A stretch of 64,000 nt of DNA from a virus, in the IMG/VR virus record IMGVR_UViG_3300021197_001787, positions 64,001 to 128,000 of that record; one strand, 5' to 3'. The stretch's first letter is position 1, and every line of letters begins with the position of its first letter. Shown here one piece after another: positions 1 to 64,000 of the stretch. Both the position numbers and the translations under genes were made by a program. The notes under the pieces were generated by a model. It did no database searches. It was not told the DNA's origin and saw only the letters and a list, made by a program, of their open reading frames with translations.

Positions 1-1473
1 CGCCATCTCCAATAGTGGTAACATTATAGCTTGATCATAAGCAACTTTGTAGTATCCTTCTTCATTTTTTAAATCATCGTGGTCTATCTCTTTCCACAAT
101 TTATGTTTAAATGTTCTAAGATGTGAAGCGCGCCATTGATCGCTTCTAAATGAATTGTTTTTAATTACGTCTTCGGGATATTGAGAAGGTTCAACACCTT
201 TATTGCCATGAGGGGCGTATACATAACTACCATATGTCATTAAGCAATCTTGCGAATTATATACTTTTTCTAAATGACTTAAAGTTTTGTTAGACGGCAA
301 CCAGTCATCTCCATCTAATAATATAATAATGTCTTCATCATCAATATCTTCAATATTTTGTATTGTTTCAGCGATATTGCCCAAAGCATATTTCTTATCA
401 ATATTTTGAATTAGTTTAAAGCGGTCGTCACTAACAGTTGATAATGCAGCTATATTCGCACTGCGATCATCAGAACAATCGTCAATCATATAACAATTAA
501 AATTTTTATTGTTTTGCCTTTTTAGGCTATAGATTGTACGACCAATAAACCCCTCAGTATTAAAGAAAGGGGTAATAATTCTAAATGTTTGTGTGGGTGC
601 CTGTACATCAGTTTTAGGAGTTTCACAATTCCATATTTCTTCGGTCATTTCCCAAAATATGTCTGGCCTTTCATACATATATTCGATTGTGCTCTCTTCG
701 GTCTCAAACCATGGCTCATCTTTGTGTTGTACATTGTCATTAAGGATTAAATCACAACCTAATATTTTTGCTTCTATCGTAAACCGTGGACATGTATCAC
801 CGCCTTTTGGCAAAAAGATGATTCCTTTAGAAACTGCTAATTTTTTGAGTACCTCTTTATATTCAAGACCACCAACTAACTCATACTCTAAGTTATTACG
901 TTGTGCATAGAAAACACAGTCTTGAGTACCCTTAATCCAGGATTGAGAATTGATAATAAGATATTTATTATTCTTTTCCATATTTCTAAGACTGTTAATA
1001 TAATTCAAAGTCTCGTGTGTAAACAAAGAACTTAAAACGTTATTATTTGCTTTCTCAAGAAACGGAAAATTGTCAAGATATCTTTGTTTTTGATTAGCAC
1101 TCATCCACATTACAGATTTTGCATGCATCATAAACATCGCCACTGCTTTTGCAAGTTGTTTTTCTTTGCAATCACATACTCCTTCTTCTGCTATGTGTTT
1201 TTCAGGAGAACGATATTTACAAAATTTATAATCGTATTCAATGACTGAATACGACAAGTTTTTGATTGCATATACCAAACAATCCAGCGACACTTCTGTG
1301 AAGTTGCCAAAAATCCAGAATGCATTTGGATACTGTGACATTATTTCAACTGTCAAAAATCTTGAATTTATTTGAGCTACTGGCATTAAGCTAGTTTCAA
1401 TCAAGGCCTGAGTTGATAGTTCTCCGCCACCTACATAATCTTTGACAAATAAGTCAGAGACGAATACAATCAT
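1..1473 (-). CDS. Glycosyltransferase, GT-B-like N-terminal part fused to GT2 (GT-A) domain; runs off the window edge
   Basis: Not in ORF track. ATG at 1473 (TAATG overlap with upstream gene), open to position 1. N-term MIVFVSDLF..GGGELS; GT2 motifs FRIITPFFN, IDDCSDD, LLDGDDW. Confidence 0.8.
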   Translation of the reverse strand, partial: MIVFVSDLFVKDYVGGGELSTQALIETSLMPVAQINSRFLTVEIMSQYPNAFWIFGNFTEVSLDCLVYAIKNLSYSVIEYDYKFCKYRSPEKHIAEEGVCDCKEKQLAKAVAMFMMHAKSVMWMSANQKQRYLDNFPFLEKANNNVLSSLFTHETLNYINSLRNMEKNNKYLIINSQSWIKGTQDCVFYAQRNNLEYELVGGLEYKEVLKKLAVSKGIIFLPKGGDTCPRFTIEAKILGCDLILNDNVQHKDEPWFETEESTIEYMYERPDIFWEMTEEIWNCETPKTDVQAPTQTFRIITPFFNTEGFIGRTIYSLKRQNNKNFNCYMIDDCSDDRSANIAALSTVSDDRFKLIQNIDKKYALGNIAETIQNIEDIDDEDIIILLDGDDWLPSNKTLSHLEKVYNSQDCLMTYGSYVYAPHGNKGVEPSQYPEDVIKNNSFRSDQWRASHLRTFKHKLWKEIDHDDLKNEEGYYKVAYDQAIMLPLLEMA

Positions 1474-2726
1474 TACAGAGCCTCAGCAAACAACTTCTCA
1501 ATTTCATCCATATCATTAACAATAGTTTGTGATGGCGCTTGAGAATGTACGAGGTCCACAAATTTACTGTACATTTTTTCTTTACTAAACCTTTCTTTGA
1601 GTTCTGCAGCATATTTTTGCGTGTCATAACCTTCTCCGGAAAGAATATCATTGTAACAATTTCTCATTTGTTCTTTTGCAGAAGTTTCCCTAGGGTATGC
1701 CCATGAAGATTCTTTAATCAATACTTTTTCCCACACAACTTCGTCAGGAATTTTATTAATATCAAAGGATACATTATAGAACTGGTCGTTACCAGACTCA
1801 TCACATAAGAAATCTAATTGTCCGGACCACCCTGTGCAAACAACTGGCAAACCTGAGTAAGCAGCTTCAAAAAGTGGCAATCCAAAACCCTCTCCATGTG
1901 GAAACGCTATCATAGCTTTAATATTTGGATTTTTATAAAGGCCATGCATTTCTGTTTCAGTCATATCTCCATGAATTAAATAAATTTTGCATTTCTTTTC
2001 CGGGTATGTGGCGTTAATTTGGTCCTTCAAACGACGGTACATATGTTCACGATCAATAACTGAATTTTTAGCTATATTAGTCTTTACCACTAAGCCAACC
2101 TCATCATTGTGAAATTCTTCAATGAACCATTTAACTGTATTGGCCATATTTTTTCTCGGGCCCCACTGAGCCACAACCAAAAAGTTTGTATCATACTCAA
2201 GATTAAGATTTAAAGGCTCAACATCATCGTATTCCTTTACAGCATAATTTACAAAATCAATTGGCTTTTCAAGTTTAAGATGAGCAGGTTGTCCATTGAT
2301 CTCACCTGAATATGTTGTTTCTTTGAAAGCTGTAGTTGAAAAACTTGATACAACAATAAGCGAATTAACAACTTGGTTGATAGCTTGTAACCATTCTGCA
2401 GCTACTAATGTGCTTTCAATACCAGCAGTATAACCAATATTGATTGTAGCCATATCTTCAAATTCATTAGGAATGGTTACTTGTAGTGACATGTCAAATT
2501 TGCCACCTTGCTGTATAAAACCAATAGTCTTTTCAATAGTATTATCAATCCATTGTCTTTGTTCGCTTTGCTCTGAGATCCATGATGTTTTTCCCCATTG
2601 TAATGGTTGAATATAGATGTCAAACAAATCTTCTCGCGAGCGTAAGGCTTCTAAAGCAAATCGTGATTGTTCGCCATAACCACTTCTTGTAAGGACGGGG
2701 CCCTTAATTAATATTTTCTGTTTCAT
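1473..2726 (-). CDS. GT4-family glycosyltransferase
   Basis: SGYGEQSR, HGEGFGLPLFEA, TGWSGQLDF; start placed at MKQK (ATGA overlap). Confidence 0.85.
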   Translation of the reverse strand: MKQKILIKGPVLTRSGYGEQSRFALEALRSREDLFDIYIQPLQWGKTSWISEQSEQRQWIDNTIEKTIGFIQQGGKFDMSLQVTIPNEFEDMATINIGYTAGIESTLVAAEWLQAINQVVNSLIVVSSFSTTAFKETTYSGEINGQPAHLKLEKPIDFVNYAVKEYDDVEPLNLNLEYDTNFLVVAQWGPRKNMANTVKWFIEEFHNDEVGLVVKTNIAKNSVIDREHMYRRLKDQINATYPEKKCKIYLIHGDMTETEMHGLYKNPNIKAMIAFPHGEGFGLPLFEAAYSGLPVVCTGWSGQLDFLCDESGNDQFYNVSFDINKIPDEVVWEKVLIKESSWAYPRETSAKEQMRNCYNDILSGEGYDTQKYAAELKERFSKEKMYSKFVDLVHSQAPSQTIVNDMDEIEKLFAEAL

Positions 2727-4003
2727 GCTACCTCCATAAAGTGCCACGAATCGTAATTCTTTCTTGTTTCCCAAGAACCGTTTTTCTCAATAAAATCATC
2801 CATTATATTAACCCAACTTTTTTCATAAGTTTCAAAGTTGTAGTTATCTAAAATATGTTGTCTTCCAGCAACAGCCATGACATCATAACGTTTTTTGGGT
2901 AGTTTTATAGCTTTACTTAACATTTTTTCAAAATCTTGCTGGCTAATTCTGTCTTCATAAATGTAAGGTACTTGTAAAGAACCAATAACCGATTTACTTG
3001 AAGGTTGTATACCCCATCCGAACCACTCTTCACCATTGGTGACTTGTTCTTGTAAACCACCTGTCATATTAACAATGATGGGGCTTCCACAAGCTAAAGA
3101 TTCTAAAGTTGCAAGGCCAAAGCCCTCAGCATCTGAGATATTAATGGTATAATCACAAGCACGATAGTAATCAGCCAATTGTTCTGGGGAGACTTTATTG
3201 GTCGATAGCATAACTTGACCATCGGTAAGTCCCAAATGTTCAATTATATGGGGTAAATCTTGGCCATGTGGGTCTTGGGCGTCTGTATGCATGAGCAAAG
3301 AAGCCTTATCGTGGCCCACTTGGTCTAACCATTCTTTAAACCACCAAATAATTGTACCTGATTGCTTTCGTCGGGCATTGCGATTATTCCAAAAGAACAC
3401 CTTTTTCTTTGGGTTGTCCATACTGGACATATCGTCAATTGCTTTTCTAACTTCTTTAACTTGTTTTATTTCTTCAGGTGTTGTTGCTGGTTTAAAAATA
3501 TTTGAGTGCACCGCATGTGGTAAATAACAAGAGTCAACATCTGGTGCCACAGTCTGCAAAATTTTGTAAGTCACTTTTGAAATACAGACAACTTTATCAT
3601 TTGATCTGTAGTATTTTCCATTAAAATATGGAGGTGGGAAATTATCCCAAACATGATAGTATATCATTGGTACATTTGCGCGCACTTCGTTTTCAATTTC
3701 CCATAGCCACTCATAGAACCTAGGGTCAGTCATAAACCAGATTACATCCGGCTTTTCTTTTTGTAAAATACCACGAATCATTTCTTGATTGCCATAACCA
3801 TCAACTGGGTGAATAACCCAATCATCACCATGGCCCTCAACTTTTACAGGGCGATAGTCATTATGCTTAATAGCCCCACCCAAACAAATGAACTTATAAC
3901 GTCCACTTTTGAGTAGGGCCTCAATCATATATTTTGTTTGAGTGCCAACGCCGGAAGGCGAGAGCGGGTGGTCTGATAAGACCAAGATTTTCTTTTTTGT
4001 CAT
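2723..4003 (-). CDS. GT4-family glycosyltransferase
   Basis: SGVGTQT, NRNARRK, DAEGFGLATLESLACG..TGGLQEQ. Confidence 0.85.
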   Translation of the reverse strand: MTKKKILVLSDHPLSPSGVGTQTKYMIEALLKSGRYKFICLGGAIKHNDYRPVKVEGHGDDWVIHPVDGYGNQEMIRGILQKEKPDVIWFMTDPRFYEWLWEIENEVRANVPMIYYHVWDNFPPPYFNGKYYRSNDKVVCISKVTYKILQTVAPDVDSCYLPHAVHSNIFKPATTPEEIKQVKEVRKAIDDMSSMDNPKKKVFFWNNRNARRKQSGTIIWWFKEWLDQVGHDKASLLMHTDAQDPHGQDLPHIIEHLGLTDGQVMLSTNKVSPEQLADYYRACDYTINISDAEGFGLATLESLACGSPIIVNMTGGLQEQVTNGEEWFGWGIQPSSKSVIGSLQVPYIYEDRISQQDFEKMLSKAIKLPKKRYDVMAVAGRQHILDNYNFETYEKSWVNIMDDFIEKNGSWETRKNYDSWHFMEVA

Positions 4004-4010
4004 TTATACC

Positions 4011-4781
4011 TCATGGACAATGTTCAGTTTTATAAAACTTGCATCCGTAGCCACCGGTGCAAGACAAACGGTTTTTAATGTACCGTTTATTTTTGATATT
4101 ATATAACGCCGTGTTTAAAAGTTTAAGCGCATTTTTAGTTTTTATGTTTCCACTGGTTACTCTAAAGAACTCTACATTGTTATTTTTCGCTGTACGCTTA
4201 AGCAATGCGAAGTGAGTTTCTACGTTTTTTGGGTCAATATTCATTTTTTGACAAAAGTAATGTTTATATAATGTAAGTTGGTAAGTTACCATTTTATCAG
4301 AGCGTTTTTTAGAATCCCATCCCCAAGAGCATGTCTTCCAATCAAAGATATGAATTTTCCCATCAGGAGTAGAAACAACAGCATCGATATAACCTTTAAA
4401 TTTATAGTCTTCTTCGTTTTCAATGTCTTCCATCAAAGGCATTTCAACTGCCAATACTTCGTACTCTTCAAAATATTCAGTGAGACCGGTCTGAATCTCT
4501 GGGATTATATGCTTTCCTTGGCCAACCATATCGAGAACTAATTTTTTATTAATATCTATGTCTTCTGGTAACTCCGCAATATTGTTTTTTAATTCTTTTA
4601 CAAAGAAGTCATTATCTACTTCTTCTTTCAGAAGCTTCTTTTCACATACAGAGTGCATAGCAGAGCCAAATGCAGTGTATTCGTTGCCTTTGAAACCATC
4701 AATTTTATCAACGCGCGTTAACTTGTGATAAAAAGAACAAAAATTCCAATCTTTTAATTCAGAATAAGATATATGTGACAT
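4011..4781 (-). CDS. PD-(D/E)XK (RecB/Cas4-like) nuclease
   Basis: ISYSELK, FGSAMH, VEMPL, GYIDAV, IFDWKT, YQLTLY, C-terminal Cys cluster. Confidence 0.8.
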   Translation of the reverse strand: MSHISYSELKDWNFCSFYHKLTRVDKIDGFKGNEYTAFGSAMHSVCEKKLLKEEVDNDFFVKELKNNIAELPEDIDINKKLVLDMVGQGKHIIPEIQTGLTEYFEEYEVLAVEMPLMEDIENEEDYKFKGYIDAVVSTPDGKIHIFDWKTCSWGWDSKKRSDKMVTYQLTLYKHYFCQKMNIDPKNVETHFALLKRTAKNNNVEFFRVTSGNIKTKNALKLLNTALYNIKNKRYIKNRLSCTGGYGCKFYKTEHCP

Positions 4782-4817
4782 AATGAACCCGTTTTCTATA
4801 AAATAACATGTATTTTA

Positions 4818-5516
4818 TTAGTTGTCAAGCGCTTCAACGTTATTAATTTTTTCAAGTTTATTATACAGGGCCGGCGCTATTTTTTTTAAAAATCCATGCT
4901 CATTGGGATTTAAATAAAATTCAGTAAAAGCAGTCGCAAAATATTCTCTTAAGGATGTGGGAGCGTATGGGCTGATAAAGATTCCTGATACTATCTTGGA
5001 CAATTTTTCGTATCCTACGTCTTTTAACAAAAATTGATCAAAATCAAAATCATACTCAGGATTCATAAACAGTTTTTTTGGTGCCTTGAAACCAGCTGAC
5101 CATAATAAATTATAAAGATGTTCTCTTTTAGCTAAAAATTCATTCTTAATTTTTGCATCTGCATATATTTCCTGCCCATACGCGACTTCAACAGCGTGCG
5201 CTGTCTCGTGAATCATATCATCAAGTAGATCTGACTCGTTCATATGTAAATTAGTAATATGTAAAGCACCGTCTTTGTAAAAAGCATTTATGTTACGCTC
5301 TTCAAATTCGTCAAAATGACCAATAATAATCATTTCAATTTCGCTCAATAGCTGTGTGGGTATTAATGACTCAAGTTTTGAAACAGCCATCTCAACATCT
5401 ACAGTATCGCTTACTAAACGATCTTTAAAATAAACATGGATCCCAGTTGAAGTATAAAAATTACTTACTTGTTCTTCAATTTTCTTTTGATTTTGCTGGA
5501 TATATTCCTTGAGCAT
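4818..5516 (-). CDS. Putative HExxH zinc metallopeptidase (ATLF/Pro-Pro-like)
   Basis: HETAH plus downstream YAPTSLREYFA. Confidence 0.5.
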   Translation of the reverse strand: MLKEYIQQNQKKIEEQVSNFYTSTGIHVYFKDRLVSDTVDVEMAVSKLESLIPTQLLSEIEMIIIGHFDEFEERNINAFYKDGALHITNLHMNESDLLDDMIHETAHAVEVAYGQEIYADAKIKNEFLAKREHLYNLLWSAGFKAPKKLFMNPEYDFDFDQFLLKDVGYEKLSKIVSGIFISPYAPTSLREYFATAFTEFYLNPNEHGFLKKIAPALYNKLEKINNVEALDN

Positions 5517-5760
5517 CGTCTAATCCTTGTTGATAGCCTCTTAAAAAGTTTTCTTCTGCAAATGCATAGGCAAATTCTGGAAAGTCTGCAGCTATAACTT
5601 CTGCTATCATGTGGACAGTTACATCTTCCTTGTCTAGTTTGGTTCCCACATATTCAACAAGGTATTCTTTTAAATGTGTGTCCCCACTCACCCTCATTGA
5701 TAGAAGAGGATTAGTGTGAACATCTTTTTCAGTTATTGTATTGGTATCTTTTTCAGACAT
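5476..5760 (-). CDS. Hypothetical protein
   Basis: ORF in operon with RBS. Confidence 0.6.
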   Translation of the reverse strand: MSEKDTNTITEKDVHTNPLLSMRVSGDTHLKEYLVEYVGTKLDKEDVTVHMIAEVIAADFPEFAYAFAEENFLRGYQQGLDDAQGIYPAKSKEN

Positions 5761-5807
5761 AGTTTTTCTCCTTTAACTAATATAACTTAAAAATAAGCTT
5801 TTGTTAA

Positions 5808-7142
5808 CTATAAAACTTTAGACGCCAAAGTAGCAAGTTCGGAACGCTCGCCTTTTCGGAAAGTTACATGGCCAGAGATATGATAGTCCTTAAAACTTTC
5901 TACGGCGTGAGCGAGTCCATTTGATGTCTCATTCACATATACATTATCAATTTGCTCAATATCGCCAGTCAATACAATTTTTGTTCCTTCTCCAATGCGT
6001 GTAATAATCGTTTTTATTTCATGCTTTGTCAAGTTTTGAGCTTCATCGATAACAATGAAGGCATTTGCGATAGAGCGGCCGCGGATGTAAGTTAAAGCTT
6101 CTAACTCAATCTTACCTTTTTCCATATACATCTCAAGTGAAGTTCTGTCGCCCATTAAAAACTTAAGATTGTCTTGAATAGGCATCAGCCATGGGAGCAT
6201 TTTTTCTTCCATGGTACCCGGCAGAAATCCAATGTCTTTGCCGAGAGGTTGAACTGGCCTGGATACAATAAGACGTGAGTAATGGTTATTTTCGGTTCGC
6301 AAACCAATAGTCTGCTGTAGACCGGCTGCGATAGCCATAAGTGTTTTTCCCGAGCCGGCGCGCCCAATCAAAGAAACAATCTTAATGTTAGGATCCAACA
6401 GCATATCAATTGCGAAGGCCTGTTCCTTGTTCCTTGCGTCTATGTTCCAATCGGGGATACTCTTATGCACTACCTTCTGTAATGGCGTGAAGTGGTCTTT
6501 AAAGCGCGCTAACGCTGATTTCTTTTCATTAGCATTAGAAACCATCATGACATATTGATTAGGACACCATTTATGGTCGACCTCATCTTCAAGAATAGTT
6601 ATGTCTTCACCGGAATAATAACGGTCAATGATTTGTTCATCAACAGGTTGTACTACAAACCCATTATATAGCTCATCTGTGTTTCTTACGGCTTTTTCTG
6701 ATACGTAATCTTCTGCTGGTATACCAATAGAATCACATATTACTCTCATGTTGATGTCACGAGAGACCATAATGGTTTTTCTGTTATTACTATTTTGCTG
6801 CACAGCCATGGCAGTTGCTATTATTGTATGATCTGGGTGGCGGATGTCTAAATCGGGCGGGAATATAACATTATTTAAAGATGAATAAGAAATAACTTTT
6901 AATATTCCCAGACCTTTATCAATCCTAATACCTTTTTCGAGATTGCCGCGGGAGCGCAATTCATCTAATGTACGTATAAATTGCCTAGCATTGGAGCCAA
7001 CCGAATCTTGTCTCTTTTTATGCCCATCTACTTCTTCTAAAACTTTTAGTGGGATAAAAATATCATGATTTTCAAATTTGTATATTGAGCCGGCGTCTGT
7101 AAGATACACGCTAGTATCAAGTACATAATTCTTTTTAGCCAT
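5808..7142 (-). CDS. phoH: PIN-domain PhoH-like ATPase (PhoH2/YlaK type)
   Basis: YVLDTSV PIN start; GRAGSGKT, GFLPG, YIRGRS, IDEAQNL, LTGDIEQID. Confidence 0.92.
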   Translation of the reverse strand: MAKKNYVLDTSVYLTDAGSIYKFENHDIFIPLKVLEEVDGHKKRQDSVGSNARQFIRTLDELRSRGNLEKGIRIDKGLGILKVISYSSLNNVIFPPDLDIRHPDHTIIATAMAVQQNSNNRKTIMVSRDINMRVICDSIGIPAEDYVSEKAVRNTDELYNGFVVQPVDEQIIDRYYSGEDITILEDEVDHKWCPNQYVMMVSNANEKKSALARFKDHFTPLQKVVHKSIPDWNIDARNKEQAFAIDMLLDPNIKIVSLIGRAGSGKTLMAIAAGLQQTIGLRTENNHYSRLIVSRPVQPLGKDIGFLPGTMEEKMLPWLMPIQDNLKFLMGDRTSLEMYMEKGKIELEALTYIRGRSIANAFIVIDEAQNLTKHEIKTIITRIGEGTKIVLTGDIEQIDNVYVNETSNGLAHAVESFKDYHISGHVTFRKGERSELATLASKVL

Positions 7143-7187
7143 AGAGTCTGATTAATAACCTTTCTTTATATAGTGTTTAGAAAACAT

Positions 7188-7442
7188 TTATTGTCCGTTT
7201 ACTATTTGCCAATCAGCTATAAAAACTATTGGTTTTTCATCTTTTTTATATGGTACACCACATTTACGTAATTTTTCAACATCTTTTTGTTTATAAATTT
7301 GTGCTTCCCAACCATTTACACCTAATTTAAGTTCAGAATCGTGTGCTATATACCTTTTTTTCAATAGAACACTAACGTATGGGCCGGCAAAAGATTTAAC
7401 CGAGACTCTATCATTTTGGTGATATGTTTTTTTGAAATTCAT
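7188..7442 (-). CDS. Hypothetical protein
   Basis: ORF track, strand-consistent. Confidence 0.55.
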   Translation of the reverse strand: MNFKKTYHQNDRVSVKSFAGPYVSVLLKKRYIAHDSELKLGVNGWEAQIYKQKDVEKLRKCGVPYKKDEKPIVFIADWQIVNGQ

Positions 7443-7569
7443 GAATTCTATCTGCGGAGTTGATTGTTTTTGGAAATAACATAATCCTAAAACAGAAAAA
7501 AGCAGCCAAGAACATTACTAAAAAAAGTATTGTTAACTCGGCCACCGTTTCCACACTAATAAATAGTAT

Positions 7570-8040
7570 CTATTCTATATTGAGTGTTCCAAGTGGTGTC
7601 TCAACTACTACATCCCAACCAATTAAACAAGGCTGAGCGCTGATTAAATTTGAATATGGGATCTCTACTTCTGTTGATAACGTACAGAATCCTCTTTTGT
7701 GATCATATTTTTCAGTTGAAGCTTCAATGAAACTAAAATCATAAAAGTTTTCTTGGATAGTTTCTGAAAGAAAATCACTGAATGTATAATCTCTCTCATA
7801 TTCTTCTAGAAAACCTGAATCTCTCAATTCATTTAGAATATCTTCGCCCCATCTTGTTTGAGCACGAAGGCCAGGGGTCGCGATTAACTCACTAAACCTA
7901 TTAATAACATCAGTCTCTGACATTGCTGTCTCAACTTCTGTTTCGTTGTGTACAAACACATCAGTTCCTTCACTGTAACGTAAGCTAATCGTAGCATCAC
8001 TGTTTAAATCAAGACCCTGTAATTTTTTATAAATGGACAT
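7570..8040 (-). CDS. Hypothetical protein
   Basis: ORF with GGAGG RBS. Confidence 0.65.
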   Translation of the reverse strand: MSIYKKLQGLDLNSDATISLRYSEGTDVFVHNETEVETAMSETDVINRFSELIATPGLRAQTRWGEDILNELRDSGFLEEYERDYTFSDFLSETIQENFYDFSFIEASTEKYDHKRGFCTLSTEVEIPYSNLISAQPCLIGWDVVVETPLGTLNIE

Positions 8041-8049
8041 TATACCTCC

Positions 8050-8586
8050 TTAGTACCATAAATAATCTTTCCAGATTTGTTGTATATTTGACTTTGAGTC
8101 AAAAAAACTATTTTTAGGCTTTCTAGGCGTTTTCATTAAAGTCATGCCAGCCTCGTCGGGTGTTTTATTACCTTTTTTTTGATTGCACTTCTTACATGCA
8201 GCAACTATGTTTGTCCATATTTTATCCCCGCCTCTTGACTTCGGTAATATATGGTCAAGTGTTAATTCTTTATCGCCAAATGATTTCTCACAATACTGAC
8301 ATATATGATTGTCCCTAACAAAAATACTTTTTCTATTACAGTGTAAAGAATTAAACCTAAATTTTATCACACGACATAAAACAATGACAGAAGGAATTTT
8401 AAATATTTTACTTGGTGAATGTATAAATTTGTCATATGTCTCAATTGTTCTAGCTTTTCCTATCAAACACATAACCAGAGCCTCGGTTCCACTGATAATC
8501 TCAATTGGCCGATAGGCTGCATCTAATTTAAGTGTTTTATATTCAAATGGGTTAGACATATTATTATTTTCTATATTTGTACTCAT
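8050..8586 (-). CDS. HNH endonuclease (McrA-like)
   Basis: RDNHICQYC, TLDHILPKSRGG, NIVAACKKCNQKKG. Confidence 0.9.
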   Translation of the reverse strand: MSTNIENNNMSNPFEYKTLKLDAAYRPIEIISGTEALVMCLIGKARTIETYDKFIHSPSKIFKIPSVIVLCRVIKFRFNSLHCNRKSIFVRDNHICQYCEKSFGDKELTLDHILPKSRGGDKIWTNIVAACKKCNQKKGNKTPDEAGMTLMKTPRKPKNSFFDSKSNIQQIWKDYLWY

Positions 8587-8617
8587 AACATAATTCTTTT
8601 TTTGTTTACTGTCAACC

Positions 8618-9103
8618 CTATTTTTTTGATTTGCCGGACAACCTCCTGTTCGGACCTAAAACATTAACAACATTTTTTACTAATTCTGATGAAGCTGCTA
8701 CTTTTTCATCACCGCCAATACTCCAGAGCATTTTAATACCCATCTCATCACATACATTTTGTTCTGGTGTATTGTGTTTTCCACGATCACCACCGTTTGC
8801 AAAGTATGTAGGCTTGAGGCGCCTTATGGCCTCACAAACTGTACCATCTGAATCATCAACCGAATCGACAAGCACTACTCCTTTAATAGAATTTAAGATC
8901 TCTGCTCGTTGTACAAAATCCATAAATACAAATCCTTTTTTATCATGTAGCCACGCGTCAGAGTTTGCAATTACTATCACATCTCCGTGTTTTGCAGCTG
9001 CGCGGATCATTCTTATGTGGCCGGCGTGAACAGGGTCAAAGCCCCCAGAAACCATAATTGTTGGCTTTTCGCCATTATCAAACATATTATTGTGTATTGT
9101 CAT
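8618..9103 (-). CDS. HIGH-family cytidylyltransferase-like protein (RfaE-II/TagD type)
   Basis: SGGFDPVHAGH, FANGGDR, SSS. Confidence 0.85.
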   Translation of the reverse strand: MTIHNNMFDNGEKPTIMVSGGFDPVHAGHIRMIRAAAKHGDVIVIANSDAWLHDKKGFVFMDFVQRAEILNSIKGVVLVDSVDDSDGTVCEAIRRLKPTYFANGGDRGKHNTPEQNVCDEMGIKMLWSIGGDEKVAASSELVKNVVNVLGPNRRLSGKSKK

Positions 9104-9155
9104 TACAACTCCTATTTGATATTAATTATAACACAAACATAAGAAAAGTTAAATT

Positions 9156-10184
9156 TTATGTTCCGGTGTCAGGTTCAATATAACGGTATCCTATTTCAAC
9201 TAATTCACCAGCACTTGGAAGTGTGCTAAAATACACAGTGTTTTCGGATTCCACATAATACCAATCATAGTTTAAAGCACCGTTAATAAATACTCTTATA
9301 GAGTCCACTTCAGCTTTATGAGTAAGCTTTACTTTTTCAATCGGTTCAATTGAATGGGTGGCATCAGTGACACCAGGCGACCAATCCTCATCACATATAT
9401 CAACTATCACACCACCAATTAAGCTTGTGGCTTCCATATAACGATCACCCACATCTATTGGATTTGGTGGAAAGTCACAAAGAGTATATTCGGCTTCTAC
9501 GTTTATTATGCTGGCCATGAATACAGAGCCCATTCTTAAAGAACCATACCAACTTAAAAAGTCCGACACGGCTGGGTATTCTACATGACTTTGTTCTTCT
9601 TCATCTGAAACAAATACTACCAGTAATCCAGCATCCGGTCGCATCCACGTTGAAGAATACGGATTATGATTGATATAATCGTATACTGAATTAAAACCCT
9701 CTTCATACGGAGCCGAAACAAGAGTTGCTAGCATAGCTGCAGCATCATCAATGTCATCACCCGGCACTAAAGGAAATTCTGTGCTAAGGACAGATTTACG
9801 CGCGTCGGCGCTAATCATTACTAAGCGCCAGTCAGCGGTAGGAAGTGCTAGCAACATAGCCTCAACGCCGGCTAGAAGTTCAGCATTAAAACGATTCATA
9901 GAGCCAGAGCGGTCAACGACCCACAAAATATCAATTCCATCAATTGACATATGCTGAGTAAACGAATCAATCCATATCTCTCCTTCGTTTACTGGCACTT
10001 CCACTTCAATATAGACTGGTACTTCAACTTCTATTTCTTCAGCAACAGTGACTGTCTCTGTAACTGTTTCTGTGACTACAACCGTTTCAGTTTTACCGCC
10101 AGTCACTACTGCATAGTCTTGCGTACATCCAGCCATAAGACTAGACGCCAACAAAAGCAGTCTTTTGATAGTTTTGAGTGCCAT
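9156..10184 (-). CDS. vWA-domain lipoprotein-like protein
   Basis: Signal ending MAGC; DILWVVDRSGSM MIDAS; VFVSDEEEQS. Confidence 0.7.
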   Translation of the reverse strand: MALKTIKRLLLLASSLMAGCTQDYAVVTGGKTETVVVTETVTETVTVAEEIEVEVPVYIEVEVPVNEGEIWIDSFTQHMSIDGIDILWVVDRSGSMNRFNAELLAGVEAMLLALPTADWRLVMISADARKSVLSTEFPLVPGDDIDDAAAMLATLVSAPYEEGFNSVYDYINHNPYSSTWMRPDAGLLVVFVSDEEEQSHVEYPAVSDFLSWYGSLRMGSVFMASIINVEAEYTLCDFPPNPIDVGDRYMEATSLIGGVIVDICDEDWSPGVTDATHSIEPIEKVKLTHKAEVDSIRVFINGALNYDWYYVESENTVYFSTLPSAGELVEIGYRYIEPDTGT

Positions 10185-10189
10185 CCCTA

Positions 10190-10399
10190 CTAATACGTAG
10201 GTTCAGGTATCGGAAAAAGTTTATGTTCACTAACTTTTTTTATTTTACCTTCGCCATCAATGAAGATTTCATAATCATAAAAGTCGTCTCTCGGCAATAT
10301 GTTTAAAATCACAGCCATTTTTTTTATTTTTGCCAATGATTCTATTTCGTCGTTGGGAAAGGGTATATAAATTACCCATTGGTCTACTTTGTACTTCAT
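10190..10399 (-). CDS. Small SH3-like family protein (divergent)
   Basis: YKVDQWV..AVILNI..YEIF..KLFPI pattern. Confidence 0.5.
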   Translation of the reverse strand: MKYKVDQWVIYIPFPNDEIESLAKIKKMAVILNILPRDDFYDYEIFIDGEGKIKKVSEHKLFPIPEPTY

Positions 10400-10893
10400 T
10401 TGTAATTTGGCTTGTAATTTTTCAAAACATCATACAGTTTGCCGGGTGAAAGATTTGGTGTTCTATAAATATACAAATCATCCCACATTACTATTCTAGC
10501 TTTAACAAGAGCATGGCCTATCCATTCAGAACAATACCATTTATCTCTATGTTTAATTAAATATGGAAATATTTGTGAACAAATCATGCCGACCCAGTCG
10601 TATTTAGCTCCGTTAGTCTCACTTATAAAGCTATTTAGTTGCTTAAGCTGATAATCTCGTACCGGTTTTCTCCAACTTAATTCAAAACTTAAAAAATCCC
10701 AATCTTGTAAATTTTTTACATCATAAACGGAGCGCGCTGAAACTTTACCTGTTAGTACAGGTGAAATACTAATCCAAGTTATTTTATTAGGCAATATTAA
10801 TTCAGCATGACTATACTTGCTTTTTGTCCACCAGCGCACAATTTTATTAATCCAATTGCCACCGCCTTTATAAAAAGCAATTTTTATAATCAT
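10396..10893 (-). CDS. Permuted papain-like (YiiX/NlpC-P60 permuted) enzyme
   Basis: YSHAEL, GAKYDW, WYCSEW. Confidence 0.7.
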   Translation of the reverse strand: MIIKIAFYKGGGNWINKIVRWWTKSKYSHAELILPNKITWISISPVLTGKVSARSVYDVKNLQDWDFLSFELSWRKPVRDYQLKQLNSFISETNGAKYDWVGMICSQIFPYLIKHRDKWYCSEWIGHALVKARIVMWDDLYIYRTPNLSPGKLYDVLKNYKPNYK

Positions 10894-10937
10894 ATTAGTA
10901 AAATATTCTCCTATTTTTAATTATACAACTTTTTTAT

Positions 10938-11180
10938 TCATCTTGAAACTAAATTAATAAAATCTGAAGGAATATACTCAATTCGGCCAGTTTTAAACCA
11001 GTATATGGTTAATTGATCCTGATAAATTTCATAATCTGGGTCACCTAAAAAATATACATGGTTTTGTACATCAATGACAATACCAGTCATAGGCTCCTCT
11101 TCCCAATAAATAATTGATATATCCTCTTGGACTATATCTCCAATTTCAAATTGGAAATAATTTTTATCTTCATTCCACAC
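10938..11180 (-). CDS. Small SH3-like family protein
   Basis: FEIGDIVQ..GIVIDV..IYWF. Confidence 0.6.
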   Translation of the reverse strand: MWNEDKNYFQFEIGDIVQEDISIIYWEEEPMTGIVIDVQNHVYFLGDPDYEIYQDQLTIYWFKTGRIEYIPSDFINLVSR

Positions 11181-11187
11181 ATTTTAA

Positions 11188-11388
11188 TTAGAGTTCGCGT
11201 TTTAAACTTTTTCTCATATACTCAACATTTTCTCTTTTATCTAATACTGTTCTTTCAACTTCTTCGGTCTCTAAATCAAATTGTTCTTTAATTTCCCAAA
11301 GCGCTTCTTCAATTGTGTCTTCTAATCGTTCTTTTATAACACTATCAACTTTTTGCTTTTTATCTTTTTTGAAAATCCAATTAAACAT
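11188..11388 (-). CDS. Hypothetical protein
   Basis: Start moved to MFNWIF; the track's longer start lies inside the tmRNA. Confidence 0.55.
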   Translation of the reverse strand: MFNWIFKKDKKQKVDSVIKERLEDTIEEALWEIKEQFDLETEEVERTVLDKRENVEYMRKSLKREL

Positions 11389-11408
11389 TTTATATACCCC
11401 CTGTGATA

Positions 11409-11752
11409 TGGTGGAGACGGCGGGAGTCGAACCCGCGTCCAGAATAAGTCTAATTGTAGTCATTCACAAGCTTATCAGTTTTTATATCCCCTAGCTGAAC
11501 GGGTAGACGGTTATATTCTAAAGCTTACCGTCCTGTTGCCTTAGATGGTTTGATTTTTGCAACTTATCTGTTGTTTTGATTAGATTGGAAAGAAGGTTCT
11601 AATCAACCTCCCGATTAAGCCGCTAAGCGGACAGATTCGAAGTGGTTATTGTTATTAGCAATTATTTTTTGTATCTGCGTTTAAAGTCTGCTAATACGTT
11701 TGACTGCTTGCACTTTTCCTCTTTCTTACCCTGTCGAAACCATGGCATCCCC
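11409..11752 (-). ncRNA. ssrA: tmRNA; tag peptide ANNNNHFESVRLAA* at 11615-11659
   Basis: 5' GGGGATGCCATGGTTTCGAC; 3' GACGCGGGTTCGACTCCCGCCGTCTCCACCA; internal tag ORF ending LAA-TAA. Confidence 0.95.
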
Positions 11753-11962
11753 TTATTTTTTACATTTTTTAATAATGCAGCCAACTGGTGAATAATTTTC
11801 ATCATCTAACCATATTGTGATTACACCATTGTTTTTCTTTTTCTCTGTTGAAGAAAAATGAATGTTTTTTGTAGCAGCGCGCATCGCTGCGGATTCTGTT
11901 GAATGTTTGCTTATCAATGTACCCATGATATATGAGCCATCATATTTATATACTTTCCACAT
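11753..11962 (-). CDS. Hypothetical protein
   Basis: Coupled to upstream gene (TAATG). Confidence 0.6.
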   Translation of the reverse strand: MWKVYKYDGSYIMGTLISKHSTESAAMRAATKNIHFSSTEKKKNNGVITIWLDDENYSPVGCIIKKCKK

Positions 11963-12546
11963 TATAAACCTTGTTCTATTAGTTGTTTTGTGTATTCTTC
12001 AGAGAACCCTGTGTGCCCATTATAGAACTTCATATCTCTATCAATATAAATATATGTTGGGAACCCCGATATAGCATAACCTTCTATTGACGCCGGGTCA
12101 AACATTTTTTCGCGAGAACCCATCAAGACCGGTGAGGAGGTGATCTCATGTGAAACAACCCACTCATCTATTTCTTCTTCAGTTGGTTCAATACCACTCA
12201 TATAACCATCAATAAGGATAGTAACAAATTGGAATCCTTCTTCGTCATATTCATCTTGTAGAGGTTGTGCAAAGTGGCCTGCATTCTGACAAGGCCCGCA
12301 CCACATGGTAGAAAAATCTATCACAATAATATCCCCCTTGTGACTGTAAAGATCCCAGACCTCACCATCGTGATTTAATAATCTGAAGTTGCAAGGTTTA
12401 TCACCAACATCAATGTGCCGGCAATCTGAATCTGGAATTATTCCTACCGGTTCTAATATTTCTTCTTCAATATCTGATATTGATTCAGTTTGTAATTCTG
12501 CAGCACATCCAATTAAAAGCGCAGCAATAAAATATAGTTTTTTCAT
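11962..12546 (-). CDS. TlpA/thioredoxin-like redoxin with lipoprotein signal
   Basis: LIGC lipobox; DFSTMWCGPC; GFPTYIYID. Confidence 0.85.
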   Translation of the reverse strand: MKKLYFIAALLIGCAAELQTESISDIEEEILEPVGIIPDSDCRHIDVGDKPCNFRLLNHDGEVWDLYSHKGDIIVIDFSTMWCGPCQNAGHFAQPLQDEYDEEGFQFVTILIDGYMSGIEPTEEEIDEWVVSHEITSSPVLMGSREKMFDPASIEGYAISGFPTYIYIDRDMKFYNGHTGFSEEYTKQLIEQGL

Positions 12547-12579
12547 ATAAAGCTCCTAAAATAAATAGAATGTTTATAA

Positions 12580-12713
12580 GAAATGTCCGGTTGTGGATCT
12601 CTTGCTCACCACAGCTAACCTACAGTTTATTTATTTAAACCCCCGAGGGCAGAACGTTCATGATAGATATGGAACGTTCGTTGTGTATAAAGTGCCGGAC
12701 TCACGTGCATTTC
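12580..12713. ncRNA. Candidate structured RNA or cis-element of unknown class
   Basis: Intergenic; closing GAAATG/CATTTC and GTCCGG/CCGGAC pairings enclose hairpins TGTGG/CCACA and GAACGTTC/GAACGTTC. Confidence 0.4.
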
Positions 12714-12738
12714 ATTATTAATTTGTTCAAAGATTATG

Positions 12739-13077
12739 TTAGAAGCCTTTCTTATCAAAAAAATGCTGTACATCATATTTCTTAACTAACTTTCCAAAAG
12801 AAAGATAATCTAAACCAAGAAACCGAGCGGCATCTTTTTTTGATTCTGTGGCTGATATTGCAAATTTGAGCATAGCTTCCTGAACAATATACTTTGAATT
12901 TCTCCATATGTCAAATCCATACATACGATTTTTAAAAAACTTACTTGACAGCTCAAATTTTAATGCTATAATATCTTCTAATGACATAATATTAACTAAT
13001 ACTAATAAATCATCACTAACAAGATTATTATCTCTTAATTTATTAATAATGCTTTTATGTTTAGTTTTAGAAATCAT
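12739..13077 (-). CDS. Hypothetical protein with Fis-like HTH
   Basis: SKKDAARFLGLDYLSFGKLVKKY. Confidence 0.55.
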   Translation of the reverse strand: MISKTKHKSIINKLRDNNLVSDDLLVLVNIMSLEDIIALKFELSSKFFKNRMYGFDIWRNSKYIVQEAMLKFAISATESKKDAARFLGLDYLSFGKLVKKYDVQHFFDKKGF

Positions 13078-13856
13078 TATAAGTTAAAATCTAATTCATT
13101 ATCTGTGCTAGCATTATCAGGTTGTGTTTGTTTAGCGGTATCATATGCTTGATTTGTTGGCTCTGACACATTAACATCAAGTTCTTTTTCAAATTTATCA
13201 AAGTATAATTTTAGATTAGCAATCAAGTAATCATAAAACAAATCTTGATCTTCAGAGTTAGAAAGTAAGTCATAAGCATCAACAATAGAGCTTTCAATCT
13301 TCTTAAAGCTAGCATATGCCATGTTTCTACCGGTTACATCAGCACCTTCAATACCAAAATCATCTATTGGGTCTTTTTCTTCTTCAGGCTCTGCCGCATC
13401 CGGGTTAATATCAATAAATTTATCGGCCGGGTCATTGTCATCCACGACGTCGATATCAATTTCCTCTTGTACTTCAGGCGATGGCTCATTTGATTCTGCA
13501 TCATTATTAGCTTCCACCGGTGTTAGTGCGCCTACAACTGCGTTAATGACATGAGATCTAAAAGATTCTCTTTGTTCACCACTTGTCGTAAGTAATTTAT
13601 AATCTGTTTCTAAAATTGGAATAATCTTTTTAAGAAGATCTTCAAGAACATTGATTCCAGTATTCCCGTGTGGTGCAGGATCGTTGTCAGGAGTTGCAGC
13701 TTCTGACAAAATCTGTGTTTCAACGTTGATTAATTTGCGTACGTACTCACGCAATAAAGCCTCTTCAGATTTCATTTTCTGCTCTGCCAAGAGTCTTTTC
13801 TTCTTGACAATGCGTATAGCTTGTCTTATACTACTTCTGATAGTTTCTTCATTCAT
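13077..13856 (-). CDS. Acidic hypothetical protein, probable virion-associated
   Basis: LLAE/LSE motifs, acidic linker, late-type motif upstream. Confidence 0.6.
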   Translation of the reverse strand: MNEETIRSSIRQAIRIVKKKRLLAEQKMKSEEALLREYVRKLINVETQILSEAATPDNDPAPHGNTGINVLEDLLKKIIPILETDYKLLTTSGEQRESFRSHVINAVVGALTPVEANNDAESNEPSPEVQEEIDIDVVDDNDPADKFIDINPDAAEPEEEKDPIDDFGIEGADVTGRNMAYASFKKIESSIVDAYDLLSNSEDQDLFYDYLIANLKLYFDKFEKELDVNVSEPTNQAYDTAKQTQPDNASTDNELDFNL

Positions 13857-15865
13857 TGTGATATGCCTTTTCCTATAATTAGTTTCATAACTTCATCTAA
13901 CATACTTAAATCAACATTTTCTGTTTTATTTGTTTTAAGTCTGCTTTGTCTTTCTTGTTCAGCGTTTTCGTCTGGGACGTCAAGGCCCGGAAAGTTTGGT
14001 TTAACTGCTGCCGCGCCCTGTACTGCTGCACTCACAGTTGCTTCGTTAACTTCGCTCTGCCGCGGCCCTATTCCAAATATTGCTAACAACTCAAAAACGT
14101 TATCCTCTCCGACAAACTCTTCTAATTCTTCTATAGCATCAACGTCGGTCCTTGCTTTGGATATTAAAGATCTCATATCAGTCGCACGGAAAGCGCTGCC
14201 TCCTTGACGATTAATTGCCTTTACAGCGTTGGATTCTAGATCCATAACTTCGACACCTTCTTTTACATCTTTATCATTTACAAAAAGCCATCGATGCCAA
14301 TCGGGCACATCATTATCATCAGGCTTATCACTAGCGCCCAAGACAACTTTGTCTCCCGGTCTAATTTCACCCTCTTTACCAATATATTGAAGTGTAGCCC
14401 CAATCGGAGACGGCTCTTTAGATATTCTTAAGTCTACTTTTGGATTGTCAGCCAAGCCAGCAGATGCTAACAATAACTTCCAGACATCTTCAGCATGCGT
14501 AGCTTTGATAACAGTACCGTCATCTAACATACGGTTTTTCTTCTTGGGGCTTGAAATTAAAATAATTACGCGGTCGATATCACTTCTTCTAGCATACTGT
14601 TCAACCATTTTTAGGTGACCCATATGCGGGGGTTTGAATGCACCGGGCACAAAGGCGATTGTTTCTCCGGTGTAATCAGCATCAACTACAGGATCCTCAT
14701 CCTCGTCTTCCTTTACTGGTTTGTGTTCGTACCCTACAAAATCTTCTTCGTCTTCATTCAAAGAGGTATCATCTTGAAATGCGGAACCCATTCCACCAAG
14801 AATAAATTCTCCAGTAATTTTCACTGGGTTCATACCAAATAATTTGTCGTCACGTAAAACAACACCCTCGTGGTCCATAACGTTACCCATGGGGCTTGTT
14901 AGACCTCGTAACACATCATTACCAAGCATACGAGTTGCATGCATAAAAATAGCACCATATATAGCAGCTTCAGCATCAGCATCTTCAATAAGATCAACAA
15001 TAGCCGGAGAACCGCCTAGAATAGCTTTGTAAAGCTCTTTATGCAAAGGATGGGTCTTCTTACCATTCTTAAGCTTAACAGTCTTATAACGTGGGTTAGA
15101 AGCCTCAGAAAGCCAATCCTTAAGAGATTTGGTTATCTCCCTGTCATCTGATACCTGAATAGTAAAAGGTTGAGACAAAGTAGAAGAAAAATCAATATCT
15201 GTACCTTCTAATCTCTGTGTTGGTACCGAACCATAGACTTGAAATCCATATTCGTTAGCAACAACATTTAATTTTTTAATTAATTTAGCCATTACTTTTG
15301 GATCATAAAGAACTTCACTACTCGGTGCCTTTAATCCATCAGGGCGTTCTGCACCGGGTCTTACATTACCCTTGCTCGCCCCTGATTTAGCTGTTCTTTG
15401 ATAAAACTGATTCATACCATGTATGGCTAAGAAGTTTTCATCGTATTTTGTGACGTTTGTAGTTCCGGCAACATATTCTGTGTTAAGAAACAACGTCGCA
15501 TCGTCCCACATTCCTAATGTTTCTAACTCATCTTTGATATTTCTTAAAGATTTGTTTAAAATCATTAAGAGAGTTTTTATGGCCGGCCTCATACCGTGAC
15601 CTTCAGGAAATCTCTGGTCAACTCTGTCCATTGTGATTCCGCTGATATCTATTTCTTTCATTGAGCCACGGTCAACAGCAAATTGATGAACACCATTATG
15701 TTCAACAACCTTAAACGATACGTTTACACCGTCTATTTTTACTGCGCCGGCAGCTTCTTTCTCAACAAACTTTTTAGCTTTTTCGAAAAAGTCTAATAAA
15801 TCATTACCGGTATCAACCGAATTCAAATCAAATGGGTGGCTCATGTGGCCCGCTGCACCACCCAT
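13853..15865 (-). CDS. Ligase-like adenylation domain fused to HIGH-family nucleotidyltransferase
   Basis: VKIDGVN, NTEYV, HEGVV, VKITG; then PGAFKPPHMGH. Confidence 0.6.
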   Translation of the reverse strand: MGGAAGHMSHPFDLNSVDTGNDLLDFFEKAKKFVEKEAAGAVKIDGVNVSFKVVEHNGVHQFAVDRGSMKEIDISGITMDRVDQRFPEGHGMRPAIKTLLMILNKSLRNIKDELETLGMWDDATLFLNTEYVAGTTNVTKYDENFLAIHGMNQFYQRTAKSGASKGNVRPGAERPDGLKAPSSEVLYDPKVMAKLIKKLNVVANEYGFQVYGSVPTQRLEGTDIDFSSTLSQPFTIQVSDDREITKSLKDWLSEASNPRYKTVKLKNGKKTHPLHKELYKAILGGSPAIVDLIEDADAEAAIYGAIFMHATRMLGNDVLRGLTSPMGNVMDHEGVVLRDDKLFGMNPVKITGEFILGGMGSAFQDDTSLNEDEEDFVGYEHKPVKEDEDEDPVVDADYTGETIAFVPGAFKPPHMGHLKMVEQYARRSDIDRVIILISSPKKKNRMLDDGTVIKATHAEDVWKLLLASAGLADNPKVDLRISKEPSPIGATLQYIGKEGEIRPGDKVVLGASDKPDDNDVPDWHRWLFVNDKDVKEGVEVMDLESNAVKAINRQGGSAFRATDMRSLISKARTDVDAIEELEEFVGEDNVFELLAIFGIGPRQSEVNEATVSAAVQGAAAVKPNFPGLDVPDENAEQERQSRLKTNKTENVDLSMLDEVMKLIIGKGISQ

Positions 15866-16116
15866 TATTCGTCACCCAGCGATTCTTCTAAGATACCCAC
15901 TTTTTCTTGAAGTACTTGCATTTCATTTTGCATTCTACGAGCGTATCGCTTGACTTCGCGAAGATGTTGTGAGGCAAGCGCAAAACGCCGCTGCTCCGTC
16001 ATGGTGCGCGGTTTAAACTTTGATATTATTTCTTGGAGACCTTGGATATAAGTAAAGATGTTTTTTTCACTAATATCTTCGTTTAAAAAATTTCTCCATT
16101 CTGAATCTAGCGACAT
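15865..16116 (-). CDS. Coiled-coil hypothetical protein with leader-like N-terminus
   Basis: MSLDSEWRNFLNE start. Confidence 0.55.
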   Translation of the reverse strand: MSLDSEWRNFLNEDISEKNIFTYIQGLQEIISKFKPRTMTEQRRFALASQHLREVKRYARRMQNEMQVLQEKVGILEESLGDE

Positions 16117-16223
16117 GTCTTGCTCCTGGTTTGTTTGTAATAACAAAAGTTTGTAAATAAACTTATTTTTTATTTTTTTAAGTTCAAGCTTACGTTTAAC
16201 TTTTGTATTTACCGTTCACGAAA

Positions 16224-17072
16224 TTAATCCTTTTTGGCTTTATTCTCATTTACAATCTGAATTGCTTTCTTTAGAACCTCGCGAACTTTTGCCTCGGGGA
16301 TTGCTCGTTTATAACGTGCTTTCCCACCACGACCAGCCTTGGCCTGTGGAGCATTCTCCGGACGATCAGCAAGACCTGTTTCTTCAAGCTCTTCAGCGTC
16401 TTCGCCCTCATCGAGCGTTTCATCGGCATCAGCAGCTTCAGTTACATCCTCCTCAACGGATTCCTCAACGGTTTCTTCAGCCGCTTCTTCGGTAACCGCT
16501 TCTTCAGTAACTTCTTCTTCGCTCTCTGCTTGTAACTCACCTTTTCCATTAAACTCATTAAACTCCTCAAGGGTGTTAAATTTAAATCCCCACGCTTCAG
16601 ATAAAAGCGTACCAATTTCTTTTTCTTTCCAATCATTGAATGACATCTTATAGTCTCCTTCTTGTAGATGTTCGTAATAAATAGTCTCGTTTTTCTCTTT
16701 AAGCATGTCTTCAAAGTCTCTCAAACACATGCTGCCGTCTTTATTAGCCAATTCTTCAGCCTTTCTCATCAACGGATCTTTTTGTGCATATCCAGGCCCA
16801 AGGTACTCAGAACCGTCAAACATACCATCACAATGTTGTTTGTGATGCACTAATTCATGTCCAAGTGAGCGTAAGATATCTTTTGGGTGTCGTCCTGAAA
16901 TATATAAAAACACTGATTTGTCTTCAGGGTCATAATATGCTGTTTTACCCAAAGGGTTTTTTGCGTTTGATTTATCTCTTTTCAAAAATAATCTTGGAGG
17001 ACTTGTAAAACCTATGTGTTTCTGCGCAAATGGCATGAATTTTTTAATTAAATCTTTTAGGACATCATCCAT
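16224..17072 (-). CDS. HExxH protein with acidic low-complexity tail
   Basis: LRSLGHELVHH; (V/T)EE repeats. Confidence 0.55.
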   Translation of the reverse strand: MDDVLKDLIKKFMPFAQKHIGFTSPPRLFLKRDKSNAKNPLGKTAYYDPEDKSVFLYISGRHPKDILRSLGHELVHHKQHCDGMFDGSEYLGPGYAQKDPLMRKAEELANKDGSMCLRDFEDMLKEKNETIYYEHLQEGDYKMSFNDWKEKEIGTLLSEAWGFKFNTLEEFNEFNGKGELQAESEEEVTEEAVTEEAAEETVEESVEEDVTEAADADETLDEGEDAEELEETGLADRPENAPQAKAGRGGKARYKRAIPEAKVREVLKKAIQIVNENKAKKD

Positions 17073-17112
17073 TATAAATTACCTAGCTTAAAATAAATAG
17101 TTAGCTTATCAA

Positions 17113-17376
17113 TCATATATTATTTTCTTTATAAGTTTGTGATACCAATCTTAGTGTAAAGGTAAAAAATGAAAGTTCTATACTGTTATCATCCAGTGGG
17201 ACTACTCTAGAAATTGACACAAGACGATTTGAGCGTACTTCATTTTGTATATCAACTAGAATACCTAGGTATTCAACCCAGTCATTCGTTTCTTCTGAAA
17301 ACTTAGACCAAGCAACGATATCGCCTACCTGTAATTTCTCGGCGCTAGAGTATCCAAATTCTTTTTCTTGTTGCAT
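17113..17376 (-). CDS. Small SH3-like family protein
   Basis: LQVGDIVAW..LGILVDI. Confidence 0.6.
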   Translation of the reverse strand: MQQEKEFGYSSAEKLQVGDIVAWSKFSEETNDWVEYLGILVDIQNEVRSNRLVSISRVVPLDDNSIELSFFTFTLRLVSQTYKENNI

Positions 17377-17416
17377 TTTAACAGTTTATAAATATATTGC
17401 TACTACAAAAAATATT

Positions 17417-17569
17417 TTATATAACATGATTAGTAGATTTTAATTTAAAAGCTACCAACATAGATAACAACGTCACCATTGTTATCTCATATCCTAAGAA
17501 GCCATAGAAAATCCAAGTTCCTACAAGGCAAATTAAAAATTTCCAAAAATAATTAAACGTAAATAACAT
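17417..17569 (-). CDS. 50-aa hydrophobic membrane peptide
   Basis: Below track cutoff; MLFTFNYFWKFLICLVGTWIFYGFLG..; TAATG coupling. Confidence 0.55.
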   Translation of the reverse strand: MLFTFNYFWKFLICLVGTWIFYGFLGYEITMVTLLSMLVAFKLKSTNHVI

Positions 17570-17880
17570 TAATTAAATCCTACTTCTTCTAATTCTTCAA
17601 AAGGTACCGCAAACAAAAAATTTCCGTCATAGATTAAAACTCTTTCAAATTCATCAAATTCATAATCAACAACATAAACCTTAGCTCCACAAAATAATCT
17701 TTTATGGGCTCTTTGGGCCGGCACCCAGAACCATTTTTCTTCTTTATTTTTACCTTTACAATTAATGTAACAAGGATTTATCAATTTATCGTCTGGATTG
17801 GGTGTTTTACCAGATATCTGTCTTATAATTTGTCTCAATCTTTCCTCATCTAAATTTTTCCATGCCATATCAATAACCAC
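17569..17880 (-). CDS. Hypothetical protein
   Basis: ORF track, coupled. Confidence 0.6.
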   Translation of the reverse strand: MVIDMAWKNLDEERLRQIIRQISGKTPNPDDKLINPCYINCKGKNKEEKWFWVPAQRAHKRLFCGAKVYVVDYEFDEFERVLIYDGNFLFAVPFEELEEVGFN

Positions 17881-18130
17881 AACTCACTAGTTTTAGACAA
17901 GTATTCAAATCATTCCTATCATACTGTGTCTCTGCTAGTAAGTATTGTTTGTTTAGATCATTAAACACTTCATGTTCATCGTCCATGAAAAATAATTTAT
18001 CATACCATATCCATTTTACAATAAAATTGTCTTTTTTTAAATCGGTTATGATACCTAATTTGATGTTTTGATAATTTTCAGAAAAATATAAGCTAACAAT
18101 ATCGCCTAGCTTAATCTTATTGCGTAACAT
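17870..18130 (-). CDS. Small SH3-like family protein
   Basis: IKLGDIVSL..LGIITDL..VKW. Confidence 0.6.
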   Translation of the reverse strand: MLRNKIKLGDIVSLYFSENYQNIKLGIITDLKKDNFIVKWIWYDKLFFMDDEHEVFNDLNKQYLLAETQYDRNDLNTCLKLVSCGY

Positions 18131-18167
18131 TATAATTTAACATAACACTAACAATTAAATTTAGCAA

Positions 18168-18491
18168 CTAAATTATATGATTGTATGCTAAAAGAAAACC
18201 AGTTATTGCTTGCACAATCATAAAAATTGTGACTGCTTTAGTTTTAAATTCTTTTAATTCTTCAACTTCGTCAAACTTCATTTGTAGCTGACTAGGGGAA
18301 GCAACATCATCCATCTTTTCTTTCCAAGTTTTCAAATCTTGAACTCGGTCTTCTTTTGCTTTTAATTCACTTAATTGTTCTTTAACAACTTGTAGTTCTG
18401 AACGTAGTCCTTCGATTCCGTTAGCCATAGTTTCTAGTTGTTGTAAAACTAGTTTTGAGTAGGTTTCCCACCCATTTCCATTATCAGACAT
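18168..18491 (-). CDS. Coiled-coil protein with C-terminal TM helix (XhlA/holin-like architecture)
   Basis: Heptad-rich body; TIFMIVQAITGFLLAY. Confidence 0.5.
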   Translation of the reverse strand: MSDNGNGWETYSKLVLQQLETMANGIEGLRSELQVVKEQLSELKAKEDRVQDLKTWKEKMDDVASPSQLQMKFDEVEELKEFKTKAVTIFMIVQAITGFLLAYNHII

Positions 18492-18524
18492 TGTGTACCC
18501 TCCACGTCTTTAAGTAGTTGTGAA

Positions 18525-19211
18525 TTAGCAAGTCCGCGTTTCTAATTTATAGCCATTCCTAATTTCAACTACTTTATAGATAACAAGTTTAAAATCTTCG
18601 GGTTTCACATCATTTATTTCAGGGTTATCGCATACTTTAGCCAACACATCATCAATATTCTTTTGAGAATCTTCGTAATATTCAATTCGATTTATATTAG
18701 ATTTACCGTTGGGCATTATTTTATTTTTCATCATTGCGACCATGACATCTCCCTTGGACTCACCTTGTGTTGCTATAGGCCGCACTTCAGAAGAGTCTAT
18801 CCCAATTTCATCTAAATAATCCATAATAGGCCCAAGAGAATTGCCTCGTCTCGCCGTCATGATATATGTTTTAGATTCCGTTGGTGTTTTTCTCATAATG
18901 TCAGTTACAATTTTTATTTCATCGGGATCTTTTACAATTGAAAAATCACTTAAATCAATTTGATAACCTAAGTCCATCAAAGCATCCACAGCATCAAAAG
19001 CTTCTACCCCTTCTTTCGCGGCAGCTGCGTTCATATACTCTTCAAACTCCTGCTGGTCACGTAGGGTCGCTTCTGAGCCATCGGGGGCCTTAACACGTGT
19101 TTCTGACCTCGTATGGGCTATTGTCTCATCGAAGTCAAATATACGAAGAGTTGTGATGGGTTCATAGTCTTCATTCAAATACTTCCGCCAATTTTCAAGT
19201 AGGAGTTTCAT
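18525..19211 (-). CDS. HAD-superfamily phosphatase with MKLLLENW leader
   Basis: IFDFDET, MTAR, ESKGD, YYEDS. Confidence 0.7.
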   Translation of the reverse strand: MKLLLENWRKYLNEDYEPITTLRIFDFDETIAHTRSETRVKAPDGSEATLRDQQEFEEYMNAAAAKEGVEAFDAVDALMDLGYQIDLSDFSIVKDPDEIKIVTDIMRKTPTESKTYIMTARRGNSLGPIMDYLDEIGIDSSEVRPIATQGESKGDVMVAMMKNKIMPNGKSNINRIEYYEDSQKNIDDVLAKVCDNPEINDVKPEDFKLVIYKVVEIRNGYKLETRTC

Positions 19212-19599
19212 CTTGAACTCCAAACAATTTATTATATTCTTCATTATATAACTCTTTAACCGATACGATTGCATCGTCTTCTAGTGCCAGTGCAAAGAAT
19301 GCTGCTGCAGCACGATGGTTTCCATCCATAATATACTGATATTCGCCATTTTTAACTACAACAATTAGCGGAAATTTATAATTGGCATTCTTAACTCTGT
19401 CTGGATCTAATTTGACACTTGGCTTGTTTTTTAAGTTATTCCTTAAAGTAGATGCCTTCATATGCTTGCATTTCCTTCCTTCCTCACAGCTTTTTCCTAT
19501 GATTTTAAAAACATCATTAATAGAGACACTATCCCAAGTTGTCTCTAAACCGTGGGCTTCATTTATATACTGGCGCCAATTTTCAAGTAGGAGTTTCAT
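19195..19599 (-). CDS. ParB/Srx-like domain protein with MKLLLENW leader
   Basis: FPLIVV..IMDGNHRAAA. Confidence 0.65.
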   Translation of the reverse strand: MKLLLENWRQYINEAHGLETTWDSVSINDVFKIIGKSCEEGRKCKHMKASTLRNNLKNKPSVKLDPDRVKNANYKFPLIVVVKNGEYQYIMDGNHRAAAAFFALALEDDAIVSVKELYNEEYNKLFGVQDETPT

Positions 19600-20462
19600 T
19601 ACAGTCCACTAACTTTTAAGGCATCAGCCATCTTTTTTTGTTGTGCTATCATTTCTGGATTGCTAAACGTAGTAGACGTTGCTTCGATTGAATTTTTAGC
19701 TGCTTTAGCCGCGGCATCTGCTAGCGCCTTAGCTTCCGTTTTTTCTAAGGCCGCAACACCGCTTTCAATTACTTTTAGTAATTTACCTCCAATGTCTTGG
19801 CCAATTCCTGCGGTGACATCCTCTGGCGCATTTGCGATCTGAAGTATTCCCCCACCAATATCCTGTAAACCCTCAACTTGTGATGCGGCCTCTCCAATTT
19901 TTAACAACTGTTGCTTGTTAGCTATTATTTCTTGGCTGATCTCTCCCGTACCCAAATCCATTGTTGGTCTAGACATAACATCTCCCGCCATGGCGTCACC
20001 ACCGCCGAAAATGTGGTTTATAACATAAAGAACCAACATTGCTATAATGATTTTAATAGCAAATGAGCCTATCTTGTAAAGTGTTGGATTTTTTTCTTCA
20101 AAGCGTTGCATAAAGCTTCGTATCTTGTCGACAACTCCAAGAATCTTGCCGGCATACTTGGCCGCCTTTTCTTTCATTCTGTCTATTAACATGAATGCTT
20201 GAGTCGAGAGATACAAAACAGGATTGCTGGCCATATCAGCCAGTGCGCCCTCATCTATTTGTTCGATATGATAGTCAACAGAGCGTTCCCAGTTCTCAAG
20301 GAATGTTTCTATGGCGGACTCACTCTCGTTCAAAAGACTGAGAGCATCATAAAAAGATGTTTTAGTAACTGTATCATTTTCAAACAAATACAAATCACCG
20401 TAGTGAGATGAGTTCTTGCTTTCGTTTAAATACTGTCGCCAATTTTCAAGTAGGAGTTTCAT
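19599..20462 (-). CDS. Hypothetical protein with MKLLLENW leader and internal TM segment
   Basis: Leader; IGSFAIKIIIAMLVLYVI. Confidence 0.6.
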   Translation of the reverse strand: MKLLLENWRQYLNESKNSSHYGDLYLFENDTVTKTSFYDALSLLNESESAIETFLENWERSVDYHIEQIDEGALADMASNPVLYLSTQAFMLIDRMKEKAAKYAGKILGVVDKIRSFMQRFEEKNPTLYKIGSFAIKIIIAMLVLYVINHIFGGGDAMAGDVMSRPTMDLGTGEISQEIIANKQQLLKIGEAASQVEGLQDIGGGILQIANAPEDVTAGIGQDIGGKLLKVIESGVAALEKTEAKALADAAAKAAKNSIEATSTTFSNPEMIAQQKKMADALKVSGL

Positions 20463-20581
20463 GCACAATTATCTCCACATTCTGCAGAATTCCAGCATCC
20501 ACAACAACAGCAACATCTGCCAATTGTAAGGTCTGCTAATTTTTTTAAGTATAAACTTAATTTTTGAAACAACATATTCAT
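20459..20581 (-). CDS. 40-aa Cys-rich micropeptide MNMLFQKLSLYLKKLADLTIGRCCCCCGCWNSAECGDNCA
   Basis: GGAGGAG RBS, ATG 2 nt after upstream stop, TGA overlaps next ATG. Confidence 0.65.
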   Translation of the reverse strand: MNMLFQKLSLYLKKLADLTIGRCCCCCGCWNSAECGDNCA

Positions 20582-20583
20582 TT

Positions 20584-21198
20584 TTATTCTCCTCCGTAAA
20601 TTTCGTATAATTCTTCTTCTTTATTTTCATCTAAAATAGTAGCTACTAAATGCACTCTTGGTTTGTCGCCCCCATTTAAAGCTGTATGATAATCAGTAGT
20701 TTTCATGTAGTATACTGAACCATCTGCTAACATATGCTGTACTTCATTATTAACAATCATCAAAGACCCAGGATTTGTAATTATTGGTATATGAAGACGA
20801 TTCTCCGGATCCCTATGATAACTCAAACAAGCTCTGCTGTCTAGTTTTAAAACTCTGACCCGGCCTAATCTATAATGTTTAGAAAGTGTATCATATACGT
20901 TTTTAAAATAAGTATTCATCAGAATAGGTACGAAAATTTTATAGGCCTCTTCATTGACTTGTTTTTCAATTTGAATTTCCTCATAGTCATCATTTTTTGA
21001 CCAAAAAACCCCCCTCTGTTCAGCAGAACCAGCTTCAGTGCTTATAATACTAATACAATTTACTAGATCTCCACTAAATCCAATATTGGTGACAGCATAT
21101 TCATAAGCCCCTCTTAAGGCCGCGGCATCAAAATGGATATTTAATTTTCTAAAATTATCAATCATTTTAATTATCATACACCTTATCTGCTTTATCAC
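20584..21198 (-). CDS. Aspartyl/asparaginyl beta-hydroxylase-like 2OG-Fe(II) oxygenase
   Basis: GRVRVL, YHRD, LHIPI, HTALN, RVHLV. Confidence 0.8.
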   Translation of the reverse strand: MIKQIRCMIIKMIDNFRKLNIHFDAAALRGAYEYAVTNIGFSGDLVNCISIISTEAGSAEQRGVFWSKNDDYEEIQIEKQVNEEAYKIFVPILMNTYFKNVYDTLSKHYRLGRVRVLKLDSRACLSYHRDPENRLHIPIITNPGSLMIVNNEVQHMLADGSVYYMKTTDYHTALNGGDKPRVHLVATILDENKEEELYEIYGGE

Positions 21199-21430
21199 TT
21201 GCGATAGTTGTTGCTTTTAACATATCTTCTGGATCAACTTCTTTAAGTATTAAATTTCCTGTTTTTGGTTCAAAATACATGCCAATTAGATCACCTTTGG
21301 AAACATTTTTCATCTCTTCTTCAGTGATTATTATTTGTCCACCATTCTTTTTTACCATCATAGTTAAAACGCTAAAAAGAAAATCTGGGTCTTGCATATA
21401 TTTGCTCATGAATTTAAGAATCCTTTCCAT
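21167..21430 (-). CDS. Hypothetical protein
   Basis: ORF track. Confidence 0.55.
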   Translation of the reverse strand: MERILKFMSKYMQDPDFLFSVLTMMVKKNGGQIIITEEEMKNVSKGDLIGMYFEPKTGNLILKEVDPEDMLKATTIASDKADKVYDN

Positions 21431-23877
21431 GTTTTAACTATACTTTCATTTGTCTGCATAAACGATGGTTGGCGAGCATTGATAAACTGAGCCAACACTC
21501 TGTTAAATACCACGTTAAGGTTGTCTTCGTCGTCCATCTCACCCTCTACAAGCTCTTGGAACAATCCAGTCATAATATCGGGCTCATCGGCATTAATCGA
21601 GAATATAGCGGTATATCTAGCCTCTCCAGCGTGTTCCACTGTTGTGGCGTTCATTTGTAAGTAATACTGAGTGTTCTGTTCTTTTCTTGGCGCATCTAAA
21701 AGTTGCTTTCTCAACTCAATTTTAAAGTCGCGAGAATCAAGAATTTGCATAAGCACTTCCATGCCTAATCCTAAATCTTCTGGATCGTAATAGTGAGAGT
21801 ATCTTGCGGTAGACTCATACGAATCGGAGTAATCTCCGTCAGTTTCTAGATCCCATTCATATGAAGTGAGATTGCCGTCGTCAATCGCCATGGCTAAATT
21901 GATGTAATCGCCACCTTCCATTTGTCCTTCGCGCTTGAAGTAACCAGTGAGGATTTCTTCTAAAGCATCTCTTCTATCATCAATTATAGCATCAACTTTT
22001 TGAAGCGCTTCTTGATATTCTTCGGGGAGGGCCATATATGAACCACCATAAATGTCGGGATGCTCAAAATTAACTTGTATGGATAACGTTATTTCATCTC
22101 TGACACGACGGATTGTGGGAGTATCAACATCAGACGGAAAAAATATATCACCAAATATATTATTTAACTCGTCAACTGAGTTCCATACAACTTCTTCCGC
22201 ATTGCTTGGGAGTCTTTTCCAATCACTTACATCCCATTTGGCAACAAAAGCTGCAAAAGGTTTAATAAACGCCCCATCGCCGCCGTCATCACCAACTTCG
22301 TAGTCGGTATATGTTTGAGCCATTCTGTCGTTGTAATCATTCATTATTTGTTCGCATTGCCCATTGTATTGTGCAATCACGTCACCAATTAAATCAGCGT
22401 CCAAAGTTTCCTCGGTGTCTGTGTTCTGGCGCATCGCACCAGCAAATTCAATATTTTTGTCACCCAACAATTGCTTCATTAATACAGCACGACCTGATGC
22501 CTTCGCAGTATCTTCGTAAGAACCACCAAAAATCATAAATTTGCTTAAATCAATCTTATCACCCTCTTTGGGCATGTTTTGTATGACTTCTTCTTGGTTT
22601 GATCTTGCCCAGTCAGTAACTTGATTGGCTAAACCGGGGATATCCGCACCATACACTCGTTTTTCAGGCATTCCAACGTCTTGGCCATCATCATAACGCT
22701 TTGGAGGCTCATCTCCTTCATAATATCTAACATGACGGATGCGTGTGCGAGAAATTGGCTCAATATCGCCGGTAAATGGACGTTTATCGTCAGCAAATAT
22801 CTCACCTTCTTGGATTTCTTGCTCTGCACTATCAATATTACCCGTGTTAGTGGCGCTCAGAAGGTCTTCTGTCTCAACCACGTATGCTACGGCTCCGTGG
22901 CCTTGAGCCTCGGCTACAGCGCATTTATAGTAGGATTGATAGGCATTTGAGCGACTAGCTGGAGAGTGGCAAGAGGTAATCTCGTCAAAATCACTCATTC
23001 TGAGCACATCTATCGGGTGTCGAGTGATAATAATGGAAAATTTGTCATTATCGATGTTATTTATCTCTTTTTTGATGTATCCGGCGTTCTTTTTCCAATA
23101 TTCGCCGTATTCAGTGGCTAGATCAGTTAAATTATAGCCCGCGGGGCCTGCAACGCCCGGATTTACGATATATAAGTAAATTTGGTCACTAATTCTTTCA
23201 AAATTTTCTAATTCTTTCTCATCAAGTGCAGCTTTACGCATTTGCTTTGTAACATAGTGTGAACTAGTAACTGGTTTACCATTTGGGCCTTTATAATCAA
23301 TACCATCCAAGTGATCATAGACTTTTTGGTATAATGCGTCTTTTCTTCGGCTTAAATCAGCCAATTTAGAGAAAAGCTTGCCAATTTTCATCTGAATCTT
23401 CTTGGTTTTCTTCTTGACGGGCTGATCACCCAAAGTATTGAAGATATCGCTGGCTGTACGTAAATCTCGCTCGGCAAACACCATACCTTTCTCCCAATCT
23501 ACATCATATTCTTGAGATCTGAAGAATTCTGCGAACTTTCCAAGCTCTGTAGACGGGTCAGTGGTCGGAAATGGTATAACAACACGCATTTTGCCACTAA
23601 AAAGGTCGTTTAGGGGCAAATTAGCTGGATCTAGGTCGTCTAATACGTCCTCAAGTACTCGCATCTCGTCTTCGGTGACTTCCCGAAGCACTTTTTCGCC
23701 TGAAGAATACAGATCTTCGTTTCTACGTCTCTTCCTTTTGGTTTTTTTGACACAATTAGGCACCATGCGGTTACCTTTTTTCTTTAGGCCGGCTTTCCTA
23801 TAACCTTTCCAGCACTTTTCTTGTAAAGTGTCCAGCAAATTTGCTGTTTTTAACAGGATTAGTTCATCATTGGTCAT
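21406..23877 (-). CDS. Large acidic protein, probable virion-internal
   Basis: LQE-KCWKGY..VPNCV module; acidic body; C-term NESIVKTWKGFLN. Confidence 0.6.
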   Translation of the reverse strand: MTNDELILLKTANLLDTLQEKCWKGYRKAGLKKKGNRMVPNCVKKTKRKRRRNEDLYSSGEKVLREVTEDEMRVLEDVLDDLDPANLPLNDLFSGKMRVVIPFPTTDPSTELGKFAEFFRSQEYDVDWEKGMVFAERDLRTASDIFNTLGDQPVKKKTKKIQMKIGKLFSKLADLSRRKDALYQKVYDHLDGIDYKGPNGKPVTSSHYVTKQMRKAALDEKELENFERISDQIYLYIVNPGVAGPAGYNLTDLATEYGEYWKKNAGYIKKEINNIDNDKFSIIITRHPIDVLRMSDFDEITSCHSPASRSNAYQSYYKCAVAEAQGHGAVAYVVETEDLLSATNTGNIDSAEQEIQEGEIFADDKRPFTGDIEPISRTRIRHVRYYEGDEPPKRYDDGQDVGMPEKRVYGADIPGLANQVTDWARSNQEEVIQNMPKEGDKIDLSKFMIFGGSYEDTAKASGRAVLMKQLLGDKNIEFAGAMRQNTDTEETLDADLIGDVIAQYNGQCEQIMNDYNDRMAQTYTDYEVGDDGGDGAFIKPFAAFVAKWDVSDWKRLPSNAEEVVWNSVDELNNIFGDIFFPSDVDTPTIRRVRDEITLSIQVNFEHPDIYGGSYMALPEEYQEALQKVDAIIDDRRDALEEILTGYFKREGQMEGGDYINLAMAIDDGNLTSYEWDLETDGDYSDSYESTARYSHYYDPEDLGLGMEVLMQILDSRDFKIELRKQLLDAPRKEQNTQYYLQMNATTVEHAGEARYTAIFSINADEPDIMTGLFQELVEGEMDDEDNLNVVFNRVLAQFINARQPSFMQTNESIVKTWKGFLNS

Positions 23878-23880
23878 TTT

Positions 23881-24348
23881 TTATTCTTCTTTTTCAGTGT
23901 TTGAGCGCTCTTGCCAATCTGCCGAGACTGAATCAGTTTCAATTGGGCCACCTTTAGCCCATGTTCTGCAAGATCTTGCGCTGTGGCATTTAAAATGGTG
24001 CATCCAACAGTACCCCAACACTCCATCTTCATCAGAAGTCTCACCAGGCATACATTCTTTCATTCTAGGAGATACATCGAAAGCAACACAATTCCCACAA
24101 ACTGACTTTGTTGCAGCTTCGGGGGTCGTATTCCAATATTCTGCTATTTTTACCCAGTAATCAGCGGGTTCATCAACATTTAAAGGGCCATATTGTATGT
24201 GTTCAGCTTTGATAGCAGAATCTCGGTTTTTTGTATTTAGCTCCAAGTCTTGAGTAGCCTCCGGACAAACCAAATCCGTAATTTTTGATATAGTAAGTTT
24301 TACTTCTTCCGATAAGTATCGGCGCCAATTTTCAATTAATAGTTTCAT
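23881..24348 (-). CDS. Cys-rich HiPIP-like domain protein with MKLLIENW leader
   Basis: CGNCVAF..GYCW..C..SCRTW. Confidence 0.5.
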   Translation of the reverse strand: MKLLIENWRRYLSEEVKLTISKITDLVCPEATQDLELNTKNRDSAIKAEHIQYGPLNVDEPADYWVKIAEYWNTTPEAATKSVCGNCVAFDVSPRMKECMPGETSDEDGVLGYCWMHHFKCHSARSCRTWAKGGPIETDSVSADWQERSNTEKEE

Positions 24349-25723
24349 CTTGTTCCTTCATTGATTTAGAACCACGGCATTTCCACTTTTTACGTGATAA
24401 TGCATTCGCACATGGCGGATTCTTACACTTTTTAATTTTTGCTGACCGAGCACAGTATGCATCACCTTTCTTTGTGCCGGGCCTGATACGATCACCACCA
24501 CCTTTTGCTTGTCCTTTTTGGCCAAATGAGCGACATTTACCATTTACACGCTTAGCAAAGCGTTTTCCTTTGGAGGGCTTACAAGCTTTCTTCTTTTTTT
24601 TCTCTTCTAAGCTGTCCATTAAGATAATATCACCATCTTCGTGGACTTTTATATTGTTCGAAGAGTCTATAATCTTGTTTATTTCTTCTTTTGACGCCTT
24701 TGTATGTGTCTTCAGTGCGTCCATACCAGCAGCACCACCTTCATCGCGTAAAGCTTTTATAACTTTTGCTTTTAAATTAGATTTTTTTCCCTCATTTAAA
24801 CTTCCAACCAATGCCTTACCAAGTTCTTCAACCTCATTTGATTTTATTTTGGTTATATCAGTCACAGGTTTATTTAATTGGCGTGCAATTTCTGCTGCGT
24901 GTTTTTTTGCAATATCAGGTGTTAACCAACCAGGAACGTTCTGAAATGAACCCTGAACGCCAGATTCACTTTGGCCTAGGACATCTACGTAGTTTAAATA
25001 TCCGTGTGGCATACCGTCTGCTGGTTCAATCCAATAGTTTGCAATATCCCGGCCGGCCTGTGGTCCGCTACTTTGATTACTCTTTGAGTCACCACTCAAA
25101 GTAGATTTAATTTTATCTAAAAAGCCTTCATGCAAAACTTGAGTCAATTCATCCTCAATCATAATTTCAAGAGATTCTTTCTTAGAATTACCCCAGTTTT
25201 TAGCGCCAACCTTACGACATTTAACAAGAGCACCAGAAGCATAAGCAGATGGCCACACTTTATAGCGTGATTTTACCTTGCGATAGCAAGCATCTTTTTT
25301 ACCAGATGACTTTTTCTTCTTCTTCTTTTTCTTCTTGCGCTTTTCGTCAAGCACTGCTTCAAGTTCTTCTTTGATAATTTGCTCTAAATCCATGTATAAT
25401 TCCTCATTTTTCTTAGATTTCTTTTTAGCTTTTTTACCCCATGATTTGCCCTTACCACGCTCTTTGCAAGCGCCCGGGGTTGGTCTACAAGCAGGGTATT
25501 TCTTACGTTTCTCTCCTGAACCACGTCCACAAGATTTATAACCACCCTTTCCATCAGGTGAATTGCAATCAACCCACCCTTTTTTCTTGCCTTTGGCGCC
25601 TTTTCTACCAAACCAATCTCTTAAAGACGATTCCTTGCTAGATTCAGATCCGGCCTTTTTGCGTTTTTTCTTTTTCTCGTCTAACGGGCCGTATAGATCG
25701 TCCATAGTAGTTTTAATCCTCAA
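24332..25723 (-). CDS. Lys-rich modular protein (basic Cys-containing modules typical of large phages)
   Basis: SLRDWF..KYPACRP, DACYRKVKSRYKVWPSAYASG, RPGTKKGDAYCARS; poly-Lys. Confidence 0.6.
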   Translation of the reverse strand: MRIKTTMDDLYGPLDEKKKKRKKAGSESSKESSLRDWFGRKGAKGKKKGWVDCNSPDGKGGYKSCGRGSGEKRKKYPACRPTPGACKERGKGKSWGKKAKKKSKKNEELYMDLEQIIKEELEAVLDEKRKKKKKKKKKSSGKKDACYRKVKSRYKVWPSAYASGALVKCRKVGAKNWGNSKKESLEIMIEDELTQVLHEGFLDKIKSTLSGDSKSNQSSGPQAGRDIANYWIEPADGMPHGYLNYVDVLGQSESGVQGSFQNVPGWLTPDIAKKHAAEIARQLNKPVTDITKIKSNEVEELGKALVGSLNEGKKSNLKAKVIKALRDEGGAAGMDALKTHTKASKEEINKIIDSSNNIKVHEDGDIILMDSLEEKKKKKACKPSKGKRFAKRVNGKCRSFGQKGQAKGGGDRIRPGTKKGDAYCARSAKIKKCKNPPCANALSRKKWKCRGSKSMKEQDETIN

Positions 25724-25758
25724 GGTACTGACTTAAATAGTATGTTTAAGCTTAAGAT

Positions 25759-27456
25759 TTAATCACTATCTCTTACTTTTTCTGTTCCAGTAGCTATATC
25801 TTCTGCATCTGCCTTAGCTTCACCAGCCAGGGAGTCGTCTTCAAGGCCACCGGCCACATAAGCATTTAAGTTTGAGGATAAGTCTTTAAGATCTCTAAAA
25901 ATACTAAAAATCTGGTCATTAACAGCCCCAACAGACGCATCTAACATGTCTTGTAACCCTTGTGCACCAATATTAATAACACCAACTTCAAATTGATCTC
26001 CATAGGGAAAAAGATTATTTTGGTCTGCTATACTGGGTAATTTAGTTAACTGACCTTTCGACAACTCAAACTGTTTATTATTCAGATAACCCTGTGAAGT
26101 CTGCAGTGCTATATTGTAGAGCTGAGGATCTTGTTTCAGATTTTCAAGTACTTTCAATGATTTTTTGACGGGCATAAATTTAAGTTCTTTAAACTTTTCT
26201 GCTCTCGCGGACCCTCTTGCACCAGCTTTTTTACGAGCAGTTGTTGCTTTTTGATAAGCCACATCAATTATCTGATTGATTACAGCAATCTCTGCATCTT
26301 CTAGTCCCATTTGACCCAGCATTTGGTTTTTCAATTTTACAGGAAAGTTTACATAACCAAATCGTTTATTATTGCTTACAAAAGTATAGTCTTTCATATC
26401 TACAATGTTAGCTAATTCAGCTGCAAGATTCATCTTGGCTGGTTCAATTCCTTTCGCTGCAGCTAGTTCGTTTGCTATATTTATAAATGCGTCAACAACT
26501 GGTTTTAAATCTACAAAAGTAGCGGCCGGTAGTGTAAGAAAATCTTCCAAGCCGCCTGGCCCAGTATTTTGGAGACCAGCGCGCAGGTCCTCAATTGATT
26601 CCGAAAACTTTGTCGGTATTTTAATAAGGTCTAATTCTTTTGGCTTCAGGCCGAGAATTTGTATAAAGTTGTCTCTAGTAAAATTGAAGGCATAGAAATT
26701 TAGTTTACCTGTTTGTTCAAGGCCACTACCATTCAAATCTTTTGTTACAACAACATATTCCATAAAGCCTGCATCAATCTCACCTTTGCCTGTTAAATCA
26801 TCAACCAACTGTTTATAAGAACCGCCGACTTTCAATGAACCTTCTTTATAGAGTTTAAGAGAAATCGGTCGACCTCCTTGGCTGATCACGATATCGGCAA
26901 TAGTGCCGGCACCGCCAGCCGGAATTTGTTTTCCAGTTTCAGCATCGAGAAGTACAGCCAAAAAGGATTCAAAAGCGAAGCCTGCAGATGAAGCATTAAA
27001 GTTGGTGATAATATTAGTCAAAGTTTTATAAAATACAAGGTTAGAAATAACATTCTTAATCTGCTGTCCCGGAGTATCTCCTTGCGCCTCGGGCACCGGA
27101 TTTTCGTAATAAGCGTTCAACGCTTCAATTTTAGAACTTAATTCTCCGCCGGGCGCAATGTTGTTAAGGAATTGTGCTAAGTCCTGGCCAGCCGCAGTTC
27201 TGACTTCCTTCCCTTCACCGTCAGGAGTAGCTAAAGAACCCCACCCAATCTCAGTGATTGGAAGAGTAGGAATAAGGTCAATGGTAAGTTTTTGAGACTT
27301 TCTACCTTTTTGTTTTTCTTGTATAACATCTGGCACCAGATATTGTGATATGGGAAGCTCCATGACCTCTGCTACCATTTCTAACAAACTTTCCATATTT
27401 ATAGTTGTTTGCTTTTTGCTGTATTCTTCGTTGAGAATTGATTTTAAGTCTGACAT
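25759..27456 (-). CDS. Hypothetical protein, possible PD-(D/E)XK-type nuclease
   Basis: GFAFESFLA..IADIV..ISLKL. Confidence 0.45.
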   Translation of the reverse strand: MSDLKSILNEEYSKKQTTINMESLLEMVAEVMELPISQYLVPDVIQEKQKGRKSQKLTIDLIPTLPITEIGWGSLATPDGEGKEVRTAAGQDLAQFLNNIAPGGELSSKIEALNAYYENPVPEAQGDTPGQQIKNVISNLVFYKTLTNIITNFNASSAGFAFESFLAVLLDAETGKQIPAGGAGTIADIVISQGGRPISLKLYKEGSLKVGGSYKQLVDDLTGKGEIDAGFMEYVVVTKDLNGSGLEQTGKLNFYAFNFTRDNFIQILGLKPKELDLIKIPTKFSESIEDLRAGLQNTGPGGLEDFLTLPAATFVDLKPVVDAFINIANELAAAKGIEPAKMNLAAELANIVDMKDYTFVSNNKRFGYVNFPVKLKNQMLGQMGLEDAEIAVINQIIDVAYQKATTARKKAGARGSARAEKFKELKFMPVKKSLKVLENLKQDPQLYNIALQTSQGYLNNKQFELSKGQLTKLPSIADQNNLFPYGDQFEVGVINIGAQGLQDMLDASVGAVNDQIFSIFRDLKDLSSNLNAYVAGGLEDDSLAGEAKADAEDIATGTEKVRDSD

Positions 27457-27493
27457 TATATAATCCTATTATGTGTGTATAAGTAGTTTTATT

Positions 27494-28222
27494 TTAACAG
27501 AATTTCATCTTGTTGTATTTACAAATTAATTTAATTGGCTTTTCAATATCTAGTTTTTGTACTGGCACCACCCAAATCATATCTTCTACAATTGCAATGT
27601 TGGGATAATATTCAACATCAACGCCCCATAGGACGCCTACTACTTCTCCAGATTTGTTATAAATTACTGAACCTGAACACCCAAACCAACCATAGGTGTG
27701 CAAAATTATTTGCTTGCCAGAATCTGGTTTATCCTCATAACCAGCGACACGACCACGAATTGTCATAAGTTTATGAGAGGACGGAAAGCCAGAATATGTT
27801 ATACGATCAGATATGTCAGCTATATTTTTCATTGGCTTATATTTCATTGGCTCAAAAAATCTAAATTTGTCTGCAACATATAATACTGCTATATCATCCT
27901 TTGCACTTGAATAAACTAAAGTTGTCTGTTTGTATTCTTCGCCTTTCGCAACAGTATAATTGGTGCCCAAAGGTCCGTCAGCTACATGTTGCGCTGTGAG
28001 GACAAAATAAAATCCTTTGTGTACTAAATAAGAACCGGATCCGTGCCCGCCATTAGCTAAGACTTTTACGGCCGCGGCCCTAACTTTTAATTCCACTTTT
28101 GAAAAAGAAGTGTTGACAGATTCAACAATAACAGCAGAAGACTCATTGGTGTTGTTTGTTTGAGGTATCTCTACCGGTGTAGCCCCCATTAACATAGCTA
28201 CAAACAATAATAAATTTTTCAT
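27494..28222 (-). CDS. Trypsin-like serine protease with signal peptide
   Basis: GHGSG, LTAQH, DIAVL, GCSGS. Confidence 0.85.
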   Translation of the reverse strand: MKNLLLFVAMLMGATPVEIPQTNNTNESSAVIVESVNTSFSKVELKVRAAAVKVLANGGHGSGSYLVHKGFYFVLTAQHVADGPLGTNYTVAKGEEYKQTTLVYSSAKDDIAVLYVADKFRFFEPMKYKPMKNIADISDRITYSGFPSSHKLMTIRGRVAGYEDKPDSGKQIILHTYGWFGCSGSVIYNKSGEVVGVLWGVDVEYYPNIAIVEDMIWVVPVQKLDIEKPIKLICKYNKMKFC

Positions 28223-28269
28223 TTTTTGCCCCTTATAATTTAATTGCTTACTCCATTAACTAGATTACC

Positions 28270-28509
28270 TTATGCTTTAGAAACTATTTCTAACGAAGTA
28301 AAGCCATAATCAAAAATAAGATTTTCATTTAAGATTAAAACACGAACATACGGAAACATTGTTTCTTGTTGCGTTATCGCCTTATGTAAGACAATGCCTA
28401 ATTTGTTTTTGTTAACTTTAACAAGATCGCCTACACTATAGGAACTCATCCACCCATTTTCTGTAATATGGAAACCATCTTCGCTATGGTATTCTTTCAT
28501 TCTGCTCAA
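28270..28509 (-). CDS. Small SH3-like family protein
   Basis: YSVGDLVKV..LGIVL. Confidence 0.6.
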   Translation of the reverse strand: MSRMKEYHSEDGFHITENGWMSSYSVGDLVKVNKNKLGIVLHKAITQQETMFPYVRVLILNENLIFDYGFTSLEIVSKA

Positions 28510-28807
28510 CTGAGTGCCACTCCACTGTTCCTATGGCGATAGAGAATTTCAGTCCCTCTTCTTCCATGATTGTGTTAACTTTTTCCGAATCAGGCTTATT
28601 GTTCTTAAAAAGCTTTACTTCCCAAAGATATACATCATCCTTGATCATATCAATATGATGTATACGATTCACCAAAGTGCCTTTTATATTTGCCATATGA
28701 TCAAAAATAATATCGCCGACATTCAATGTAACCTTTTCTGCCTCAGCACGCAACAATTCCAAGTCATTCTGGTTTTTCAACATTACATGGCTCCATTCTT
28801 CCAGCAT
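28484..28807 (-). CDS. Small SH3-like family protein
   Basis: LNVGDIIFD..GTLV..WEV. Confidence 0.55.
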   Translation of the reverse strand: MLEEWSHVMLKNQNDLELLRAEAEKVTLNVGDIIFDHMANIKGTLVNRIHHIDMIKDDVYLWEVKLFKNNKPDSEKVNTIMEEEGLKFSIAIGTVEWHSVEQNERIP

Positions 28808-29036
28808 TAATCATACCAAGTAAACCAATTTCAGTATACACTTGATTTCTATTGGTGTTATCGGTACAGGGTCCAGTCCATAAAATGTCCCAAGCCCAAA
28901 CCGGTTCGGAATCTTCCCAATCGGACATAACGTTGTGCCGTGTGACCAAAACACCTATATCTTTACTCATGACGTCCTTGAAAACCATTCCTGCGTGTAG
29001 ATCATCTGGATAATATCTATTTGCGTAATACATCAT
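28764..29036 (-). CDS. Small SH3-like family protein
   Basis: HAGMVFKD..IGVLV..WDILW. Confidence 0.5.
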   Translation of the reverse strand: MMYYANRYYPDDLHAGMVFKDVMSKDIGVLVTRHNVMSDWEDSEPVWAWDILWTGPCTDNTNRNQVYTEIGLLGMINAGRMEPCNVEKPE

Positions 29037-29337
29037 AATAATTAGCTTCGGATATGCTTATCAGGAGCCAATTATTAGTTGGTTGCACACAGTCATAAGT
29101 AAAATATTTGATTTTTTTGCTAGCAATATTAGAAGAAGTACCAAAATTGCACTCGTTTTTAGGATACAAATCCGGCGGTGGAGTGTCAACAACCGGACTT
29201 TTGTTTAAAGGCATAGCATGCGGCACCGGCGCCACGTAAACCGGGAAATGGTTGGCGCTAAAGATAGTGCCGGCCAAAGACACCACAACAAGAATTATTT
29301 GTGATAACGAATTCATTTCTCTAAAAAAATTTTTCAT
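29017..29337 (-). CDS. Hypothetical protein with N-terminal TM/signal
   Basis: IILVVVSLAGTIF. Confidence 0.5.
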   Translation of the reverse strand: MKNFFREMNSLSQIILVVVSLAGTIFSANHFPVYVAPVPHAMPLNKSPVVDTPPPDLYPKNECNFGTSSNIASKKIKYFTYDCVQPTNNWLLISISEANYYDVLRK

Positions 29338-29355
29338 CCTTGTTTAGTGAGATAA

Positions 29356-29628
29356 TCAGACTTTTATGCGATCAATGATGTAAGGATGTTGTAAGGACAA
29401 GTCTTTATACAGCCTTTTGAGAACTTTCTTTGATACATCCCCAATTTGTTCTTTTGTAGCGGAAGAATCAAGCTCTTTTCTAACCTCTTTTTCAATCATC
29501 GCCTTGAGATCAGCATTTTTAATGGCGGCCTCGGCCTCTTTAGCAGCAATTTTTTTGATTTGCGCTTTATCAGCATTATCAAGCTCTTCGATAATGAGTT
29601 GTTTTAATTTTGTTGTTGTAAGTTTCAT
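29356..29628 (-). CDS. Hypothetical protein with leader-like N-terminus
   Basis: MKLTTTKLKQLIIEE. Confidence 0.6.
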   Translation of the reverse strand: MKLTTTKLKQLIIEELDNADKAQIKKIAAKEAEAAIKNADLKAMIEKEVRKELDSSATKEQIGDVSKKVLKRLYKDLSLQHPYIIDRIKV

Positions 29629-29833
29629 GTTTATTTAAACCAAAAATTTTTCCACTTTTAAATAGTTCGCCAAACGCAGTTTCTTCCGTAAAATTTTCCT
29701 TTGCGCTTACAATACTTACAATTCACTCACAATCGCAGAACGCAGTGAACCAGCATAATCTAACACAACCAACACAGAAAAGGCAGTATAAGCGATTTAA
29801 ACCACCTTTAACGTGCAATTAGTAAGCCACAGC

Positions 29834-30136
29834 TTATGGACTCTTCACCATCGCAGCTCCAAGGGCGTCATAGGCGAGCTTTTCGTCTAATCGCACAAGC
29901 TCGCTTTCATAATGGTACGATAAATTGCCCTTTATATCGGGCGTCTTGTTGAACCACTTTATTCCACACAGCACGTAGCGACCTGTAATCCCCCTTTCCA
30001 CGATTTCTACGATGGTGCCCCATGATGACGTGCTTTTAACGAACGGTTCCATGACAGTGAAAGTCACAACATCCCCCAACTTTACTCTCGTTTCTTTCGC
30101 CTTCTTGATTTTATTGTTAAGCGTGCTCATTGGCAA
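29834..30136 (-). CDS. Small SH3-like family protein
   Basis: VKLGDVVTF..GTIVEI..IKWF. Confidence 0.6.
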   Translation of the reverse strand: MPMSTLNNKIKKAKETRVKLGDVVTFTVMEPFVKSTSSWGTIVEIVERGITGRYVLCGIKWFNKTPDIKGNLSYHYESELVRLDEKLAYDALGAAMVKSP

Positions 30137-30387
30137 GTTAGCCTTAAGTGATCACGTATCTCAGTCGTTTTTTTAGCCGCTTTAAACCAAAATATTGTAT
30201 ACGTACGATATATTGAGCCGCCCGTATACCCTGCCGTGGAACTGCTCTTTTCTATTACAACACCCAGTGACCCATCCCTGGCCTCATCATAAATCATGAA
30301 GTCTGGTGTATAGCTATACCCACAAAACGTAACCAAGTCCCCCACGTCTAGTTCTTCTAGATGTATATTGTAATCATCGATGCCCAC
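30127..30387 (-). CDS. Small SH3-like family protein
   Basis: LDVGDLVTF..LGVVI..IFWF. Confidence 0.6.
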   Translation of the reverse strand: MGIDDYNIHLEELDVGDLVTFCGYSYTPDFMIYDEARDGSLGVVIEKSSSTAGYTGGSIYRTYTIFWFKAAKKTTEIRDHLRLTCQ

Positions 30388-30507
30388 ATAAGTAATTATC
30401 TGGGAAATTTTTACTGGCGTATTTTTTAAACTCAGAAATCTGCAGCCGTATCGTGAACGTACTTAGTCGGCCTCCAGACGCACGCCGGATACATAGAGAC
30501 ATACATT

Positions 30508-30582
30508 CCGGTGGTGGGGGGGTAGGGGGGTACCCCCGCCTCCTGTCAAGCTCCTGTCAAAAGATATGTCAGCATGCTGTCA
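30508..30582. other. G-tract, GGGGGTACCCCC palindrome and four TGTCA repeats; candidate terminus, packaging or origin element
   Basis: Palindrome 30526-30537; TGTCA at 30544, 30555, 30567, 30578. Confidence 0.45.
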
Positions 30583-30862
30583 ATTATCGTCGGGTATGTT
30601 TAACATAGTGTTTGCATCCGTCATATAATACATACACGTATATAAACAACACGACTGGTGTATAGGCTGCAATGATAATGGACTTTGAACCTACCTTATT
30701 TATTATGTTCTTTATTCTCGGCATACAATCATAGTGTTTTATTTGTTTTACTCTCGGCCAATCCCTACATGTAGTGTCGCATATGTATTGAGACAGGGGG
30801 ATTTGCCTATCACTCGCACAAGCAGACACTATATGTAGTGTGTCGTATATAGTGTGATGCGG

Positions 30863-30931
30863 TCACAGCGCCATCACTGCGATAAAAAGGATGGTGATAA
30901 TCAGGCTGCCGGCAATGTCGTCGATGGTCAT
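30863..30931 (-). CDS. 22-aa membrane peptide MTIDDIAGSLIITILFIAVMAL
   Basis: Own cassette promoter plus AGGAG RBS. Confidence 0.55.
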   Translation of the reverse strand: MTIDDIAGSLIITILFIAVMAL

Positions 30932-30952
30932 ATAGTTCTCTCCTTACTATGA

Positions 30953-31010
30953 TTATATTATACCAGTTCTCGCGCGTTAAGTCAAGCTGTCACATGTCAA
31001 AAGAATGTCA
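30953..31010 (-). promoter_or_regulatory. Cassette promoter (TGACA-N6-TGACA box + sigma70 elements)
   Basis: TGACA TTCTTT TGACA N9 TTGACT. Confidence 0.75.
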
Positions 31011-31212
31011 AGCGCATAAGTAGTTGGAATCGTTGGTGATACACGGCATTGTAAGTCATTGATATACTGCATCTTTCCTGTCACATGAACTCACACATTG
31101 ACAAACAGTGTGTAAGGGTCTATATATTAAATCTAAACACACAAACAGTCACATTAAAACAGAACAATATAATACACACCGCATTGTCTGACACATAACT
31201 ACGCACATAACA

Positions 31213-31404
31213 CTAACCACCAACAGCCACTATAGGATTATACAGGCCATCTACTACAGGTATAGCAATCGTCTGTATGCATTTAAGAGAGTTATTATAT
31301 AATGTATAGTTATTCTCATCCTTGTCTACTACAACACAATAGCCCTTTGCGCTGTTAGTTATATTATATTTACTTATGAGTTCTCCGGCCTTAAACATCT
31401 TCAC
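31213..31404 (-). CDS. Small SH3-like family protein (divergent)
   Basis: FKAGELIS..YCVVV. Confidence 0.5.
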   Translation of the reverse strand: MKMFKAGELISKYNITNSAKGYCVVVDKDENNYTLYNNSLKCIQTIAIPVVDGLYNPIVAVGG

Positions 31405-31714
31405 AGTCCTTGGCTAATACGTCAGCTTCAACCGCCTGTTTCGTCATCTCAGCAATATCAGCAACTGTTAGTTTAACTTCTTTTCTATGTTTATTCTGTT
31501 CTCTCACGAGTTTATTGTAACGCTTCTTCTCGTATGCATTTACATGTAGGTTCTCAATACCCAACGCTTCCAGCTTTGACTTGAATAGTTTAACATCTTG
31601 TAGTCTCGCTGAGTCTTTGCCTACTCTTGAATCCGCGCGAGTTATGACGACTTCGCGAAAGTTCAAACGGCCTTCAACCATTTTAAGTATTGTTTGAGAG
31701 ATATAGTATTTCAT
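31391..31714 (-). CDS. Hypothetical protein
   Basis: ORF track. Confidence 0.55.
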   Translation of the reverse strand: MKYYISQTILKMVEGRLNFREVVITRADSRVGKDSARLQDVKLFKSKLEALGIENLHVNAYEKKRYNKLVREQNKHRKEVKLTVADIAEMTKQAVEADVLAKDCEDV

Positions 31715-31719
31715 AATAA

Positions 31720-32090
31720 AAGAGGGATCTTTGCGGCGGCCCAGTTCCGTTTATCACTGTTCAGCAATAAAGGAGAAGTAGAGTCTTTGTTTATGGTCGC
31801 GCTCTACTCGACTAGTTTGCTCTGGCTTCTATGTTTATAAGGCTGGCGGCTCTCCTATTATTCCAGCGCGTTATCATGAGGGTGGCTAATCCTCTTATAG
31901 CCGTTACTGTAGGATCTTCATTATCTTTAACCTCAAGGGTTAGGGTTGGACATCTTACTCTGCGACACATACAGGCCCGTCGCAGCACTCGGCACTATGG
32001 AGTTGGGGGTTTTCATTTTCTTTACTTTACCTCTCGCGCTTTGCGCTTTACGGGTTAGGTGTGATTATAGGATAGCTTCGCCGATTGCGA
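31720..32090 (-). ncRNA. Candidate structured non-coding RNA
   Basis: No credible CDS; several short hairpins (see findings). Confidence 0.3.
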
Positions 32091-32154
32091 TACCAAGCCC
32101 AAAGGCAAGGAGCAAGAGCGGACTAAAAAAGAGGATTCCAAGAAAGTCGTTCAT

Positions 32155-32556
32155 TTAGATGCCCTCACCAGCAGCTAGCGCAGCAAGATCGGCCTTCTCT
32201 TCATCGCTAAGGTGTTCCTTGGCTTTGTTGCGGAGGCTGGCTGCGCTCATCTTGGTGGGGTTCTTATGCTCACCGTTGCAGCCATCAGCAAAAGACTGCG
32301 CGCCTTCTGGTGTGTTGTAGTCAATGACGGCTTGCTTGCCCTGCGTTGTGGAGTTGCGGAATACGCGCCACATCTGAGGACCAACTTGCTCAACAGTCCA
32401 GCCGGTGAGTTGGCGACGAGTTGGCGGTGCGGGCAGTGGCTTGTATGCTTTCTTACGGCTTGACGTGACTTCGATGTTGTTAATCATCGGGTCAGGGCGA
32501 TACCGAAAGTTGTCGTTAGAGTCAGTGAGTTGGTCGAGGCTGAATGATGTTGGCAT
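32155..32556 (-). CDS. Hypothetical protein
   Basis: Cassette promoter plus AGGAG RBS. Confidence 0.7.
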   Translation of the reverse strand: MPTSFSLDQLTDSNDNFRYRPDPMINNIEVTSSRKKAYKPLPAPPTRRQLTGWTVEQVGPQMWRVFRNSTTQGKQAVIDYNTPEGAQSFADGCNGEHKNPTKMSAASLRNKAKEHLSDEEKADLAALAAGEGI

Positions 32557-32584
32557 TGATATATCTCCTTACTTGATATACTAT

Positions 32585-32638
32585 ATTATACACTAAAAAT
32601 GGGGGAAAGTCAACAACTAAGTTGTCAAGAGAATGTCA
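32585..32638 (-). promoter_or_regulatory. Cassette promoter
   Basis: TGACA TTCTCT TGACA N9 TTGACT N17 TATAAT. Confidence 0.85.
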
Positions 32639-32767
32639 GGTAGTTTGTGACAAGAGGATAAGAGAGAAAAGCATCAGAGCATTGACCCTGATCATTGTCT
32701 GGCAAAACTCGCGCGATACCAAGTGAAGGGCGATAGGGTGAAGGTTGGATTGTCCGCGAAGTTTCAT
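32636..32767 (-). CDS. 43-aa peptide with hydrophobic C-terminus
   Basis: MKLRGQSNLHP..; own promoter and RBS. Confidence 0.5.
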   Translation of the reverse strand: MKLRGQSNLHPIALHLVSREFCQTMIRVNALMLFSLILLSQTT

Positions 32768-32794
32768 AATGTTCTTTCCTTGTTTGGTATAACC

Positions 32795-32849
32795 ATTATA
32801 CCATTAAAAGCAGGTGATTGTCAACAACTAAGTTGTCAAGAGAATGTCA
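32795..32849 (-). promoter_or_regulatory. Cassette promoter
   Basis: TGACA TTCTCT TGACA N9 TTGACA N18 TATAAT. Confidence 0.85.
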
Positions 32850-32853
32850 GGGA

Positions 32854-33036
32854 CTAGTCAATAGACTCAACACTACAAGTATCTTCATCACCCACATTCT
32901 CAATGATATTGCCGTTCCAATCCTCATCTTCTTCGATCTCGTCTACAAGCTCTTGCTGGAACTCAATCAGGCGATCGAGCAGTTCCGAAGCATCGGCGTT
33001 GCGGGCGGTAATGTCAAATGTCAGTCGGTATGTCAT
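32854..33036 (-). CDS. Acidic hypothetical protein
   Basis: Own promoter and RBS. Confidence 0.65.
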   Translation of the reverse strand: MTYRLTFDITARNADASELLDRLIEFQQELVDEIEEDEDWNGNIIENVGDEDTCSVESID

Positions 33037-33063
33037 AGTCTTTTTTCCTTGTTTGGTATAACC

Positions 33064-33117
33064 ATTATACCAGAAATGTGGGGGTAAGTCAACAACTAAG
33101 TTGTCAAGAGAATGTCA
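33064..33117 (-). promoter_or_regulatory. Cassette promoter
   Basis: Near-identical to the two preceding copies. Confidence 0.85.
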
Positions 33118-33339
33118 GTCGTTGCAGCAATCGGGGTGTTCCCAGTTGCTCACTTGCCAGTCGCTAATACTACCGGAGTAATGGAGCGCATCAACGAAGT
33201 TGCTCCAAGCCTCGGAGCGCGCTGGAATATCAACGTGTCCAAGGTTCTGCTCATCCTCTTGAATCATCGGAAGGATAAGATCAATAAACTGCTCGCGGGC
33301 AGTCTCCCAAAGAGTAACGGTGTCGAGTTGTGAAGCCAT
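33115..33339 (-). CDS. Hypothetical protein
   Basis: Start at MASQL after AGGAG. Confidence 0.65.
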   Translation of the reverse strand: MASQLDTVTLWETAREQFIDLILPMIQEDEQNLGHVDIPARSEAWSNFVDALHYSGSISDWQVSNWEHPDCCND

Positions 33340-33368
33340 AGAATAATCTCCTTTCTTTCTATACATAT

Positions 33369-33421
33369 AATATAACCCGTTGAGAGGTAAAAGCAAGCAA
33401 GATCGTGTCAGGGAAATGTCA
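33369..33421 (-). promoter_or_regulatory. Cassette promoter
   Basis: TGACA TTTCCC TGACA N9 TTGCTT .. TATATT. Confidence 0.8.
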
Positions 33422-33595
33422 AGAGATTACCATCAAGTTTCGCTCACTAATAACTTCAGTTTTACTATTCGACCACAGGATCATCCACCATACGGTTGAC
33501 CATTGGTGGCTCTCGGCATTTTTGACAACGACGCCCACAGGCGCTGATTTGCGGAACTGATCGCGCCGCCACTTAACAAGATCACCTACTCTCAT
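33419..33595 (-). CDS. Small SH3-like family protein (58 aa)
   Basis: Below cutoff; MRVGDLVKW..VGVVV..ILW. Confidence 0.7.
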   Translation of the reverse strand: MRVGDLVKWRRDQFRKSAPVGVVVKNAESHQWSTVWWMILWSNSKTEVISERNLMVIS

Positions 33596-34083
33596 CCTGC
33601 CACCTCAAGATCGCGTTCTGGGAATGTCGGCCATCCGAATCTTTTACTATCTGACATGTCACCAATCCAAGCGATGCGAGCGAAGCCACAGCCGCCTTCT
33701 GCCATCACAAGCCCAACCTTGCCGGCGTAGCCTTGACGGGTTGCGCGCTTGTTGGTTTTACCTCTCACCAGTTGGCCAACCTTAAACTTTGGTGGCTTCG
33801 GAAGTAGGGACTCGATCATCTGAGTCGCGTTGTCACGGAATGAGCCGGCAAAATAGTCAGACTGCATATCTGAGTAGTCATCACAGCGGCGAACGTGGAA
33901 GTTGCAGGCGTCGGCCTCAAGTTGAGCAGCCGTATCGCTTGCCATCGCTCCGTTAGCCAGGAATGAACCAACATAGCCGTTATGCTGGAAACTCCAGCGC
34001 GTTCCGTTATACTCTACATCAATATCAATACCTTGCTTCTTGAAGTGAGTTTTGATTTTCTTGATTACTGCTTTTACTTTCAT
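33592..34083 (-). CDS. Two-domain protein with C-terminal SH3-like family domain
   Basis: FKVGQLVRGK..VGLVM..IAW..LEV. Confidence 0.65.
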   Translation of the reverse strand: MKVKAVIKKIKTHFKKQGIDIDVEYNGTRWSFQHNGYVGSFLANGAMASDTAAQLEADACNFHVRRCDDYSDMQSDYFAGSFRDNATQMIESLLPKPPKFKVGQLVRGKTNKRATRQGYAGKVGLVMAEGGCGFARIAWIGDMSDSKRFGWPTFPERDLEVAG

Positions 34084-34256
34084 GCTACCACCTTCATGTC
34101 TTCATCTTTAACCCAGCCGCTTGTGCGCGTCTTCGGATAGAATACCTGCATCAACGTGGGAACCGCATCATGGAACCGTAGCACCACACCAAGATTTCCC
34201 TCTTTACCGCTACTCAGCCTGTATTTGCTTTGAACCATGCTTCCGACTTTGATCAT
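34080..34256 (-). CDS. Small SH3-like family protein (58 aa)
   Basis: Below cutoff; MIKVGSMVQ..LGVVL. Confidence 0.7.
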   Translation of the reverse strand: MIKVGSMVQSKYRLSSGKEGNLGVVLRFHDAVPTLMQVFYPKTRTSGWVKDEDMKVVA

Positions 34257-34281
34257 AGATTTCTCTCCTTTCTATACATAT

Positions 34282-34334
34282 AATATAACCCACTGAGAGT
34301 GAAACGCAAGGCTATTTGTGTCAAGGAAATGTCA
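34282..34334 (-). promoter_or_regulatory. Cassette promoter
   Basis: TGACA TTTCCT TGACA N9 TTGCGT. Confidence 0.8.
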
Positions 34335-34511
34335 GTAAACGAGTTGGATGTGTTCTTTTCTCACCGTCTCGCGCTTTCCGTCAGCAGCCCACTCGACGAT
34401 CCACCAGTCGCTCGGCAGCGACAGCGCAGGCCCGACAATGATCCCAACCGGACCCCAACCTTTGCTTGATGCACCATAGTGATTTCTTCGCACCAAGTTG
34501 CCGACTTTCAC
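34332..34511 (-). CDS. Small SH3-like family protein (59 aa)
   Basis: Below cutoff; MKVGNLVRR..VGIIV..VEW. Confidence 0.7.
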   Translation of the reverse strand: MKVGNLVRRNHYGASSKGWGPVGIIVGPALSLPSDWWIVEWAADGKRETVRKEHIQLVY

Positions 34512-34669
34512 GCACTTACCAATACGGTTACGTCAGCAGCGCCGGCAATAATGTTGCGCGGGTGCTTTTGAGGTTTGATGTGAACACCATCCTCATCAAT
34601 CTCAATAACTACACCCAACTTTGATCCATAGTGTTTTGTTCTTACTCTTACCAAATCGCCTACTTTCAT
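34508..34669 (-). CDS. Small SH3-like family protein
   Basis: MKVGDLVRVR..LGVVIEI. Confidence 0.7.
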   Translation of the reverse strand: MKVGDLVRVRTKHYGSKLGVVIEIDEDGVHIKPQKHPRNIIAGAADVTVLVSA

Positions 34670-34673
34670 AATC

Positions 34674-35024
34674 TTACCAGTTCCTTGGATCGTTAGCATC
34701 CCACACATCATGTGTTTGTGCTTTTGAAAGTCGTTTATCCTTGACCTTCAGGTTAAAGTTTCGCCGGCTTGCTGCTCGGCTATGCATTTTCGCTTCTTCA
34801 CGTGCATCCATACCGCGCTGGATCATATCATCCTCTGCGAGTGTAAATGTGCGGCCTTCCAAGCTATCGTCAGCTACGCGACCAGATTGCTCCATCAGAT
34901 CGTGACAGAGTTCAAAAGCAGGTTGGCCGTTGCTATCAACGCGGCTGCCGGCTTCATGAAGCAAATCCATAATCAGTTCAAGCTCTCGCTCGGTCACTCG
35001 GATATTCAAAATCTCGTCAGACAT
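34674..35024 (-). CDS. Hypothetical protein
   Basis: ORF track. Confidence 0.6.
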   Translation of the reverse strand: MSDEILNIRVTERELELIMDLLHEAGSRVDSNGQPAFELCHDLMEQSGRVADDSLEGRTFTLAEDDMIQRGMDAREEAKMHSRAASRRNFNLKVKDKRLSKAQTHDVWDANDPRNW

Positions 35025-35138
35025 TTACGCTCCACACGTGCAGTTAGCCCATTGAAAGGCGAGGAAGATAAGACCAGACCAACAGGTCAGATCAGCGATA
35101 ATAAGAGCGGCCATCATGCCGTTGCGGTTTTGAAGCAT
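35025..35138 (-). CDS. 37-aa membrane peptide
   Basis: MLQNRNGMMAALIIADLTCWSGLIFLAFQWANCTCGA; promoter and RBS. Confidence 0.6.
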   Translation of the reverse strand: MLQNRNGMMAALIIADLTCWSGLIFLAFQWANCTCGA

Positions 35139-35162
35139 TTGCTTTCTCCTTTCTATACATAT

Positions 35163-35216
35163 AATATAACACCGGAAGGGGCGATCGTCAAGGTTTAAGT
35201 TGTCAGGGGCTTGTCA
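35163..35216 (-). promoter_or_regulatory. Cassette promoter
   Basis: TGACA AGCCCC TGACA N9 TTGACG. Confidence 0.8.
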
Positions 35217-35395
35217 ACAAGTGAAAGATGTTGACTACATTCGGTTAGTGGCTCTGGTTCGTTGGTCCACAAAACTTTAACGTCACGGTTGCCACTAAAC
35301 TTTCCTGTCTCGATAATCAAGCCAACATGGACAGATTGACCTTTACGCCAGCGTGGGCGCTGATACCAATACGTCACCAGATCACCGACTTTCAT
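35195..35395 (-). CDS. Small SH3-like family protein
   Basis: MKVGDLVTY..VGLII..VLW. Confidence 0.7.
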   Translation of the reverse strand: MKVGDLVTYWYQRPRWRKGQSVHVGLIIETGKFSGNRDVKVLWTNEPEPLTECSQHLSLVDKPLTT

Positions 35396-35615
35396 ATTCA
35401 ACCTTGGTTGTCTTCACATAGAAAATAACCTTATCGCCCGGTTTAACGTGCTTAAGCTGTCTTTTATTGAGCTTTACCCACATTGCGGAGTCTGGTGCAT
35501 TTACAATCTCAACAGGAACCATCCGATCAAAGTACATTTGATCATCCAGCACGGTGCCGTTCATCTTGGCGCGTGTTGCGCAGCCAACTAAAAGCAGTGG
35601 AACTATAAATCTCAT
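35382..35615 (-). CDS. Hypothetical lipoprotein-like protein
   Basis: LLLVGC; ends YESR*. Confidence 0.55.
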   Translation of the reverse strand: MRFIVPLLLVGCATRAKMNGTVLDDQMYFDRMVPVEIVNAPDSAMWVKLNKRQLKHVKPGDKVIFYVKTTKVEYESR

Positions 35616-35954
35616 TTATGCAACCTTGGCCCTTTGAGCATCGACATGCTTACACTTACGCCGCCAGCCAAAACCGGGACACGTACACGTCCACGTGCCG
35701 CCGTTGTCGGTCACGGTATAAGTGTTGCCAGTGCTGCCTTGGACCTCGTATGAGGTAACGTCAGCCGGTTGTGCCGGTGCTTCTCGTTCCTCAACGATCA
35801 TATACTCACCAACCCGGTCAAGTGTTAGGGTTTCTGGCACTTCAACCCAATGTTGACCAGACACAGCCCACTTCTGGCCGGCCCTATCGGTGTAAAGCAT
35901 TGGGTTCATACTGACCACAATAGGCAGCGTTTTATTCTTCGTTGTCATCTTCAT
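35616..35954 (-). CDS. SWIM zinc-finger protein
   Basis: YTV..WTCTCPGF..CKH. Confidence 0.75.
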   Translation of the reverse strand: MKMTTKNKTLPIVVSMNPMLYTDRAGQKWAVSGQHWVEVPETLTLDRVGEYMIVEEREAPAQPADVTSYEVQGSTGNTYTVTDNGGTWTCTCPGFGWRRKCKHVDAQRAKVA

Positions 35955-36195
35955 TCTCCGTGGAAGGTCTATGGTTGAGGTAAATATCGGTCATGTCTTT
36001 TGACCAGAAGTCGTCGTACCCTGATACATAATAAGGGCTGATCTCAACTGGATTGCGCTCAAAAAAGTCCTCCAGCATTGAAACGATTTCTTCCATACGA
36101 AGTTCACGAGCAGACTTGTTTTCGTCGGCTTTGGCTTCAGCCATGGCCTTCTTCTTCTCGCGGTATTCGTCAAGGTTTACTATCTCTCCCATCAA
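35932..36195 (-). CDS. Hypothetical protein
   Basis: MGEIVNLDEYR start. Confidence 0.6.
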   Translation of the reverse strand: MMGEIVNLDEYREKKKAMAEAKADENKSARELRMEEIVSMLEDFFERNPVEISPYYVSGYDDFWSKDMTDIYLNHRPSTENEDDNEE

Positions 36196-36527
36196 AACGG
36201 CCTGCTATCGCTCATTGGTGAACACTCCCAAACCTTCGGGTGCATGATCACCGGGCCACCAGTTGTGTACTTGGCGAGATTCACGTGACAGGAAGTTGTC
36301 ATAGAATGAAAGCCGTTGGCTGGTGCAGTGAAGTCGGCGATGATGCAGACACCAGCCGGAGTACGTTCGCCGATCTTTAAGTCATAGCTGAATAGCTCCG
36401 CGCTTCCATTTGGATATGATATGCTTGTTAAAGAACACCTGTGATTACGCGCACTTACGCCGTTCCTCCAAGCATCAAGCACGCCGTCATTTGTGCGAGA
36501 CTTACCATAGATCCCCAGCGCGTTCAT
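36192..36527 (-). CDS. Hypothetical protein
   Basis: ATGA-coupled. Confidence 0.6.
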   Translation of the reverse strand: MNALGIYGKSRTNDGVLDAWRNGVSARNHRCSLTSISYPNGSAELFSYDLKIGERTPAGVCIIADFTAPANGFHSMTTSCHVNLAKYTTGGPVIMHPKVWECSPMSDSRPF

Positions 36528-36712
36528 GCTTCACCTGCTATACGCGGTAGTGCTGAGAGCGTTGTCAGGAAAATATCCCGCATAACTTCGTTTTCCTCTT
36601 CAGCCAGTTGCGAGGCTACCATCAGGCAAGTGATGACATTCTCACATGTTTCGCGACTCTCATCCATTGGTGTTAGTGACCCTGTGACGTTGGGAACATT
36701 ACTTTCAAACAT
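36524..36712 (-). CDS. Hypothetical protein
   Basis: Promoter and RBS. Confidence 0.6.
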   Translation of the reverse strand: MFESNVPNVTGSLTPMDESRETCENVITCLMVASQLAEEENEVMRDIFLTTLSALPRIAGEA

Positions 36713-36734
36713 TTTATCTCCTTTCTATACTATA

Positions 36735-36777
36735 AATATAGCATTAAATAGTTTAATCGTCAAGCATTAAGTTGTCA
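36735..36777 (-). promoter_or_regulatory. Cassette promoter (distal half-site degenerate)
   Basis: TGACA N9 TTGACG .. TATATT. Confidence 0.7.
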
Positions 36778-36966
36778 AGACTCGCTGACAACTTCTAGCC
36801 ATGGTTCAGGCTCCCAGTCTACTTTACCTGAACCACCTATCCACATTATACCTATTTGTGGCCGTGTGGTAGAAATGGCTTTAGGGTGCCTGTCCACTAC
36901 AATGCCGACAAGCCCCGTGTCATGCGTGTGCATCTTCACCAGATCGCCTTTTTTAATGCGCTTCAT
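36775..36966 (-). CDS. Small SH3-like family protein
   Basis: IKKGDLVKM..VGIVV..IMW..LEVVS. Confidence 0.7.
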   Translation of the reverse strand: MKRIKKGDLVKMHTHDTGLVGIVVDRHPKAISTTRPQIGIMWIGGSGKVDWEPEPWLEVVSES

Positions 36967-37241
36967 CGCTCACCTCTAAAGATACGGTCAGCGAAACGCT
37001 TTGCGTTGCGAAGGTTATACATGTCGCCAATATCTTTGACTTGATTAGATTCCTCATCATTCAGATGATTAACAGATTCCTTCATAAACTTGCGGAGCAT
37101 CTTGATAAACTCAATCTTCCCGAACGATTCTTTGTGATATGAGCCGGTACTCACATACTTTTCATGCATGATACGCACCATCTTTAGTGCGTCGTTGATG
37201 CCTTCTCGGTCGTCGGAGTCTATTACGATTGTCATTTTCAT
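36963..37241 (-). CDS. Hypothetical protein
   Basis: ATGA-coupled. Confidence 0.6.
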   Translation of the reverse strand: MKMTIVIDSDDREGINDALKMVRIMHEKYVSTGSYHKESFGKIEFIKMLRKFMKESVNHLNDEESNQVKDIGDMYNLRNAKRFADRIFRGER

Positions 37242-37252
37242 TGTTTAGCCTT

Positions 37253-38500
37253 CTATTCATCAATGGCGATGATGCGTTCATTAGTCGAGAAGTAAGGGCG
37301 CGCTGCATATTGCTTCGTGGTCATCCACATACGCTGACACTTGGAGGCAACAGGCTTCGGTGCCATCAGATCAGTCAGAACGATGTGGCCGTCAAAGCCG
37401 CGCTCATTGACATACTTTGTTGGAGCGTTGAAACATGTGCCACCAGTTAGAACGCGCTCGGTCTTCTTACTCTGCCCCTTCTTCCAAGTGTAAACCTTAT
37501 CCTCGGCAACGCGGGTATCGAAGGGGATCACAGTGAACTCCGCGACCTCTGCCAGCTTGTTAAGCTCGGAGAAGAATGCGGCAAGCATGCCATCGTCAAC
37601 AGAGCCGGACTGATCGATACTGATCGCAATCTTAGCGTGACGACGGACACGTTTGCCGGGGTGAACCTTTGGGAATCGCTTGTTAAGTCGGCGCGGCGTG
37701 CTACGCTTGTCAGCGCGCTGGCTTGTTTTGACGAAGTAACGAAGAACTTTGCGCCAGTCAACCTTTGATGAGATCCGATCCATAATATCGCGCCGCACAC
37801 CAGACGAGACTGAACCCCAGTTGCGGGACTTTTCAGCCTCTTCGGCTGCCTTCTTGACTGCTTCTTTAAGACGCTCCTTGGCAATCTCATTGACAGTTGC
37901 ATCACCAGAATCGCCAAAAGCATCGTGGTCGTCAAGTGAGTCAGCATCACCAAACGCATCTCCAGGCTCACCCTCGCCTTCACCTTGCTTCTCCTCGTTT
38001 TCCTTCTGCATCTTTTCAAGCTGAACCAGATACCACTCGTAGGTCTGACATGCTGGCAGATCCTTAAATGGGCCTTCACCCGGCATAACGCCCTTCATCG
38101 GCTCGGTAGCACCCTCAAGGATGGGGCCGGGATCAGCTTCACAGGGAAGTTTGCCCTTCATCTCTGGCAGGCCATTGATAGACAAGTCCATGGCGATATT
38201 ATCAATACGCCTGATACCATCAGCCGGCAGGCGCTTGGTCACATGCTCAAAGATAATATGGTAAAACTCATGCATGAGGATACCGAGCTTGTGGTCATCA
38301 GACAGAGCAGCAAAGAATACCGGGTTATAGAAAAGCTCAAACTGGGCGCGCTCCTTGTTGACACGCACGCCAGCAGTTGGAATAGAAGTGGTGGCCACCT
38401 TATCAATCCGACGCGAGAGCGCGGCAAAGAACGGTTCGCGCATAAGCAGGCGAGCGGTGTGCATGTTGAGATTGAAGGGCTTTTTGGTATCGTCAGTCAT
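37253..38500 (-). CDS. Metallopeptidase-like plus vWA domain protein (DUF2201 type), MoxR partner
   Basis: MHEFYHI, NIAMDLSIN, IDQSGSV, GGTCF, VLTD. Confidence 0.85.
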   Translation of the reverse strand: MTDDTKKPFNLNMHTARLLMREPFFAALSRRIDKVATTSIPTAGVRVNKERAQFELFYNPVFFAALSDDHKLGILMHEFYHIIFEHVTKRLPADGIRRIDNIAMDLSINGLPEMKGKLPCEADPGPILEGATEPMKGVMPGEGPFKDLPACQTYEWYLVQLEKMQKENEEKQGEGEGEPGDAFGDADSLDDHDAFGDSGDATVNEIAKERLKEAVKKAAEEAEKSRNWGSVSSGVRRDIMDRISSKVDWRKVLRYFVKTSQRADKRSTPRRLNKRFPKVHPGKRVRRHAKIAISIDQSGSVDDGMLAAFFSELNKLAEVAEFTVIPFDTRVAEDKVYTWKKGQSKKTERVLTGGTCFNAPTKYVNERGFDGHIVLTDLMAPKPVASKCQRMWMTTKQYAARPYFSTNERIIAIDE

Positions 38501-38521
38501 TGTTCTTTTCCTTACTCTTAT

Positions 38522-38574
38522 AATATAACGTGTTGGCAGTGCTTTGCAAGCGATATTGTGTCAAGCAAATGTCA
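38522..38574 (-). promoter_or_regulatory. Cassette promoter
   Basis: TGACA TTTGCT TGACA N9 TTGCAA. Confidence 0.8.
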
Positions 38575-46546: not shown

Positions 46547-46916
46547 CTAACTCAACGCCATTGGTAATGGCGTCAATATATCCGGCGGGTACTTTTACAA
46601 CAAGTGTGCGCCACCCCATCCACTTGGGCCATATCTCATTGAAAGGGAAGGATGGATGTTGCGATTCAATAGTAGAAGCAACCTCATCCATTTCTATCTG
46701 TACCTCTAAATGATTGCCACCATCATCCGAGTTTGCGATTACTTCAAAACGTCCATCAAAATAGTTTGAAATATGTACTAACATTTCGTTAATAGCTGCC
46801 TGCTTTTCTGCCTTTTCCCCGTTGAAAAAAATGTTAGCCATGTCTAATCCCCCTATTAGTAAATAAGCATCAAAAAACGATTTAACTTTTTCAAACAAAT
46901 GTACCATATAAATCAA
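46536..46916 (-). CDS. Hypothetical protein (start uncertain)
   Basis: ORF track. Confidence 0.55.
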   Translation of the reverse strand: MIYMVHLFEKVKSFFDAYLLIGGLDMANIFFNGEKAEKQAAINEMLVHISNYFDGRFEVIANSDDGGNHLEVQIEMDEVASTIESQHPSFPFNEIWPKWMGWRTLVVKVPAGYIDAITNGVELDDY

Positions 46917-47098
46917 TCTACTTTTTGTATGGGTACAATAAAATACTTGTTAAATCTATATGTTTTGTCAGAGCCGAAAAACATAATAGTATACTCGCCG
47001 TTCTCGTTAATCTCTCCAACTACGACAGCATTGCGATTTTTAGGCATGCCCTCTTCGTGGACGCCATCTTTCAATGTAACCAAGTCACCGACTCTCAC
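46913..47098 (-). CDS. Small SH3-like family protein
   Basis: GTG start MRVGDLVTL. Confidence 0.7.
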   Translation of the reverse strand: MRVGDLVTLKDGVHEEGMPKNRNAVVVGEINENGEYTIMFFGSDKTYRFNKYFIVPIQKVD

Positions 47099-47285
47099 TA
47101 ATAACCTCCAGCTTTCCAGAGTCAACCCACCAAAGTTCTCCGTCATTAAATATAACTTGCGCTGATGTTGTGTCATGCCCTGTCTTAGAGATTTGAACCA
47201 CCAAGCCATGCTCTCTACGTGGATCAGCCTCAAACACATCTCTCTCCAGCGCACTTTCAAACTTTACTAAATCGCCGACTTTCAT
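47085..47285 (-). CDS. Small SH3-like family protein
   Basis: MKVGDLVKF..EVISESR*. Confidence 0.7.
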   Translation of the reverse strand: MKVGDLVKFESALERDVFEADPRREHGLVVQISKTGHDTTSAQVIFNDGELWWVDSGKLEVISESR

Positions 47286-47383
47286 TGCAGTATCATCCAG
47301 AAAATAGACGAAAAAATGTAGTAACTACAATAGATAAACAATGCATCAAAGAAAGTTCTAATCAAAAAACTACACACTTTCAC
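47282..47383 (-). CDS. 33-aa membrane peptide
   Basis: MKVCSFLIRTFFDALFIYCSYYIFSSIFWMILQ; coupled at both ends. Confidence 0.55.
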   Translation of the reverse strand: MKVCSFLIRTFFDALFIYCSYYIFSSIFWMILQ

Positions 47384-47552
47384 TTAGTACCTCCAGAGTC
47401 CATACCGTATTCCAATCAATCGGTTCTTCTTCCCACTCATCAAACCAGCGTACTTGTACAGTCTTTTTATCTTCAGCCATGGCCAAGACAACACCGTGTC
47501 CTAGCCATGAGTCAGGATCATTCTTCACTCTTACCAGATCGCCCACTTTCAT
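47370..47552 (-). CDS. Small SH3-like family protein
   Basis: MKVGDLVRVK..GVVL..VRW..EVLSESV*. Confidence 0.7.
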   Translation of the reverse strand: MKVGDLVRVKNDPDSWLGHGVVLAMAEDKKTVQVRWFDEWEEEPIDWNTVWTLEVLSESV

Positions 47553-47700
47553 TTATAATCTCAAAATCAAAACATTCTATGCATCTTTCGTCTATTGACT
47601 TACGGCGACACAGCTCAATGATTGCGCGCCTGTGATGCTTAATCATATTATAATGCGATTCGATGCACCTGTCAATCAGTTGTTTCTCGTATTCCTTCAT
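47518..47700 (-). CDS. Hypothetical protein
   Basis: ORF track. Confidence 0.5.
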   Translation of the reverse strand: MKEYEKQLIDRCIESHYNMIKHHRRAIIELCRRKSIDERCIECFDFEIINESGRSGKSEE

Positions 47701-47926
47701 CTTTTACATCCCTCTGACATACAATCGTGGCTTCCATATCCTCGTGCAACTTGACCACGTAGAAAACTTTACCTTCGTAAATGTCACATGGGAAAGCAGC
47801 AATGGGCATCACAGCAGTCGCGGGACCGCCGTTAGATGCAGGTGTAGTATTTAGTTCCACCGTAGCAAAATGCGTGTCGTATGAATCAATCATTCCAACT
47901 AAAATAAATGTAGTTAGCATATTCAT
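47672..47926 (-). CDS. Hypothetical protein
   Basis: ORF track. Confidence 0.55.
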   Translation of the reverse strand: MNMLTTFILVGMIDSYDTHFATVELNTTPASNGGPATAVMPIAAFPCDIYEGKVFYVVKLHEDMEATIVCQRDVKDEGIRETTD

Positions 47927-48294
47927 TTTGATTCTCCGGGTAAATCACTAAACATTTTTAGAATCAAAAACAACTCGGCAGAACATATGCCGGCAGCTTC
48001 GTACCGCGGTCCACTTTCTGAAACATCAAAATCTTCTTGTAACCACACCATCAACGTTTCAGCGGCATATGCCAACTTTTCATCAGGAACCGTCTGGGTA
48101 ATCAAGAATGTCATGTTAGCATAACGATTGTGGATCCTGCCAAACTCTTTTCTAAAGTTGTCTTGACTATCACGACAAGAATCTACGATATTTAGCAGAC
48201 GTTCGGTACCCCAAAGCCCTAAACATTCTCTCAACTCTGCGCTGTTGCGTACAGAACGCGGCAACGCTGCTTTATTTAGATAGTATTCGTTCAT
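47923..48294 (-). CDS. Hypothetical protein
   Basis: ORF track. Confidence 0.55.
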   Translation of the reverse strand: MNEYYLNKAALPRSVRNSAELRECLGLWGTERLLNIVDSCRDSQDNFRKEFGRIHNRYANMTFLITQTVPDEKLAYAAETLMVWLQEDFDVSESGPRYEAAGICSAELFLILKMFSDLPGESK

Positions 48295-48295
48295 T

Positions 48296-48475
48296 TCAAT
48301 CCTCTAACAACGCTTTTTCAATCTTTATTTTTAGATCGTTCGCTGTTAAAATGGACGCATCGCTGATATTATCCAAGACATCTTGAACTTTTTTGAGCTT
48401 CCTTTCCACTTTGAGCAACGGACTAACGACAACAATGCCGCGGCTATTATCCCGCGGGTAATCATGATAAGACAT
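48296..48475 (-). CDS. 59-aa coiled-coil protein
   Basis: Below cutoff; MSYHDYPRD..; AGGA RBS. Confidence 0.55.
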   Translation of the reverse strand: MSYHDYPRDNSRGIVVVSPLLKVERKLKKVQDVLDNISDASILTANDLKIKIEKALLED

Positions 48476-48549
48476 TTGATTCCTTTTTATTAAAAATATA
48501 GTACCATATTTGTTTGAACATTTTAATTTTTTCTTTTCTTTTCTTTGAA

Positions 48550-48625
48550 TGGCTGCCCCTCACGGACTTGAACCGTGGACCCAGCGATTAACAGTCGCTT
48601 GCTCTGCCAACTGAGCTAAGGGGCA
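48550..48625 (-). tRNA. tRNA-Asn(GTT)
   Basis: Cloverleaf, CT-GTT-AA, CCA. Confidence 0.93.
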
Positions 48626-48629
48626 ATGA

Positions 48630-48705
48630 TGGTACGGGAGGCAGGACTTGAACCTGCGACAAATCGCATATAAGACGACTGCTCTTACCACTGAGCTACA
48701 CCCGT
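48630..48705 (-). tRNA. tRNA-Ile(TAT)
   Basis: Cloverleaf, CT-TAT-AT loop, CCA. Confidence 0.88.
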
Positions 48706-48706
48706 A

Positions 48707-48783
48707 TGGTACACCCTGTTGGACTTGAACCAACGGCCCTCGGCTTAGAAGGCCGATGCTCTATCCAACTGAGCTAAGGATGC
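48707..48783 (-). tRNA. tRNA-Arg(TCT)
   Basis: Cloverleaf, CT-TCT-AA, CCA. Confidence 0.93.
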
Positions 48784-48808
48784 ATACTACTATTATAATC
48801 TCTTTCGA

Positions 48809-49198
48809 TTACTTTGTCAATGGCTTTTCTGCTAAAATAGAATACTTTAACGTAGGTGAAACATTGGAGTACTCAAACTTGTCGAAATCATATTCTTTAC
48901 GATCCTTGAAGGTGTGACCAATAACAAACACTTTGCCAACCAGATCACTCTCGGGATCGGTCACAGTCCAAAAAGTATGTTTCATACCTCGCTCACGGTG
49001 AGTGCAAGAAACCCCAGTCCCTTTGGGAATCACACCAGCATGCCAAAACTGTGACACATTACCATCCCCATCACGCCAATAGTGGGGAATGCTGGTTGCG
49101 GCTGTGATAGTCTCAAACATTTCAAGGTTGATAAACGGAACTTCCGCATCGTTGCGAAAGAAACCGACAGTGTGTCTTTTAACTTTTTCTTGTTTCAT
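48809..49198 (-). CDS. Hypothetical protein
   Basis: Start moved to MKQEK to limit overlap. Confidence 0.6.
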   Translation of the reverse strand: MKQEKVKRHTVGFFRNDAEVPFINLEMFETITAATSIPHYWRDGDGNVSQFWHAGVIPKGTGVSCTHRERGMKHTFWTVTDPESDLVGKVFVIGHTFKDRKEYDFDKFEYSNVSPTLKYSILAEKPLTK

Positions 49199-49373
49199 CA
49201 ATGTCGCTCTTGAAGTAGATGATGTTGCTACCCGGATACATTGCCAGTGGCTCGGCTCCCGGCTTTGCGTAGTTCTCCACGAAGTCAGCCCAAGCATGGT
49301 TTTTGTCATGCTTAGAGGCGAAGGTGAAGGTTGAAAGTCGTTCGTTTATTTTATAGATGATGGTGTAAACCAT
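49179..49373 (-). CDS. Hypothetical protein
   Basis: AGGAG RBS. Confidence 0.6.
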   Translation of the reverse strand: MVYTIIYKINERLSTFTFASKHDKNHAWADFVENYAKPGAEPLAMYPGSNIIYFKSDIDETRKS

Positions 49374-49389
49374 TGTTTTCTCCTGTGAA

Positions 49390-49466
49390 TGGTAGGCTCT
49401 CTCGGGCTTGAACCGAGGACCACCCCGTTATGAGCGGGACGCTCTGACCAACTGAGCTAAGAGCCT
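49390..49466 (-). tRNA. tRNA with CAT anticodon (elongator Met or Ile2)
   Basis: Cloverleaf, CT-CAT-AA, CCA; lacks initiator features. Confidence 0.9.
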
Positions 49467-49474
49467 ATGTGAAA

Positions 49475-49551
49475 TGGTGGGTGATCTGGGACTCGAACCC
49501 AGGGCCTGCGGATTAAAAGTCCGATGCTCTAACCAACTGAGCTAATCACCC
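49475..49551 (-). tRNA. tRNA-Lys(TTT)
   Basis: Cloverleaf, CT-TTT-AA, CCA. Confidence 0.93.
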
Positions 49552-49811
49552 TCTTGCTTTATTTTCCTACCATATGTATCGTAACCCTTGAGTTCCATCT
49601 CAAGCTTTTTTAGTTCTGCTAGACGTAAGCTATTCTTCCAAACCAGCATTGCGTATTGATAGCAGTCATGGTTTTGACTATGATTATGTTCCAATCCGCG
49701 ATCCCTAATGCGGTTCTGGGTTTCTTTAGTTACCTTTGCTAGAGAAACAAGATTAACTTCAATCTCCTTCAGTGCCGCTAACTGTGCATGCCAGATTTTA
49801 TCCTTATCCAT
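49542..49811 (-). CDS. Hypothetical coiled-coil protein
   Basis: ORF track; 3' end overlaps tRNA-Lys 5' end. Confidence 0.55.
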   Translation of the reverse strand: MDKDKIWHAQLAALKEIEVNLVSLAKVTKETQNRIRDRGLEHNHSQNHDCYQYAMLVWKNSLRLAELKKLEMELKGYDTYGRKIKQEGD

Positions 49812-49848
49812 GGTTGTATCATAACTGAATTTGGAACGACTGTCAAGT

Positions 49849-50112
49849 TTATTCTCTAAGTTTAGTTTTTAAGATTTTTGATCCCGACGTACCACTGCGG
49901 AATTTAACAATGACATCAACAGACCCCTTGAGAGTGTTTCGTAGGTCTTTTAATGACGGGGCGCGCCAACCGTCCGCTGTTAGCATATAAACATCCCTGT
50001 GGCCATTGTTGGATAGTTTAAGGGCATCGCGATAAACCGCCTTTAAGGATGAATATACTCCCTCAAAATTATCATTGTTGTCAAATAAGCAATATGTGTA
50101 GATATTAGTCAT
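49849..50112 (-). CDS. Hypothetical protein
   Basis: ORF track. Confidence 0.55.
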   Translation of the reverse strand: MTNIYTYCLFDNNDNFEGVYSSLKAVYRDALKLSNNGHRDVYMLTADGWRAPSLKDLRNTLKGSVDVIVKFRSGTSGSKILKTKLRE

Positions 50113-50266
50113 TTTTTTCTGTGCTTAAATCTTTCAGTACAGAGGTTAGGAACTCTTCTTGTATCTTGCAGTCTAAAAGTTCTTTTCTAATTTTTGCTTC
50201 TCTGTCTTTGAGTATTTCCAACTGTATGAAGCAGAACTGTTTTACTTTCTCAATTTTTTGATTCAC
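50105..50266 (-). CDS. 53-aa coiled-coil protein
   Basis: Below cutoff; GTGA-coupled. Confidence 0.5.
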   Translation of the reverse strand: MNQKIEKVKQFCFIQLEILKDREAKIRKELLDCKIQEEFLTSVLKDLSTEKND

Positions 50267-50502
50267 TTTTTACCGCCGCCACAACCTTTGCACTTTGACT
50301 TAACTTGTTTCTTAAATTCTTTTTTAGTAATAATAATTTTTTTGAAATTGGAGAGTATGTCTTCAAGGAACCTACCATTTTCAAAGGCGCGGACGTTATC
50401 ATCTACTACAGCAGCACACACAACTATTGAATTGCGCGGAGAATATAAAAGCATCTCGCCCGGTCTTATGTTGCTTTTTTCTGATATTTCTTCAAATTCC
50501 AT
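50263..50502 (-). CDS. Hypothetical protein
   Basis: Coupled; C-term CKGCGG. Confidence 0.55.
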   Translation of the reverse strand: MEFEEISEKSNIRPGEMLLYSPRNSIVVCAAVVDDNVRAFENGRFLEDILSNFKKIIITKKEFKKQVKSKCKGCGGGKK

Positions 50503-51401
50503 CAGTCATCCAACGTATTCATTTGGTCATATGAATTATACTTCAATTTAGTCAGTTTGTTAAGCACCTTGGCGCGCCGAAGCATCTTAAAAGCAATGTT
50601 TTCTGGTGAGAACTCCATCAGCTCACTTTCAAGGCCGGCCGATCTCATGTTGCGTATTTTTGTTTTAAGTCGCTCCACGTTTCGCATGACTTTCTCATAC
50701 TCTGACTCATCATATAGTTTCTCAATGGCTGTCGCCTGATCATTAACATCATTTGCTTTTTTGCGCGCTGTCTCAACATCAATGTTTTGTTCAACATACT
50801 CGGGGTGTCTAATCCACTCATCTCTCATTAACGAGTAAACGCCGGTAGAGCGATGGTCTTCGCCGCTATTTTCAACATAAATTTCAACGTCGTAGTCCTT
50901 GATGGTTATATCATGCACATCATTCCACCTCATTCTTTGGGCGTCAAAAAAACCTTTAACTAATTCTTCGTTCTCATCAATCATTTCAAAATTAACAATT
51001 ACGTGAAGGTCCACATCAGAAAACTTTGACCAGTTATAATTTGCCAAAGAGCCGGTAAGGGTAATATCGTCTACTTTAACTTTGATAGGAAGACCTTCTA
51101 TGAAGTCATTGGCTATTTTCAAAAGTTTCTTTTTTATCTCTGGTTCCATCTTTTCACCATTCCAGATTTGTGGATCCAGTTCTTCGTGAATCTTGAACGC
51201 ATCAACATCAACTTCAAGCTCTTCCTCAAGTTGTTTGTCAAAAGTTACATGAGTACCCATCTTTTTGGTGTACGGCGGTGAATTTTTGTTGCCGCCCTTA
51301 CCAAGCATCTTGTTTCTGTCAGCCAGATAGGTTCTAATCCGATTTTTAAAGCTGTTGGCTTCATCAATAGAGGCCAAGTAATCATTCCATTCTTTCATCA
51401 T
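50502..51401 (-). CDS. Pol-beta superfamily nucleotidyltransferase
   Basis: LTGSLANYNWSKFSDVDLH..YDVEIY. Confidence 0.8.
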   Translation of the reverse strand: MMKEWNDYLASIDEANSFKNRIRTYLADRNKMLGKGGNKNSPPYTKKMGTHVTFDKQLEEELEVDVDAFKIHEELDPQIWNGEKMEPEIKKKLLKIANDFIEGLPIKVKVDDITLTGSLANYNWSKFSDVDLHVIVNFEMIDENEELVKGFFDAQRMRWNDVHDITIKDYDVEIYVENSGEDHRSTGVYSLMRDEWIRHPEYVEQNIDVETARKKANDVNDQATAIEKLYDESEYEKVMRNVERLKTKIRNMRSAGLESELMEFSPENIAFKMLRRAKVLNKLTKLKYNSYDQMNTLDD

Positions 51402-51432
51402 ACTATAAATAGTTCTTAATCACCCATATGCA

Positions 51433-52260
51433 TCACGGAGGGTTAATATACTCTGCTATTTTCCACCAACCAGAGTTATCTGATTGTAGTGTAAGGGAGC
51501 CGCCGGCGGCAACACCCACTAAACTTGTTGAGCCTTCAATTTGCTCTGATCCGTGAGCATCAATATTGACTGAGTTGACGGACGAATCAACTCGCTTGAC
51601 TACATAGAGGCGACCAGCACAACCAACTGCTGTCGGGAGCGTAATCGTCACATTACCACCAGAACAATTCACTAAAACAGTGTGATCACTATCTGTCAGT
51701 GTATAATCCTGCTGTTTGAATACGATTGCTGTGGCGAATGATGAGTTTACATGAAGGCCGCTGCCGGGAGTGGAGTTATTAACCCCGATCTTGTCAGCAC
51801 TTCCATCGACAAATAACATATGAGTCTTGTTGTCAGATTCCACTCGGAAGTCCACAAGCGAGTCAGAAGTTTGATTCACGACAACCTCGGGAACAGCCCC
51901 GTCTAAACGGAATCCTTCTTTTACAGTCCCCTGATCGTTAACTTTGAAAACAATGTGCTTGTTTATTGTCTTGTTTTCAATCACGATATTGTCAGAATTG
52001 TTGATCCCGATTGTAGCCATGTCAGTACCATTCTCTTCAAAAAGAATAGTGGCCTCAGTAGCATTTAATGTTAAGATTTCAGCGGGAGATATTGTACCAA
52101 CACCAATGGCGGTCGCCGTAGCGTGTAATATCTGTGAGCCGCTGGGACGCAGGGTTATGGTGTCTTGCCCAAAGTCAATATATGTGGGTTCACCCTCACG
52201 ATCATCTTCATAATAAATATCGCCCTTGCGAATGCTACCTGATGAATACTTATAAGACAT
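51433..52260 (-). CDS. Virion structural or tail-fibre-like protein
   Basis: Beta-rich Gly/Thr sequence; DYTLTDSDHTVLVN..TITLP..GRLYVVKR. Confidence 0.6.
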   Translation of the reverse strand: MSYKYSSGSIRKGDIYYEDDREGEPTYIDFGQDTITLRPSGSQILHATATAIGVGTISPAEILTLNATEATILFEENGTDMATIGINNSDNIVIENKTINKHIVFKVNDQGTVKEGFRLDGAVPEVVVNQTSDSLVDFRVESDNKTHMLFVDGSADKIGVNNSTPGSGLHVNSSFATAIVFKQQDYTLTDSDHTVLVNCSGGNVTITLPTAVGCAGRLYVVKRVDSSVNSVNIDAHGSEQIEGSTSLVGVAAGGSLTLQSDNSGWWKIAEYINPP

Positions 52261-52262
52261 GT

Positions 52263-52607
52263 CTATCCTCCATCATAAATAGTCTGCTCGCCATCTTCAA
52301 ACGTAAGAATTGTTTTATTAGAAGGGTGAGGTTTTATATGTACTTTCTCAAAATCCTGAAGGGAATCGAAGATTGCTAGCCCGCCGCGCGGGGGAGGATA
52401 AAGCCAGTGAATGATACAATGGCCTGACGCCAGCAAGACACCTTCAATGACAACACCCTCGCCAGAAACACCGGTTTCATCTTTTTGGCGGCATACAGTA
52501 AATGTTCTAATGCCGCGGGGCGCCAATCTTGGTGGTGGTTTCGGCTTTAAATCTGGTGGCGGTGATGATTCTTCATCAAGGCTTTCTGTTTTTTCTTTCT
52601 TCGTCAC
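52263..52607 (-). CDS. Hypothetical protein
   Basis: DETGVSGEGVVIEGV motif. Confidence 0.6.
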   Translation of the reverse strand: MTKKEKTESLDEESSPPPDLKPKPPPRLAPRGIRTFTVCRQKDETGVSGEGVVIEGVLLASGHCIIHWLYPPPRGGLAIFDSLQDFEKVHIKPHPSNKTILTFEDGEQTIYDGG

Positions 52608-52670
52608 TCTTTATTTCTCCTAAAGTATTAACATCATTGATTTTATCATATAAAAGTTATATTAAAAATC

Positions 52671-53441
52671 TTATTTATGTAACGCGGTAGACCAGTCAAC
52701 ATTGTAAACTGGTATTACAATAAGTAGGTTTTCTAGAACGTCAACGCCATATTGTGTTGTACCCACGTCTAAAGCCATAATAATACCAATGAGTTTACCC
52801 TTGCTATTAAAGACACCAGAGCCAGATGATCCAGTCCATGCATAAGAATTTAAAAATATATAACCGTTATCGGTAAAGCCAGAGATCGTACCCGCAAATG
52901 AAAGAGGGCCAATGTTATTAGGATAACCGGTATAAAACATTTTGTCAAGTAATTTTGGAAATTTATTACGCCGGAACTCAACTGAATTTAATACCGATAA
53001 TGGCTTTCTGTCTTCTAAGCGCTCAACTTCAATAATAGCATAATCAATTTGCCGATCAATTAAGATATATTCTAAACAATTAGATGTATTATTAAAGTAA
53101 GTTACGATTAAATCTTCGCATGAGCCAACAATGGCGTGCGAAACTGTTAAAACGTAATAGCGCCCAAGATAAACAAAATATGTACCCGTAGCAAGGGAGA
53201 TTCCTTCCCCTGTCTCATCAACAGACATGACCCGAACAGCCGAATCAACTGAGCTTTTTAATGACTTTTTCTCACTAATTGAATACAGTTTTGATATATT
53301 ATTTGATTCTGATAAACTTTTTTTAATCTGACGATTATTAATATTTATTTTCTGCATATTCGCAGAGAATGACGCGATGAAACCAAGAGCAAATAATGCT
53401 AATGACGCGATCATAACTCTTATTATTCTTGGTTTTAGCAT
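52671..53441 (-). CDS. Trypsin-like serine protease with N-terminal TM/signal
   Basis: LTVSH, DYAII, GYP, GSSGSGVF. Confidence 0.85.
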   Translation of the reverse strand: MLKPRIIRVMIASLALFALGFIASFSANMQKININNRQIKKSLSESNNISKLYSISEKKSLKSSVDSAVRVMSVDETGEGISLATGTYFVYLGRYYVLTVSHAIVGSCEDLIVTYFNNTSNCLEYILIDRQIDYAIIEVERLEDRKPLSVLNSVEFRRNKFPKLLDKMFYTGYPNNIGPLSFAGTISGFTDNGYIFLNSYAWTGSSGSGVFNSKGKLIGIIMALDVGTTQYGVDVLENLLIVIPVYNVDWSTALHK

Positions 53442-53466
53442 GAACTGCCCCTATAGTATATATTTG

Positions 53467-56400
53467 CTAAACTTGTTTTTGGTAACTAAAGAATACCGGT
53501 AGTTCCTCTAATCCGGATTTCATAGCATACCAAACATCATCCTCGTTGCCAGTAATCTTAATTCTTCCGTTCTGTCCTACAGCAACGTATACAGGGGTTT
53601 GGGGGCCATTTTTAATAAAATTCTTGTATCCACCATCGAAAGCATCACCGGGCGCCCGGAATACTCTTGAGCAATACGGTTTTAGCTCACTTACTGGCAC
53701 CATAACATGGTAACCCATATTTTGTGTATTCATGGGCATATCATATGCCATTACTCCTCCGTCCATCCAATCTTGTGCTACTTTCTGTACCGACATGCGA
53801 GGGGTAGGTTGGGGTCTTCCGTTTCTAGCATTGAGAGCGTTGTTCAAGCCAGCATTAGCTTCCCTGATTTTTTTCACTTCTTCTGGGAAGCTGTAACCAG
53901 CAGGGCCTATATTTAAACCAGCGATTCCCCTTATATATGGCAAAAATAACTGTTCTATGTAAATCTTACGAGCTTCTTGTGCCTTGAGAACAAACTTAAG
54001 ACTAAGAAGGGCCATGGTTTTACCAGCCACCTTGCGGGTGCTAATTGTTTGAACAGTTGTCACGCCCTTGCACCCACGAATTACATCTTTGTAATCCTCA
54101 ATTGATGATTTTTGAGTTGTCTCTAACGATAGTTCAATATGCATCTTATAACGTCTAACCTCAATTAATTCATTTAATAAATTATCAATCCTGTCAATCT
54201 GCTGCTCTACACTTTCGTTCTGAACGCCACCATAGCTCTGTACAACAGAGGCCGGCGCCCTCATTCGTCTCAACTGCTCCTGAACATATGCGTCCCAACT
54301 ATATGGCTTGCCGGCATCATCTCCCTCGGGTTCAATGTCTCCATTGCGAGCCATATTAAATCGCTGGTTTCTTATCGGCGAGATATATTGATACCAAGCT
54401 ACATGCTTCTCTGCTTCGCTCATCTGCTCAAAGTTTTGATTGATCCATGTAGCGATCATTATGGCGCGCCGAGCCAAGTCATTGCCCTCCGCACGGCCGG
54501 TGTACATACTATCAATGTTTCTGATGGCTGCAAGCACCGCCTTTCCTGACATCACATCGGCCTTGGTTGCTTCTGCCAGAGAGACAGAGCCTTCAAGTGC
54601 TGTGTTAATAGTCTCTTTGGCGGCATCCATAACCAACTGAGGGTTCGCGTTAAAGTATCTTACGATGTCTTTGACTGTCTGGACCTCTTCTGGTGATGCG
54701 CTGCTGTCTACACCGATGGTATAGCGCCAGCCAATAGGCATCACGGGATATGCACCAGAACCTTGACCTCTGTTATTGTAGCTTGCGGCGCCTACGACAA
54801 CAAAGCGCGAGTCTTTTGCTAAGACAATCGGTACATGTTTGGCTGCATACTTGTCACCGAAGGGCAATTGCTTTTGTCCTGCGGCATTAGCTTGCTTGGT
54901 TTTCTTATACATCCTCTCCAGTGATCTCGCCATATTGCGGTCTAGGTCGGGGCTTCCGTAGCGGGCCACAGAGCGCGCGAATCCGGGGGCCGCGGCTCCG
55001 AAGGCGCGGGAATACAAGTGATCTATGTGGCCAGAGTCCGGGTTTTGCCCCCACATCTTCAATATCATCGGCATATCGCCGTATTCGACAAGCGTGTCGG
55101 CGCTGCTTTCAGGACGGAACCAAAACTCTAGCCCTGACTTGTCAGTGTAGATGTTCCAGTGATCTAATTCATACTCACTCATCTCACCGCGATCACGATC
55201 ATAAGCTGTCTTAACTGAGTAGCCTTCTTGTGCAAGTTTGGTTCTTATCTCTTCTTTGATCTCGCTGTACTTCTCTTCAAATCCCGTTTGTACTTCTGAG
55301 GCAAAGTTCTCTGCTATGCGTCGAGCATCATCTTCGTCTTCCACGGCATCGTATTCGTAACAGCGGAAGCTAACTATAAGGTGTGCGGTTGCTGGATAGT
55401 CTGGGTCTATGTCTTCATCGTCTGGCTGGGCGCCTGTGAGCATTTTAACTTCCCACTCAACCTCGGTTTCTCCGGGGAGATGGTAACCAATCTCATCTAG
55501 ATCTAGTTCGCTCGTAAAGTCTCTTGCTTCGCCTCCCCAAGTGTTCTCGGGTATCGTTTCGTATCTGTCGTCCTGCGTGGTGTCATCAGCTGCTATCGTG
55601 GGCGTGTACTCATTGTTTCTAAGCTCAAATCCTGGCCAACCCAAGTTAATCTCCAAGCTACCATCGCCGTTCATTTGTACGGAATAGTAATCGCCACCGT
55701 GGTCTTCTGGTCCCGACAGTTCTCCGTAGATGCTTGAGTTCTCGCCGTCGTAGTCGTTGACAACCTCGTCTATCGCCTCTTGGATTGCGTCTTCGTCAAC
55801 TGCGCCTGTGAAGTTCACATCGCGGTTGCGTGTTTGCAGATACTCTATCATCTCTCGGAAGCCTTCTTCATCGTTAGAGTGTTCGCCTGTTTCTTGAACG
55901 CTGCTGATGTCGAAATTTCTGATGAACCATTCAATGTGATCCCACATTTCGTAAGGAGGTGCGTCATTAGAGCGTCCTTTGATCTGGTAAAGCGTATCGC
56001 TATCCCAAGTCATCGTGACATAGGACGAGGATGCCTTGCGCTTGCCTTGGCGCTTGCGGAGGGACACTAATACGCCGCGAGAGTCAGAGCCGCAGTGTCC
56101 CATTCGCTCGCCCTCTACGGAGCAGTTAGACACCTGTAAGTTGTACCAGTACGAGCCGTCATCAAAAGTGTGGAGGATGTTGTCTGGATCTTCTTGGTTT
56201 TCCAAGTCTTGCATGGCGGTATTGTAGGCGTTGTCAATATCATCGCCCTTGATCAACTCATAGTTCGCTGGCTCGTCGTTGAGCCAAGAGAACAACTCGT
56301 TATACCTGCCCCAGTATACTCTCCACTGAGCCAACATGTTACGCTGTAACTCATCTTTTACAACCTCAACCTTCTCGGAAGGCAAGCCTGCTTTACTTAG

Positions 56401-56865
56401 TGCCTTGACTGCTTTCATAAATGTCTTGCGCCAAGTGCCGGCGGGCTTTGCCCACGCTTGCTTTATATTATCTGCAACAAATGCGATCTTCTTGTTTTGC
56501 TCGATGGTTTCGTCGTCGTATTGCACGCGAGTTGATGGTTCGCGTACCATTCCATCAACAGTATAGGGAGTGATGGTGCGTGCTTGGACTGGGCTATGTG
56601 TGGCGCGTGGAAGCTGTATCTGGTCTTCAAAGTTACGCTCCATGAAGCTCAGCCAGTTCTGTTGAGTGCTGTCAATGTAGCCGGGGTTGCCCAGCTTGTG
56701 TTCTTTCCAGTTATTGCCTGCGTACATCTTTGACTTCTCGGGAGCATTCGGCATGCCTTCCTCAATAAAGTCAATGATGACCTCGGGCAAGCCGATGTCT
56801 CGTAGCCCCTCCGTTAAAACTTCTTCCTGTAAATACTTAAACCAATTGCCTGTAGAAATGTCCAT
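53467..56865 (-). CDS. Very large acidic protein with leader-like N-terminus; PcfJ-like segment possible
   Basis: NWFKYLQEEVLTE; MGHCG..LYQIKGRSN. Confidence 0.6.
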   Translation of the reverse strand: MDISTGNWFKYLQEEVLTEGLRDIGLPEVIIDFIEEGMPNAPEKSKMYAGNNWKEHKLGNPGYIDSTQQNWLSFMERNFEDQIQLPRATHSPVQARTITPYTVDGMVREPSTRVQYDDETIEQNKKIAFVADNIKQAWAKPAGTWRKTFMKAVKALSKAGLPSEKVEVVKDELQRNMLAQWRVYWGRYNELFSWLNDEPANYELIKGDDIDNAYNTAMQDLENQEDPDNILHTFDDGSYWYNLQVSNCSVEGERMGHCGSDSRGVLVSLRKRQGKRKASSSYVTMTWDSDTLYQIKGRSNDAPPYEMWDHIEWFIRNFDISSVQETGEHSNDEEGFREMIEYLQTRNRDVNFTGAVDEDAIQEAIDEVVNDYDGENSSIYGELSGPEDHGGDYYSVQMNGDGSLEINLGWPGFELRNNEYTPTIAADDTTQDDRYETIPENTWGGEARDFTSELDLDEIGYHLPGETEVEWEVKMLTGAQPDDEDIDPDYPATAHLIVSFRCYEYDAVEDEDDARRIAENFASEVQTGFEEKYSEIKEEIRTKLAQEGYSVKTAYDRDRGEMSEYELDHWNIYTDKSGLEFWFRPESSADTLVEYGDMPMILKMWGQNPDSGHIDHLYSRAFGAAAPGFARSVARYGSPDLDRNMARSLERMYKKTKQANAAGQKQLPFGDKYAAKHVPIVLAKDSRFVVVGAASYNNRGQGSGAYPVMPIGWRYTIGVDSSASPEEVQTVKDIVRYFNANPQLVMDAAKETINTALEGSVSLAEATKADVMSGKAVLAAIRNIDSMYTGRAEGNDLARRAIMIATWINQNFEQMSEAEKHVAWYQYISPIRNQRFNMARNGDIEPEGDDAGKPYSWDAYVQEQLRRMRAPASVVQSYGGVQNESVEQQIDRIDNLLNELIEVRRYKMHIELSLETTQKSSIEDYKDVIRGCKGVTTVQTISTRKVAGKTMALLSLKFVLKAQEARKIYIEQLFLPYIRGIAGLNIGPAGYSFPEEVKKIREANAGLNNALNARNGRPQPTPRMSVQKVAQDWMDGGVMAYDMPMNTQNMGYHVMVPVSELKPYCSRVFRAPGDAFDGGYKNFIKNGPQTPVYVAVGQNGRIKITGNEDDVWYAMKSGLEELPVFFSYQKQV

Positions 56866-56906
56866 GCTTAAACTCCGTCACTATAAATAGTTGTTTTTGT
56901 GGGTAT

Positions 56907-57665
56907 CTACACAAATGGTGAGGTCTTTAATAATTCTGCTGTATCTTTCCAGCTTTCAACCTCGTAAGCTGCTCCATTTGGGTGTTCCTTGAGCTTTTCC
57001 GCTAAAGGGTAATCATTACCGGGGAAAGGGATCCTGTCACCCACAAAGTGAATCTGATTGTGTTCAAGGGATTCTTTGAAGTACCTATTAATTATTTGAG
57101 ATTTATCATTGCCTTTGTTAAAAATATCAATACTCACTGCGCCGCCAATAACAAAGTCTAAAGTTTTGTATTTTTCTTTTAGTTTGCTTACAATTTCTTT
57201 CCGTTCTTCCTTCTCAGCATCCCACAATTCATATTCTTTGCGCTGGTCCTGGTTGGCGTTGCGACCAACAATAGAAAAGTTAATCATGCCGACGCGCTCT
57301 TCGTGATGGCGGCCAGTTTTGGTGGGAAAATCTGATTTAGTCACGATTGAGTCCAGTCTTCTTGTGAGGTTTTTTGGGGAAACAAATTTATTCTCATAAA
57401 TTAATTCCCACTCGTTAAAACCAGTACTGTTAACGGGTTCAGGTTTTTGTAAAAATGCATTTCCCATGCATGCAAAAACACCAGACGTTCCATCAATAAC
57501 ATCCATGCCAACTTGGCCTAGTATTCTCTCAAAAGTGCCACCCGAAACAATATAAACCTCTTTACCTATCATCCATTTGAGGAATTGCCCCTGGAACACA
57601 GGATCAATTTTTTGTTTGGCTACGGTCAAAGTACCGTCAACGTCAAAGAGGTAAATATCACTCAT
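56907..57665 (-). CDS. Eukaryote-type (HAD) phosphomannomutase
   Basis: LFDVDGTLT, EERVGMINFSIVGRN, GGAVSIDIF, FVGD..GNDYPL. Confidence 0.85.
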   Translation of the reverse strand: MSDIYLFDVDGTLTVAKQKIDPVFQGQFLKWMIGKEVYIVSGGTFERILGQVGMDVIDGTSGVFACMGNAFLQKPEPVNSTGFNEWELIYENKFVSPKNLTRRLDSIVTKSDFPTKTGRHHEERVGMINFSIVGRNANQDQRKEYELWDAEKEERKEIVSKLKEKYKTLDFVIGGAVSIDIFNKGNDKSQIINRYFKESLEHNQIHFVGDRIPFPGNDYPLAEKLKEHPNGAAYEVESWKDTAELLKTSPFV

Positions 57666-58000
57666 CGCTCGTAGTCATCCGCGAGCCTAACAACATCACT
57701 GAGGTGTGGTGTCGATACCTCCATTAACCTAACGTATTCTTTGCCAGCACCAAAACGGTGTACTTGGTTGGGCTTAACGTGGTATGTTGCGCCAGTGGGG
57801 TACTTTTCAGGGGGGCCATCTTCATCGGTCCAATTCAGCAGAGTCCCCTCAAGCACATATACTGTTTCTTCTTTTGTTACATGGTACTGAAGCGATAATC
57901 GCTGTTTTGGATTAATATGCAGCATTTTAGCAACATAGTCTTCCGTTTCGGCCCATATGTGTTCAAAACCCCAAGGCTTTTCTACAACTCTTTTTTTCAT
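57662..58000 (-). CDS. Cupin, type II mannose-6-phosphate isomerase-like
   Basis: VEKPWG, RLSLQYH..EET, VVRLADDY. Confidence 0.8.
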   Translation of the reverse strand: MKKRVVEKPWGFEHIWAETEDYVAKMLHINPKQRLSLQYHVTKEETVYVLEGTLLNWTDEDGPPEKYPTGATYHVKPNQVHRFGAGKEYVRLMEVSTPHLSDVVRLADDYER

Positions 58001-58001
58001 A

Positions 58002-58379
58002 TTATCTCCAAAATAATTGTATCCCTACGATCAAAAACGACAATAAAATGCATAACATTGTTTTTGTTGTAAACATAGTTTCGTTCAACAGCCACCATGT
58101 CAGCACAGGGAAAGTAAAGTAAGAGGCGCCAAAGCCAAGCATTCTGGCTGTCCAAGCTGCGTTCGTTGCATCAACCGCAATCTTCGTTCCATACCAGAAC
58201 ATAACACTGGCGGGGATTCCAAAGATTATAGCAGCATGGAATGGCTTACCTTCCCACCAAGTCCAGATGTAATGCGAGTAACACTGGAACCAAACGCAGG
58301 CCTGTGCTGTCGCAAAAAGTGCAAAAGTTTTAGCTAATTCAATAGTTGGCAAGTATAACCTCCTTCGCTGAATCTTCAC
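58002..58379 (-). CDS. Small multi-pass membrane protein
   Basis: About 4 hydrophobic segments. Confidence 0.6.
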   Translation of the reverse strand: MKIQRRRLYLPTIELAKTFALFATAQACVWFQCYSHYIWTWWEGKPFHAAIIFGIPASVMFWYGTKIAVDATNAAWTARMLGFGASYFTFPVLTWWLLNETMFTTKTMLCILLSFLIVGIQLFWR

Positions 58380-59103
58380 GACTTGTGATTCTGCCGTATT
58401 GGTCTAATAAAATTGTTGTTGGAAAGTGTTGATACATTTTAATGATTCGTGGGTGGTAAACATAATCTAAAATTACTTTTTTGTCAAATGTTTTTAACTT
58501 CTCGCATAAATTAGCGTGGTGAACACGTGTTTCTTCAAAGCCTTTATTGATGCCATCATCTAAAAAGTTATAGCTAAAACGACCTGCTGGGATGTAAATG
58601 TAATCAGCATCAGTATCTTGAGTCACCGTATCAACAAAATCAATATCACCGTTCCAAGCAACGTCAAAATTAGTTTTTTTAAATCTCTTGATGTAGTTTA
58701 TAGCTAATGGGTTAAAGTTTTTACTGTCAAGTATTCCAGATTGAATCATGCCCTCCGAAGAGCATCTGTTTAAAATAAAAAACATCGCGGCTCTAACTAA
58801 GTGATCAGAAAACGAACGAAACCTAGTTTGATACACATCAAAAAGTTTTTCATCCTCAATAGGCCAAAAATGGTTAACAGCGTTAACAATAGTTTCAGGC
58901 GAATCAAACATACTTCTCCAAAAATCGTAAATAACATAGCTAGTAGTATGACTGAGGACATGCCGTCCAGATACACCTAGATTTATCTCGGTATTTCCGC
59001 CATATAAAAGATAAGTATCGACTTTTGAATCAATAGGAATTATCTCTTTTAGCAAAGACAGAGATTTAGGAGAAAATCTTAAATCTTTAATCGGCGAATT
59101 CAT
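58339..59103 (-). CDS. Dam/D12-class methyltransferase-like protein with degenerate catalytic motifs
   Basis: RAAMFFILNRCS; DYIYIPAG in place of DPPY. Confidence 0.6.
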   Translation of the reverse strand: MNSPIKDLRFSPKSLSLLKEIIPIDSKVDTYLLYGGNTEINLGVSGRHVLSHTTSYVIYDFWRSMFDSPETIVNAVNHFWPIEDEKLFDVYQTRFRSFSDHLVRAAMFFILNRCSSEGMIQSGILDSKNFNPLAINYIKRFKKTNFDVAWNGDIDFVDTVTQDTDADYIYIPAGRFSYNFLDDGINKGFEETRVHHANLCEKLKTFDKKVILDYVYHPRIIKMYQHFPTTILLDQYGRITSREDSAKEVILANY

Positions 59104-59779
59104 TTTCTTGAAGTTTGTTCTTTAAGTTTTCAAGCTTTGTGCCAAGATTATGGACATCTGTAAGATCAATATCATTAATTTCGGAAAGCATCCGGTGCGC
59201 GTACTCCGGGGTCATTTTAGCTGGATCTTGCTGTGAAGTCAGCTCCTGGATCTGTTGACTTACAGCCTTAATCCTGTCAACATCAATTTCTGTACCTTCG
59301 GTGTCTCGATCCTGTTGCAATTTTTCTGCTAGTAGCTGTTTCTGTGTTTTTAAAGGCGGCATGATACTTTGCATTTCTGGTTCGTTCGCAACGTCTCCTT
59401 CAAGATTTGCGAAGCGTGCAAGTAAATCTTGTGCCTGCTCGGGCGTCAATGTGGAAGGATCAAAGCTAGAAATATCTGGCACGAGCTGCGCAGCTAGTTC
59501 TTCTGGTGTAGCAGATTGCCTCAGTTGATGCTCCTCTTGTTGATACTGAACGTATCCATCAATTATTGCATGAACATCATCTAACATCACATCAATACTC
59601 GCTAGTTCTTGCCTTAAGCCACTAATCTCATTGATTGTGTTAACTGTCATCAACGAGGCCATGTCTGGCACGCTAGCGACAATGGAAGTGAGTCTAGATA
59701 TAGACTTACCAAGAATTCGCGCGGTTTCCGGTGCAAGCTCATTTTCATCAATTGTATATTGAAGTTTTATCTTTTTCAT
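59087..59779 (-). CDS. Helical hypothetical protein
   Basis: ORF track. Confidence 0.6.
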   Translation of the reverse strand: MKKIKLQYTIDENELAPETARILGKSISRLTSIVASVPDMASLMTVNTINEISGLRQELASIDVMLDDVHAIIDGYVQYQQEEHQLRQSATPEELAAQLVPDISSFDPSTLTPEQAQDLLARFANLEGDVANEPEMQSIMPPLKTQKQLLAEKLQQDRDTEGTEIDVDRIKAVSQQIQELTSQQDPAKMTPEYAHRMLSEINDIDLTDVHNLGTKLENLKNKLQENEFAD

Positions 59780-59780
59780 T

Positions 59781-60071
59781 TTATCCTCTTAAAATTTGTT
59801 TTTTAGTGTGTAGTGTTTTTTCAATAAGTTCAGGCGAACCAATAACTACAATCTCGGTGCCTGTGTTTCCTTTATCAATAATCAGTTTGGAGAATCTGTG
59901 ATTAATGTCTAATTCCTCACTGATTAATCCTTGTTCATTTATTGTCCGAAAGCGATGTTCCTCCCTGACCATGACCACATGTTCGGGGTTAATAAAGACT
60001 TCGCGTAATGAATATTTCGCGTTGTTCGTAACAGCGCCAGTGCCGCAAACTTCTGTTAATCTAACTAGCAT
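59781..60071 (-). CDS. Hypothetical protein, weak FlbD-like pattern
   Basis: MLVRLT..VFINPEHV..IVV..ELIEK. Confidence 0.5.
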   Translation of the reverse strand: MLVRLTEVCGTGAVTNNAKYSLREVFINPEHVVMVREEHRFRTINEQGLISEELDINHRFSKLIIDKGNTGTEIVVIGSPELIEKTLHTKKQILRG

Positions 60072-60270
60072 CTGTCACCATTGGGTATACATCTCTTCTC
60101 TTTACGTTCCATTTGGCATTATTAGCATAAACACGATAAATATATTGACTCAACGTGCTTAAATAAACGCCAGTAATTGGCCTCTCCGTCATTCGTAATC
60201 TCATTCCTCTCTCTGTCTCAATCCACAGTTCAACGTCCTGTGGGATGTGTACTAGATCCCCTTGATTCAT
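60061..60270 (-). CDS. Small SH3-like family protein
   Basis: MNQGDLVHI; ATGA-coupled to groEL. Confidence 0.55.
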   Translation of the reverse strand: MNQGDLVHIPQDVELWIETERGMRLRMTERPITGVYLSTLSQYIYRVYANNAKWNVKRRDVYPMVTDAS

Positions 60271-61847
60271 TGCTTGTCCTCCGTCTGTATGATCGCATAA
60301 CCAGTTGTAATCAGTGTGCCGGCACAACTAGCAGCGTTTTGAAGCGCCGTGGTTGTAACTTTAACAGGGTCAATGATACCATTTTCAAACATATTTGTTA
60401 ATTTGTTATTTCTAAAATCCCAACCCATACCATCTTCAGCATTAGTCACTGTGTTGATTAAAACATCAGGCGATTCTCCTGCATTCACGGCCATTTGCCT
60501 AAAGGGAGCCTTGCATGCTTCTGTAATTATAAGCATACCCAAATTTTGATCATCGTGGTTTGTTACAATCTCAACATTTTTGCAAGCCAGAAGTAAAGCT
60601 GTACCACCACCGCCAACAATTCCGCTCTCCTGTGCAGATCTGACTGCCTCTAGGGCATCTTCAATTCTGTGTTTCCGCTCAATCATCTCAACTTCAGTAG
60701 AGCCACCTACAGAAATGATAGCGACTCCCGATGATAGTCTAACTACGCGGCCTTGTAAAACTTCTGCGTCTCCCAGCGAACTGGTATCTTTTATCTGTTG
60801 CTTGATAGACTCAATGCGCTTATCAATCTCATTAAAATCACATTTTCCTCCCACAATCGTTGTGGAATATTTGTTACTTTCTATGGCTCGGGCAGAACCC
60901 AGATCTGAAAGTTTTACGTCGGATAATTTTGTGCCACTCTCTCTTGTAATAAATGTAGCACCCACAGATAAAGCCAGATCATCCAGTAAGTGCCGGCGCT
61001 CTTCTCCGTAGAATGGAGCTTTAATAGCAGCAATCTTTAAGGTGCCGCGCATCGCATTCATGATCATAGCAGCCAGAGCTTGACCCTCGATGTCTTCGGC
61101 TACGATGATGAGAGGGCGACCCTCGCGAGCAATCATTTCCAGTAGTGGCAGGATTGGTTCAACTTGTGAAACCTTATAATCAGTAACCAAAATCAAAGGT
61201 TCTTCATATCCCATTGTGCTTCGTCGATCATCAGTGATAAAGGCAGAAGCACAATATCCAGATTGAAACTTAAACCCTTCCGTAACGTCGATTGATGTCT
61301 GCATCGAACGGGACTCTTCAATAGTTATAGAGCCATCTTCGCCCACCCTATCAATAGCAATAGTAACAATACTTCCAATACTGGGGTCGTTATTGGCAGA
61401 AATCGTAGCAATGTGAGCGATGTCCTCTGCACTCGTAACCGGAGCGGCCATAGACTCCAAATTTTGGCTAATCTCTTGAACTGTAGCATCAATACCTCTC
61501 TTTAATTCAATTGGGGATACACCTGAAGCAATATACTTCTGCGACTCATTAAGGATCGCGCGCGCTAATACGGTAGCTGTGGTGGTGCCATCGCCTGCTG
61601 TGTTGTTCGTCTCAATGGCAGCTTGTTTGATAATCTGACAGCCCGCATTTTCAAAGGGGTCCTCAAACGTCACAAAGTGTGCAACTGTTACTCCATCTTT
61701 AGTGATAAAGGGCGCTTTGCCCTGTTCTTGCAAGATTACATTGCGGCCGCGCGGGCCGAGAGTCGACGCTACATTATCAGCCAGCGTGTTAACTCCATTA
61801 AGAATCTTTTGTTGCAAAGAAGTTTTGTTGTCATATGCTCTACTCAT
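60267..61847 (-). CDS. groEL: Group I chaperonin GroEL
   Basis: TLGPRGRNV, ITKDGVTVA, GDGTTTATVLA, IIDPVKV; no GGM tail. Confidence 0.95.
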   Translation of the reverse strand: MSRAYDNKTSLQQKILNGVNTLADNVASTLGPRGRNVILQEQGKAPFITKDGVTVAHFVTFEDPFENAGCQIIKQAAIETNNTAGDGTTTATVLARAILNESQKYIASGVSPIELKRGIDATVQEISQNLESMAAPVTSAEDIAHIATISANNDPSIGSIVTIAIDRVGEDGSITIEESRSMQTSIDVTEGFKFQSGYCASAFITDDRRSTMGYEEPLILVTDYKVSQVEPILPLLEMIAREGRPLIIVAEDIEGQALAAMIMNAMRGTLKIAAIKAPFYGEERRHLLDDLALSVGATFITRESGTKLSDVKLSDLGSARAIESNKYSTTIVGGKCDFNEIDKRIESIKQQIKDTSSLGDAEVLQGRVVRLSSGVAIISVGGSTEVEMIERKHRIEDALEAVRSAQESGIVGGGGTALLLACKNVEIVTNHDDQNLGMLIITEACKAPFRQMAVNAGESPDVLINTVTNAEDGMGWDFRNNKLTNMFENGIIDPVKVTTTALQNAASCAGTLITTGYAIIQTEDKQ

Positions 61848-61869
61848 TAATACCTCAAGTTATACCATA

Positions 61870-61898
61870 ATTATATCTCAATACTTAAAATTTGTCAA
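61870..61898 (-). promoter_or_regulatory. Consensus sigma70 promoter of groEL
   Basis: TTGACA N17 TATAAT. Confidence 0.85.
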
Positions 61899-61903
61899 GT
61901 ATT

Positions 61904-62566
61904 TTATATAATAATATCTGCAATTCCGTGTTCAACTGCCTCTTCAGCCGAAAGATAGATGTTAACTTTTTCATTTAACATCTTAGTTAATCTTTTTCTA
62001 GACAGCTTGGTGTTTTCAACAAGAGCTGACACGTAGTCATCTTGCAGTTGCTGGATTGCCTCTAATTCATTTGTTAAATTTGGCAAAGAGCCAGCAGTAC
62101 CGCCCATCACATTGTGAATCATAACTCTGCAGTTCTTGCCAATCCTGCGTTTGCCCTTGGAGCCAGCAGCTAAAAGTAATACTCCGGCCGACATAACTTT
62201 GCCTAAACCTATTGTATGTATTTCTGTGTCTTCTTTGACCACATTCATCAAGTCATAGAGGGCGAACATATCGTCTGCGGAACCGCCATACGTAGATATA
62301 TAAAACTCAATAGATTTTTTATCTTCTTCTTCCTTTTGAATTTTGTTAGACTCATTCATGTAAATTAGTGACTGGCATATTTCTGCAATCTTTTCTTGCT
62401 CAACATCGGAAAAGAGGCCAATAACCCTTAAATCTAATTCCATTGGCGATGTCGAGGCGCCAGCTAAAGCATCAGGATCTAGTAAAATTATTCTATCTCC
62501 CATATTTTCTGACTCGGCGCCTTCACTTATTTTTTCTTGAATTTTCTTTATTATCTTGTTTAACAT
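61904..62566 (-). CDS. clpP: ClpP-like protease
   Basis: ISTYGG, VMSAG, MIHN, YLSAEEAVEHGIADII. Confidence 0.88.
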   Translation of the reverse strand: MLNKIIKKIQEKISEGAESENMGDRIILLDPDALAGASTSPMELDLRVIGLFSDVEQEKIAEICQSLIYMNESNKIQKEEEDKKSIEFYISTYGGSADDMFALYDLMNVVKEDTEIHTIGLGKVMSAGVLLLAAGSKGKRRIGKNCRVMIHNVMGGTAGSLPNLTNELEAIQQLQDDYVSALVENTKLSRKRLTKMLNEKVNIYLSAEEAVEHGIADIII

Positions 62567-62577
62567 TTAAGTACCCC

Positions 62578-62985
62578 CTATGATAAAAATGTTTGGGCAA
62601 TTTTTTTATTTGAATTTAAAAAAGCCATTGCTGTTTCCCAATCTTCAAACTCAAGCACTGGTTTGAAGTAATCAGGATGCATTGCAATTATTACTGCAAT
62701 GCTCCTATTCTTAAATAGTTGCATCTCTTCTTCATGAAGCTTCTCGATCTTTTTATAAACATCATCTTCAGGGGTAACGCCACATTTGAGCAACGCGCCA
62801 AGTTTCTGGGTGCCGGCATAGCTATGCTCTTCAACGCATTTTATGAGTATTGATAGACCTACAATGTGTAAAACTTTTAATAATCTTACAGAAATTCTAG
62901 TAGATTTAACAAAATAAAAAGTTTGGCAGGTAACATATCCAAAGATAAATGTTAAAAAATAAAGCGCATACTGCTCAAAGCTCAT
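62578..62985 (-). CDS. Hypothetical protein with N-terminal TM
   Basis: ORF track. Confidence 0.6.
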   Translation of the reverse strand: MSFEQYALYFLTFIFGYVTCQTFYFVKSTRISVRLLKVLHIVGLSILIKCVEEHSYAGTQKLGALLKCGVTPEDDVYKKIEKLHEEEMQLFKNRSIAVIIAMHPDYFKPVLEFEDWETAMAFLNSNKKIAQTFLS

Positions 62986-62994
62986 AAAAATCCC

Positions 62995-63025
62995 AAAAAA
63001 ATAACCACCGGGTTACGATGGTTAT
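62995..63025 (-). terminator. Intrinsic terminator overlapping the next promoter
   Basis: ATAACCATCG/CGGTGGTTAT stem plus T-tract. Confidence 0.6.
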
Positions 63026-63052
63026 TATAGCAAACAAACAATTGTTTGTCAA
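63024..63052 (-). promoter_or_regulatory. Consensus sigma70 promoter
   Basis: TTGACA N17 TATAAT. Confidence 0.85.
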
Positions 63053-63055
63053 GCT

Positions 63056-63724
63056 TTACTTGTTAGTAAGGCGAGTAAAAATACGTTCAGCAAGTTGGTC
63101 AACCATTTCTTGCTTCTTGTTTTCACCTTGCAAGCGTGCTGCTACACGACGAGATACTTCATTAACAATATCGTCTGTGTTGTTTTCCATGTATCTCATT
63201 CCAGGCTCATCCTCGCCTTCGTCATCCATGGTCATATCATCAGCAGCATCTGGTGCGGCTTCATCTCCCAAGTCATCACCTCCTGCCGGGGAATCCACAT
63301 CGTCATCCATCTCCATATCATCCATGCCGGCTTCAGGCTCCGCGGGGCCATCGTCCATCTCAACATCAATGCCTACTAGGTCAGCAAGCTTTTGTACAAG
63401 ATCCATGAATTGATCTTCTTTATCTCCACCCATCTCAGCACCCATGTCGCCCATGTCAGCGTCCATGTCACCCATGTCAGCGTCCATATCGCCCATATCG
63501 GCGCCCATGTCACCCATATCGGCGGCCATGTCGTCCATATCAGCACCTCCGACCTCAAGGTCGTCGGGGCCGGCGGCGTCTTCCTCTTCTTCAGGTGGAA
63601 GTTCTTCTTCCTCCTCGATGGTGGGAGCCCATTCGTTTAATCTCGCGGACCCGATTGGGCCTAAATCAGCGAGCTTCATGAAGCTGCGAATTTCAGCCTC
63701 GGTTAAAAGTGTCTTGCGAGCCAT
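63056..63724 (-). CDS. Highly acidic scaffold-like protein with Met/Gly/Asp repeats
   Basis: LLTE/LNE motifs; (MxADMGD)n. Confidence 0.6.
   Translation of the reverse strand: MARKTLLTEAEIRSFMKLADLGPIGSARLNEWAPTIEEEEELPPEEEEDAAGPDDLEVGGADMDDMAADMGDMGADMGDMDADMGDMDADMGDMGAEMGGDKEDQFMDLVQKLADLVGIDVEMDDGPAEPEAGMDDMEMDDDVDSPAGGDDLGDEAAPDAADDMTMDDEGEDEPGMRYMENNTDDIVNEVSRRVAARLQGENKKQEMVDQLAERIFTRLTNK
63427..63543 (-). repeat. 21-bp (7-codon) tandem repeat encoding MxADMGD
   Basis: About 5 units inside the CDS. Confidence 0.75.
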
Positions 63725-63794
63725 TGTAAATTCTCCTTAAATTAAACTCATTGTTAAATAGTAGTCATCATTGATAAAAGACACAAAATGTTCG

Positions 63795-63989
63795 TCAATC
63801 AGCAAGATCACTTTTCTTTAACTTGTAAAGTGCTTTCTTTTCTATTTGCTTAACGCGAGCAAAAGAAATGCCCAAACGTGCAGCAGTCTCCCGAAGGGTT
63901 AAGTTGCCGTTTTTAAACACGGTTATCAGAACACAATTAAATTCTTCGGGGTAGTCAATAAAATGACGGCAATCTTGTTTCTTGCACAT
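63795..63989 (-). CDS. Sigma70 region-4-like HTH protein (possibly 5'-truncated)
   Basis: LTLRETAARLGISFARVKQIEKKALYKL; frame open to the window edge. Confidence 0.7.
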   Translation of the reverse strand: MCKKQDCRHFIDYPEEFNCVLITVFKNGNLTLRETAARLGISFARVKQIEKKALYKLKKSDLAD

Positions 63990-64000
63990 CGACTTTTTCT

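What the first reader, a model, noticed from the sequence alone, without database searches (positions are those of the whole stretch)
10190..60270. About 35-member expansion of a small 'MKVGDLV' SH3/KOW-like protein family
Seen: about 35 ORFs or domains of 50-100 aa share (M)KVGDLV.(x)n.GIVV..(x)n.V.W..(x)n.LEVIS. About 25 lie in 31-47.6 kb, and several fall below the ORF-track cutoff (33419, 34080, 34332, 41799, 42128). The loops between conserved strands are highly divergent, and two copies are C-terminal domains of larger proteins (33592, 42356). Known: this spacing fits five-stranded SH3/KOW/Tudor barrels. Inference: a constant scaffold with variable loops, expressed from strong early-type promoters, looks like a diversified binder library (anti-defence, host-takeover or decoy proteins).
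Basis: partly seen in the sequence, partly recalled or inferred. Interest (0 to 1): 0.8.

Follow-up and report, generated by a model that had tools for sequence, protein, structure and literature searches.

The report
Chained SH3-like mini-protein genes in phage
An uncultured 194-kb marine phage gives about one gene in nine to roughly 30 old, individually conserved copies of a tiny, uncatalogued SH3-type barrel protein, joined by a short DNA joint that ends one gene and starts the next; what the proteins bind is untested.

Summary
The family is real. A profile built only from relatives in other phages finds 29 copies in the window, one more marginal, and none on the other strand. That compares with about 35 claimed. 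The two outermost claimed copies (10190, 60270) fail.

AlphaFold gives a confident five-strand SH3-like barrel. No Pfam or PHROG family fits, and no cultured phage carries it. Related marine phages carry 11-25 copies.

- The conserved head (MKVGD) and tail (LEVIS-ESR-stop) are largely one ~26-nt DNA joint: ribosome-binding site, next start, and previous stop inside the Gly-Asp codons. In relatives, 278 of 675 neighbouring pairs overlap by exactly 14 nt. Whole genes are swapped at these joints.
- The copies are not a fast-diversifying library. Each has orthologs at 55-84% identity against 20-42% to its best paralog. Loops are under purifying selection, like strands (dN/dS about 0.1).

Sigma-70-type promoter cassettes and a high-GC3 island fit early expression. 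The most likely role, inferred only, is a set of early adaptor proteins that each dock on a different target.

This scan has reported similar arrays on other phage DNA, including the same kind of joint in another marine phage.

The parts
47370..47552 (-). family copy, 60 aa
   Evidence: external HMM i-E 4.7e-15
47085..47285 (-). family copy, 66 aa; reference for the fold model; its stop lies in the 14-nt joint with the next copy
   Evidence: i-E 1.1e-19; AF2 pLDDT 89.5
46913..47098 (-). family copy, 61 aa, GTG start inside the joint
   Evidence: i-E 8.9e-7; junction
46349..46546 (-). family copy, 65 aa; its stop is the first TGAC box of a promoter cassette
   Evidence: i-E 4.9e-8
45870..46079 (-). 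family copy, 69 aa; its stop lies in a TGACA box
   Evidence: i-E 5.9e-9
45283..45474 (-). family copy, 63 aa; first of a four-gene chain; 23-nt overlap because the joint TGA is lost
   Evidence: i-E 2.5e-16
45054..45305 (-). family copy, 83 aa, long n-Src-like insert
   Evidence: i-E 3.7e-8
44864..45067 (-). family copy, 67 aa, 14-nt joints on both sides
   Evidence: i-E 3.1e-13
44578..44877 (-). family copy, 99 aa, with a C-terminal extension
   Evidence: i-E 1.5e-9
43990..44163 (-). family copy, 57 aa, directly behind a promoter cassette (44215-44187)
   Evidence: i-E 4.7e-12
41443..42283 (-). chain of five copies (starts at 42283, 42141, 41966, 41812, 41634), each overlapping the next by exactly 14 nt
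   Evidence: i-E 4.2e-9, 7e-9, 0.0015, 6.3e-9, 3.1e-14; junctions
38765..39001 (-). family copy, about 78 aa (start uncertain), overlapping the end of the AAA_5 ATPase gene
   Evidence: i-E 5e-9
38572..38775 (-). family copy, 67 aa, 11-nt overlap with the previous copy
   Evidence: i-E 1.3e-4
36775..36966 (-). family copy, 63 aa; keeps LEV with non-SD codons (CTA GAA GTT); terminal gene
   Evidence: i-E 5.8e-18
35195..35395 (-). family copy, 66 aa, joined by the 14-nt joint to a non-family lipoprotein-like gene (35382-35615)
   Evidence: i-E 1.8e-14
34508..34669 (-). family copy, 53 aa
   Evidence: i-E 3.9e-10
34332..34511 (-). family copy, 59 aa, 4-nt GTGA overlap upstream
   Evidence: i-E 1.5e-9
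34080..34256 (-). family copy, 58 aa
   Evidence: i-E 7.5e-9
33592..34083 (-). 163-aa protein whose C-terminal residues 97-161 are a family domain
   Evidence: hhalign E 6.5e-5 over 58 columns; external HMM 3.8e-4
33419..33595 (-). family copy, 58 aa
   Evidence: i-E 8.3e-13
30127..30387 (-). family copy, about 86 aa, with an N-terminal extension
   Evidence: i-E 1.2e-5
29834..30130 (-). family copy, about 98 aa, with N- and C-terminal extensions
   Evidence: i-E 1.7e-5
28270..28509 (-). divergent family copy, about 79 aa
   Evidence: i-E 0.0012
17870..18130 (-). divergent family copy, 86 aa
   Evidence: i-E 0.0053
17113..17376 (-). marginal candidate copy, 87 aa
   Evidence: i-E 0.14; 0.11-0.26
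10938..11180 (-). family copy, 80 aa; outlier far from the main array
   Evidence: i-E 2.4e-6
42356..43006 (-). conserved 216-aa protein: helical N-domain plus C-terminal SH3-like barrel. Related at fold level only; not a profile member
   Evidence: hhalign E 0.24; AF2 pLDDT 94; Foldseek neighbours; homologs in about 28 loci
30952..47675 (-). region holding 12 sigma-70-type promoter cassettes (TGACA boxes, then TTGACN, 17 nt, TATAAT-like) that head the gene chains

Best explanation
SHOWN
- The window holds 29-30 genes or domains of one uncatalogued family of SH3-like five-strand barrel proteins, mostly 50-100 aa. The whole phage has about 31. It is a 194-kb uncultured marine Far-T4-type phage, and the genes sit in its hyperplastic, probably early, region.
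- They are real genes under purifying selection.
- Each paralog is an old lineage with its own orthologs in related phages.
- Only about 15 core positions are shared. The RT-like and n-Src-like loops differ between paralogs but are conserved between orthologs.
- The head MKVGD and the tail LEVIS-ESR-stop are two readings of one ~26-nt joint, TGGAGGTnATnAATGAAAGTCGGTGA. It carries the Shine-Dalgarno site in the Leu-Glu-Val codons. It also carries the start of the next gene, and the stop of the previous gene inside the next gene's Gly-Asp codons.
- Chains that do not end in a joint often end with their stop codon inside the first TGAC box of the next promoter cassette.
- Between relatives, whole genes are inserted, lost or swapped exactly at the joints.

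INFERRED
- The joint gives termination-reinitiation coupling.
- The joint also serves as a short recombination handle.
- The proteins are made early from host-RNA-polymerase promoters.
- Each acts as a small monomeric adaptor that docks on a different host or phage macromolecule. This is host takeover in the broad sense, and could include counter-defence.
For: Family and count. Fold: AF2 pLDDT 89.5. Structural neighbours are Spt5/NusG KOW, PsaE, NdhS, PetP, Tudor, Mind bomb and YorP, at Z 6-7.9.

No catalogued family fits: Pfam and PHROGs.

Spread: 2259 clusters at E<=1e-3 in metagenomes, mostly 50-70 aa. There are 768 copies in 93 loci, always co-directional. Related complete phages carry 11-25 copies against 25 here by the same method.

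Joint:
- 278 of 675 adjacent pairs overlap by exactly 14 nt, and 33 by 4 nt.
- The Gly codon is GGT in 275 of 275 chained heads, against 30% GGT elsewhere in these genes.
- Val3 is GTC in 70% against 19% background. Glu is GAG in 98% against 44%.
- Terminal genes keep the tail motif in only 46% and an SD-like site in 18%.
- In 73 of 160 terminal genes the stop codon is a TGAC box.

Evolution:
- Orthologs are 55-84% identical, against 20-42% to the best paralog.
- dN/dS is 0.08-0.13 in strands and about 0.10 in loops.
- One ortholog group has 8 different downstream and 7 different upstream coupled partners.

Timing: promoter cassettes. GC3 is 0.47-0.54 in the array against 0.28-0.36 elsewhere, and the phage tRNAs read A/T-ending codons.

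No common ligand: pI ranges 4-11 and net charge -11 to +8, with no conserved surface position.
Against: - No binding partner, expression data or phenotype exists, and the host is unknown.
- Conserved strands with variable loops is what any old, divergent small barrel family would show, so it does not by itself indicate binders.
- The dN/dS pairs were picked by protein identity bands, which biases dN downward. Comparisons of the window with its relatives have saturated dS.
- Early timing rests on consensus promoter matches and codon composition only.
- Recombination at the joint is inferred from gene order, not from observed events.
Confidence: 0.6

Rival explanations
1. The copies are nucleic-acid-binding small barrels of KOW or LSm type. 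They would tune transcription, RNA stability or translation, as proposed for T4 GoF.
For: The top fold neighbours include Spt5 and NusG KOW domains and the ribosomal proteins eS4 and eL14/uL24. T4 has three early proteins with an LSm/SH3-like barrel, and one of them has an RNA-stability phenotype (PMC12152347). About 38% of the 768 copies have pI above 8.
Against: - pI is bimodal over 4-11, and many copies are strongly acidic, down to net charge -11.
- No surface position is conserved across the family.
- The KOW Pfam model matches 1 of 26 copies, at E 0.072.
- hhalign finds no relation to GoF or MotB.1.
Confidence: 0.2
2. The array is a fast-diversifying binder library in an arms race.
For: Loops differ greatly in sequence and length between paralogs. 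The set of copies differs between related phages.
Against: - Loop dN/dS is about 0.10, no higher than in strands, in 42-112 independent ortholog pairs per identity band.
- The best paralog identity in the window is 42%, so there are no recent duplicates.
- Variation between phages comes from gain, loss and swapping of whole genes, not from loop hypermutation.
Confidence: 0.1
3. The genes are mostly selfish or near-neutral cassettes. They would spread because the joint lets them insert in register and be translated for free, with little benefit to the phage.
For: Any ORF placed at the joint receives an SD, a start and a stop. A non-family gene (35382-35615) uses the same joint. Neighbours are shuffled freely. 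197 of 295 clusters are singletons at 45% identity.
Against: Purifying selection is strong (dN/dS about 0.1). Several ortholog groups are kept in 14-29 of the sampled loci.
Confidence: 0.1
4. Translationally coupled neighbours assemble into a hetero-oligomer, like the Sm/LSm rings built from paralogs.
For: Overlap coupling often marks subunits made in equal amounts. The fold class includes ring formers.
Against: The same ortholog group is coupled to many different neighbours in different phages. Chain length varies from 2 to 6. The model lacks the N-terminal helix of Sm folds.
Confidence: 0.05

Closest known systems
[quoted passage not shown] 2025, PMC12152347)
   Same: Small five-strand SH3-topology barrels with very dissimilar sequences, encoded among non-essential early genes of a T4-type phage. 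Function unknown.
   Different: T4 has three copies and this phage about 30. The T4 proteins carry extra C-terminal domains. There is no detectable sequence relation (hhalign probability 0.1%), and the family profile finds nothing in T4. T4 has no chaining joint.
PeSL (promoter-early stem-loop) cassettes and modular shuffling in hyperplastic regions of T4-type phages (Arbiol et al. 2010, PMC2839356; PMC4122927)
   Same: Repeated short regulatory elements with strong sigma-70-like promoters lie between small non-essential genes. They mark where genes are gained, lost and swapped between relatives.
   Different: Here the commonest repeat is a coding joint of SD, start and stop shared by two reading frames, not an intergenic promoter-terminator pair. 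Terminator-like stem-loops are not enriched (22 found against 15.2 +/- 4.3 expected). The promoter cassettes carry tandem TGACA boxes.
Stand-alone SH3-like accessory subunits PsaE, NdhS and PetP, and KOW domains of Spt5/NusG
   Same: Same fold and size (Z 6.6-7.9, rmsd 1.7-3.2 A over 51-61 residues). These are single-domain proteins that dock on large complexes, which is the way of working proposed here.
   Different: No sequence membership. PF11061 finds nothing in the genome at E<=1. KOW matches 1 of 26 copies below threshold. The phage has no psbA.
Mind bomb SH3 repeat (PF18346), MIB/HERC2 and UBE2O SH3-like domains
   Same: These are the best sequence-profile matches among solved structures (E 6e-4 to 2e-3). 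Long eukaryotic repeat proteins with these domains turn up in the profile search. A BFVD neighbour is named 'UBE2O-like SH3-C'.
   Different: The matches are weak and partly cover only the KVGDLV strand. PF18346 matches 1 of 26 copies at E 0.14 and nothing in the genome at E<=1.
Arrays of small SH3-like paralogs reported earlier by this scan on other phage DNA
   Same: Tens of tandem, co-directional, very divergent small SH3-like genes in accessory regions. One uncultured 204-kb marine phage was reported with the same kind of chaining joint.
   Different: Those are AI notes on other genomes and I did not re-test them. The PHROG named for the Acinetobacter phage arrays (phrog_5785) has no match in this genome.

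Membership tests
SH3-like small beta-barrel (fold class) | Five antiparallel strands forming a closed, bent barrel of about 60 residues, with RT-like, n-Src-like and distal loops | tested here: met
   AF2 pLDDT 89.5, strands at 6-9, 26-35, 39-46, 51-55 and 59-63. 145 chains reach Z>=5, and the top ones are all SH3-like: KOW, Tudor, PsaE, NdhS, Mind bomb.
KOW (Pfam PF00467) | Match to the KOW motif profile above the curated cut-off | tested here: not met
   1 of 26 copies matches, at E 0.072. The Spt5 KOW2 model matches 1 of 26 at E 0.011. All are below the cut-offs.
Mind bomb SH3 repeat (PF18346, SH3_15) | Profile match above 24 bits | tested here: not met
   1 of 26 copies matches, at E 0.14. 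No match in the whole genome at E<=1. Weak reciprocal signal only.
PetP / Tsr0524-like (PF11061) | Profile match, and a cyanobacterial b6f context | tested here: not met
   No match in the genome at E<=1 and no psbA. The resemblance is by fold and language-model features only.
T4 GoF/MotB.1/Frd.2 family | Detectable profile relation to the N-terminal barrels of GoF or MotB.1 | tested here: not met
   hhalign probability 0.07-0.10%. The family profile finds nothing in T4 at E<=1.
PeSL regulatory cassettes | Strong sigma-70-like early promoter | tested here: met
   17 TTGACN-(16-18)-TAnnnT matches on the coding strand against 1 on the other. 56 promoter-like sites against 29.8 +/- 6.1 in shuffles. 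These are consensus matches only.
PeSL regulatory cassettes | Stem-loop terminator paired with the promoter | tested here: inconclusive
   22 terminator-like sites against 15.2 +/- 4.3 expected. Stem-loops were not examined cassette by cassette.
Translationally coupled overlapping genes (termination-reinitiation) | The start of the downstream gene lies shortly upstream of, or overlaps, the stop of the upstream gene, with an SD inside the upstream coding sequence | tested here: met
   14-nt overlap in 278 of 675 pairs, with consensus GGAGGT 7 nt before the start. Coupling itself cannot be assayed here.

The most novel reading that the evidence does not exclude
The joint and the TGAC-box promoter cassettes together form an integrase-free, plug-and-play cassette system. 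Any small gene recombined in at a joint is automatically given a ribosome site, a start and a stop. A whole clade of marine phages uses this to trade a pan-repertoire of specific SH3-like binders, thousands of them in all. These binders would decide which hosts and which defence systems each phage can overcome.
Probability: 0.25. Interest if true: 0.8.

Novelty: new variant of a known kind. Interest (0 to 1): 0.6.

Why it matters
About 11% of this phage's genes belong to one unnamed family. That family has more than 2000 sequence clusters in ocean metagenomes, and none is in Pfam, PHROGs or any cultured phage searched.

The conserved 'protein motif' turns out to be largely a dual-frame DNA joint. 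This warns against reading conserved termini as scaffold. It also gives a concrete, testable picture of how hyperplastic regions of T4-type phages chain, co-translate and exchange small genes.

If the proteins are target-specific adaptors, the family is a large natural set of compact binders and a likely source of host-takeover or counter-defence factors.

Tried and rejected
Contigs 90-98% identical to the window could therefore not be fetched for unsaturated dN/dS. I used one metagenome scan instead.
A single copy was used instead.
- A search for longer, fused forms found none; this is weak evidence. Two-domain tandem forms of 106-132 aa do appear.
- tblastn of one copy against 50,697 phage records found nothing at E<=1.
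- The family profile found nothing in Flavobacterium phage immuto, Microcystis phage Mel-JY01, Rhodothermus phage RM378 or T4.
- A full-text search for 'KVGDLV' gave only an unrelated paper. Literature searches found no description of this family.
- ESM Atlas returned 29 viral 'hypothetical' clusters and one PetP cluster. This gave no functional lead.
- The hetero-oligomer idea was dropped after the neighbour analysis. Complex prediction was not used because no defensible partner exists.
- Window-versus-relative dN/dS was mostly saturated.
- Host identification was not attempted beyond one observation. Strong SD use and TTGACA/TATAAT promoters fit poorly with a Bacteroidota host, even though the nearest cultured capsid relative infects Flavobacterium.

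Full report
CONTEXT
The window is bases 64001-128000 of a 194,231-base IMG/VR virus record rated 100% complete. Nearly all genes lie on the minus strand. The record encodes a Gp23-type capsid protein of 639 aa. Its nearest cultured relatives are Flavobacterium phage immuto (45% identity), Microcystis phage Mel-JY01 and Rhodothermus phage RM378. The long capsid protein and the RM378 link match the uncultivated 'Far-T4' phages (PMC4360716). The window also holds:
- a tmRNA gene and seven tRNA genes;
- GroEL, a PIN-PhoH protein and a MoxR-like ATPase with a VWA/DUF2201 partner.

OBSERVATION
A strict motif search found 18 hits, all on the minus strand. An HMM seeded from 16 of them converged on 26 copies in the window and 27 in the genome at i-E<0.01, with none in the other frames of either strand.

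That test is circular, so I rebuilt the HMM from 743 copies found in other loci. It detects 29 window ORFs or domains at i-E<0.01. It gives 17116-17385 at 0.14, nothing on the plus strand, and a best score of 0.76 on shuffled translations.
- 24 copies lie between 33.4 and 47.6 kb.
- The C-terminal domain of 33592-34083 is a member.
- The C-terminus of 42356-43006 is not a profile member. With an alignment of 23 homologs it folds at pLDDT 94 into a helical domain plus a five-strand barrel. Its neighbours are nitrile hydratase beta, NdhS, PetP, Mind bomb and YorP.
- The two copies that define the finding's ends, 10190 and 60270, are not supported.

FOLD AND FAMILY
AlphaFold2 on the 26-copy alignment gives pLDDT 89.5, with five strands and a helical turn in the first loop. 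Foldseek and the VIA-align search return only SH3-like barrels. These are Spt5/NusG KOW, PsaE, NdhS, PetP, Tudor and PWWP domains, Mind bomb, UBE2O, R67 DHFR and YorP, at Z 6-7.9. That range is typical for a common fold and does not single out a superfamily. A profile search of PDB sequences gives weak matches to MIB1, HERC2 and UBE2O domains.

No Pfam or PHROG model reaches significance for any of the 26 copies. The PetP, SH3_15 and phrog_5785 models find nothing in the genome.

The family is large outside this genome:
- 2259 clusters at E<=1e-3 among 1.8 billion representatives, mostly 50-70 aa, plus a few tandem two-domain forms.
- 247 hits in the word-indexed search, all unnamed.
- BFVD neighbours are mostly unnamed marine-virus proteins.

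Related IMG/VR and metagenome contigs carry 3-22 copies per 10-20 kb. In total there are 768 copies in 93 loci, always co-directional. By the same search, related records (three rated 100% complete, two 78-87%) have 25, 19, 18, 11 and 14 copies, against 25 here. The nearest cultured phages and T4 have none.

THE JOINT
The upstream regions and gene ends in the window show a recurring layout. Many copies start 14 nt before the previous gene's stop, and a GGAGGT sits in the previous gene's Leu-Glu-Val codons. Across all loci, 278 of 675 adjacent family pairs overlap by exactly 14 nt and 33 by 4 nt. The consensus is tTgGAGGTnaTnAaTGAAAGTcGGTGA. Read in one frame it is ..LEVI-S-E-S-R-stop. Read in the other it is M-K-V-G-D.

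Counting overlaps with any upstream ORF of at least 40 codons, 464 of 768 copies begin this way.

Codon usage shows constraint at the DNA level:
- Gly4 is GGT in 275 of 275 chained heads that have Gly there, against 30% elsewhere in these genes.
- Val3 is GTC in 70%, against 19%.
- Lys2 is AAA in 84%, against 51%.
- In genes coupled downstream, the Glu of LEV is GAG in 281 cases and GAA in 5, against 44% GAG background.

Terminal genes keep an h-x-h-h tail in only 46% and an SD-like site in 18%. The GD[LI]V head and a hydrophobic last strand also occur where no overlap exists. Examples are 36966, with CTA GAA GTT, and internal heads at 46546, 30387 and 11180. So these positions are also part of the protein fold.

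Of 160 terminal genes, 73 place their stop codon in the first TGAC box of the following promoter cassette. A non-family lipoprotein-like gene (35382-35615) ends in the same joint.

EVOLUTION
Window copies have orthologs at 55-84% identity in relatives. They are only 20-42% identical to their best paralog in the window.

For independent ortholog pairs, dN/dS is 0.08-0.18 in strands and 0.09-0.13 in loops, in every identity band from 60% to 99%. Picking pairs by protein identity biases dN downward. Unbiased reciprocal-best pairs between the window and its relatives have saturated dS but show pN far below pS, and loop dN is 1.05-1.9 times strand dN.

Between paralogs only about 15 columns are conserved. 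The RT-like loop ranges over 2-28 aa and the n-Src-like loop over 0-44 aa.

Gene order is modular. The 45474 group is followed by 45305=45067=44877 here. Elsewhere it is followed by 44877, by 45067, or by two other cassettes and then 45067. The 47285 group has 8 different downstream and 7 different upstream coupled partners.

EXPRESSION TIMING (INFERRED)
Seventeen TTGACN-(16-18)-TAnnnT sites lie on the coding strand and one on the other. Most in the array are preceded by two more TGACA boxes and followed by an AAGGAG leader. Promoter-like sites number 56, against 29.8 +/- 6.1 in shuffles. The same cassettes occur in relatives.

The array is a codon-level island. GC3 is 0.47-0.54 there, against 0.28-0.36 in most of the genome. 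The phage tRNAs read TTA, ATA, AGA, AAA, AAC and ATG. From general knowledge, this fits early genes that rely on host tRNAs and later genes served by phage tRNAs.

FUNCTION
pI is bimodal over 4-11 and net charge runs from -11 to +8. No surface position is conserved. A single shared ligand, such as RNA, is therefore unlikely for the whole family.

Old, individually conserved paralogs with paralog-specific loops fit a set of specific adaptors. The closest way of working is that of small stand-alone SH3-like subunits that dock on large complexes. This is inference; nothing here shows binding. The rivals are listed with their tests.

COMPARISON AND NOVELTY
The nearest published analogue is the three-member GoF/MotB.1/Frd.2 barrel family of T4 (PMC12152347). 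There is no sequence relation to it. The nearest published mechanism for the shuffling is PeSL-mediated modular exchange (PMC2839356). I found no paper describing this family or a dual-frame chaining joint.

Within this scan, similar arrays have been noted on other phage DNA. One is an uncultured 204-kb marine phage with a chaining joint. First-reader notes on this same genome pointed to the 14-nt junction and the TGACA cassettes before I measured them.

I rate the finding a new variant of a known kind: a phage hyperplastic-region gene family with an unusual size and an unusual coding joint.

Noticed in passing
window 32000-48000 against the rest of G000: Codon-level composition island. GC3 is 0.47-0.54 in the array, against 0.28-0.36 in most of the genome. 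GC2 is nearly unchanged.
   Followed up: partly
window 11409-11752 (-): Phage-encoded tmRNA gene with the unusual tag ANNNNHFESVRLAA.
   Followed up: no
window 40328-40413 and 48550-49551 (-): tRNA-Leu(TAA) sits alone inside the array behind its own promoter cassette. A cluster of Asn, Ile(TAT), Arg(TCT), Met and Lys(TTT) tRNAs follows the array. All but Asn and Met read A-ending codons.
   Followed up: no
window 37253-40067 (-): A MoxR-like AAA_5 ATPase (38988-40067) and a DUF2201 metallopeptidase/VWA protein (37253-38500) are separated by two family copies. The first copy overlaps the end of the ATPase gene.
   Followed up: no
window 42356-43006 (-): A 216-aa protein conserved in about 28 related loci. 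It has a helical N-domain and a C-terminal SH3-like barrel, an arrangement that Foldseek matches weakly to nitrile hydratase beta subunits.
   Followed up: partly
window 35382-35615 (-): A 77-aa ORF with a lipoprotein-like N-terminus (hydrophobic stretch, then Cys). It ends ..YESR-stop in the same 14-nt joint as the family genes.
   Followed up: no
window 53467-56865 (-): A 1132-aa ORF with no Pfam family and no tblastn match in 50,697 phage records.
   Followed up: no
window 47518-47700 and 45283-45474 (-): Two joints where GGT GAT has become GGC GAT. The embedded TGA is lost, and the upstream gene reads on for 3-5 more codons to the next stop.
   Followed up: partly
window 41443-41460 (-): The last gene of the five-gene chain ends in a degraded joint (..CCAAGTCGGTGA) with no start codon, followed by a TTGACA box. 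It looks like the relic of a lost downstream copy.
   Followed up: no
P0151, P0177, P0185, P0198, P0241 (metagenome proteins): Proteins of 118-132 aa, each with two family domains. These are natural tandem fusions, as expected from small indels in a joint.
   Followed up: no
L031:1456-3375 (genome 169619-171538): The major capsid protein is 639 aa. The Gp23 profile matches it in two pieces with an insert between them, in line with the longer capsid proteins reported for Far-T4 phages.
   Followed up: no
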